A stretch of DNA of 32,000 nucleotides from Candidatus Saccharimonadota bacterium (GTDB lineage: Bacteria > Patescibacteriota > Gracilibacteria > BD1-5 > UBA6164). The translations under genes were made by a program, and so were the position numbers. Each line of letters begins with the position of its first letter. Positions within the stretch are counted from its first letter, which is position 1. This document shows, one piece after another, positions 1 through 32,000 of this stretch. The notes beneath the pieces are model-generated. The model made no database searches, was not told the DNA's origin, and worked only from the letters and a program-made list of their open reading frames with translations. The stretch lies in the NCBI GenBank assembly GCA_965229705.1, contig OZ245922.1:810001-842000 (forward strand), given 5' to 3'.

Positions 1-1
1 A

Positions 2-1384
2 TGATCAGAGACCAGCATCGAAACTGCTGAAAATCTCACTATATCACCCGAAGTCATTCCACCTCATATACAATGATTTTATAATACTGGACTGCGAACT
101 ATTCTCTTTCTTGGTGGGTATGAGTGAGGAAATGTTGGTGAGAGTGAAACATTTTTAAAAAATTATTTTTATACTGAAAATCTCGCTCTTACAGACATGT
201 CAGCTCTCGAAGTCTCTGAAAGTCAAAACGAAACAACTCAAGAGGTATGAGAAAGTATGTATGAAGCATTTGAGCATCAAAGGGTTCGTGATATTCTTTC
301 TGTGAGTCTTTCATCTGAAAACCTCAAAAATATTATCAAACCTGCAGGAATGACAAATACCATACTTGCATCTAAAATGTGAATCGATACAGAGTCTGGT
401 ATACAACGTTTAGAAGAAATATATGAAATATCACAAAAAAACGGTTTTGACTACCGAGAGCTCCCTATTCATGAAATATCTCTTTTATATGCTTTTTCGG
501 CGCTTTGACCTGCTGCAGGGCTCAGTGAGACTCTCGCATGATGGGTATGAAACAGCGAATCATCTATAAATGAAGATGAGATTATCACGGCTCTTGCTAA
601 TAGTACCTACATAGACAACGACTTGAGCCGAGCTTTTTTAGAAACTGAAATAGCTCAAGGATGAAGATGACTTCTTGAATCCAGTGAAGATGCAAGAGTC
701 AAAGAACTTCTGATAGAGTATTTACAGCAAGAACAACTCAGTCAAGATCACCCAGCATTTCAGCAGATAGAGGAACTGATTTCATATAAAGATTTTGTAT
801 TAGAAGATCTGATAGAACAAGATATTTTTCAGCTCAATGAAGAAGAAAAAACTGCTATAAAGCAAGGTCTCAATTATGGGAAAATCACACTTCTCTATGA
901 GTCTCTTCATGGAAAAAAAGAAGTATGAGATGCGCAAATATTTAGTATCATTGCTCTTTTTGCCTCTATTTTACGATCACAAATAAATAATGAGGCAGCA
1001 ACAGAGTATTTTTGAAGATTTAGCAATATTAACTCTGCGTCAAATGTATTTACTGATAACCAGATACAGCTCATCTCCGCATATACAGAGTCTGTAAGTT
1101 TAGAGGCTTGGTCTCTACTTATCGATCAGGCTTTTGGGTGAGCGCGCATGATAAATGGCTATGTACAATGAGCAACGGGAGTTGACTCTACTATTGTTGG
1201 TGCTGGTTTAATGGGTAGTGCTGTTGCCTTATGAAGCGCGACAACAACGAGAAATTTTCAATGACAATTAGTTCCTAGGGCGTGAATATTGCCATCCGCC
1301 ATTCGAACAATAGCGCGTAAGGCATGATGAGTATGACTCGTACTTATAGGCCTTGATGCAATCACATACGCATCAGAGGAATAA
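2..1384 (+). CDS. hypothetical protein, 5'-truncated at the window edge, about 460 codons visible, Gly-rich hydrophobic C-terminus
   Basis: With TGA read as Gly, frame 2 has no TAA/TAG from nt 2 to the TAA at 1382-1384. It carries about 20 in-frame TGA. I recognise no family by eye. The last ~90 aa are Gly/Ala/Val/Ile-rich (..TIVGAGLMGSAVALG..LVLIGLDAI..). Confidence 0.55.
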
Positions 1385-1389
1385 ACAAA

Positions 1390-1474
1390 CTTTCAGGAAG
1401 CTCTGAGAAAGTCCTTTTTTCTCTCCTTTTACAAATGAGAGATGGCTCGATAGAGCCAGAGAGGATTAGAAAAT
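1390..1474 (+). repeat. MITE-like structured repeat, copy 1 (right terminal inverted repeat missing)
   Basis: ctttcaggaagctctgagaaag..ctctccttttacaaatgagagatggctcgatagagccagagaggattagaaaat aligns with the copies at 7543, 12218, 17598 (reverse orientation) and 20403. It starts 5 nt after the stop of the upstream gene. Confidence 0.8.
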
Positions 1475-1541
1475 CTACGAATACTATTGAGATAATTTTA
1501 AAGCAGTATACTATAATTATCTTTACTCACTCTCACTATAC

Positions 1542-2633
1542 ATGCACCTCTCAAACTTTGACTACCATCTCCCACCCGAACTCATAGCCCAATCAGCAGC
1601 TGAACCCCGAGACAGTTCACGACTCCTCTGTCTTGAGAGAACATCTTGAGAGATACAAGATGCTATTTTTTCTGATATTGCGGATAAACTCTCTGAAAAT
1701 GATGTCCTCGTAGTCAACGAAACTCGCGTCATCAAAGCTCGCCTAAAATGAAAAATATGATGAACAGGAAAAGATTGTGAAGTATTTCTCCATAAACAAA
1801 TCTCTGATAACTCCTGGGACTGTCTTGTGTATCCCGGAAAAAAACTCAAACCAGGAACGCAAGTAATTTTTCCTTTTTCGAGACTCACTCCCTCCAATTC
1901 CACCTTATGAAGTAGGGAAGAAATCATCAGCGAACAGGATGGATTTACTGCGAAAATAGAAAGTGTATCTGAAAAATGAAGAATCGTTTCCTTCTCCAAA
2001 TCATGAACAGATTTCTTTGATACTGTGGAAGAAATGGGAGAAGTTCCACTTCCTCCCTATATCCAAAACTCTTGATCTCCTGGAGAACGCTACCAAACAG
2101 TCTATCATGACAAGACAAAATCCTGAAGTGTTGCCGCGCCAACCGCAGGACTTCACTTTACCAAAAACCTTTTGGAAAAACTCAAAAAAAAATGAGTCAA
2201 AATAGAAAACGTCTGTCTACATGTATGACTCGGAACCTTTGCAAATGTAGAAGTCGAAAATATCCACGAACACCATATGCACTCTGAACAAGCATATATT
2301 GAAAAAGACGTTGCTCAAAGACTCAATCAGTACAAGCAACAATGACAACGCATCGTTGCCGTTGGAACGACTTCCGTGCGTACGCTCGAGAGTTTTGCTA
2401 ATGCAGACGGATATCTTGAATATGGACAAAAAGAGACAGATATATTTATTTATCCTGGTTATGAGTGGAAATTTGTTCAGAGTATTATCACGAATTTTCA
2501 TCTTCCCAAATCGACACTCCTAATGCTCGTATCAAGTTTTGCTGGAGACGAGAATAGAAAAAGAGCCTACAAACATGCCGTAGACTCAGAGTATAGATTT
2601 TTTAGTTTTGGTGATGCGATGTGGATATATTAA
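1542..2633 (+). CDS. queA: S-adenosylmethionine:tRNA ribosyltransferase-isomerase
   Basis: One frame is open under code 25 with 12 in-frame TGA. The translation shows QueA hallmarks: [17 protein letters not shown].., [55 protein letters not shown], and [10 protein letters not shown] at the end. Stop is TAA at 2631-2633. Confidence 0.92.
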
Positions 2634-3167
2634 CTATACTGCTCACTCACTCGTATCATTTCCCGCAAGAGTGAAACGCTTTTCTTTATATCTATCTGCC
2701 AGATTATTGAGATGACGAGACTTTTCCATAGGATGAGGAGAAAAAGTCATATCAAAATTATTTGTTGAACCCGCTGTTTCAATAGTAATTGTTCCATAAT
2801 CAAAAATATTTGCCAATATCCCCTTTGTCTCCACTCCCACCTCCTGTATCTTATCGAGGGTACATTCTCCGACTGTCCTATTGAGAAAAGATTTTTGCTC
2901 GACACATACCACACGATTATTAGTAACCACTATCAGATCAAGCTCATGATTGAGCCAATTGATATACAAAAACATCGAATAATACATCCAAAATATCACA
3001 TTGAGAAGCACGATAGGCGTAGTAAAACCAAAAATCCAAAGCAGAAACATACTCATCATCAAACCTCACAGAGCATATACTCCTAACATTACAAAGACAA
3101 TCCAATGCCGTCTGAGAACGGTATCAACTGTTTCTCCTGTTCGGAGATTTCGAAGTTTTACTGCCAT
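2634..3167 (-). CDS. membrane protein with bacterial PH domain (YdbS/YdbT-like, bPH_2/DUF304 type)
   Basis: Start is ATG at 3165-3167. N-terminus is MAVKLRNLRTGETVDTVLRRHWIVF.., followed by two hydrophobic helices. Then ..VVTNNRVVCVEQKSFLNRTV..ITIETAGS.., typical of bacterial PH-domain proteins. The track ORF 2643..3062 extends through TGA on both sides. True stop is TAG at 2634-2636, directly abutting the queA stop. Confidence 0.65.
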
Positions 3168-3177
3168 AAAAATGCGC

Positions 3178-3750
3178 TTAGTGAATATTTGGTTTTTTTA
3201 TATAGAGAGGACTGAGTCTCTTATCCTGTTTTGATTGAGCATTTCGCATATAATATTGAGCATCAATCTTACGGTGAAGAGTATATTTCTTTGTCCACCT
3301 CTCAACATCTATATCTCAAAAAATATCTTTCTCCTGAAAGTTTTGTTCAAAAACATCATTCTGCACTATCTCTATAGTATTATTTTTTCCATATTTTACA
3401 AATAAGTCTCGCTTTGAACTCGATTTTACGATCGGATACTCATCAAAAAGATCAAAGAAATTTACCGGTGTCAAAAAGATATTTGGGTATATATAAGCAA
3501 GAGTATTCACGATGAGAGAGACGGTTCGCACTCAGGTAAAACTCCCCGGTCACACCACACAAAAGATATTTTCTATCTGTTCATAGGAAACATTATTTTG
3601 AGAAAGAAACTGATGAATGATAGGTAAGAGCTGGCTACTCTCGTTTCCGAGAACAGCAAAAGTCTCCTCGCTTAACATATCTCGACTCGACGCGTCATAG
3701 AGTCATATATAGCCCTGAGAAGCAACTCCCTGTAAAAAAATATAATACAT
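3178..3750 (-). CDS. tsaB: tRNA threonylcarbamoyladenosine biosynthesis protein TsaB (YeaZ family)
   Basis: Translation is MYYIFLQGVASQGYIGLYD..VVGPGSFTGVRTVSLIVNTLAY... The GPGSFTG motif has two of its Gly encoded by TGA (3550-3552 and 3532-3534). The ORF continues through TGA at 3316-3318 to TAA at 3178-3180. Confidence 0.75.
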
Positions 3751-3830
3751 CTTGCGATATCAAAAATCTATACTAGTATGCTTGTGAAAATTATATATAT
3801 ATTCTCACAGAAACATACTTCTTTTTTCTT

Positions 3831-6800
3831 ATGATTTCTCTTTGACTTGGCGTGCATTATACACATACGGGAAAATATCTTTCTCATTTGATGCTCTTAA
3901 AAGACCAGCGACATGGAAATATCCTACATGTTGTTGCTGATACCAAAGAACAAAAAAAATACGTCGCTCTCGCTGCCGACCTCAACATCGACTATATTCC
4001 TCTCCAGAGATATTCTGAGCTGCTTTCACTACATCACGGTACTGATAAAAATTGTATTTTTTCTCTTGAGATAGATTTCTTACAAAAATATGTTGATTCT
4101 AAAAATCTCGAAAACTCTCTACATATAAGTCTTTGAGACGAACAAGATCCACAAATATATATAGAAACACTTCTCACGCTTGGTTATGAGTTTCATGAAT
4201 ACGGAAAAGCATGCTCCTATAGGAAAATATGAGACCACATACGCATTATCCATGCTGATGGTCAGGAAAGCGAAATACATTTTTGGGGAAATACGGTTGA
4301 GAGTCTCTCTCATCATGGTAGCAGTGTTAGCGAGATATCGATATCTTCTTGTTTGTATCTCGATTTTTGTGAGAAAGGTATTTCACTCTTTGAATACATA
4401 CACAGCCATAATATCGTCTTTGTCTTGGACTCACTACAGTTTCACGAATCTTACAATGACTCTTGTCAGGCAGATCACTGTATCAGTTTTGATATTCTCT
4501 CTTCACCCAAATACGCATCTCAAAAACTTGATATTGCATGAATCTCTTGTAATTCTCTGGAAGAGCTGAAAAGTATTCTCTCACACAAAAAACCCAGCGT
4601 CATCTACACTCGTCTCGGAAAAACACTCAGCTCGTTTCTCGAAAACAACAATTTTCAGCATATTCCTATTTTTCATATTCACTCAGGAGTTGCAGAGAGT
4701 TTTGCTACAGAGTTTCAGAACTATATTTGTGATGATATACTAGCTCGCATCTTCGTCAAAAAACGCAGTAAGAAAAAACTCTCTTGAGATATTGATCTCT
4801 TACTCAAAATCCAAAAAGGTGACTACATTGTCCATATTGATCATGGTATTGGCGTGTTTGTCTGAATCACGCAAAGAGACCTCTCTGGAATAAAAAAAGA
4901 CTATCTCGAGCTCTCCTACAAAAACGAGGATAAGCTCTTTGTTCCGATTCATGAGGTGGGTCGGGTCACCAAATATGTGGGAAATGAACATCCCACTCTT
5001 AGTCCTCTTTCATGAAAAATATGGGAACGAAAAATGCAAAAAGTACATGAAGATATTCAGTATATTGCTCAAAATATTCTCGAAAATTTTGCAGAAAGAA
5101 AGATCAGAAAAGGAGCTGCCTGTATATATAATAGTGAGAAAATACACGCGTTTCAGTCTCTCTTTCCCTATAAATACACGCTCGATCAAGAACAATGTAT
5201 CTGAGAAGTATTTCAGAATATGCAGAGTGAAAATAATATGGACAGGTTATTGGTAGGTGATGTAGGGTTTTGAAAAACAGAGATCGCATTCAACGCGGCA
5301 TATCTCGCGATGGAAAACCATAAACAAGTATTTTTTCTCTCTCCTCTCGTCGTTCTTGCTCACGAACACTATGAAAAAGCTCTTGAGAGATTTGAGGGTT
5401 CAGGCTATAAAATAGCTCTTTTGACTCGTTTGCAGTCTCACAGAGAATGTTCTGAAATCATCAAAGATCTCGAAGAGGGAAATATACACATGTTGATTGG
5501 TACGCATCGTCTCTTATCTGAGAAAATACGCATGAAGAATCTTGGCTTGTTAATCGTCGATGAAGAACATAAATTTGGAGTCTGAGATAAAGAGAAGATC
5601 AAGTCTATAAAATCCGAGATAGATATCCTCTCACTATCAGCGACTCCTATACCTCGCAGTCTCCATCTCGCACTCTCTGGAGTGAGAGATATCTCACTGC
5701 TTAAGACTCCTCCAAGTGGCAGAAAGAGTATTGAGACGAGTGTCCTCGAGTACAATGAGCAGGTTATTTTTGAGGCAGGGAAGAGAGAGTTTGCGAGATG
5801 AGGACAGATATTTTTTGTCCATAATCGTGTCCAAAATATAGAAGTAATACAAAAACGTTTGGAATCTATTTTTCCAAAAAAATCAATTGTCATCACGCAC
5901 GGGCAACTCCCAGGAGAAGAACTTGAGATGAGAATACTCGATTTTAAAGAGCAAAAGTATGATATACTCTTATCAACAACGGTCATCGAAAATGGAATAG
6001 ACTTTCCCAATGTGAATACTATTTTTATTCATGAGTGTGAACGGTTTTGAATCTCACAAATTCATCAGCTTCGTTGAAGGGTATGACGATCTGACAGACA
6101 GGGATACTGTTACATGCTCTATAAAAACAATGCTCTCGATATTGATGCAGGAAAGAGGTTGCAAACACTGGTTGATTATAGTTATCTTTGAGCAGGGTTT
6201 GAGCTGGCAATGAAAGATTTAGAAGTTCGTTGAGGAGGAGATATACTCTGAATTCGTCAGAGTGGAAAAGCTCAAGAAATAGGTATTTCTCTCTTTTTAA
6301 AAATGCTTGAGGAAAAGATCGAAGAACTCCAACAGAAAAAAAGTACTCCCCAAAATACTCCAAAAACTCCGCTCGTATCTCTGCAAAAGGTTCGTATTTT
6401 ACTGGATATTGAGACGCTATGAGGAGCTGATGTGTTTTACTCGGATACTGATAAACTTCAATTTTACAGAGAACTCGAGCTGATATCTACAAAAGAAGAT
6501 ATTGACTACCTGGAGCTCAAAACCATCTGAGAATCAGAAAATTGATCAGAGTCGAGTTCTCTCAAAAATATTTTTCGTCTCCTGCGTCTCAAGTACGATG
6601 TTTCACTTTTTCATATCCTGCAAATCAAAAAGGTATGAGACTCTTATCAAATAGATTTTCATCCTGAGAGTACTCTGGAGGACCTCAGAGACTTTCTCAT
6701 GCATGATACACAGACATATTTTCGTGTTATCACTCCTCATCGTATACGAGCATGCAAGAAAGACTTTGCAAATGACCAATTATTTATAGAATACTTGTCG

Positions 6801-6842
6801 TCTTTTTCGAGAAGACCAAGTAGGTGTTCGACCCGGGAGTAA
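3831..6842 (+). CDS. mfd: transcription-repair coupling factor
   Basis: A single frame of about 1000 codons is open under code 25. Motifs seen: DYIVHIDHGIGVF, KLFVPIHEVGRVTKYVG, MDRLLVGDVGFGKTEIA (Walker A Gly is TGA at 5271-5273), DEEHKFGV, LSLSATPIPRSL, and a C-terminal TRG/D7-like region. ATG 3831 is the first ATG after an in-frame TAG. Stop is TAA at 6840-6842. Confidence 0.92.
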
Positions 6843-6885
6843 CATGCTACCATATTATTTTTCCCGGAAAGTGAAACATTTGTAC

Positions 6886-7461
6886 ATGAAAAACATACAT
6901 ATTATTCTGTGTCTTCTCTGCATCGCTGCTCTGACGAGTTGTAGTAGTGTAGATACAAAGACATGAGCAGAAAATCTTTCTGCGTGAGTTTCAGAAAACA
7001 ATATATCTCCTAATACAACACAAACTATGGCAAAAGAAGTAGTCAGTAGTGGCGACCAAGTAGAGGTTCATTATGTGGGAACACTGGAAAATGGTGAAGT
7101 ATTTGATAGTTCTCGAGACAGAGGACAAACACTTGGGTTTACTGTAGGAGCAGGTCAAATGATCTCTGGTTTTGATGCTGGAGTTGTGGGGATGAAGCTC
7201 TGAGAAACAAAGACGCTCACACTGAGTCCAAGTGAGGCGTATGGTGAGCGTGCTGATACAGCTCAGCAAACCGTCCCAAAAGCAGATCTTGCGAGTTTTA
7301 CTGCTGCAGGGTTTACTCTGGAGGTATGAGAGGAGCTTCCAACGCAGATGGGAAATTTCCCTATTATTGCTGCTGATGAAGAAACAATAACACTTGATAT
7401 GAATCATCCTCTTGCAGGAAAAACACTGATATTTGAGGTAGAGATTATAAAAATTCAATAA
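6886..7461 (+). CDS. SlyD-like FKBP-type peptidyl-prolyl cis-trans isomerase, predicted lipoprotein
   Basis: The N-terminus MKNIHIILCLLCIAALTSC has a lipobox-like signal. It is followed by VEVHYVGTLENGEVFDSS..GFTVGAGQMISGFDAGVVGMKLGE..DMNHPLAGKTLIFEVEI, an FKBP fold with an insert-in-flap segment. Stop is TAA at 7459-7461. Confidence 0.85.
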
Positions 7462-7491
7462 CTCAAATATCTTCTCTCTGGTTCAGATATA

Positions 7492-7519
7492 CCCCCTCTC
7501 ATTAGCTAGAGGGGGTTTT
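7492..7519 (+). terminator. rho-independent terminator after the FKBP gene
   Basis: The stem is ccccctct (7492-7499) paired with agaggggg (7508-7515). It has an 8-nt loop and is followed by tttt. Confidence 0.8.
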
Positions 7520-7542
7520 CTATTGTGTAGAGTATAGCTATT

Positions 7543-7652
7543 TTGAAGAAGACTCTGAGAAACTCATTCTTTCTCTCCTTTTACAAAAGAGAGATGGCTC
7601 GATAGAGAGAGAGAGGATTAGAAATTTTTTGTTTTTCAGAGCTTCCTGAAAG
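7543..7652 (+). repeat. MITE-like structured repeat, copy 2 (complete)
   Basis: Left end is ttgaagaagactctgagaaa. Right end is tttttcagagcttcctgaaag, which is its inverted complement type. The conserved core is ctctccttttacaaaagagagatggctcgatagag..agagaggattagaaatttt. It lies between two convergent terminators. Confidence 0.85.
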
Positions 7653-7686
7653 TAGGATATATACCCCGGGGTTGAATTCAAGACAC

Positions 7687-7725
7687 AAAAAAATACCCTT
7701 ATGAAAAATCATAAGGGTATTTTTT
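7687..7725. terminator. bidirectional rho-independent terminator (ends the S-layer gene)
   Basis: A 12-bp perfect stem pairs atacccttatga (7693-7704) with tcataagggtat (7709-7720), with a 4-nt loop. It is flanked by an A-run on the left and ttttt on the right, so it works on both strands. Confidence 0.85.
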
Positions 7726-7751
7726 ATGTGAAAGGAAGAGTATCCTAAAGA

Positions 7752-10700
7752 CTAGTCTTTATAATATTCTCCAAAATCGATAACATTCTCATTTGTTGAA
7801 GTGAATTCTTCACCAGTATCCACTGAACCATTACCATTCATATCAACAAAGAATGTAAATCCATTCTTTTTCACTCGTAACTCTTCATCAACTGCACCTA
7901 CCTTAAAGGTAAAAGAGTCACTGTTATTTATTTTTGCAAGAGCAAGATTAGCTGTAGTACTAATATCTACTGTTATGATATTATCACCCGTATCTGTAGT
8001 AGTTGTTACTGTATCATCATCATCGTTTCTTACATCCACAGAAGCTGTAAGTGCCTCTGCTGATACACTTGAGAGATATAGGTCATCGTCATCAAGTTCG
8101 TTTGATCCGAAGTTAACAGAGAATCTCGCTGTTGCATATTCATCATTTTCTCCGAGACTATCTGTGTTAGATACCGTAACGATAACTGGAACAATTTTGA
8201 TGGTTTCACTTGTTGTAGCAGCAACCGTAAGATTGTTATCTGCTGAGCTATAAGTGTCATCAGAGTCTGCTCCCTCTACATCAAGAGTTGCATCATCAAT
8301 AGAGATAGTAACATCTCCGAGTTGAGCTGTTACCTCATCTCCCTCAGTTGTATACTTTGCAAGATCTGCAACAAGGTTTGCCTCAATGAGATCGTCATCA
8401 TCAGAAACTGTGAAGTCTTCAAACTTGATCACTGTATTGTTTCCATCATATGTTACTACTCCTCCACTTGCGAGAGTTTTAGAACCACTCATGATTTTTA
8501 CATCACTGAAAGTATCAGAGAAATCTTCTCCACCAGATGATGTAACAATAGCGTTTGAGATAGTAAAATCAACACCTGCCTCAGCAGCAGTAATTTCGAT
8601 AACTCTTCATGATACTGTTGCAGTAGTAATACTATCAACAGCAGCAATAGCAGTAGCAAAAGCTGCAAGAGTTGTGTCATTATCTGTATCAAATGCTTGA
8701 GTGATACGAGTATCATCAATAGTCGCAGCTATTGTATGACCGTCTACAAGATCAGCATCAGTTGTAATAGTTTTTACTGCAGCAACTGTACCGCTAGCAT
8801 CAACTCCTGCTTGATTTGGAGTAACAGTACTTACTTCAATAGAAGATTCTTGACTTCCATTAAATGTTGGATTATTAAGAGTGAATCCTGTACCTTCTAC
8901 AGCAGCTGTTACCGTAATCTCTTCACCATCAACCTCTGCAGTAGCGATTCCAGCTTCACTCGCTATAGCTGTAGCAAAGTTTTCAAGACTTGATCCTGAA
9001 ACAGCATTTCCATCTACATCTATACCAAGTGTTCCTCCACTATGGAGATTGCTTGGAACAGTGATTTGCATTACTTGAGTTTGCCCCGCAGCTTCAGAAA
9101 CATTTTCAGTTGTTGTAGCAACTGTAACATTTACTGTACCTGCTGAAGCTCCACTTGGGATATTAAACTTGAGTGTTTTTACATCAGCATCTTCGTATTC
9201 TGCTTCCATCTCAAGTTGTGCAAGCACTACTGAGTTAGAACCTGCGAGAACAGTTGTTTCGAGGTCATCATCTGTATCATCTGCACCAAGAAGTTCTATA
9301 CTAAATTTTCCGTTTCCTCTAAGAGTTGTTGTAGTATTTTTTCCTCCAGAGATGTTATCAGTACTTACTGCTTCTCCATCAGAGTCTTCAAGAGTGATGT
9401 TTGATGAGATAAGTTGCATAATGAGAGTCTCGTTATCTCCAACACTATCATCATCTTGGAGTACTGCTGTTACGAGTAACTCTACATTATCAGATCCTGC
9501 AGCAACTACATGGTTGATAGAAGTAAAGTCTACAGAGTCTGCATCAATATCAGCGTCATATGTTTTTCCACCAATATTGAGTGTTGCAGAGTCAATCACA
9601 TCATCAAGGTCTACAGAAATAGTTGCGTCACCACTTTCAGTAAGGCTGAAGTCTTCGATAGTGACACTATCAGAGTCTCCTGTAGAAACTTTACCCTTAT
9701 AAAGCACTGTTTCCACACCATTTCCAAGAACAAGCTCTCTATCGTTGATAGATGTTTGAGAAAGCTCAAAAGAAGCTGTTTGTACATCTATAGATACATC
9801 ATCAAATGAATTTGTAGAAAGGATATCATCTACATCATTTGTTCCTCCGTCTGAGTAAGTGATGTTATTTTCATCATCTTCGATTTCAGTTACCTTTACT
9901 TGAAAAGTTACTGTTTTTCCATTGAGATCAACATCATTTACAACATCAAACTCAAGAGGAAGGACTTTTGTCACTCATTTTGCAAGAGCGATGTCCTCAA
10001 ATACATAGTCTGATCCGTCATTAGAGTCAAATGACTGACCACCAAGATGAAGGTCATCAACAGCATCAGTACCAGCAGTACCTCCAACTGTAACGGTAAT
10101 CTTTGTTACTTCATAGTCATTTGAGTTTGCTGTAAGTTCTAATGTTCCTACAAGTACATCACTCACGTCTACTTTTGTATCATCAATATCTGAGTGGTCA
10201 AATACTGCGTCGATTTCAGCTCCTTCAATAGTTTCAGGATCAGCAACATCAGCGTCTTCAGGAGAGTTACCATCAGTAAATCCAACATTAAATCCTGTAG
10301 AAAGACCTGTAGCATATACATCATCTATTCCTTCAAACTCAAAGTGAACATCTTCAGTAACATCACCAGAGATAACACCGTGAAGCTCAAACTCAACATC
10401 TTCGTCAGCTTCAAGTACATAGTCAATATTCATTACGAGTTCATCGTCAGAGTTGACCATCATACCTCTTTTAATAGTTTTTCCATCAGCTAAAAGAACA
10501 AGGTCTTCTATGTATTCAGCATCTACTGAACCATTTTGATGAAGAGTAATAGATCGGACAAGAACATCCTCATTATCATTTTTCTCTTCTATAGAGAACC
10601 CTGCAAGTTTTACTTCTTCTCCTATAGTAACAGTATCAGAAGCAGTGTCTGCATCTATTTCAAGTTTTGCAGAGTTAGCAACTTCTGTAGGAGTAAGAGC

Positions 10701-11825
10701 AGCACCTATGATACCACCACCTTCTACATCAGTACTTGCCTCAAGAGCTACAAGCTCGATTTGGTAAGTTGTATTTGTACTTCCAGTATCACTGATAGTT
10801 GCAGAAACAGTAAATGTTTGTGTTTCTCCAGCTTGAACAACTACATCTCTATCAAAAGAAAGATCAAGATCGTTGTCTGAGAAATTTTTTGTTTTTGATA
10901 CAGACTCATTTGATGAGTTATATATAGTAACATCATCAACATTGTCTTTATCACCAAGACCTACATGAAGGAATGTTGCTTCCTCAAGAGTGACATCTTC
11001 GCTTCCAGCAGTAACATCAAACGCGAGCATCGCAACACGAGGAGTGTTTACTGCAGCAAGTCCATTTGATGGAGACTGTGGAGAAAGAGAAACCATTGCG
11101 TTAGAACTTCCGAAGATTTGAGCAGCTTGTTCAGCTATCTCTTCAGCTACTTCTTCAGTAGCTTCTTCTTCATCCTCCATTTCTTCCTCAGCTACTTCTT
11201 CAGATCCGTCATCACAGATACCAAGAAGTTCACAAAGAGGGTCTTCAGCAACAGTGCTTGTTTCTTCTTCTTGAGCAACATTGAGAGCTTCAGCAGCCCA
11301 AATGAATACTTGCCCACGAGTAACATCAGTGTTATAATCAGAGAAAGAAGAAGTGATGCCAGCAGCAACTGCCCCATCAACTCTTGCAGCCATCCAATCA
11401 GAACCCTGTCCTGTAGCTATATCCTGTGCTTCCATAACCCATTTTAACGCTTCTATCTTAGAAGTGTTACTTTTTGGGTTGAAGTAGGTATTTGATGCAG
11501 CATATCCTGCACCATTAAGCGCTGCAGCATATTTTTCCGCCCAAGAAGCGAAATCAGCGTCAGCGTACACACTTTCAACATTGCTTACTGCAAGACCTCC
11601 AAGGTTTGCAATAACCTTTGAGAGCTCTTCTCTCGATATAGTGTCTCCAAGTCTGTAATCCGCAGGATTCGCAGAGTTGTCGACAATAAACCCGAGAACA
11701 GCGAGCTCGTTTGCTGCTTGCAAAGAAGTGTAAGCAGCTGATACTCCAGCTATTGGTGTAAACATAGAAAATACTATGGCTAAACCAGCAATAGCAGAAG
11801 TAACTTTTTTAGAAAAAGTACTCAT
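7752..11825 (-). CDS. giant SLH-domain, highly acidic S-layer / cell-surface protein (1357 aa)
   Basis: Track ORFs 9975..11864, 8607..9974 and 7752..8492 share one frame, joined by TGA at 9975-9977 and 8607-8609. The 8493-8606 gap has no stop. ATG 11823-11825 gives the signal peptide MSTFSKKVTSAIAGLAIVFSMFTPIAGVSA. Three SLH-like motifs follow (AANELAVLGFIV..DTISREELSKVIANL; FASWAEKYAAALNGAGY..; DWMAARVDGAVAAGI..TRGQVFIWAAEAL). Next comes an EEEMEDEEEATEE linker and about 1100 aa of D/E/T/S/V-rich beta-repeat-like sequence. Stop is TAG at 7752-7754. Confidence 0.85.
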
Positions 11826-12079
11826 AACTATATACGAGTTACAAAAATAAAAACAATTCACCACAACAATGGACGGTTAAAGCCTTAACCCTAAGCTGTT
11901 ATGCGCACAACTAGGGAAGATGAGGGACAAGTATCTCTTATTCCTCCTCTCCCATAGTTCTACGATATATCAGCTTGAGTTGCGACCTCTATTGAAACAT
12001 AAGCAAGGAAGATATTTCTTGCCTACTCATATATTTTCGAATAGATGTTAAAGATCGGCATATCGCGCAAAACATCAAC

Positions 12080-12107
12080 ATCATATAAAAAGAATATCTG
12101 AAATCAA
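12080..12107 (-). promoter_or_regulatory. candidate sigma70-type promoter for the S-layer gene
   Basis: On the minus strand: TTGATT (12107-12102), a 16-nt spacer, then TATGAT (12085-12080). It would give a 5' leader of about 250 nt. This is a consensus match only. Confidence 0.3.
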
Positions 12108-12217
12108 GCAGGAGTATGGCTATTTCACAGAGTCTTCACATAGATTTTTCTTCCTTCATACAATCTTCACATTATCATCCGCGTCATATAACTATGGATT
12201 AGAGGTCTTTCTTGGGT

Positions 12218-12326
12218 CTTGAGCAGGCTCTGAGAAACTCTTTTTCTCTCTCCTTTTGCAAAGAAAAGATAGCTCGATAGAGCCAGAGAGGTTGAGAAAT
12301 TTTTCTCTTTTTCAGAGTCTTCTTAA
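12218..12326 (+). repeat. MITE-like structured repeat, copy 3 (complete)
   Basis: Sequence is cttgagcaggctctgagaaactc..ctctccttttgcaaagaaaagatagctcgatagagccagagaggttgagaaattttt..tttttcagagtcttcttaa. It sits 28 nt downstream of the brnA stop and upstream of the S-layer gene. Confidence 0.85.
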
Positions 12327-12354
12327 TTATGTGAAGATTGAGTGAAGAGAAAGA

Positions 12355-12666
12355 CTATCGTTCGATAATATCTCCGTTAGCAAATTGATGAAGTACTGAG
12401 CTTACAAGTGTTTGATATGGAATACCTTTCTTTTGCGCGAGAGTCTTGAGACGGGAAATATCCCTGCGTTGAAGACGAAATGTCACTGATTTTCTCTGCT
12501 GGCTTAGTTGTAAATCTTGTTGCCATTGTTTATTGAGATGGACAACCTCATCTTTTGTAGGAATTATGACGTCGCCTTTTGTTATTGCCATATCCATAGT
12601 CTCCATAATTTCACGCTCCTCATCATCAAGATAAGGGGCATCATAACGTATTTTTGTTCTATCCAT
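12355..12666 (-). CDS. brnA: BrnA-type antitoxin (C-terminal ribbon-helix-helix)
   Basis: Intact 103-aa ORF. The C-terminus SVTFRLQRRDISRLKTLAQKKGIPYQTLVSSVLHQFANGDI matches the BrnA/CopG-like pattern. It overlaps brnT by 8 nt. Stop is TAG. There is no in-frame TGA. Confidence 0.8.
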   Translation of the reverse strand: MDRTKIRYDAPYLDDEEREIMETMDMAITKGDVIIPTKDEVVHLNKQWQQDLQLSQQRKSVTFRLQRRDISRLKTLAQKKGIPYQTLVSSVLHQFANGDIIER

Positions 12667-12949
12667 GATAATTTTTATTACAATATAACTTCATCGATTT
12701 GCGACTCGCATACAAGGTTTTTAAGAAAATTCCTTGTTCACTTTTTACATAGGGAACATTGAATACATAGCCCTCAATCAAAACTATCAACATTCTTTGA
12801 TGAGGATATTTCTCATGTAAGTGATGAGGCACATCTGCTATGACATTTCCCTGTAATATTGCAGATTCTACATCTTCAAAGCATACACCCCTCTCTCTTT
12901 GGAGAACCCTATTCTTGTTCGCACTCCATGTAATCTCTCCATAATTCAT
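12659..12949 (-). CDS. brnT: BrnT-family (DUF497) ribonuclease toxin
   Basis: Intact 96-aa ORF. ITWSANKNRVLQRERGVCFEDVESAI fits the DUF497 signature (W..K...N..KHGV.FEEA). The C-terminal ..IFLKTLYASRKSMKLY also fits. Stop is TAG. There is no in-frame TGA. Confidence 0.75.
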   Translation of the reverse strand: MNYGEITWSANKNRVLQRERGVCFEDVESAILQGNVIADVPHHLHEKYPHQRMLIVLIEGYVFNVPYVKSEQGIFLKTLYASRKSMKLYCNKNYHG

Positions 12950-12993
12950 ACGCTAAAGTATATATATTGTATTCACAATAGCAAAATTGAAAA

Positions 12994-14163
12994 CTACGAA
13001 TTCGTCACACTATCAGCAAGATTCATAATTGGTTGCATGATTGCCATAGCGATAAATCCCACTACCACCGCTAAAAATATGATAATAAAAGGTTCTAAAA
13101 GCTTGTTCATCGTACTAGCAAGAGTATCCACCTGATCATCATAAAAATCCGCTACCTTGGTAATCGTCATATCGAGTTTTGCCGACTGTTCTCCAACCTG
13201 CACCATTTGTATCATGATATTAGGAAAGAGGGGATCTCCCTCGAGTGATTCCCATATCTTCATTCCGCGTCGAACATCCTCTAGTAAGAGCAAGATTCTT
13301 TGGCGATAAACCTCATTTCATACAGCATCAGCAACAATCCTCAAAGACTCTACTACCGAAACTCCCGAACCCATGAGTCCCGCAAATACGCGAGAAAATT
13401 TTGAGAGTGTTACCTTTTGTACTACTCCTCAAAACACTGGAAGTTTTAAAAGTATGAGATCAAAATTGTATTTTCATGAAGGTGTTTTTTTCCAAAATAT
13501 CACGGCAAAATACAGAAGAAAAAGAAATATCAAGATAAAATGCCAATAATTCACAAATATATTTGAAGCTCCTATAAGAAACTGTGTTGTCGCTGGAAGT
13601 TCCGAAGCATCATCAAATATTTCTAAAAGTTTTGGTACCACCATAGTCATCATCACAAAAATCACTCCTGTTACCACTACCATAATCATGAGAGGATAAA
13701 TCAGTGCTGCCTTGAGTTTTCCTGTAACAGAAGAAACTTTTTCTACCTGATCAGCGAGAGAGATCATCACTTCATTGAGTCTTCCTGTTTTTTCTCCTGC
13801 TCGAATCACTCACAGTTCCGCATCACTAAAACTTCCCGCATATACCTCCATACACTCTGAAAGCGTTTTTCCCTCTTTGATTCCCGCAAGCATCTCTCAC
13901 AGCATTCTCTGAAATACTGGATTTTTTTCTTGATCTTCCAGGACAGAAAGACTTTTCATAATACTCATTCAGGCATTGAGCATGGTTGCCATGAGTCGAT
14001 AAAATAACAGTTTTTCTTTGGTCTTGATTTTTTGAAAAGAATAAAGGAGCTCATTGAGTCTCGCATAAAGACTGGGAGCGTTTTCTTGAGATTTTTCATC
14101 TTTTGTGTGAAGACTTTGTGAAGACTTTTTTTCATCTTCGGCAAGTATGATCAGATCTTCCAT
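12994..14163 (-). CDS. pilC: type IV pilus / type II secretion platform protein (GspF/PilC family)
   Basis: Track fragments 13969..14163, 13474..13809 and 12994..13293 are in one frame. The gaps were checked codon by codon and contain only TGA. Two GspF-type repeats are present (..AGMSIMKSLSVL..IRAGEKTGRLNEVM.. and ..AGLMGSGVSVVESLRIV..VQVGEQSAKLDMTI..), plus three membrane helices. Stop is TAG at 12994-12996. Confidence 0.88.
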
Positions 14164-14181
14164 GATTCTCAGAGTTAAAAA

Positions 14182-15453
14182 TTATTCTTCGTTTTGTGTT
14201 TTTGACACTCGATATACTTCTTCGAGTGTAGTGACTCATTGCAGTGCTTTGATGATTCCGTCTTGTTCGAGAGATATCATACCATCTTTGATTGCCTGTC
14301 TATTAATATTGAATGCTGAGTCTCATCGCAATATCATTTCTTTGACTCCTGGAGTTATCTCAAGAACTTCGTATAGCCCTAGACGCCCTTTGTATCCGAT
14401 ATTATCACACTTTTCGCAGCCCGTTGCGCGGAAAAGTTCTGGAGACTTGAGCTTGTCGACTCATACCCGAGACTCTAGCTCTTTTTTTGGGGTCAGTCCG
14501 AGAGAATTTTTCATATTTTTGAGCGTCTCTGGATCAATATCTGATAAAGGCAAAGGAGCCTTACAGTCTTCACATAGTCGCTTAATAAGTCTCTGAGCTA
14601 TCACGACATTGAGTGAAGCAGGTATCAAAAACGCCTGCACTCACATATTGAGTATTCTCGTAATAGTCTCTGAGGCGTTATTGGTATGTATAGTAGACAG
14701 TACAAGATGCCCTGTCAACGATGCCTCAATCGCGATATCAACCGTCTCCTTATCACGCATTTCTCATACCATGATAATATCAGGGTCTTGTCTGAGAGCT
14801 GTTCTCAGACCATAAGCAAAACTGTATCCTATATCTGGTTTTACCTGGCTCTGCACAATTCCGTCTACCTGATTTTCGACAGGATCTTCGAGCGTCATGA
14901 TGTTCACTCTTGGATTATTTAGCAGGGTCAAGACTGAGTAGAGCGTCGTTGATTTTCCTGAACCTGTTGGACCACTGGTGAGTATGACTCCATTTGGGAG
15001 AGCGATAGCTTTTTTGAGGAGTTCGAGATTTCTTCACTCTATCCCGAGATTTGCGAGCTCTGGGATCTTTTTACTCTTATCTACGATACGCATTACCATC
15101 TTTTCACCGTGTACCGTTGGCAGTGAAGAGACGCGCAGATCAAGGGGTTTTCCGTCTATATTTTGGCTGATTCTTCCGTCTTGAGGAATACGAGACTCGT
15201 CTATCTTTAGCTCCGAAAGGATCTTAAAACGCGCAACTACACCGGGATGAATAAATGACTGGTACTCAAGTATTTCTCTCAGTTCTCCGTCAATACGATA
15301 ACGCAAACGCACATAGTTTGTAAGAGGCTCTACATGTATGTCTGACGCGTCACCTAAAACTGCTGCGAGAATAATGAGATCACAAATCTTTTGTATATTA
15401 TCTCATTTATATACGAGATTTTTTAGCTCTTCGAGAGTGGTGTTATAGTCCAT
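14182..15453 (-). CDS. pilB: type IV pilus assembly ATPase (GspE/PilB family, short form of 423 aa)
   Basis: Motifs seen: [21 protein letters not shown], Walker [37 protein letters not shown], and [13 protein letters not shown] tetracysteine CEDC..CEKC motif is typical of assembly ATPases. The long N-terminal GSPII_E_N domain is absent. Stop is TAA at 14182-14184. Confidence 0.88.
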
Positions 15454-15462
15454 AGAGTGTTG

Positions 15463-16698
15463 TTATTGGAGTAAGAGTTGTATTTCTTCAAGAGCCGTTC
15501 TCTGACGATCAAGAACTCCTTGTAAGTCAAAAGCTGTATCAAACGTTGATTCTATATCTTCTTTCTTCACAAAGTTTTTACGCAAGGCTTTCATGTCTCC
15601 CTCCAAAGCTTCTATCAAACTTTCTAAAGAAGCCAGTTTTCATACTGCTCGAAGTTGTTCACCGTTGGTGTATTGTGAAAGGTTTTTTTGATATGTATTA
15701 TGAGCTATTTTTATATCTTTTCGAAGCTTCTCAAAATCCGTGAGAGACTTGAGTATTAGCTCTTCCATCTGATATCCAGGGATACCAGAAACATAAAAAA
15801 TCAGAGATACATCTATACTCATCCTCTCGCTTGCCTGTGATCTTTTTAGTACAGATACGAGAGGAAGGTTTTGTGAAACACTTGAAGAGTCTGGGTATTT
15901 GAGCATTCATAGGGAAGTGATTTCTCAAAAATGCCCTTTATATACATTCTCAGAGTTTTCTCATATCTTTTTTCTGTTTAAAAATGCGTCCTCATGCAAT
16001 ACTAGATCTTCTCAGAGTACATTGATACTTCAAACATTTTCAAAATAATGGAGAAAGTCGATGATGTCTGTTTTTCTTCCGGAGAGAGAAAATTTTAAAG
16101 GAATCTGAAATATATTTTCTGAGAGACTTGAACTATTTTGAAATCCTTCTCTGTCTATATTTTCTATATTTCCTACTCCTATTTCTCCGTCAAAATTGAG
16201 ATTAAAACTGTAGAGGATTTGCTCTATATAATTGGTAAAATCAAAGTTACTCAACTGCGTTTTTTCTCTTTGTGAAGATACAGAATAATATGGGAGAATC
16301 TTGTTAAGTGTCGTATTTTTTTGTGTATACTCATAAGAATTTTTTGTTTCCTGAACACTGCGAGACACGCCATCAAGAAACTCTTCATAGCTGCCTGATC
16401 CAGTGTTGCTAAAGTGCTCATGAAAAAAGTCTTTTTCCAGAACTGATACAAGCTTTTTCTCATATACATCTTGCGTATTTTGCTGCATAAAAGACAGATA
16501 CGCGTCATAGTCTATTCACTGTTTTTTCAGATCTTGAGAGTATGTATAGAGTTCTTGAAAATCTGTTTTGTGCGACTCTATCTCTGATATTTTTGGAAAA
16601 ACAAGTATGAAAAACATTCCTAAAAATACGATACATATCACTGTATTGATAGCCATTGACTGTATAAGAGAGGATTTCGTTTGTGGAGAGAGTTTCAT
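15463..16698 (-). CDS. hypothetical single-pass membrane protein of the pilus operon (411 aa; PilO/PilN-like by position and topology only)
   Basis: Track ORFs 16516..16698, 16030..16488 and 15640..15906 are in one frame, joined by TGA at 16516, 16030, 15907 and 15640 plus others. There is an N-terminal TM helix (AINTVICIVFLGMFFILVFP) and a coiled-coil-like C-terminus. Stop is TAA at 15463-15465, 9 nt before the pilB start. Confidence 0.65.
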
Positions 16699-16711
16699 CT
16701 TTTTGTAAAGG

Positions 16712-17560
16712 TTACAATGCTAAATCGTGAGAAATATACTCCAGCTCCAGCTGGAAACTTGTCTTTTGTGTATAGGGCGATTTTTGACTCTGGCTATAGC
16801 TAAGGTTTTCTGTTTTTGAAAGAAGAATAAATGGTGAATCATCTGCATTTTCAATATAATCCATAAAAGCGCTCGCTCTTGTAATAGAGCTTCCCTCAAA
16901 GTTATAGAGTAATACCCCATTTTTTAGTCCAGCAATGGCCGTATCCCAGTCTGAAGAATAGGCATCACAGCTGATACGCATCTTAGTACTGTCAAAAAAC
17001 TCTATGTCATAGCATTGGAGCTCGCTTTTATCAACCGGTGAATAGGTGTTTTTTAAGGTATCAAACTCCTGAAGTATTGTGAGTGGGCGCATTCTTTCTG
17101 CTGATCGTTCGAGGAGAAAGAGTACTTTTTTTGAAGAGTGAAAGTTTTCTAAGCCATATAGTTCTGAAAGGATGGGAGTAATGTTTGATCCCTGAGTATT
17201 TTTTTGTATTTCTATATTGTTCAAAACTTCTTGGCGTGATCCATAGAGGTTATGACATGATCATCCTGCATACTTTTCATATACATCTCATAGAAATACC
17301 TGGCAAAAAGGAGAGAGAAAGTTATAGGTCTTTTTTTCTTCTTGGGTTTGAATGAATATATATGTATACGCAAAGAGAAGTGTGAGAAGTAATATAATAT
17401 TCAGTGAAGTAAAAAATCTGCTACTATAACTGAGATAGTCATACAGTTTTTCTTCTTTTGAGGGGTTTTGTATATCTTCTTCTCACTGATCTTGCTGAAA
17501 ATCATCAAATATATTTTCCGCATGAATATCATTTTTTGGAGAATTTTCTTCTGAAAGCAT
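16712..17560 (-). CDS. hypothetical single-pass membrane protein, first gene of the pilus operon (282 aa)
   Basis: Start is ATG at 17558-17560. The N-terminus is acidic (MLSEENSPKNDIHAENIFDDFQQDQGEEDIQNP). One TM helix follows (FFTSLNIILLLTLLFAYTYIFI), then an extracytoplasmic domain that corresponds to track ORF 16712..17224. Stop is TAA at 16712-16714. Confidence 0.65.
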
Positions 17561-17597
17561 AAAACTATAAAAATAAGGAAGTATTTTTTGGTGTTTC

Positions 17598-17694
17598 TTT
17601 AAGCAGGCTCTGAAAAATAGAAATTTTCTAATCCTCTCTGGCTCTAACGAGCCATCTCTCCTTTGAAAAAGGAGTTTCTCAAAGGTTCCTTAAG
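17598..17694 (-). repeat. MITE-like structured repeat, copy 4 (inverted orientation, about 12-nt internal deletion)
   Basis: The reverse complement reads cttaaggaacctttgagaaactcctttttcaaaggagagatggctcgttagagccagagaggattagaaaatttctatttttcagagcctgcttaaag. It lies between the dinG stop (17757) and the pilus operon start (17560). Confidence 0.85.
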
Positions 17695-17756
17695 GAGTTT
17701 CTTAGTGTATCATATCAGAAAAACAACGCTCTGCCAATATATCAATCTTTACAAAA

Positions 17757-20381
17757 TTATGAGCCATCTCCTCATAAAACTCACAGTAAACTTTCAGCAG
17801 CTCCAGAGCGTATCTTGATACCTTTAGGAAAGGCGTCATAAAAGGCTCTTCACCAGTCTGAGTGCAATATTCTACTATCCAGAAAAATAATAACCCCTGT
17901 ATCTTCTGGTGTTCGAACCAGTCGTCAAAATCACTGCTTGAGTTTCAAAATTGCTTTAGGAATAGAATAGTCATAAAAAGCGTTTTTATACAGTGTTGAT
18001 CGCGCCTGAAAAATAGGATCTGTTGGTACAGGAAAAGGGATTTTATGTACCACGAGATAACGCAAATCAGATCAAGGAATATCTACTCACTCCCAAAAAG
18101 TATCTGTTCCAAGAAGAATAGAGTTATGTGAAGATTTTCTAAAAATTTGAATTTGTTTATGCTTACTCCCACTAATACTTTGAGCAAGTAGGTGTATATC
18201 TTCGTCTTGCATTTTTCGCTTGAGCTGCGAGTAGATGTCTTGTATTGCCGAGAAAGCCGTAAACAACACGAGCATATTTCCCTTCGTAGCGAGGAAAAGT
18301 TTTTCTAAGAATACGGTAATTTGTGGAAGATTATTTTTGATACTTCACAAATCATTAGGGATATATAAAAGTGCTTGTTTTTCATAATCAAATACTCCAT
18401 CAAGAGCAAATTCTTGAAACCCATCGAGCGCCAAAGTCTTTCGAATATAATCAAAACTTCCCTGCATCTGAAGCGTGGCACTTGTAAGAGCCACGCTTTC
18501 ACACTCCTTCCACAGATATTCTTTGAGAAAATCTCATGGATGTAGAAGTGTGAAAACCAGCTCTGTTCATCGGGTATCGTTGTGCTGAAGGATGTAAATA
18601 TATTTTTCTGGATTCCAAGATGGAAAAAAGAGTTGTAAAAAATCGGATATATACTGAATATCTTGAAAAAAATTATAGAGTTTCTTCACATATTCTTCAC
18701 CTAAATCTTCACATACAGAACAAAGTTCCTGCAATTTGGTAATCATATTTTTTGCAAGAAGTGTGAGTTTTTCTTCCTTTTGGAAAAAATCTTCCTGAAG
18801 CAGGAGGTTCTTATATTTTGCATCAAGAGAGAACTTCTCAAATATTTTTCCTTCACAAAAAGAAAATATCTCAGCGCTTTGGAAGAGAATTTGCGACTTG
18901 AGTATTCAAAAGTTAGTATCTGTCTGCTTGGCAGCGAGTAAGATATTTTCTCATTTTTCTAGTGTTTTTTGTATATACTCATGACTGAGTACTTTCTTCA
19001 TTGCGGAAGTGATCACGTCTTCGAGATTATGGGCCTCATCTATCACTATATTTTTTACTCATCATAGTAAACTCCCTTCTGAAACAATATCCTGAAAAAG
19101 GATACTATTATTTGTTACAACGATATTTGCATTTTTGGCGCTATTTCTTACCCATAGAGCATACTCCCAGTGTCGGTATATATTGTCATTGTCATATATA
19201 TCTATATTTCCTGCATGTATCTGCGAGAGAAAACTATACTCTTCTCCATAAAACTCCAGCTCATCGAGCTCTCCGTACCGTGTTTCCAAAGACCAGAACA
19301 ATATCTTCATAATAAAAGAGATTTTGCTATCTTGCAGGTCTTGAAGAAAGACGGTAAAGGCTGTGAGAGAGAAATAGTTTCTCTTCCCTTTGAGCTTACT
19401 GTAGGAAAAATCATAGCCGCTGTTTTCTTGGAGATAGCTCAAATCTTTATAAAATACCTGATCTTGTAAGGCTTTGGTATTGGTTGAAATGTGCACTGTT
19501 TCTCACATATTGAGACTCCATACGATTGAGGGGATGAGATAGGCGTAGGTCTTTCCTATTCCTGTTGGAGCTTCGATCAGCACTTGCTCTCATTTTGAGA
19601 GATTTTTGTCTACTATGTCAAGCATCGTTTTTTGCCCATATCTGAGGGAAAAAGACGCAATACTTTCTACAAATTCTTTCGCGTTTACTCACTCTTTATG
19701 CAGGAAAGTGTCTATTTTTTCAGGAAAGTTTTGCTGATAATCTTGTATATATTTTTTTAAAAAATCTTCGGTTCACCAGGTCTGTGTTTTCTCTGATTTG
19801 AGATAGGTATCATAAAAAATTTGCATCCCAGTATTATTTGCCTGTTGCAAAAAATAAGAAAGATATTGCTGGTGTTCTTGTGGAAGATTTTGTATAATAT
19901 TCACAAGTTTCATAAAAAGTTCTGCCGTTGCGAGTGTATCGTCTATCGCTCTGTGAGCATCTGCAAGGTGTATCTCCAAGTATTCACATAAATACCCGAG
20001 GTTCAGTGATCATTTTCCTCTGATTAAAAAATTTGCCAGAAAAAAAGTATCTATCACGGCATTTTTTGAGGTATTGATTCCGTGTGATTCTAAAAAACTG
20101 ATATCAAAAGGAATATTGTGCCCGATAAGAGGAGCGTTTTCGATAAAATCTTGTATATCATCTCGCATATCAGTAAAGCGTGGTGCTCAGGCAAGATCAC
20201 TATCAAATATTCCTGTAATCTGAGATATGAGGGATGGTACTTCTCTTTCGGGGTTGATATAACTATGTAGTCTCCCTATCTCTTTTCATGATTGTGGATC
20301 TATCTTGATAAAGGCGCATTCTATAATCGCATCTTTTCGAGGTGAGAGTCCCGTCGTTTCGAGATCAAGTACAATAAACAT
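17757..20381 (-). CDS. dinG: DinG-family ATP-dependent helicase with N-terminal DnaQ-like 3'-5' exonuclease domain (874 aa)
   Basis: I checked the gaps between the track fragments (17757-18086, 18276-19061, 19497-19772 and 19980-20381) codon by codon and found no TAA/TAG. N-terminus: MFIVLDLETTGLSP (Exo I), LIGHNIPFDISFL (Exo II), HRAIDDTLATAELF (Exo III). Helicase motif I is EAPTGIGKTYAYLIPS. DEAH box is VIDEAHNLED. C-terminus is LLGTDTFWEGVDIPG..LKQGFGRLVR. Stop is TAA at 17757-17759. Confidence 0.88.
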
Positions 20382-20402
20382 ATGGCAAAAAAATTACAAA
20401 GC

Positions 20403-20511
20403 TTTAAGGAAGTTCTGAAAAACTCCTTTTTTCTCTCCTTTTGCAAAGGAGAGATGGCTCAATAGAGCCAGAGTGGATTGGAAAATTTTCGTTTCTCAGA
20501 GGTTCCTTAAG
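20403..20511 (+). repeat. MITE-like structured repeat, copy 5 (complete, best terminal inverted repeats)
   Basis: Left end is cttaaggaagttctgaaaaac. Right end is gtttctcagaggttccttaag. The core is ctctccttttgcaaaggagagatggctcaatagagccagagtggattggaaaatttt. An extra partial end motif tctctgagaaag follows at 20514-20525. The whole copy lies inside the 3' end of the pseudouridine synthase ORF. Confidence 0.85.
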
Positions 20512-21237
20512 AAATCTCTGAGAAAGCTTGTGTATAAGCTCTTGAAGTGATACTTCTTCCTTATAGGAAAGCTTCTGATATACTCCACTCTCAAGGTTTT
20601 CTATAAAAATATTTCCTATCCGAGTCCGATGCAGTCTTTTTACTTTTCATCATACTGCCTCAACCATTCTGCGTATCTGCCTGTTTCTTCACTCTTTGAG
20701 AATAATGGAAAATTTTCATGAAGCTATTCTCGTTATTTTACACTTCTTTGTCCATCTTCATAAAATATATACTCAGCGACTCATATGCCTGAGAGCCTCA
20801 TCAGATATAGGACCAAAAGTTTCTACTCGATATTCTTTCTCGTGTTCATAGCGAGGATGTGTGAGATAATTTGTTAGACGTCCGTCATTTGTCAGTAATA
20901 TAAGCCCCGTAGAGTCTTTATCAAGTCTCCCTATAGGAAAAACACGCTCTGGTATATCAACTATATCGAGCAAAGACTTTCATCATCTTTGCGCGCAGGT
21001 TGTCTCAATTCATCGAGGTTTATACATCTTATAGTATACAAGGTTTTGCTGAGATACTATCGCCGTTTTTCAAAGCTCTACAGTATCAACACCCTCTATA
21101 ACTGACATACCGAGCTCTGCTTTTTTTCCATTGACAAAAACCTCTCCATTTTGAATATACTCCTCAGCCTTTCTTCGGGAGCATATTCCCTTCATACTCA
21201 TATATTTTTGCAGACGCATTGTTTGTGCTTGAGTCAT
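20404..21237 (-). CDS. S4-domain rRNA pseudouridine synthase (RsuA/RluB/RluF family) with a repeat-derived C-terminal tail
   Basis: The S4 domain is MRLQKYMSMKGICSRRKAEEYIQNGEVFVNG. The catalytic motif is FPIGRLDKDSTGLILLTNDG, followed by NRQIRRMVEAVG. Under code 25 the frame stays open through the whole repeat copy 5. It stops only at TAA 20404-20406. Confidence 0.8.
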
Positions 21238-21254
21238 AGTTTTCAAAACTGGGT

Positions 21255-22220
21255 TTATATTATTTGTACCTCTCTATCAAGGCGTATTGCAAAAGTATCA
21301 AACACCTTCTTCTCAGCGAGATGTATGAGATCGAGCATATCTTTGTAACTTCCTGTTCCGTCATTCATGAGAAAATTTGCATGCTTTTCTGAAAAATATG
21401 CTCCTCAGATTTTGTATCACTTAAGTCATACTGCCTCTATCAAAAATCCTGCTGAGAGTTTTTTGAGTGCATATCATTGTGAACGAAATAAGGCGTACTG
21501 CTTCTCATGTATAATCTCATCACCGTCTTGTTTTTGCGCAATGTATCACGGTGGATTTTTAAAAAAACTCCCACAACTATTTCCGTTTGGTTGTTTATTT
21601 TTACGAAAATTTATGTTATCAATATCACTATGGTATTTTTCTTTTTTTTCACTGAGATCAAATTGTGCGGAAATCAAAAAGTATTTTTGTTCTTTTTTGA
21701 GTTTTGAGTTTCTGTACGAGAAATCCATATCTTTTTTTTCGAGAGTAAATACCTGTCCATTTTGTGTATCTAGAACTTGGCATGAGACAAAGTTGTTTTC
21801 TATTTCTAGTCAAAAACAGCCAGCATTTCCATACACTGCTCCAGCAATACTTCCTGGAAGTCCGATAAATCTATGCCAGAGGATTTGTTGGTATTTTTGC
21901 TCGAGATTTTCTGCTATATCCCATATATTCTCTGCTCAGAAGCTGGTAAGAAGGTGTGTTGGCACATCATAACTCCAGCCAAAAAGACTATTTTTGATGA
22001 TAAGTCACTCATAGATATCAAAGGCAAAAAGAATATTTGTTCCTCCACTGATCCAGAGTATGGGAAGCGCATTTTGTCTTGCCCAAGAAATGTTTTCATA
22101 CAACTCGTGTATCTGCTTTTCAGAGTATATCTCATAAAAATACCTCGTTTTTGCTGGAGTTTTATAATTTGAAAATTCTGTAATATCCCTGTTTTCTTGT
22201 ATATTGTGTCAGTATTTCAT
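21255..22220 (-). CDS. murB: UDP-N-acetylenolpyruvoylglucosamine reductase
   Basis: Sequence runs MKYGHNIQENRDITEFSNYKTPAKTRYFYEI..ILWISGGTNILF..GLPGSIAGAVYGNAGCFG..FSYRNSKLK..SCGSFFKNP..SAGFLIEAVGLKG..HANFLMN. Start is ATG at 22218-22220. Stop is TAA at 21255-21257. Confidence 0.88.
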
Positions 22221-22240
22221 AAAGTTTTTCTCTCACGAAA

Positions 22241-25087
22241 TTATTTTCCAAATCTTGCTTCATATTTTTGTATTGCCTGCCCTGTATAACTCTTTTGGCA
22301 TTTTTTTACCACCTCTATATCTCACTGTACCATAAGATCTCACCCAGCATCTCCTCACTCAGGACCTATATCTACGATATAGTCTGCATTGAGAATAATA
22401 TTCATATTATGCTCTATGACTATTACCGTATTTCACTTATCCACTAATCCATGAAGAATATGCAGAAGTTTTTCTATATCTTGAAAGTGTAGACCTGTTG
22501 TAGGTTCATCAAGAATATACACTGTTTTTGATGTTGAACGCTTAGAAAGTTCTGTTGCGAGCTTGATTCGCTGCGCCTCTCATCATGAAAGAGTAGTTGA
22601 AGATTGACCGAGCTTTATATACCCCAGACCTACCCTACTGAGTACTTCGAGTGTTTTTATAATTCTTGGATGTGCATGAAAAAAATCAAGCGCCTCTTCT
22701 ACTGTCATTTCCAGAATATCTGAAATATCTTTTCCTTTATACTTAATCTCGAGCGTCTCTGCATTAAATCTCTTCCCCTCACATTCTTCACACACCGTAT
22801 ACACAGGAGGGAGGAAGTGCATTTCTATTTTTTTCACTCCATCACCGTCACACTCATTACAACGACCATGCTTCGTATTAAATGAAAACCTTCCTGGAAC
22901 GTATCCTCTGAGCTTTGCATCATAACTCATCGCAAATACTTCTCGAATAAAGGTAAATACCCCCGTATAAGTTGCAGGATTTGATCGTGGCGTCTTTCCG
23001 ATAGGAGACTGATCAATTACCAAAGCTTTATCAAAGTTTTCTGCTCCTGTGATTTTTTGATGTTTTCAGACGGTTCTATTTGCCTTATTCAGCGTATTAA
23101 GGAGATATGATGCAAGAATATCATTTATCAAAGAAGATTTTCCTGATCATGAAACACCGGTCACGATACTGAGATTTCCTATAGGGAAGTGTACATCTAT
23201 ATTTTTGAGATTATGTTGTTTTGCTCCATGAATAGTGAGGTATTTTTCTTGTTTTCTCTTCTTTTTGTCTACAATCACAGATTTTTGTCCACTCAGATAT
23301 GGTCCTGTAAGAGATGTTGTATTTTTACAGATTGTAGCAAAGTCTCACTCTGCTATGACTTGTCATCCGTGTATACCTGCTCCAGGTCAAATATCTATAA
23401 TATGATCTGATTCTCGCATAATGTCTTCGTCATGTTCAACAACGATAAGAGTGTTTCAGAGATCTCTGAGCTTTTTGAGGTTATGTATCAGCATATCATT
23501 ATCTCGAGGATGAAGCCCAATAGAAGGCTCATCTAAGATATAGATAATCCCTTCCAGTTTTACTCCTATTTGTGTTGCGAGGCGAATTCGTTGTGCCTCT
23601 CATCATGAAAGAGTGTTTGATTTTCGAGAGAGTGTCATATATGAGAGTCAAACTCACGAGAGAAACTCTAACCTGTCAGAGATATTTTTGACGACTTTTT
23701 CTGCAACTTTTTTTTCTTCTTGAGAGAGCTTAAGTTTTTGTATCCATTTTTGGGTATCTACGACATTCATAGCTGTGAGTTCTCCTATATTTTTTCATCA
23801 TATATTTTTTCATCATACTTTCACGCTCAATGCCTCTTGTGTGAGACGATACCCTGAGCAAGAAGGACACTCTATATTCGTCACATAGTCATCATAGTGT
23901 CCATGCTCTACTCCTCCATCATAGTATCTACGCGTGAGTGTTGGTATCACTCCTTCAAAGCGAGAATTATAGGTATTACTTCTTCATTGCTCATTGACAA
24001 AGCTCACCGAATAGAGCTCTTGTCCTGTTCACTGCATGATGCATTCTCTCTCTCGATGAGAGAGTTTTCCATAGGGAATATGCGTATTGATCGCATGTTT
24101 TTTTCCAACCTCTTCTATTAGAGCCAAGAAGTAGTTTCCAAATCATGGTGGCAATACTGCTCACTCGGCAAGTGTGAGCTTTGGATTGATAAGTGACTCT
24201 TCCAAAAATACCATTTTTTCTCATAATCCATGACACTCAGGACATGCTCATGAATGTGAGTTAAAACTCAAAGAAGATATAGTGAGTTTTTCTGGAATAT
24301 GACCACAGCTACTACATACAAAAATCTGAGAAAAGCTTTTTTTTTCTTTTCCAAGTATCTGTATAGATAACTGTCAGAGTCAAAATTTGTAGGCAATTTC
24401 CAAAGAATCTTTTAGGCGTTTTGTATCACTTGAATCACTTTGAGAAAAGTCTTTTACCACAAGTCTGTCTACTATTATTTCAACAAGTGGATTGCTCTCT
24501 GTAAAGGTAAAATCATCATTGACATTTTTTTCTTCTCCATTTATCAGAAAGCGTATAAATCCTGCATCAAGGACTTCTTTTTTTATTTTTTCTGCGCTGA
24601 GGTCTTGGTGCTTTCGAAGAAATGGGCAAGTCAGATAAAACTTCGTTCAAAGTTCATGAGAGGAAATATAAGAAATGATATCTTTTGTGCTATCTTTTTG
24701 AATATGATCTCCACACTCAATACAGTATCGTTTTCATATATGAAGATAGAGAAGTTTATAGTAGTCATATATTTCTGTAATCGTTCATACGGTACTTCGT
24801 GGATTTCTATTTGTCGTTTTTTGATCTATAGAAATAGTCGGAGAGAGTCATGATATTTCCTCATAGAGTGCCTCGTCTTTGTTGTTTCCCACAAACATTC
24901 GTGCATAACTTGAAAGACTCTCAAGGTATTTTTGCTGACCAATCGAATATATCGTTGCAAAGGCAAGTGATGATTTCCCCGATCATGAAAGTCCCGTAAT
25001 AACGGTAAGAGTATTTTTTGGTATTTTTACATCAATATTTTTGAGATTATGTGTTTTTGCTCCGCGAACTTCGAGAAATTTTGACAT
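22241..25087 (-). CDS. uvrA: excinuclease ABC subunit A
   Basis: N-terminus is [65 protein letters not shown]. Both ABC signatures LSGGE have both Gly encoded by TGA (23597-23611 and 22577-22591). Zinc-finger cysteines are present. The C-terminus is DIGPEGGDAGG..SYTGQ. Stop is TAA at 22241-22243. Confidence 0.92.
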
Positions 25088-25188
25088 AAAAAGACATAAA
25101 AAAAGTATGAAGTAGTATCTTAATCGAAAAAGAGATTATTCAAGTTTTTGATGGAGAGAGTATTGAATATATCGAGTTTCTGAGTATC

Positions 25189-25884
25189 TTAAGAAGCCTC
25201 TGAGAAACGTAAATAATAGTCGCGCATATTTTCTTGAAAAATTCTTTCAGGAATCCAAACTTGTGAACCAATGAGATAATACGCTTTTTCATCTGGTCGT
25301 ATTTCTCTTGCTTTGCTTGTCTTTCATGCAAATAAATGAAATCACTGCTGTGAAAAAGTACATGAAAATGATTGAGAAATTCTTTTTCCTTTTCAAAGGT
25401 ATCTTTGTCTTTTTTTTGATGTTTTACAGGTATTATCTCGTACTTGACAGTGATGTTGAAAACAAAAAACTACATGTGTTCATTCCTCTACTTGTTTCAA
25501 TGACTCTACCATCACATCTATATATTTTTTCTGCATTCAGTCTCATCCGTTTCGAGGGTCAAAAATACTATACCATCACTCAATATTAAAATCTCGGCGA
25601 AAAACTTTTGTATTTTTTTGTTGTTTTTGTGAAGCTCTATCAGAGAAAAGTGCTTCTTGAAGAGAAGTATTATGAAAAAACTCTTGATCTGCAAATCATG
25701 GTATCGTATGTCAGCAACTTCCACAACTCCCTCTTATATAATCATCTTCTTTACCACAGATTGGGCATGAGTCTTCTTTATAGTCTAAAACACTACTTGC
25801 ACAAAAAGCGTACGCATCTCTTGGTGATGTAAGCGCGGAAGATACTCATCAAAGAATTTGAGAGTTTACACCATGTTTTTCCAT
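25189..25884 (-). CDS. hypothetical Cys-rich protein with N-terminal zinc-ribbon motif (231 aa)
   Basis: This is the only frame free of TAA/TAG across the 800-bp gap between comFC and uvrA: 232 codons with 11 TGA. It contains CPICGKEDDYIRGSCGSCGH and further Cys clusters. The call is uncertain because two other frames here also hold 70-157 codon ORFs with more ordinary K/E/F/I/L-rich composition. Confidence 0.45.
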
Positions 25885-25901
25885 AAGATATACTTTATCA
25901 G

Positions 25902-26594
25902 CTAATCACTTGCGATAGCAACAACCCGAATATCTTGGTATCATACACCTTGTAAAAGTACACATATCTCTTTTACAGTCGAAGCTGTAGATAGTATATC
26001 ATCAATAATGTAAATTGTCGAATTTTGGTCTATTTTTTTTGTATTTCTGAGCGCAAATGTTCATAAAACATTCTTTTTTCTCTCTTTTGCGGTTAAATGA
26101 CTTTGCGATTTTGTCATTGATCTTTTGTAGATCATATCATGTAGCACTACTCCTCCACATATATCTGCAAGAGTCTGCGCGATGATCTCGGACTGATTAT
26201 ATCATCGTTTCCACTTTTTGAGAAAAAAGAGTGGGACAGGAATAAATACAATATTCTTTTCTTGAGAATATATATAACGCCGAAAAAAATCGCTGTGTAC
26301 CTCTATAAGCTCTTTGTATAAAAATGGCTTATGATAGTATTTTCCATGCTGTAAAAGCTTTTTGAGAGTTACATCTCTATATCGACCCAAGACGACTGCC
26401 TGCTGGAAAGGAAAGTCTTTTTTGTATTGTGGATATGTATAAAACGCATCTGAATATTTCTTTGAAGCGTAACAATAAGGAGTATTCACCGGAATATCTC
26501 GGAGACATCGAGGACAAAAAAAGTGTCAGGGCTGAGAGCACACATAACACTTTTTTTCTCAAAATAACGAAGTAATAAAAGAGTAAAACTTCAT
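25902..26594 (-). CDS. comFC: ComF-family phosphoribosyltransferase (competence protein ComFC-like)
   Basis: The N-terminus has a double CxxC (CYVCSQPGHFFCPRC). GYNQSEIIAQ follows, then the PRTase motif IYIIDDILSTASTV. Start is ATG at 26592-26594. Stop is TAG at 25902-25904. Confidence 0.8.
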
Positions 26595-26597
26595 TGT

Positions 26598-28004
26598 TTA
26601 GAAATTTTTTATAATCTCTGAAAGACTCTCTACACCAAAACCTGTCATTCATTTTGGCATTTTCCCATAGGCATCTCCCTCATTGATATACGCTCCTGCG
26701 ATATCAATATGTGTATATTTTTCATTATTTTCTAAAAAATTTGAAAGAAATGCCGCTCACATAGAAGATCCGGCATAAACTGATCTATCAAGATTTTTAT
26801 AATCTGCTATTTCTGATTGTGTCTTTTCGATAAAGTGATCATCAAAAGGAAGTTCTATATATTTTTCTGTGTGGTTTTGAGAATATTTCAGCAGAGCATC
26901 TAAGAGTTTTCTATCCGTCCCCATCATCCCCGCATAACGAAAACCAAGAGCCACCATCACTGCGCCGGTAAGTGTCGCAAGAGTGATAAGTCTTTCGGTG
27001 TGATAGTGTTTCCCGAGATAACTCATACCATCAGCAAGAACTAGTCGTCATTCAGCGTCTGTGTGTATCACTTCTACAGTTTTTCCATTATACGCCTTGA
27101 GTATATCTGAGGGTTTATACGATGATGATGAAACACTATTTTCTGCAAGACAAAGACAGGCAACAATATTTTTGTCTATATTGTGTCTATCAAGTTCTTT
27201 CATCACTGCGTAGGTTACAGCCGCTCATCACATATCTCCTTTCATATCATACATGGCGTCTCCTGGCTTTATTTGGTTTCCTCCTGTATCAAAAGTCACT
27301 CCTTTTCCCACAAGAGCTAGGCAAGGCTTTTTCTTGTCTACTATATGCTCTAAAATTACCATACAGGGAGCATTTTTACTCCCCTTTCCTACAGCCTCTA
27401 TCAGTCATAGTCCTTTCTTTTGGATATCTTTATAGGAGAGGATTTTTACCTTTGTATGCTGAAACTTTGTTTTTTTCACTTTTTTTGCAAATACCTCTGG
27501 CGTGAGATCACAAGCCGGTGTTTCTCAAAGATTTCTTGCAAGGATAATATTTTCAAGAGTTTGAAGGTGATCTGCAAAATCTTTTTTCCATTTTATATCT
27601 CAAAGAATTTCTAGTACATATTCCTTCTTCTGACTTTTATATTCCTGAAACACATACCCAGAAAGATAGGTTGTTTCAAAGAGAGTTTTGAGTTGCTCTT
27701 TTTTTTCTGCGTAGAGAGCTATTTTTTCGGTTTTTTTTGAGAGATATTTTCCATAAAAAAGGACTTTTTTTTCATAACTTGTTTCTGGCGTGTAGAGAAA
27801 GAGTACTTCTTGACACTGTTTTTTTCATATAAAGTACTTTTGTGCACAGGCTTGTTTTTTTGTTATTTTTTTTGAGAAGTCTTGGAGAATTTCTTGAGAA
27901 AATCAAAATTTTTTCCAAGACGCAATATCTTTTTTTGATTCTCAAACGAGCACAAAAAGTGACGATCTCAGTTGTGAAAAAGAGTCTCTATAGTGATATT
28001 TCAT
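26598..28004 (-). CDS. pepA: leucyl aminopeptidase (M17 family)
   Basis: Motifs seen: LVGKGVTFDTGGNQIKPG, MKGDMGGAA, and HTDAEGRLVLAD (the Gly is TGA). GSSMGAAFL follows. Start is ATG at 28002-28004. Stop is TAA at 26598-26600, 3 nt before the comFC start. Confidence 0.88.
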
Positions 28005-28122
28005 AGTTCTTTTTTGATACAAGATAACAAGGAAATAGAGAAAAACTTCCTATTTTTCCATATTTCTCACAGATAAAAAGAGTATAAAAGAGATACTCTA
28101 AAAAAGAAAAGTTTTTCTCAAA

Positions 28123-29493
28123 CTATAAATTTACCTGAAAAAACACCCAAACAATAACAAAAAATGAAAGAGAACCTATACAAGAAAAGTAATTCTTACA
28201 TGAAGAAAACACATAATACAAAACAATAGAAAAAAGAATATAACGAAACATTTCTCCAGATATATCAAAGTGTACCAGCTCAAACACTTCTAGGGTGTGT
28301 ATGGTGAGAAAAAACATGCAAAATATACATAGAGCCATGTAGAGAACTTTCGCGGTAAAAAAAGAACTTTGCTGTATATTTTCTCTTACTTTTATTATTC
28401 ATTTTTTCGCGCTGGTATAAGAAGACACTCTTCCCATTTTTTTTGCTGAAAGAAGCGAAATATTTTGCTGCAGAACCTTTCTCTTAATAAAAAACTTTTC
28501 TTTTTCCTCTGTTTTTATAAAAGGAGAAAAATATACGAAAGGATTTCTATATATTTGCTTTGTATTTTCTTTGAGTTTTTTCTTATAGGTATTGAGAAGA
28601 AGGACGGTTTTGAGATAGCTGTAAGAGTGTGTATCTATCTTTTCTCCAGCTTTTTTCTGCTGAGCTGCATCTTGCCTTGAAGCGTCTTTTTTTTGAGAGA
28701 AGCTTTGAAAAAACTGAGAAATAGTATCTATAAATATCTTTTTATAATCTTTTGAAGGATCGAGAAAATACTTTGAAGAACCAAATTCTTTTAGGAGATT
28801 ATTGGTTTCTGAAAGAAAATCTTTTGCGTGGCGTATTTTTTGATCTTGAAGCATCTGGACTTCTATTTCTCCTATTTTTGAGAGTGCAAGCTCGCTTATT
28901 TCTTGAAGTTTTATAATATTTGAGGATCACTTCATGTGAATAAGTTTTTCATAAACCTGCTCAAGCTTTTCTCTCTTGGTTTGAGAAATATTATTGGTAT
29001 TTGCAAGAAGAGATTCTATTTTTTTTATAACCTTCTCTACTCACTGAGAGGTTTTTTGAAGTTGTTTTTGAGCATAAAACTGTTCAGAAGCTTGTTGTTC
29101 TTGTTTTTTTGAGACTTGTTTCTCTTGTTGGAGTTTGTATCCTATTTCGAGTTTTGAGAGTATTTCTTCTCGTTTTTTTGCGTCCAGTTTTTCACTGTCT
29201 TTTTCTGGATAGAGAGACAGAACTCTGTATTCGAGTTCTCTACGGAGTTTAATATATACTTTTAAAATATCATCTCAAAATATTGCTCCTGACTGAATTA
29301 CTCCATCCTTTTCTACCTGAAATAAAAACTTTTTTCACGATATCTGTGAGTCATCTACCCCACTAATACTCAAGACACTATAACCGTCTTTATGAAGTTT
29401 TTCTTTTGCTTCATACTCTGAAGTAGTAGAAACGATAATAGTATACTTTTTCTGAGACTTTGTAGCGCTGATTTTGTATTTTTGTATTGGCAT
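28123..29493 (-). CDS. hypothetical coiled-coil protein with C-terminal membrane helices (456 aa)
   Basis: Track ORFs 28399..28854 and 28123..28338 join through TGA at 28399-28401. The frame stays open up to ATG 29491-29493, preceded by an in-frame TAA at 29521. The N-terminal ~45 aa are MPIQKYKISATKSQKKYTIIVSTTSEYEAKEKLHKDGYSVLSI. A long K/E/Q-rich helical region follows. The C-terminus has two or three hydrophobic helices. Stop is TAG at 28123-28125. Confidence 0.65.
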
Positions 29494-29520
29494 AATTACA
29501 AGGGCAAAACGGTATATTTC

Positions 29521-29682
29521 TTATTTTTGGAGTGGAAGATATGTATTTAAAATACCACATAACTGTTTTGATTGATCTTCATCCAAAGCACTAACAAATC
29601 ACTCTATGGAGATTTCTGGAGTATCTGCAAGTGTATCATTTCCCGTATCACACAGTATATTTGTAGGTACTTCTCCTGACAT
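29521..29682 (-). CDS. small hypothetical acidic protein (53 aa)
   Basis: Runs from ATG 29680-29682 to TAA 29521-29523 with one in-frame TGA. It fills the gap between two same-strand genes with 4-nt and 27-nt spacers. No family recognised. Confidence 0.35.
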
Positions 29683-29686
29683 TGCT

Positions 29687-29998
29687 TTATAAATTATGGA
29701 TTAAAAATGAGGCATTGTTCATTTCTTCTATATGTTCTTGTGCTTCTCTTTTTTTCATTCCTTTTACCTGGTACTTGGTATTTTTTTGGAGACTTTCAAG
29801 ATTTTTTAATTCTACAGTTTCTACAAAATTTTCTATATTTTTATAGAGTTTTTTGAGATCTTCTTCACTCGTAACTTGCAGAGCTTCTATATACAATGTT
29901 TTCTGCTCTGGAGAAATACGAAGAGCCTGTATTATTTTTTTGGTTATCTCTTTTTGGTTCTGGAGATTTTGTTGTTTATGTAAAAAAGAGAAGAGCAT
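29687..29998 (-). CDS. hypothetical helical protein (103 aa)
   Basis: Intact ORF bounded by TAG upstream and TAA downstream. It is K/E/Q/L-rich. It is the first gene of a minus-strand gene string, following a 300-bp AT-rich divergent intergenic region. Confidence 0.5.
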   Translation of the reverse strand: MLFSFLHKQQNLQNQKEITKKIIQALRISPEQKTLYIEALQVTSEEDLKKLYKNIENFVETVELKNLESLQKNTKYQVKGMKKREAQEHIEEMNNASFLIHNL

Positions 29999-30301
29999 AG
30001 TTTTCTACAATATGTATATGTATTTACAGTGTATCATATATTTATTAAGAGAACAAATATTTAAATATAGTAGTAGTAATAATAGTTCTTGTGAAAAACC
30101 TGAGTCCCATAATAAAGCGAAAAAAATAAGACTTTTTTTCCATTTTTTCAGAGAAATATTTCTCTATATTGTGTATTTTGCAAAGGATATTAAGAGATAT
30201 TATAGAGTTTTTTACAAAAGTTTTCTTCTTTCTTTGACTTGCTTTTACTTTCATAAAAGTATGATAAAAATGTGTAAGATAATTTTTAAAGTGTTTTGTA
30301 T

Positions 30302-31570
30302 ATGCAAGAGTGAAAAAATAGAGTTTTTCTGAATTTTATCATTGTTTTGACATCTTTTTTGCTGGGATTGTGAATTTCTCATATATTCTATACACAGAAA
30401 CTGGCACATAAAGATATCGAGACTCGATTTTTAGGAACTTCCTACAATCTTGATATGCAAGAGTTTTGGGATGTATATCAGCTGATATGAGATGAGTTTT
30501 TTTCTCAAGATGGCGTGAAGAAACAAGACCTTGTATATGGCGCAATAGAGTGAATGGTTGCAGCTCTATGAGATGAACATAGTGAGTTTTTTTCTCCAAG
30601 TGCGACAGAAAAGTTTCATACTTCGCTCTCATGAGATTTTGAGGGAATAGGAGCCGTAGTAGAGAAAGTTCCTCTTTGAGTAAAAATTGAAAGAATTTTC
30701 AAAGGTTCTCCCGCAAAAAAATATGGACTCTTTTCCGGAGACATCCTGATCTCTGCAAATGGTGAGAGTCTGGTAGGCCTCGATATATTTGATGCGGTTG
30801 AAAAGATCAAAGGACCTGCAGGAAGTGAGGTGATTTTAGAGATACTGAGAGTATGAGAAAGTGATATTATAGAGCGAACGGTTGTGCGGGATAAGATACA
30901 TATTCCTTCGGTAGAAATAGAAGAAATATGAGAAGATGTTCTCTATATTTCTCTTAATATGTTTGGTGACTCAAGTGTGGAAGAGTTTTGAGAAGCAATT
31001 TCTTTGGCAATATCTTCACAAAAACAAGGACTTATTATTGATCTTAGAGATAATGGCTGATGATATCTCGACAGCGCTGTAAGTATTTTGTCATATTTTA
31101 TAGATACTGGAGAAGTACTGGTAGAGACAAGATATAGAAAATCTTTTCTTGGAAAGACCTATACTTCACAAAAGAATGATCAAAAATATACCGGAAAAAT
31201 AGTTGTACTCATCAATAGAAACTCTGCGAGTGCTTCTGAAATAGTTGCTTGAGCACTCAGAGAGTATCACAAGGCAATTCTTGTAGGAGAAAAAAGTTTT
31301 GGAAAAGGGTCAGTCCAAGAGGCATACAATCTCGTTTCTCAGAGTCTGTTAAAACTTACGGTTGCTCAGTGGTTCACTCCTCAAGGGAAAAACATCGAAG
31401 ATGAGGGAATACAGCCAGATATAGAAGTATTTTTTGAGTGAGAGGATTTTGAAAATGACTATGATAGACAGCTAGAGGAGGCAAAAAAAGTTCTTCGTAT
31501 GTTTCAGGTAGAAAACACTCTTTGACTTACTTTGGAGAAATATCATGAGGAGAATAGTAAAGAAGAGTAA
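30302..31570 (+). CDS. ctpA: C-terminal processing peptidase (S41 family) with PDZ domain
   Basis: The signal-anchor N-terminus is MQEGKNRVFLNFIIVLTSFLLGLGI. Then GDFEGIGAVV, a PDZ segment (GSPAKKYGLFSGDILISANGES), DLRDNGGGYL (two Gly are TGA), NRNSASASEIVAGAL, and GEKSFGKGSVQ. Stop is TAA at 31568-31570. Confidence 0.88.
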
Positions 31571-31600
31571 TTTTTGAGGGGTAAGAAAGTTCTGAGTATG

Positions 31601-31631
31601 AACACCGGGCTGTAGCCCGGTGTTGTTTTTT
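31601..31631 (+). terminator. rho-independent terminator after ctpA
   Basis: A 10-bp GC-rich stem pairs aacaccgggc (31601-31610) with gcccggtgtt (31615-31624). The loop is tgta. It is followed by gtttttt. Confidence 0.85.
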
Positions 31632-31685
31632 GCGTGTTTGGAGGAAATCATAAGAAAAAAGATTCAAAATATCAGTCACAAAAAA

Positions 31686-31713
31686 TTGCATCCTTTATCT
31701 ATTCCTATACAAT
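31686..31713 (+). promoter_or_regulatory. candidate sigma70-type promoter of the glyA leader
   Basis: TTGCAT (31686-31691), a 16-nt spacer, then TACAAT (31708-31713). This is a consensus match only. Confidence 0.4.
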
Positions 31714-31730
31714 ACACGGAGTTATACATT

Positions 31731-31778
31731 ATGGAAAAAATATGAACTACCTCTATACAACAAAGCTTGTACTCTTAG
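31731..31778 (+). promoter_or_regulatory. 15-codon leader uORF (MEKIGTTSIQQSLYS) upstream of glyA
   Basis: ATG 31731 is preceded by GGAG (31718-21) at 9-nt spacing. It is the only clear Shine-Dalgarno-like motif I found at any start in the window. Codon 5 is TGA (Gly in code 25). Stop TAG at 31776-31778 overlaps a segment complementary to the downstream terminator arm. Confidence 0.35.
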
Positions 31779-31797
31779 GATAATACCATACTCCCTT

Positions 31798-31841
31798 TCT
31801 CTATCCTGTTAGAAATACTGCTATCAGGATGGAGATTTTTT
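31798..31841 (+). terminator. intrinsic terminator / attenuator hairpin 27 nt upstream of the glyA start codon
   Basis: An 11-bp stem pairs tctctatcctg (31798-31808) with caggatggaga (31825-31835), including one G-U pair. The loop is 16 nt. It is followed by tttttt (31836-31841). Confidence 0.6.
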
Positions 31842-31867
31842 ATATATTATTTTTTTATATTTTCCCT

Positions 31868-32000
31868 ATGAACTATTATAATCAATTCCAACATCTCCAA
31901 AAAACAGACCCCGAACTCTTCTGACTCATACAACAAGAAACCGAGAGGCAAGAAAGCTCTCTCGAACTCATACCCAGCGAATGCGTTGCGAGTCTCGCAA
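31868..32000 (+). CDS. glyA: serine hydroxymethyltransferase, 3'-truncated at the window edge
   Basis: MNYYNQFQHLQKTDPELFGLIQQETERQESSLELIPSECVASLA matches the SHMT N-terminus (DPE...E..RQ...LELI.SEN..S). One Gly is encoded by TGA. Confidence 0.8.

Follow-up and report, generated by a model that had tools for sequence, protein, structure and literature searches.

Probable glycine decoding of UGA across a Gracilibacteria chromosomal segment, and depletion of the codon in a giant S-layer-type gene

The 32,000-nt stretch of DNA analysed here (the window) is almost certainly a chromosomal segment from a member of the Gracilibacteria (BD1-5-type, Patescibacteria/CPR) that uses genetic code 25, in which UGA encodes glycine and the sole stop codons are UAA and UAG. 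The glycine assignment, as proposed in an earlier note on this sequence, was supported by four independent tests: comparison with solved structures, a codon-level alignment of uvrA, a small Codetta-style check and scoring against NCBIfam models. The UGA-Gly code is already known in Gracilibacteria, and code 25 was reportedly described for BD1-5/Gracilibacteria by Rinke in 2013. Code 25 in this group is also treated by Hanke 2014 (PMC4032931) and Sieber 2019 (PMC6851277).

When TAA and TAG were taken as the only stop codons, approximately 22 genes were recovered and 87% of the window was coding, compared with 35% in-frame coding under table 11. The longest callable piece of UvrA under table 11 comprised just 15% of the protein, which bears out the claim that this table shatters the genes. 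Lifting the TGA stop yielded longest ORFs of 1374, 1021, 964 and 878 aa, where the longest had previously been 633 aa; lifting TAA or TAG in its place produced no such lengthening. Across the 9,240 codons of the 19 main genes there were 198 in-frame TGA codons (TGA being 2.1% of all codons) and no in-frame TAA or TAG. These genes ended in TAA (14) or TAG (5) and never in TGA, as had been claimed, a result partly true by construction given that the ORFs were defined by those stops. Termination at TAA and TAG is nonetheless independently supported, because alignments to solved structures extend to the protein C-termini (UvrA 941/948, QueA 362/363, PepA 466/468, MurB 348/348). All coordinates previously given for TGA-bearing motifs proved exact on the sequence, and these motifs are included in the following gene inventory, where x marks a residue encoded by TGA.

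2-1384, + strand: hypothetical protein, ORF running off the window start; 20 TGA; ends TAA
1542-2633, + strand: queA, 363 codons with exactly 12 TGA, including those of the QueA motif at 2124-2162; PF02547 408.7 bits; aligned to PDB 1vky; ends TAA
2634-3167, - strand: membrane protein with bacterial PH domain (PF03703/PF14470); 2 TGA; ends TAG
3178-3816, - strand: tsaB-like gene; 6 TGA, two in the GPGSFTG motif (3550-3552 and 3532-3534, inside V-x-P-G-S-F-T-x-V); ends TAA
3831-6842, + strand: mfd, 1003 codons, 21 TGA; Walker A glycine encoded by TGA (5271-5273, inside V-G-F-x-K-T-E); ends TAA
6844-7461, + strand: FKBP-type peptidyl-prolyl isomerase lipoprotein; 4 TGA; ends TAA
7752-11825, - strand: giant acidic surface protein, probably of the S-layer-homology family, 1357 aa; ends TAG
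12355-12711, - strand: CopG-type antitoxin (31.9 bits, cutoff 28)
12659-12949, - strand: BrnT/DUF4258-like toxin, a weak, sub-threshold match
12994-14163, - strand: PilC/GspF of a type IV pilus / type II secretion-like cluster
14182-15453, - strand: PilB/GspE ATPase of the same cluster
15463-16698 and 16712-17560, - strand: two hypothetical proteins of the same cluster (12994-17560, 23 in-frame TGA in total)
17757-20381, - strand: DinG-type 3'-5' exonuclease-helicase, 874 codons, 21 TGA; ends TAA
20404-21237, - strand: RluB/RluF-type pseudouridine synthase; 10 TGA; ends TAA
21255-22301, - strand: murB; 11 TGA; ends TAA
22241-25087, - strand: uvrA, 948 codons, 33 TGA; both LSGGE signatures read LS-TGA-TGA-E (23597-23611 and 22577-22591, each CTT TCA TGA TGA GAG, L-S-x-x-E); ends TAA
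25902-26594, - strand: ComF/GntX-family phosphoribosyltransferase; 5 TGA; ends TAG
26598-28004, - strand: pepA (M17 leucyl aminopeptidase); 11 TGA, including HTDAEx at 27048-27065; ends TAA
28123-29493, - strand: hypothetical membrane / coiled-coil protein; 5 TGA; ends TAG
30302-31570, + strand: ctpA/prc S41 C-terminal processing protease; 15 TGA, including DLRDNGxx at 31040-31063; ends TAA

Searches in which TGA was masked as X confirmed the family identities. The weakest was that of TsaB, whose support is marginal (Pfam 25.7 bits, cutoff 24.8; TIGR03725 51 bits, below the cutoff of 69). The protein encoded at 2-1384, where TGA makes up 53% of glycine codons, had no family match in profile searches. 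The two small genes at 12355-12949 (- strand) probably form a toxin-antitoxin pair. A dispersed palindromic repeat of approximately 100 nt occurs at 1391-1498, 7543-7650, 12218-12325 and 20403-20510 on the + strand and at 17584-17674 on the - strand; its 26-nt core has five matches in the window where none are expected by chance, and the last ~35 codons of the RluB/RluF-type gene are a copy of it. Separately, uvrA carries a perfect in-frame 15-bp tandem duplication at 23786-23815 (- strand; TGATGAAAAAATATA twice, encoding GGKNI-GGKNI), one copy of which is an insertion missing from all 45 of the other aligned uvrA genes.

The fragmentation of every gene under table 11 would also be expected if the organism used the standard code and the TGA codons were premature stops, arising from genome decay or sequencing error, in what are now pseudogenes. 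We regard this as having practically no probability. Interruptions were by TGA only, with no in-frame TAA or TAG, no frameshifts were seen, and full-length, high-scoring matches span the TGA codons, as in UvrA (1238.7 bits over 940 residues). Furthermore, TGA or GGN occupies the same uvrA columns in 13 related genomes, and random decay would not target conserved glycines. The pseudogene and sequencing-error reading is therefore refuted.

Tables 4 and 25 yield identical ORF structures, so ORF length alone cannot separate code 25 from code 4, the UGA-Trp code of Mycoplasmatales and several insect endosymbionts. The residues aligned to TGA do separate them. Across nine unrelated families compared with solved structures, 69 of 117 aligned TGA columns were glycine, far above the background glycine frequency of 7.1% (P≈3e-48), and none was tryptophan. 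The roughly 40% of TGA columns that were not glycine in these pairwise PDB alignments reflect ordinary divergence, because the window's own GGN columns behave alike (142/207 glycine, ~31% non-glycine). The window's TGG codons, by contrast, never fell on glycine; the residues opposite them were aromatic or hydrophobic.

A codon-level alignment of uvrA, comprising 32 organisms without in-frame TGA and 13 TGA-using relatives, pointed the same way. At the 33 TGA columns of the window's gene, glycine filled 842 of 991 non-gap cells (85%) in the organisms without in-frame TGA, and 22 of the 33 columns were at least 90% glycine in those organisms. The relatives carried TGA 147 times, GGN 221 times and TGG 6 times at these columns, and on the strength of this alignment UGA is synonymous with GGN across them. 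Counted over every TGA codon in the 14 recoded uvrA genes, 77.9% of outgroup cells were glycine and 0.45% tryptophan, and the Codetta-style check on uvrA assigned glycine to TGA codons in 25 of 25 conserved columns. One column, residue 315 (PPxFG), alternates between TGA and TGG in relatives and shows some tryptophan in outgroups, which might be read in favour of code 4; the simplest explanation is alignment slippage beside the adjacent aromatic residue, a local tryptophan reading being the less likely alternative.

Scoring against curated NCBIfam models also favoured glycine. Translating TGA as glycine instead of tryptophan raised the score of UvrA by 111.5 bits (NF001503; 1238.7 versus 1127.2), Mfd by 43.5 (TIGR00580; 748 versus 704.5), QueA by 27.1 (NF001140; 447.4 versus 420.3), PepA by 26.8 and CtpA by 25.9, an advantage of ~235 bits summed over the five models. 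The tryptophan version of UvrA falls below the curated NCBI cutoff of 1147, and tryptophan would destroy the glycines of the Walker A and ABC signature motifs. Code 4 does resemble the present system in that the same codon has been captured, with the same effect on ORF calling, in low-G+C genomes and with loss of release factor 2 (RF2) as the proposed driver; it differs in the amino acid. It also matches the database record, since a public protein collection lists this very UvrA with tryptophan at each of the 33 TGA positions; the majority of its closest relatives there are likewise mistranslated with tryptophan. Even so, code 4 is refuted by the alignment data, and we consider it extremely improbable. 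The record does qualify one earlier claim: annotation under table 11 would indeed shatter these genes, but for the public collection this contig was translated with table 4, which yields full-length, mistranslated proteins.

Selenocysteine insertion likewise involves readthrough of in-frame UGA, but such sites are rare, fall at Cys/Sec positions and require a SECIS element. In the window TGA is too frequent for this, none of the 117 columns aligned to solved structures corresponds to cysteine, and an Rfam search of the window returned no SECIS or other RNA family. Selenocysteine insertion was rejected on these grounds.

Code 25 as known from Candidate Division SR1 and Gracilibacteria accounts for the observations without any essential difference. 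Shared features include in-frame UGA for glycine alternating with GGN, UAA and UAG as sole terminators, small size and low G+C (36.5% in the window), Gracilibacteria-labelled nearest relatives, and type IV pilus genes together with large surface proteins, as reported for the group (PMC11452946). The sister lineage Absconditabacteria (SR1) shares UGA-Gly and low G+C, but is predicted to have additionally reassigned CGA and CGG from arginine to tryptophan (Shulgina and Eddy 2021, PMC8629427). In the window, CGA lay on conserved arginine in eight of nine uvrA columns in the Codetta-style check and is fairly common (60 codons, 65 per 10^4). CGG is rare (12 codons), and the three that could be aligned, too small a number for a firm assignment, lay opposite arginine (RluF 204 and 206, CtpA 196) and never tryptophan. 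CGA evidently still encodes arginine here, which argues against recoding of the Absconditabacteria type.

The nearest relatives agree with this placement. Ranked by similarity, the closest uvrA loci (72-75% identity) all derived from 'Candidatus Gracilibacteria' MAGs and the closest named proteins (~64%) all from Candidatus Gracilibacteria, with no Absconditabacteria-labelled sequence among either. The best uvrA match among the GTDB species representatives scanned was 75%, and the window's species was not among them. Similarity ranking thus supports membership of the recoded Patescibacteria clade, in line with the earlier assignment to the UGA-Gly lineages. The source contig measures 1,006,762 bp, and ~1.0 Mb is a genome size typical for Gracilibacteria.

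Stop-codon recoding occurs in some phages that infect CPR and gut bacteria, which raises the idea that the window is a phage or mobile element as opposed to a cellular chromosome. Related context is given in PMC10746230. The content of the window is, however, of a housekeeping nature (uvrA, mfd, murB, queA, tsaB, pepA, ctpA and pilus biogenesis), phage hallmark genes are absent from it, the contig is approximately 1.0 Mb long, and uvrA is contig-linked to the S-layer-type gene in several Gracilibacteria MAGs. Gene content effectively refutes a phage or mobile-element origin, to which we assign next to no probability.

Published work on the lineage suggests how the chromosomal code 25 system would operate. 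A dedicated tRNA-Gly bearing a UCA anticodon, and expected to show G1:C72, C2:G71, G3:C70 and U73, would read UGA, which would have ceased to act as a stop once RF2 (prfB) was lost. Proteomics of a BD1-5 bacterium showed UGA read as glycine (PMC4032931), prfB was undetected in every available BD1-5 genome (PMC6851277), and tRNA-Gly(UCA) is the expected decoder, with Codetta inferring UGA as glycine in 13 of 15 Gracilibacteria species (PMC8629427). The low G+C content fits the usual route of codon capture, in which UGA first grows scarce as a stop and only afterwards takes on a sense meaning. No tRNA gene was present within the 32-kb window, and tRNA(UCA) was absent from the 16 related loci examined.

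Use of the codon was far from even. In the giant S-layer-type gene just 2 of 102 glycine codons (2%) were TGA, compared with 196 of 533 (37%) in the other genes, an approximately 18-fold depletion (Fisher P=1.3e-15). The protein itself scored 15.4 bits against the SLH model PF00395 (cutoff 20.8); its homologues are Gracilibacteria SLH proteins, 37 of 82 of which carry PF00395 and some of which are named SLH-domain proteins by NCBI. In related genomes these homologues were also depleted in TGA relative to UvrA on their own contigs, for example 37% versus 86% of glycine codons in one of them. The S-layer-type gene is presumably the most highly expressed gene, and we lean slightly towards the view that UGA-Gly is treated as a second-class codon by translational selection throughout the Gracilibacteria. 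A shallow search of the searchable literature found no report of such avoidance.

The same depletion could be taken to mean that UGA is ambiguous or context-dependent, mostly glycine with appreciable misreading by near-cognate tRNA-Trp or residual termination; ambiguity would be costly, and the most highly expressed gene would therefore avoid the codon. Potential U34 wobble ambiguity between UGA-Gly and UGG-Trp has been raised for these lineages (Shulgina and Eddy, PMC8629427), and three peptides in the BD1-5 proteome were unique to a UGA-Trp database (PMC4032931). Depletion is, however, equally explained by a low-abundance or slow tRNA-Gly(UCA) without misreading, and direct support for ambiguity in this organism is absent. 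Decoding also appears accurate enough, because TGA is freely placed at catalytically essential glycines of the Walker A and ABC signature motifs. Ambiguous decoding is on these data improbable.

The tryptophan mistranslation of UvrA in public records and the avoidance of TGA in the S-layer-type gene are of more interest than the code, which was already known. If UGA-Gly is indeed a second-class codon, decoding by tRNA-Gly(UCA) would be slower, scarcer or more error-prone than decoding of GGN, and UGA would have taken on its glycine meaning in full without yet matching GGN in efficiency.

The window has a G+C content of 36.5 %, and TGA trinucleotides occur in it about twice as often as TAA or TAG. 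With all three stops in force the longest ORFs encoded 633 and 455 aa, whereas with TAA and TAG alone as stops ORFs of 1374, 1021, 964 and 878 aa emerged; lifting TAA or TAG as a stop instead of TGA produced no comparable lengthening. Family searches were run on ORFs with TGA masked as X, and the long ones were recognizable as full-length members of unrelated families. These comprised QueA, Mfd, UvrA, PepA (M17), a CtpA/S41 protease, MurB, an RluB/F-type pseudouridine synthase, a DinG-like exonuclease-helicase, PilB/GspE, PilC/GspF, FKBP, ComF and, by a weak match, TsaB. The 19 main genes of the window contained 198 in-frame TGA codons and no in-frame TAA or TAG. As the earlier note had claimed, they ended in TAA (14 genes) or TAG (five genes) and never in TGA, a pattern that is partly true by the definition of the ORFs; independently of that definition, alignments to solved structures extended to within a few residues of the assigned stops. 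The claim that the standard bacterial code (table 11) would shatter these genes was likewise borne out, with in-frame coding at 35 % of the window under table 11 (counting pieces of 60 aa or more) versus 87 % under a TGA-sense code, and the longest callable UvrA ORF at 15 % of the protein. An ORF of 335 aa with 15 TGA (25189-26196, minus strand) was rejected as a gene, having no family match and a Cys-rich, unnatural composition and overlapping comF. In the roughly 800 bp between uvrA and comF (25088-25901; 33 % GC) neither code gave a convincing gene in any of the frames, and an Rfam scan of the window gave zero matches at gathering thresholds.

Tables 25 (UGA as Gly) and 4 (UGA as Trp) are not separable by ORF structure, so four tests of residue identity were applied. 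Nine X-masked proteins were aligned to PDB chains, the sequences of which are free of translation-table artefact because they are those of real expressed proteins, and the alignments were tabulated by script. The residue facing TGA, which the earlier note had named as a check, was Gly in 69 of 117 columns and Trp in none, the rest being spread over 14 other residues (P≈3e-48 for the Gly excess against a background of 7.1 %). As a control, GGN glycines of the window stood opposite Gly in 142 of 207 columns, and its TGG codons stood opposite aromatic or hydrophobic residues, never Gly. For the second test, a UvrA scan of species-representative genomes returned 80 uvrA loci, 45 of which were extracted and aligned at codon level (13 with 6-70 in-frame TGA, 32 without any). 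At the 33 TGA columns of the window's uvrA, the 32 non-recoding organisms had Gly in 842 of 991 non-gap cells; 22 columns were at least 90 % Gly and none held a conserved Trp. The 13 recoding relatives carried GGN 221 times, TGA 147 times and TGG six times at the same columns, a mix of TGA and GGN that is the signature of synonymous exchange. When every TGA codon of the 14 recoded uvrA genes was counted, the facing outgroup cells were 77.9 % Gly and 0.45 % Trp, and in uvrA columns conserved to at least 80 % TGA codons fell on Gly in 25 of 25 cases. Finally, Gly- and Trp-translated versions of five proteins were scored against curated NCBIfam models; the summed advantage of Gly was about 235 bits, and the Trp version of UvrA fell under the curated NF001503 cutoff of 1147.

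Scores of Gly- and Trp-translated proteins against NCBIfam models (bits)
UvrA, NF001503: Gly 1238.7, Trp 1127.2, gain +111.5
Mfd, TIGR00580: Gly 748.0, Trp 704.5, gain +43.5
QueA, NF001140: Gly 447.4, Trp 420.3, gain +27.1
PepA, NF002073: Gly 349.9, Trp 323.1, gain +26.8
CtpA, TIGR00225: Gly 296.9, Trp 271.0, gain +25.9

The sole TGA column with any Trp signal was uvrA residue 315 (PPxFG, ~24143-24145, minus strand), where recoded relatives had TGA six times, TGG six times and GGA once, and outgroups had N, W or L, with Trp in eight of 32. This signal likely stems from alignment slippage beside the adjacent aromatic residue, since the PDB alignment placed Gly opposite residue 315 and Trp at the next residue. 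Selenocysteine, pseudogenisation and a phage origin were each weighed as rival readings of the in-frame TGA codons and each rejected. TGA is a glycine sense codon, with TAA and TAG as terminators, and we regard the assignment of UGA to Gly as close to certain. Structure alignments, the codon-level uvrA alignment, conserved columns and NCBIfam scores all support this assignment, as first proposed in the earlier note, every coordinate of which proved exact: both UvrA signatures read LS-TGA-TGA-E, TGA lies at 5271-5273 in the Mfd Walker A motif, both TGAs are present in TsaB, the PepA, CtpA and QueA motifs follow the same pattern, and QueA has exactly 12 TGA in 363 codons.

The reassignment of UGA to Gly in Gracilibacteria/Absconditabacteria was described in 2013, received proteomic support in 2014, is codified as NCBI translation table 25 and is a routine call for Codetta and gTranslate. 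The finding is correct but already known, and it concerns a genome that was public beforehand. The UvrA copy in the public protein collection (P0001, on a contig of 1,006,762 bp present in NCBI and ENA) has Trp at 33 of 33 TGA positions. Trp exceeded 0.6 % in 101 of the 120 closest UvrA homologues of that collection and in none of the NCBI-named UvrA sequences; Trp-rich homologues show LSGWE or LSWWE instead of LSGGE, signatures absent from the NCBI-named copies (table 25). To judge by these residues, the collection evidently used table 4 for this contig and for most related Gracilibacteria contigs, and such table-4 Trp translations confound close UvrA homologues, making them unsuited to the residue test. 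The Trp-bearing entries match what the gTranslate preprint says of a heuristic that chooses between tables 4 and 11 by coding density. Table 4 yields full-length proteins in which Trp replaces up to ~6 % of residues, corrupts Walker A and ABC-signature motifs (LSWWE) and pushes UvrA under its curated family cutoff. For this clade, a systematic replacement of Gly by Trp is passed on to whatever alignments, HMMs, structure predictions or language-model training sets are derived from such entries, and any downstream reading of the window requires table 25.

Placement in a UGA-Gly lineage, also put forward in the earlier note, agreed with similarity ranking: the nearest uvrA loci in the species-representative scan (72-75 % identity) and the nearest named proteins (~64 %) were all from 'Candidatus Gracilibacteria', followed by standard-code Firmicutes at ~50 %. 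Shulgina and Eddy (PMC8629427) predicted that Absconditabacteria additionally read CGA and CGG as Trp and that some Gracilibacteria so read CGG. In the window, CGA codons fell on conserved Arg in eight of nine uvrA columns; CGG is rare, with 12 codons, of which the three that could be aligned faced Arg and none faced Trp. Taken with the similarity ranking, this supports a BD1-5-type Gracilibacterium with what would be plain code 25. Table-25 organisms are now placed in GTDB class JAEDAM01, orders BD1-5 and Absconditabacterales, and some genomes labelled 'Gracilibacteria' by NCBI use table 11 (gTranslate preprint). The uvrA of one scanned locus so labelled, L006 (JAQTLR010000004.1), had zero in-frame TGA, which fits this published mixing of codes under one label. 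In-frame TGA was likewise missing from uvrA in L017 and L030; these three MAGs carry the label 'Candidatus Gracilibacteria' or 'Peribacteria' and apparently keep to the standard code.

From the literature on the lineage, UGA would be decoded by a tRNA-Gly(UCA), and RF2 would have been lost. The prfB gene was undetected in all available BD1-5 genomes (PMC6851277), identity elements of tRNA-Gly(UCA) have been set out (PMC8629427), and a BD1-5 bacterium has provided peptide evidence for Gly at UGA (PMC4032931). A tRNA scan found no tRNA gene in the 32-kb window and no UCA anticodon in 16 related Gracilibacteria/Patescibacteria loci, which yielded Arg(CCU), Val(UAC), Lys(UUU) and Glu(CUC) only.

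Several local features were also observed. In uvrA, a perfect in-frame 15-bp tandem duplication (23786-23815, minus strand; TGATGAAAAAATATA twice), made largely of TGA codons, encodes GGKNI-GGKNI. One copy constitutes a five-residue insertion that none of the other 45 uvrA genes in the alignment has, and the duplication probably arose recently by replication slippage. In a 1.1-kb gap that is otherwise empty (11.9-13.0 kb) lie two small overlapping genes (12355-12949, minus strand), encoding a CopG-type antitoxin (Pfam 31.9 bits, cutoff 28) and, by a sub-threshold match, a BrnT/DUF4258-like toxin. They form a probable type II toxin-antitoxin pair, with no TGA codon in the toxin gene and at most one in the antitoxin gene, depending on its start codon. 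A repeat of ~100 nt was present in five intergenic or gene-end copies with 70-94 % identity:

1391-1498, plus strand, repeat copy
7543-7650, plus strand, repeat copy
12218-12325, plus strand, repeat copy
20403-20510, plus strand, repeat copy
17584-17674, minus strand, repeat copy

Copies occur in both orientations relative to neighbouring genes and have a nested palindromic layout, with an outer stem CTCTGAGAAA/TTTTTCAGAG and hairpins CTCTCCTTT/AAAGGAGAG and GGCTC-GATA-GAGCC. A structured RNA was considered, as RNAalifold returned nested hairpins, and was rejected on zero compensatory changes and an unfavourable covariation term. The repeat had no Rfam match and was absent from all 80 fetched related loci; its one metagenome match (L081), an unrelated contig of ~50 % GC that lacks tRNA genes and whose ORFs are normal under table 11, was dismissed as chance. 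Given the lack of covariation and the absence from the 80 loci, it looks like a genome-specific palindromic, REP/MITE-like element. The last ~35 codons of the RluB-like pseudouridine synthase gene come from a repeat copy (20404-20510, minus strand), and RluF homology stops at position 241 of the 277 residues; the inserted repeat seems to have replaced or lengthened the C-terminus as far as the next TAA.

Use of TGA was not uniform among the window's genes. Two genes, one in the window and one in a relative (L009, a locus from the uvrA scan), are depleted in it:

7752-11825, minus strand, giant acidic S-layer-homology (SLH)-family protein of 1357 aa, assigned by homologues
985-4620 of L009, plus strand, SLH gene, read from DNA

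In the window's SLH gene TGA made up two of 102 Gly codons, versus 196 of 533 (37 %) in the other 18 genes (Fisher P=1.3e-15), and NNT/NNA codon bias was strongly intensified (GC3 0.20). All 82 homologues of the protein came from the same clade, and 37 carried an SLH domain or an NCBI SLH name; the window protein's own N-terminus scored sub-threshold against the SLH domain model (15.4 bits, cutoff 20.8). With the Trp content of table-4 translations as a proxy for TGA use, median Trp was 0.36 % in SLH homologues versus 2.8 % in UvrA homologues (Mann-Whitney P=6e-16). Across ten SLH/UvrA pairs on contigs of identical length, W/(W+G) of the SLH protein was 0.03-0.05, except for one pair at 0.23, and that of UvrA was 0.17-0.76, the tenth UvrA being a table-25 translation that scores 0 and is uninformative. 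Counted directly from DNA in L009 (25 % GC), TGA share was 37 % in the SLH gene versus 86 % in uvrA (P=5e-11). The two genes share a contig in at least ten related genomes (P0125/P0026, P0130/P0023, P0134/P0030 and others), a status read from contigs of identical size and seen directly only in L009, where they lie within ~6 kb; this suggests a conserved neighbourhood linkage. The depletion of TGA has the look of translational selection against UGA-Gly, on the assumption that the gene is very highly expressed. We lean slightly towards the view that selection linked to expression disfavours the UGA-Gly codon throughout the clade, and its depletion in the SLH gene offers a modest, testable lead on the decoding efficiency of a reassigned stop codon.

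What the first reader, a model, noticed from the sequence alone, without database searches (positions are those of the whole stretch)
7543..7652. Family of ~110-bp structured MITE-like repeats: five copies in 32 kb, all at operon boundaries
Copies lie at 1390-1474 (right end missing), 7543-7652, 12218-12326, 17598-17694 (inverted, with a 12-nt internal deletion) and 20403-20511.

The consensus layout is:
- a terminal inverted repeat of about 19 bp (cttaaggaaSctctgagaaa ... tttctcagagSttccttaag)
- an internal perfect hairpin ctctccttt-gc-aaaggagag
- a second hairpin ggctc-gata-gagcc
- a conserved tail agagaggattagaaaatttt

The two ends can pair, giving a three-way-junction-like fold. The two hairpin arms stay complementary in the copies where they vary (copy 4 has ctccttt/aaaggag). 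That argues for selection on RNA or DNA structure rather than on a protein. Every copy sits exactly between transcription units. Possible roles are a non-autonomous mobile element, a REP/BIME-like insulator or terminator, or a small RNA gene family.
Basis: seen in the sequence. Interest (0 to 1): 0.7.

Follow-up and report, generated by a model that had tools for sequence, protein, structure and literature searches.

The report
MITE-like intergenic repeats in Gracilibacteria
Five diverged copies of a ~111-bp non-coding repeat with inverted ends fill the larger gene spacers of this Candidatus Gracilibacteria genome piece; it is most likely a small mobile element that cannot move by itself, an ordinary kind of element though apparently not yet described in this group, and nothing shows it is a selected RNA structure.

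Summary
Five copies of a ~111-bp element lie at the stated coordinates, and a 28-nt core pattern finds 5 sites against 0 expected. The consensus has ~22-bp terminal inverted repeats (CTTTAAGGAAGCTCTGAGAAAC) and two small internal hairpins.

The window reads TGA as glycine (code 25) and comes from Candidatus Gracilibacteria. Under that code all copies are intergenic. Copy 5 also supplies the last ~38 codons and the stop of the RluB-like ORF.

- There is no covariation. Substitutions break hairpin 1 in three copies and hairpin 2 in two, without compensation.
- The 12-nt deletion in copy 4 is slippage between two CTCCTTTT direct repeats, not a compensatory change.
- Orientation relative to genes is mixed, and copies 4 and 5 probably sit inside transcripts.
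- No copy occurs in 14 syntenic loci from related Gracilibacteria, in GTDB species representatives, or in JGI metagenome or IMG/VR contigs. There is no Rfam match.

Best reading: a lineage-specific miniature inverted-repeat transposable element (MITE)-like family (confidence 0.62). A target-site duplication is seen only at copy 4 (9 bp, 8/9). No transposase lies in the window, and the rest of the genome could not be retrieved. This is a new member of a known kind, of modest interest.

The parts
1391..1476 (+). Copy 1. Left TIR, hairpin 1 (one mismatch), hairpin 2 (intact) and tail. The right TIR is missing or degenerate. It starts 7 nt after the stop of ORF 2-1384 and lies upstream of the QueA-like gene (ATG at 1542).
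   Evidence: (80.9 bits)
7543..7653 (+). Copy 2, the focal copy. Left TIR 7543-7563, hairpin 1 7573-7593 (one mismatch), hairpin 2 7596-7609 (right arm broken: GAGAG), tail 7610-7630, right TIR 7631-7652. It sits between convergent intrinsic terminators at 7491-7516 (+) and 7725-7688 (-).
   Evidence: (116.3 bits)
12218..12329 (+). Copy 3. Hairpin 1 has two mismatches and the base pair closing hairpin 2 is lost. It lies between the stop of the CopG-type antitoxin gene (12355, - strand) and the conserved promoter and leader region of the S-layer-like gene.
   Evidence: (112.5 bits)
17596..17694 (-). Copy 4, inverted, with a 12-nt deletion between two CTCCTTTT direct repeats. Both hairpins are intact. 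A 9-bp direct repeat AGAAAC[T/A]CC abuts both ends (17589-17597 and 17694-17702). It lies between a promoter-like site (17737-17709) and the ATG at 17560.
   Evidence: (91.1 bits)
20403..20526 (+). Copy 5 (20403-20513), the best-preserved copy, plus a 13-nt partial inverted TIR (to 20526) that makes the right end a hairpin. On the - strand it encodes the last ~38 codons and the TAA stop of the RluB-like ORF. It ends 22 nt upstream of the DinG-like ATG (20381).
   Evidence: (128.2 bits)
25176..25210 (.). Solo palindrome made of a right-TIR-like arm and a left-TIR-like arm joined at TTAA (GTTTCTGAGtatcTTAAgaagcCTCTGAGAAAC), with no core. It lies about 90 nt upstream of the UvrA start.

Best explanation
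The five repeats are diverged copies of a ~111-bp miniature inverted-repeat transposable element (MITE) family specific to this Candidatus Gracilibacteria lineage (genetic code 25).

Each copy has ~22-bp terminal inverted repeats (consensus CTTTAAGGAAGCTCTGAGAAAC) around a non-coding core with two small hairpins. The inferred mechanism is that a transposase encoded elsewhere in the genome recognised the inverted ends and inserted copies in either orientation. Only insertions into the few tolerated intergenic spacers survived. The copies have since decayed neutrally to 77-89% identity.

Effects on the host look incidental:
- a C-terminal extension of the RluB-like protein;
- an insertion into a probable 5' untranslated region;
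- extra hairpins in spacers.

Shown: the repeat family, its anatomy, its intergenic and mixed-orientation distribution, the lack of compensation, and its absence from relatives. Inferred: transposition itself, the type of transposase, and the lack of function.
For: - Real multi-copy family, 5 matches against 0 expected.
- ~22-bp TIRs at 9 ends, with the inner 11-mer CTCTGAGAAAC best conserved.
- No conserved ORF. A profile built from the element's open frames finds no protein in 5.8 billion sequences.
- Both orientations occur relative to flanking genes, and positions relative to promoters and terminators vary.
- Mutations in the stems are not compensated, as expected for neutral decay of copies of a palindromic master element.
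- No copy in about 270 kb of syntenic loci from 14 related Gracilibacteria loci (L002-L012, L085-L087). No exact core match in GTDB species representatives, JGI metagenome contigs or IMG/VR contigs.
- The spacer between the DinG-like gene and the next gene is 196 bp here and 95 bp in L002, a difference equal to the length of copy 4.
- Copy 4 has a 9-bp direct repeat (8/9) abutting both ends exactly.
- The sites of copies 2, 3 and 5 coincide with gene-content differences from relatives, so they look like plasticity hot spots.
- No Rfam family at gathering or permissive thresholds.
Against: - No transposase lies in the window, and none with matching ends could be looked for because the rest of the genome was not retrievable.
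- A target-site duplication is seen at only one of four complete copies.
- The outermost 10 bp of each end are the least conserved part (63% against about 85% elsewhere). Active MITE families usually show the opposite.
- Two ends and one solo site carry abutted inverted TIR fragments, which a simple cut-and-paste model does not explain.
- Five copies are too few to exclude weak selection on structure.
Confidence: 0.62

Rival explanations
1. REPIN-like element: two inverted REP-type ends form a hairpin in single-stranded DNA and are mobilised by a single-copy REP-associated tyrosine transposase (RAYT, IS200-like Y1 family), not by a DDE transposase.
For: - The size (~110 bp) and inverted-doublet architecture resemble REPINs (PMC3337134).
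- RAYT-like Y1_Tnp genes are widespread in Gracilibacteria. In L085 and L087 one sits at the site orthologous to copy 2.
- A solo palindrome (25176-25210) and hairpin-forming ends recall REP singlets.
Against: - The palindromes flanking the relatives' RAYT-like genes (GAGACCGGTCTC, TGGTACCGGTACCA) are unrelated to this element's ends, and no such palindrome occurs in the window.
- There is no Y1_Tnp gene or remnant in the window.
- None of the top 120 RAYT homologues comes from the 1,006,762-bp source contig.
- Here the core is as conserved as the ends and is not one long hairpin, whereas REPIN spacers vary in sequence but stay hairpin-forming.
Confidence: 0.1
2. A functional structured RNA or DNA element, for example a small-RNA gene family, a transcription attenuator or insulator, or an mRNA-stabilising hairpin, possibly a domesticated MITE.
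For: - Single-strand folds are more stable than shuffles in the element's + orientation (z = -1.8 to -3.9).
- The core (columns 22-89) is better conserved than the outer ends.
- Copy 3 occupies the position where relatives have a terminator hairpin after the PilC-like gene.
- Hairpin 2 followed by a UCUCUCCUUU tail on the antisense strand is flagged as weakly terminator-like.
Against: - There is no covariation, and uncompensated stem mutations occur in 3 of 5 copies.
- Mixed orientation relative to transcription means no single strand is consistently expressed.
- Copy 2 lies between two strong convergent terminators, where no regulatory element is needed.
- No U-tract follows the long stem, and no built-in promoter consensus is shared by the copies.
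- It is absent from all relatives even though their genes are syntenic.
- No Rfam match.
Confidence: 0.12
3. The conserved unit is really the 11-mer CTCTGAGAAAC and its inverted pairs, serving as a protein-binding site or a DNA-uptake-type signal. The 111-bp element is only one carrier of it.
For: - The 11-mer with <=1 mismatch occurs 12 times against 1.39 expected. Exact copies lie inside the FKBP-type gene (7198-7208; 15 of 16 bases match the longer TIR) and the Ctp-type gene (31334-31344).
- There is a solo inverted pair upstream of the UvrA-like gene.
- The organism encodes a competence and type IV pilus apparatus.
Against: - Only 4 of the 12 sites lie outside element copies, which is within the range of the shuffles (largest 4).
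- The motif is essentially absent from relatives (2 chance-level hits in 87 loci).
Confidence: 0.04

Closest known systems
Bacterial MITEs (e.g. Correia/NEMIS of Neisseria, RUP of Streptococcus pneumoniae, ERIC, Nezha of cyanobacteria, bcr1 of Bacillus cereus); comparison from my own knowledge of these families
   Same: About 100-150 bp, terminal inverted repeats, non-coding, many dispersed intergenic copies in both orientations, able to fold into a long hairpin, lineage-restricted, and occasionally fused to the ends of ORFs.
   Different: There is no sequence similarity to any known family (no Rfam, phage or plasmid hit). The TA or other consistent target duplication typical of those families was not demonstrated. 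The parent insertion sequence is unknown. The host is a candidate phyla radiation (CPR) bacterium using code 25, a group for which my literature search found no MITE description.
REPIN/RAYT systems (Bertels and Rainey; PMC3337134, PMC3116915)
   Same: An inverted doublet of about 110 bp forming a hairpin, solo palindromic remnants, and RAYT-like genes common in the same phylum.
   Different: The ends are unrelated to the palindromes that flank the relatives' RAYT-like genes. The core is conserved in sequence and is not one continuous hairpin. No RAYT was found in the window, or among the listed top 120 of 251 RAYT homologues as a protein from the source contig (the other 131 were not inspected).
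Rickettsia palindromic elements (RPE); from my own knowledge
   Same: Palindromic repeats of about 100-150 bp in a small reduced genome that can be read through as part of an ORF, as copy 5 extends the RluB-like protein by about 38 residues.
   Different: RPEs are frequently inserted in-frame inside genes. Here all copies are intergenic and only one touches the end of an ORF.

Membership tests
MITE (non-autonomous DDE-type transposon derivative) | Small size (<~600 bp) and no coding capacity | tested here: met
   99-112 bp. No frame is conserved beyond chance, and a profile of the two open frames finds no protein.
MITE (non-autonomous DDE-type transposon derivative) | Terminal inverted repeats | tested here: met
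   ~22-bp TIR consensus CTTTAAGGAAGCTCTGAGAAAC at 9 ends. 88% of cells pair in the terminal helix.
MITE (non-autonomous DDE-type transposon derivative) | Multiple dispersed copies in one genome | tested here: met
   5 copies plus 1 solo TIR junction in 32 kb. The genome-wide count could not be obtained.
MITE (non-autonomous DDE-type transposon derivative) | Target-site duplication of fixed length flanking each copy | tested here: inconclusive
   Copy 4 has AGAAACTCC / AGAAACACC abutting both ends. Copies 2, 3 and 5 have no significant abutting direct repeat.
MITE (non-autonomous DDE-type transposon derivative) | Autonomous insertion sequence or transposase with matching ends in the genome | not testable with these tools
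   No transposase lies in the window. The 1.0-Mb source contig could not be fetched.
MITE (non-autonomous DDE-type transposon derivative) | Presence/absence polymorphism at orthologous sites | tested here: inconclusive
   All 14 syntenic relatives lack copies, and the spacer at the copy 4 site is about 100 bp shorter in L002. The relatives share <=85% identity in the PilB-like protein, so empty sites cannot be resolved to the base.
REPIN/RAYT | Cognate RAYT gene flanked by the same REP sequences | tested here: not met
   No Y1_Tnp in the window. The relatives' RAYT-like genes are flanked by unrelated CCGG-centred palindromes. The source contig is absent from the top 120 homologues. The whole genome was not examined.
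REPIN/RAYT | Two inverted REPs whose spacer varies in sequence but keeps a continuous hairpin | tested here: not met
   The core is about 85% conserved and forms two local hairpins rather than one continuous stem.
Any Rfam RNA family | Score at or above the family's gathering threshold | tested here: not met
   0 hits at gathering thresholds. The permissive search gives only E>0.8 hits far below threshold; one of them, PyrR at 7573-7727 (29 bits against 54 needed), overlaps copy 2.
Structured functional RNA (generic) | Compensatory base changes that maintain the helices | tested here: not met
   Covariation score 0.036 against 0.056 in shuffles. One double change in 137 cells. Hairpins broken in copies 1-3. 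Power is low with five copies.
Intrinsic terminator | GC-rich stem followed directly by a U-tract, oriented with the upstream gene | tested here: not met
   No T-run follows the TIR stem. Only weak antisense hits on hairpin 2. Orientation relative to genes is mixed. Genuine terminators elsewhere in the window look canonical.

The most novel reading that the evidence does not exclude
The family is a domesticated or mechanistically unusual element in an ultra-small CPR genome. Either it acts as an RNA/DNA-level insulator or attenuator that has taken over the few large spacers, or it moves by a mechanism that leaves abutted, outward-facing TIR palindromes. Such palindromes are seen at the right end of copy 5, possibly at the left end of copy 4 (where the TIR-like piece coincides with the 9-bp direct repeat), and as the solo site at 25176-25210. 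They resemble neither classic target-site duplications nor excision footprints.
Probability: 0.1. Interest if true: 0.6.

Novelty: new member of a known kind. Interest (0 to 1): 0.3.

Why it matters
CPR/Patescibacteria genomes are about 1 Mb, gene-dense and considered poor in mobile DNA. A repeat that occupies nearly every spacer longer than 150 bp in the first 21 kb (about 1.7% of the window) would be a useful marker of genome plasticity and strain variation in Gracilibacteria. It is also a source of assembly breaks and mis-annotated ORF ends, such as the RluB-like extension. Finally, it shows that such windows must be read with code 25 before any 'intergenic' claim is made. It does not open a new biological question unless the complete genome shows function or an unusual transposition mechanism.

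Tried and rejected
**Finding more copies**
- Exact-pattern scans of GTDB representatives, JGI metagenome contigs and IMG/VR contigs gave nothing. The single metagenome hit (L001) is a GC-rich chance match.
- Retrieving the source genome failed.
- A profile of the element's two open frames, searched against 5.8 billion proteins to catch ORFs called across copies, gave no hit.
- Covariance-model searches of 14 syntenic Gracilibacteria loci returned only generic hairpins below 22 bits.

**Known families**
- Rfam at gathering and permissive thresholds, and blastn against phage and plasmid collections, gave nothing relevant.

**Alternative identities rejected**
- Small protein gene. Frames are open on both strands under code 25, but about one open frame in six is expected by chance (my estimate from base composition) and there are no homologues.
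- Integron attC site. The element's inner ends do not match the attC core-site consensus as I recall it (RYYYAAC / GTTRRRY), and the flanking housekeeping genes are syntenic with relatives.
- CRISPR-like array. The cores are conserved rather than variable.
- Remnant of the Y1_Tnp gene at the copy 2 site. tblastn was negative.
- A 26059-26088 'sixth copy'. It is only a T/C-rich 30-mer and gets no covariance-model hit.

**Target-site duplication models**
- TTAA and TA models were tried. The bases concerned belong to the inherited TIR: the variant CTTTCAGG is shared by the left end of copy 1 and the right end of copy 2. They are therefore not duplications.

Full report

Yes. The repeat finder recovers four direct copies (1391-1498, 7543-7650, 12218-12325, 20403-20510) and an inverted one (17584-17674). 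A 28-nt core pattern with up to 3 mismatches hits exactly these five places, against 0.00 expected in shuffles.

I built a covariance model from the five copies (A2 and R1). It scores them at 81-128 bits. The next hits are the same loci on the opposite strand (22-34 bits), and unrelated sites stay below 20 bits. Pairwise identity is 77-89%.

The consensus is CTTTAAGGAAGCTCTGAGAAAC (left TIR), a T-rich spacer, CTCTCCTTT-TGC-AAAGGAGAG (hairpin 1), AT, GGCTC-GATA-GAGCC (hairpin 2), AGAGAGGATTAGAAAATTTT (tail), then GTTTYTCAGAGCTTCCTTAAAG (right TIR).

**2.

With the standard code the window has almost no long ORFs. With TGA as a sense codon it becomes gene-dense: 10.9 kb against 54 kb in ORFs of at least 150 codons. 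The UvrA Walker A motifs read GLS-TGA-SGKS and GVS-TGA-SGKS, so TGA encodes Gly, which is code 25.

The PilB-like ATPase has relatives at 73-85% identity, all from Candidatus Gracilibacteria. One protein is identical except that TGA is translated as Trp; it sits on a 1,006,762-bp NCBI/ENA contig, presumably the source genome. I could not retrieve that contig.

Under code 25 the gene order is: unknown ORF, QueA, bPH, TsaB, Mfd, FKBP, S-layer-like (1357 aa), a BrnT/CopG toxin-antitoxin pair, PilC, PilB, two unknowns, DinG-like, RluB, MurB, UvrA, ComF, PepA, unknown, Ctp. Relatives share this order.

All five copies are intergenic. Together they occupy most of every spacer longer than 150 bp in the first 21 kb.

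**3. Position and orientation**

- Copy 1 (+) starts 7 nt after a stop codon and precedes the QueA promoter-like region.
- Copy 2 (+) lies between two strong convergent intrinsic terminators, 7491-7516 and 7725-7688.
- Copy 3 (+) lies after the stop of the antitoxin gene on the - strand. It is upstream of the conserved TGTGAAGA motifs and leader of the S-layer gene, where relatives have a terminator hairpin.
- Copy 4 (-) lies between a good promoter-like site (TTGGCA-17-TGnTATGAT, 17737-17709) and the ATG at 17560, so it is probably in a 5' untranslated region.
- Copy 5 (+) ends 22 nt upstream of the DinG-like ATG. The RluB-like ORF reads through it on the - strand and stops at the TAA inside the element's terminal TTAA. 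That ORF is 277 aa here against 235-239 aa in relatives.

Orientation relative to transcription is therefore mixed, and 'exactly at operon boundaries' is not established.

**4. Is the structure under selection?**

The data give no sign of it.
- Hairpin 1 has uncompensated mismatches in copies 1, 2 and 3.
- Hairpin 2 has lost its right arm in copy 2 and its closing pair in copy 3.
- On my three-helix structure, 88.3% of cells pair against 89.8% in column shuffles. 493 of 500 shuffles are at least as high, and one cell in 137 changes on both sides.
- The RNAalifold covariation term is +1.16.
- The 12-nt deletion in copy 4 removes one of two CTCCTTTT direct repeats. The 'maintained' hairpin is a by-product of slippage, not a compensatory change.

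Single-strand folds are more stable than shuffles (z = -1.8 to -3.9 on the element's + strand). That is expected for any copy of a palindromic master sequence. Five copies give little statistical power, so weak selection cannot be excluded.

**5. Distribution**

- No copy occurs in about 270 kb from 14 syntenic Gracilibacteria loci (L002-L004, L005-L012, L085-L087).
- There are no exact core matches in one genome per GTDB species or in IMG/VR, and only a chance GC-rich hit in JGI metagenome contigs.
- The inner TIR 11-mer is essentially absent from relatives.
- The spacer between the DinG-like gene and the next gene is 95 bp in L002 and 196 bp here, a difference equal to copy 4.
- Three sites coincide with gene-content differences:
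  - The copy 2 spacer holds a RAYT-like Y1_Tnp gene in L085 and L087.
  - Copy 3 adjoins a toxin-antitoxin pair that relatives lack.
  - Copy 5 replaces a 223-240-aa gene found between the RluB-like and DinG-like genes in L002 and L086.

The family is lineage-specific and sits at plasticity hot spots.

**6. Ends and target sites**

Aligning the nine ends shows that the element extends to CTTT[A/C]AGG. The variant CTTTCAGG is shared by the left end of copy 1 and the right end of copy 2, so these bases are inherited and are not a TTAA or TA duplication.

Only copy 4 has a convincing flanking direct repeat: AGAAACTCC and AGAAACACC abut both ends exactly. Copies 2, 3 and 5 have none above chance.

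The outer 10 bp of each end are only 63% identical between copies, against about 85% elsewhere.

One feature is unexplained. The right end of copy 5 is followed by a partial inverted copy of the TIR joined at TTAA. At the left end of copy 4 the flanking bases resemble the TIR less clearly (about 7 of 11) and coincide with the 9-bp direct repeat. A solo palindrome of the same kind, without a core, lies at 25176-25210 upstream of uvrA.

**7. What it most likely is**

It is most likely a MITE-like non-autonomous transposable element family. Copies were spread by a transposase encoded elsewhere, retained only in tolerated spacers, and are now decaying (confidence about 0.62). Transposition itself and the type of enzyme are inferred, not shown.

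Rivals:
- **REPIN/RAYT-type element (0.10).** RAYT-like genes are common in the phylum. However, their flanking palindromes are unrelated to this element. None is in the window, and none of the top 120 homologues comes from the source contig.
- **Functional RNA or attenuator (0.12).** Mixed orientation, uncompensated mutations, the position of copy 2 between terminators and the absence from relatives all argue against it.
- **Short binding or uptake motif carried by the TIR (0.04).** Non-element occurrences are within chance.

**8. Comparison and novelty**

In architecture and behaviour the element resembles bacterial MITEs (Correia, RUP, ERIC, Nezha, bcr1). Its read-through into an ORF recalls Rickettsia palindromic elements.

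It shares no sequence with any known family. A full-text search found no description of MITEs in CPR bacteria.

It is a new member of a known kind. It is interesting mainly as a marker of genome plasticity in an ultra-small, recoded genome.

Noticed in passing
whole window (e.g. 22241-25087, UvrA-like gene): TGA is a sense codon. The Walker A motifs GLS-TGA-SGKS and GVS-TGA-SGKS show it encodes Gly (genetic code 25). The closest proteins are from Candidatus Gracilibacteria. Standard-code ORF calling fragments every gene.
   Followed up: yes
L085 8998-9618 and L087 9037-9714 (orthologous to window 7462-7751): In two relatives the spacer orthologous to the copy 2 site holds a 170-aa RAYT-like Y1_Tnp gene. 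A short perfect palindrome flanks it and also occurs inside it, six copies at equivalent positions: GAGACCGGTCTC in L087 and TGGTACCGGTACCA in L085. The two in-frame internal copies encode ETGL..ETGL or GTGT..GTGT. Other homologues show KTGL..KTGL, so the two protein sites and the flanking palindromes seem to evolve in concert. I do not know of REP sequences embedded in-frame in their own RAYT gene.
   Followed up: partly
window 25176-25210: A solo palindrome built from a right-TIR-like arm and a left-TIR-like arm joined at TTAA, with no core, about 90 nt upstream of the UvrA start. The same outward-facing junction occurs at the right end of copy 5 (20491-20526); the flank at the left end of copy 4 (17674-17705) resembles it more weakly and overlaps that copy's 9-bp direct repeat. 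Its origin is unexplained; possibilities include tandem insertion followed by deletion, a transposition intermediate or a footprint.
   Followed up: partly
window 7193-7208 and 31334-31344: TIR-like sequence inside coding regions. 15 of 16 bases of the left TIR lie in the FKBP-type gene, encoding the conserved GMKLGET motif, 340 bp from copy 2. An exact CTCTGAGAAAC lies in the Ctp protease gene. The total count outside the elements is within chance.
   Followed up: partly
window 11880-11925 (- strand); L085 5384-5425; L086 12733-12775: A strongly conserved leader lies upstream of the S-layer-like gene: CCCTAGTTGTGCGCATA..CTTAGGGTTAAGGCTTTAACCG, which can form two hairpins. It is preceded by repeated TGTGAAGA motifs and is shared with relatives at <=85% PilB identity. 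It may be a cis-acting structure in the 5' untranslated region. There is no Rfam hit.
   Followed up: no
window 12355-12949 (- strand): A BrnT/DUF4258-like toxin and a CopG-type antitoxin pair is inserted between the PilC-like and S-layer-like genes. The pair is absent from relatives L002, L085, L086 and L087 and lies directly next to copy 3.
   Followed up: partly
window 20382-20530 against L002 4443-5165 and L086 4421-5092: Relatives carry a 223-240-aa gene of unknown function on the opposite strand between the RluB-like and DinG-like genes. The window lacks it and has copy 5 there. The RluB-like ORF is extended by about 38 element-encoded residues.
   Followed up: partly
window 25211-25900: About 700 bp have no confident gene. 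The 323-aa ORF at 25189-26160 (- strand) has no Pfam hit and overlaps the 3' end of the ComF-like gene. No Rfam or tRNA hit lies in this stretch.
   Followed up: no
window 7660-7675; L002 16260-16625; L085 5085-5160: Short GC-rich CCGG-centred palindromes recur in the spacers of these genomes, often as terminator-like pairs. They differ between lineages: ACCCCGGGGT occurs once here next to copy 2, and GAGTCCGGACTC occurs in L002 and L085.
   Followed up: partly

Follow-up and report, generated by a model that had tools for sequence, protein, structure and literature searches.

On the minus strand of a 32-kb window (the whole stretch of DNA analysed here), positions 7752-11825 appear under the standard code as three large open reading frames, 9975..11864 (629 aa), 8607..9974 (455 aa) and 7752..8492 (246 aa), which raises the question of whether these frames form one gene and, if so, what its product does. 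Translation gives a single frame of 1357 codons ending in a TAG stop at 7752-7754, with two internal TGA codons. The preliminary description had read the three frames as one gene with two UGA-Gly codons in a UGA-recoded bacterium, and translation together with the continuity of homologues bears this out. Code 25, in which UGA is read as Gly, is that of Gracilibacteria and Absconditabacteria, and the whole 32-kb window uses it: open reading frames of at least 150 aa amount to 54 kb with TGA as sense, compared with 10.9 kb under table 11, and in-frame TGA codons fall at conserved Gly positions across genes, for example in the UvrA Walker A motif 'GLSxSGKS' and in 'VxEMRD' of PilB. A tRNA scan of the 32-kb window found no tRNA gene, and hence no tRNA-Gly(UCA) there.

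The complete gene, with TGA as Gly, therefore occupies 7752..11825, and its features given below, including leader and terminator, all lie on the minus strand. Of 45 homologues, 32 have Gly at codon 617, the first in-frame TGA (9975..9977); codon 1073, the second (8607..8609), lies within a nested insertion and corresponds to Gly in two of the five homologues with residues there. The N-terminus MSTF.KKVTSA is common to the gene and its homologues. That the locus holds three separate genes, or a pseudogene with genuine stop codons, is extremely improbable: although table 11 does list three frames, numerous TGA codons stand in frame at Gly sites in each conserved gene of the window, the homologues are uninterrupted at both TGA sites, and the second and third frames lack a start-site context of their own, each starting in the middle of a module.

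As had been described, the encoded protein is extremely acidic and poor in basic residues. Its composition includes D 11.6%, E 7.9%, K 2.9% and R 1.1%, and the calculated pI lies at the calculator's floor of 4.05 or lower. It opens with a predicted signal peptide (about aa 1-29; 11739..11825), in which a basic n-region, a hydrophobic core and a VSA/AY site can be read and which is conserved across the family, in agreement with the earlier reading. Structure was considered through the AlphaFold model of a homologue, P0001, which is 69% identical and stands in for the target. This model (mean pLDDT 88.7, pTM 0.50) has pLDDT below 50 over residues 1-30, is helical from 34 to 186, disordered from 186 to 218, and all-beta from 220 to 1128.

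Three diverged SLH motifs (aa 31-186; 11268..11735) follow as the putative cell-wall anchor, and the corresponding residues 34-186 of the homologue model form seven helices at a pLDDT of about 90. The family profile matches the SLH trimer of P. alvei SpaA (6CWC/6CWM) over about 130 residues and all three motifs, at E = 7.8e-9, and the SLH domain of Sap (3PYW/6BT4) at E of about 1e-5. Pfam SLH is matched by 33 of 42 relatives (best E 3e-9), and distant relatives contain three canonical SLH stretches with E down to 3e-33. The N-terminus of the target alone reaches 15.5 bits (E = 0.018) against Pfam SLH (PF00395), where the cut-off is 20.8 bits, and the full-length target matches nothing, SLH included, in Pfam at E <= 1 or in NCBIfam; its membership is therefore assigned through the family-level matches. 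Family residues R65-x-E67, SKIE (E125) and TR170GQ align to TRAE, TVEE and TRAQ of SpaA, with conservation of at least 90%, or full invariance, at R65/E67, E125 and R170. Judged by sequence, the family is one with an N-terminal triple-SLH anchor bearing tandem TRAE-type motifs, so that the three SLH-like motifs first proposed for this protein hold at the level of the family, with the target itself below threshold. A search of the 32-kb window found no CsaB-like gene, and no paper was found that ties CsaB or pyruvylation to the Gracilibacteria-type lineage.

Between anchor and body lies an acidic linker (aa 187-241; 11103..11267) in which a poly-Glu run is accompanied by a conserved LCxLLGxC motif; residues 200-240 are 35% Glu, and the poly-Glu linker noted previously is thus present, and disordered in the homologue model. 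The body comprises six predicted beta-sandwich modules, delimited by the homologue model and by hhalign: M1 (aa 242-372; 10710..11102), M2 (aa 373-522; 10260..10709), M3 (aa 523-668; 9822..10259), M4 (aa 669-820; 9366..9821), M5 (aa 821-1193; 8247..9365), which hosts the nested insertion, and a divergent C-terminal M6 (aa 1194-1357; 7755..8246). M1 to M5 are mutually homologous (hhalign probability 91-98%), while M6 reaches 48-85% against M1 and M2 and is not significant against M3 to M5. Two alignments of the C-terminal segment with full-length homologues were left out as misaligned, because the modules repeat. With M1-M5 homologous and the homologue model all-beta from residue 220 to its end, the expected repeat-like beta-sandwich modules are supported; the absence of an SLH match and the absence of beta-sandwich repeats had been set in advance as refuting outcomes, and neither was observed. 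The assignment of these modules to Big, CARDB or DUF11-type domains failed, as Pfam gave no match to them for the target at E <= 1 or for 42 members at E <= 0.01, and no family of any kind was matched over the body in Pfam (target and the 42 members) or NCBIfam. The body profile likewise found 0 matches at E <= 10 among PDB sequences. Foldseek with the whole P0001 model returned only generic multi-Ig and MG-type proteins at TM-scores of 0.1-0.2, with no solved S-layer protein body among the top matches.

The body family is large, at more than 3000 clusters at 50% identity. Its module number is fixed, its modules are so divergent that their similarity is visible by profile comparison only, its pI is uniformly low, and its length is narrow (interquartile range 1148-1250 aa, n=166 full-length members). 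An anchor domain joined to a fixed multi-domain assembly region is thus present, as SLH motifs, linker and six beta-sandwich modules, and the tight length and uniformly low pI make the family resemble lattice subunits, unlike a variable-repeat adhesin.

Within M5 the homologue alignment delimits a variable insertion of about 210 aa (aa ~890-1100; 8526..9158), made of two Ala/Thr-rich beta-beta-alpha-beta-beta units. Of the 45 closest homologues about 40 lack it, and P0008 alone has a clearly homologous version; the site of insertion is extremely variable from genome to genome. A homology search with the insertion as sole query found no sequence relatives. For P0008, M5 and its insertion were modelled from only six alignment rows, with low confidence (mean pLDDT 58.7), and a fold search with this model gave nothing below E = 0.01.

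The regulatory surroundings of the gene agree with the preliminary description, which had noted a strong bidirectional terminator of its own and an upstream non-coding region of about 500 bp. The former is an intrinsic hairpin with A-run and T-run flanks found by sequence scan (minus strand 7725->7688: AAAAAATACCCTTATGA-TTTT-TCATAAGGGTATTTTTT), and the latter is a leader region of 529 bp at 11826..12354 on the gene map. Locus comparison revealed a conserved element (CCC-hairpin-GGGTTAAGGCTTTAACCGT; 11862..11925) 37-100 nt upstream of the ATG. This nearly invariant, 19-nt, hairpin-forming element occurs in a single copy per locus (47-84 bits), precedes the SLH gene in at least 23 loci, 24 by one count, has been seen only before this gene, and persists between genomes in which protein identity has fallen to about 27%. 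A consensus scan located a promoter-like site, TTGATT-16-TATGAT (12080..12107), preceded by GTGAAGA/GTGAAA repeats in a block conserved in six loci; if used, it would place the transcription start near 12072 and give about 245 nt of 5' UTR. Hairpins are possible in the leader, yet covariation was no better than in shuffles for both sequence-based and model-based alignments, so a structured RNA is not claimed; Rfam gave no family over the window. The element could bind a dedicated regulator or the SLH protein itself, coupling surface-layer synthesis to growth.

Codon usage sets the gene apart from its surroundings. In six genomes, TGA accounts for 2/102, 2/96, 0/103, 8/95, 0/95 and 0/85 of its Gly codons, whereas the flanking genes of the same genomes, in the same order, use TGA for 38%, 25%, 22%, 72%, 55% and 25% of theirs, a depletion to 0-8% against 22-72% in neighbours. 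The gene also has the strongest codon bias of the window (Nc 37.8, compared with 43-57 in neighbours), preferring CTT, GGT, GCT and ACT, with ATC, AAC and TTC raised, and its GC3 of 0.20 lies below all neighbours (0.26-0.46). Because TGA-Gly avoidance recurs in six genomes and coincides with this bias, very high expression of the gene is implied, at least by its codons, which speaks for the earlier suggestion of a major envelope protein. In principle, TGA could instead be scarce because the gene was acquired recently, by horizontal transfer, from a bacterium with the standard code: one member of the body family, P0187 on L049, comes from an organism using that code, where in-frame TGA is absent and TGA serves as stop, and intergenic repeat copies flank the gene. 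This is very unlikely, however, as the depletion recurs in six genomes at one syntenic position among proteins about 27-70% identical, the lowest GC3 of the neighbourhood and the bias towards A/T-ending codons fit an AT-rich genome, the leader element persists throughout the lineage, and some members do carry two to eight TGA-Gly codons. As a reassigned codon, UGA may be decoded poorly, hence its near-total purge from this gene. Lineage-specific post-transcriptional control through the leader and, separately, poor decoding of UGA were judged jointly, and the two ideas together remain doubtful.

Upstream, PilC lies at 12994-14181. Type IV pilus genes are nearby, as had been reported, but the gene does not strictly adjoin their operon, given that a toxin-antitoxin-like pair intervenes between PilC and the SLH gene, namely a CopG antitoxin (E = 2.4e-7; 12355-12666) and a putative toxin (about 12664-12949) with a DUF4258/BrnT match below threshold. 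A functional link to type IV pili was considered and rejected as unsupported, because unrelated housekeeping genes (MurB, RluB, DinG-like, Mfd and QueA) belong to the same conserved gene order.

The gene product is a further member of the known SLH-anchored S-layer-type proteins. Among these, SbsB of Geobacillus stearothermophilus (PDB 4AQ1) starts with a signal peptide and an SLH triplet that binds pyruvylated cell-wall polymer, followed by six Ig-like domains; it is acidic, of roughly 1000 aa, and undergoes Ca2+-dependent ring closure and lattice formation. The target shares with it the signal peptide, the SLH triplet, six beta-sandwich domains and acidity, but its body has no detectable sequence similarity to SbsB, which falls outside the top 50 fold matches, and it differs in its long poly-Glu linker, its far greater acidity and the domain nested in module 5. 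In Bacillus anthracis, the S-layer proteins Sap and EA1 combine an SLH anchor with an assembly region of six beta-sandwich domains. Sap resembles the target in its SLH domain, matched by the family profile at about 1e-5, and in joining an N-terminal SLH anchor to a multi-beta-sandwich body; the bodies of Sap and EA1 are non-homologous to it by sequence, and genetic code, lineage and leader element differ. SpaA, whose SLH trimer is the best solved-structure match of the family profile, matches in the anchor alone, and the SLH motifs of the target have diverged below the Pfam threshold. True homologues include SLH proteins of Candidatus Gracilibacteria (P0025, P0029, P0064), which are 37-49% identical and share its architecture and its position in the genome. 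NCBI-annotated Gracilibacteria homologues are labelled by their SLH domain only, with function, structure, expression and body family undescribed, and some database entries are truncated or carry W at TGA positions.

What the protein does can be framed as a choice between two surface roles, which are not mutually exclusive. It is secreted to the cell surface and is probably the principal S-layer protein of its bacterium, a Gracilibacteria-type organism that uses code 25 and has no outer membrane. It would be exported by Sec with cleavage of the signal peptide, after which the three SLH motifs would fold into one trimer-like domain and the poly-Glu linker would hold the body at a distance from the wall. 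The acidic six-module body would then self-associate as an outer layer, possibly with Ca2+ bridging its many Asp residues, while the variable domain within module 5 would face outward, meeting hosts and phages, and the long leader would favour high, stable expression. SLH-domain proteins are known in this lineage, in which an S-layer is expected or observed (PMC6851277, PMC13293708, PMC13059738). In an aquifer metaproteome, one Gracilibacteria SLH protein reached a Sum of 106, compared with 1-10 for most (PMC11452946 Table S8), an entry given there without sequence and which may belong to another SLH family. Genomes of relatives encode 8-10 SLH proteins each (PMC13059738), and another SLH protein could therefore be the main layer protein. 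On cells of Gracilibacteria and Absconditabacteria, S-layers have been seen or predicted, and no paper was found naming the SLH protein that builds them.

The other role, possible though unlikely, is that of a fibrillar adhesin, or a stalk for host contact, which is anchored by SLH and forms no lattice, a six-module rod projecting the variable nested domain toward the host of an episymbiotic bacterium. Its best bacterial Foldseek matches are Ig-like arrays of adhesins and pilins (PrgB 8BEG, S. gordonii C123 7L0O, Saf 5Y9H), the pTM of only 0.50 means that no compact arrangement is predicted, the insertion site varies strongly between genomes, and pilus genes neighbour the gene in all loci examined. 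Fibrillar adhesins usually carry variable numbers of near-identical repeats; here the modules are old and divergent, their number is fixed and the length is tightly conserved, so that the protein does not match the tandem-repeat class of such adhesins. Host contact has been proposed for the SLH proteins of this lineage (PMC13059738), but the nested domain is missing in most of the closest homologues, and the extreme codon bias and TGA avoidance suggest the abundance of a bulk structural protein.

As the principal S-layer candidate, this family, which is conserved, syntenic and to all appearances very strongly expressed, now has a confident domain map, and it offers a concrete target for cryo-ET fitting, antibodies and work on host and phage interactions. 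New features are the avoidance of TGA-Gly in six genomes and the nearly invariant leader element, and the body, a large family without a Pfam, NCBIfam or PDB entry, provides the basis for a new domain model. On contigs annotated with the standard code, the gene is the sole long intact one among fragmented neighbours; standard-code pipelines call it intact because it contains almost no UGA, and it can therefore serve as a lineage marker in misannotated metagenomes. If UGA-Gly decoding is poor, UGA density could furthermore read out expression level in code-25 genomes.

Read on the minus strand, 7752-11825 translates in a single frame of 1357 codons that ends in TAG and is interrupted by two internal stops only, both TGA (9975-9977, codon 617; 8607-8609, codon 1073). 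The preliminary description had joined three standard-code minus-strand ORFs of 629, 455, and 246 aa (here placed at 9975..11864, 8607..9974, and 7752..8492, respectively) into one gene broken by two UGA-Gly codons, which agrees with the alignment of codon 617 to Gly in 32 of 45 homologues. Because of this alignment, the rise in ORF coverage (at least 150 aa) in the window from 10.9 kb with TGA as stop to 54 kb with TGA as sense, and the presence of TGA at expected-Gly positions in conserved neighbours, such as UvrA Walker A 'GLSxSGKS' and PilB 'VxEMRD', the window is assigned to code 25. Homologues of the gene originate from Candidatus Gracilibacteria MAGs. Several of the database proteins, including P0008, P0040, and P0021, carry W where relatives have G (for example, 'TAATAWTD' versus 'TAAEAGVD'), apparently because code 4 was used for their translation instead of code 25.

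The product is acidic and nearly free of basic residues, as anticipated (D 11.6% and E 7.9% versus K 2.9% and R 1.1%). At full length it yielded zero matches in Pfam and NCBIfam, and its N-terminal 155 aa alone scored 15.5 bits against Pfam SLH, below the 20.8-bit threshold. A large protein database contributed 82 homologues, most of 1116-1165 aa and a few of ~1350-1400 aa, many with a precomputed SLH match or annotated at NCBI as 'S-layer homology domain-containing protein'. Conservation in the family is highest across the N-terminal 185 residues, with D89, W95, N112, E125, F161, R170, and F174 invariant. The family profile matched the three-SLH trimer of P. alvei SpaA (6CWC/6CWM; E = 7.8e-9, ~130 residues), placing the family's RxE, SKIE, and TRGQ on SpaA TRAE, TVEE, and TRAQ, and also matched the SLH region of B. 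anthracis Sap, while Pfam SLH was matched in 33 of 42 family members. Based on these matches, the three SLH-like motifs first noted by eye, although sub-threshold in the target alone, are best read as a genuine but diverged SLH triplet. The adjoining linker contains, at aa ~193-203 (11220-11250, minus strand), a short conserved two-cysteine motif (family consensus 'DDLLCxLLGxCDD') within an otherwise disordered acidic stretch; these are the only two cysteines of the protein, and a loose pattern of the motif matches 42 of 219 fetched family proteins.

The structure was modelled on the homologue P0001 (1128 aa, ~69% identical to the target) with an 82-row alignment. In the model (mean pLDDT 88.7), the signal peptide has low confidence, residues 34-186 are helical, 186-218 are disordered, and 220-1128 form an unbroken all-beta region, in keeping with the beta-rich modular body proposed earlier. 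This region was divided into six modules, and pairwise comparison of module family profiles indicated that M1-M5 are mutually homologous (probability 91-98%, E 1e-13 to 8e-7), with M6 more distant. Mapped onto the target, the SLH region covers residues 31-186, the linker 187-241, M1 242-372, M2 373-522, M3 523-668, M4 669-820, M5 821-1193, and M6 1194-1357. The known beta-sandwich domains sought in the body (Big, CARDB, DUF11) were not recovered, as no Pfam family matched the modules of the target and 42 family members. Foldseek against the PDB returned only generic multi-Ig/MG proteins (TM 0.1-0.2, 8-11% identity), including PrgB Ig-like domains, alpha-2-macroglobulin and complement, and integrin legs, and a body-only profile had zero matches among PDB sequences at E <= 10. 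In a library of 1.84 billion proteins, the same profile retrieved 3225 clusters at 50% identity (1054 at E <= 1e-30), nearly all of 1100-1470 aa with matches starting at residue ~220-260. Full-length members (n=166) have an interquartile length range of 1148-1250 aa and a median pI at the calculator floor, and distant members show a textbook SLH triplet, with E as low as 3e-33. At least one of these, P0187 (locus L049, 10001-14377), with a textbook 3x SLH and neighbouring glycosyltransferases and an ABC-2 polysaccharide exporter, belongs to a genome that uses the standard code and has 44% GC; therefore, the body family is not limited to the recoded lineage.

The target's extra ~210 residues (~890-1100), missing in ~40 of its 45 closest homologues, are nested in a loop within M5. 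Since other long members hold unrelated sequences at the same site, with clear homology only in the P0008 insertion, this position is a hot-spot for variable insertions. The extra segment is internally duplicated, and its model (mean pLDDT 58.7, shallow alignment) suggests two beta-beta-alpha-beta-beta units; neither a fold search nor an insertion-only sequence homology search found relatives. In two genomes, the long insertion-bearing homologue is closely followed downstream by a gene for a Y1-type (IS200-like) transposase (L001, 5963-6454; L004, 14973-15488).

The SLH gene uses TGA for 2 of 102 Gly codons, versus 196 of 512 elsewhere in the window. The counts for five further genomes (L001, L002, L004, L005, and L006) are 2/96, 0/103, 8/95, 0/95, and 0/85, where the genes on either side have TGA shares of 25%, 22%, 72%, 55%, and 25%, so that the six genomes together span 0-8% in the SLH gene versus 22-72% around it. 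Where contigs had been annotated under standard-code rules, the neighbours are all broken into fragments and the SLH gene is the only long intact call. Its effective codon number is the window's lowest (Nc 37.8; others 43-57), with CTT, GGT, GCT, and ACT preferred and ATC, AAC, and TTC raised. Recent transfer accounts poorly for the TGA scarcity, since GC3 is 0.20, below all neighbours. TGA depletion is repeated at a single syntenic position in genomes with ~27-70% protein identity, and both the TGA avoidance and the codon bias are best explained by selection on the translation of a highly abundant protein. Indirect support for high expression comes from an aquifer metaproteome, in which a Gracilibacteria SLH-domain protein, which may belong to another SLH family, has 106 counts, alongside AtpD (125), RpoB (88), HU (75), and most other proteins at 1-10 (PMC11452946, Table S8).

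The non-coding leader, estimated earlier at roughly 500 bp, measures 529 bp (11826-12354), and the terminator hairpin, at 7725->7688, is present as described. Leaders of six loci have two conserved blocks in common. The promoter-like block (12107->12080, minus strand; TTG-N16/17-TAT(A/G)(A/T)T), preceded by GTGAAGA/GTGAAA repeats, is conserved in all six, and a 5' UTR of ~245 nt would be implied for the SLH gene. The hairpin block, 'GGGTTAAGGCTTTAACCGT', is invariant apart from one C/T position and has the pairing potential GGTTAA-GGCT-TTAACC, with a second potential hairpin upstream. Searching 596 Gb for the 18-nt motif gave 42 exact matches (chance estimate ~35, assuming uniform composition); 21 are in Gracilibacteria-type MAGs, and 18 of those are followed 32-70 nt downstream by an ORF beginning MS(T/L/N)(F/L)xKKVTSA.... 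With a covariance model, each locus shows a single strong copy (47-84 bits), which in the window lies at 11862-11925 (minus strand); 23 other loci (L001-L048) likewise carry the element once, always in front of the SLH gene family. Shuffled controls show covariation at least as strong, so the element is described as conserved in sequence and able to form hairpins, and an RNA structure is not claimed as proven.

The gene order MurB, RluB, DinG-like, two unknowns, PilB, PilC, SLH gene, FKBP lipoprotein, and Mfd is kept in five other loci. Pilus genes are thus nearby as reported, but strict adjacency fails, since a toxin-antitoxin-like pair separates PilC from the SLH gene: a CopG antitoxin (12355-12666, minus strand; E = 2.4e-7) and a DUF4258/BrnT-like toxin (~12664-12949, minus strand; sub-threshold match). 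The pair occurs in this genome only, other loci having a plain 310-400 bp gap. A specific functional tie to pili is unsupported because the block also holds unrelated housekeeping genes. Convergent to the SLH gene is an FKBP-type peptidyl-prolyl isomerase (6790-7461, plus strand; E = 1.6e-26) that carries a lipoprotein-like signal (…LTSC), keeps its position in L001, L002, L005, and L006, and may assist protein folding outside the cytoplasm. The two conserved genes upstream of pilB (15463-16719 and 16712-17689, minus strand), without Pfam matches, have same-position counterparts of 283-285 and 433-469 aa in L004 and L005 and may encode divergent pilus assembly components. An intergenic repeat of ~108 nt that contains two neighbouring hairpins has five copies in the window (1391-1498, 7543-7650, 12218-12325, and 20403-20510 on the plus strand; 17584-17674 inverted); two bracket the SLH gene, and the RluB reading frame runs into the copy at 20403. 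The core of this repeat does not occur in any of the other fetched loci, which suggests a REP/MITE-like element specific to this genome.

Taken as a whole, the protein is probably exported by Sec and held by its SLH triplet on a pyruvylated wall polymer, where the six-module acidic body would build an outer layer and the variable nested domain would point outwards. As the main alternative, the same anchor could carry a rod-like adhesin instead of a lattice, which seems less likely; the fixed module number, the old and divergent modules, and the bulk-expression signals favour a lattice without proving it. The closest known systems, SbsB and Sap/EA1, likewise place six beta-sandwich domains after an SLH triplet; the match to them found here covers the SLH parts only.

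S-layers are already expected, and SLH proteins already listed, for this lineage (PMC6851277; PMC13293708; PMC13059738). The present analysis adds to this by singling out one particular family as the likely main layer protein, together with a family domain map, a UGA-avoidance signature, and a dedicated leader element.
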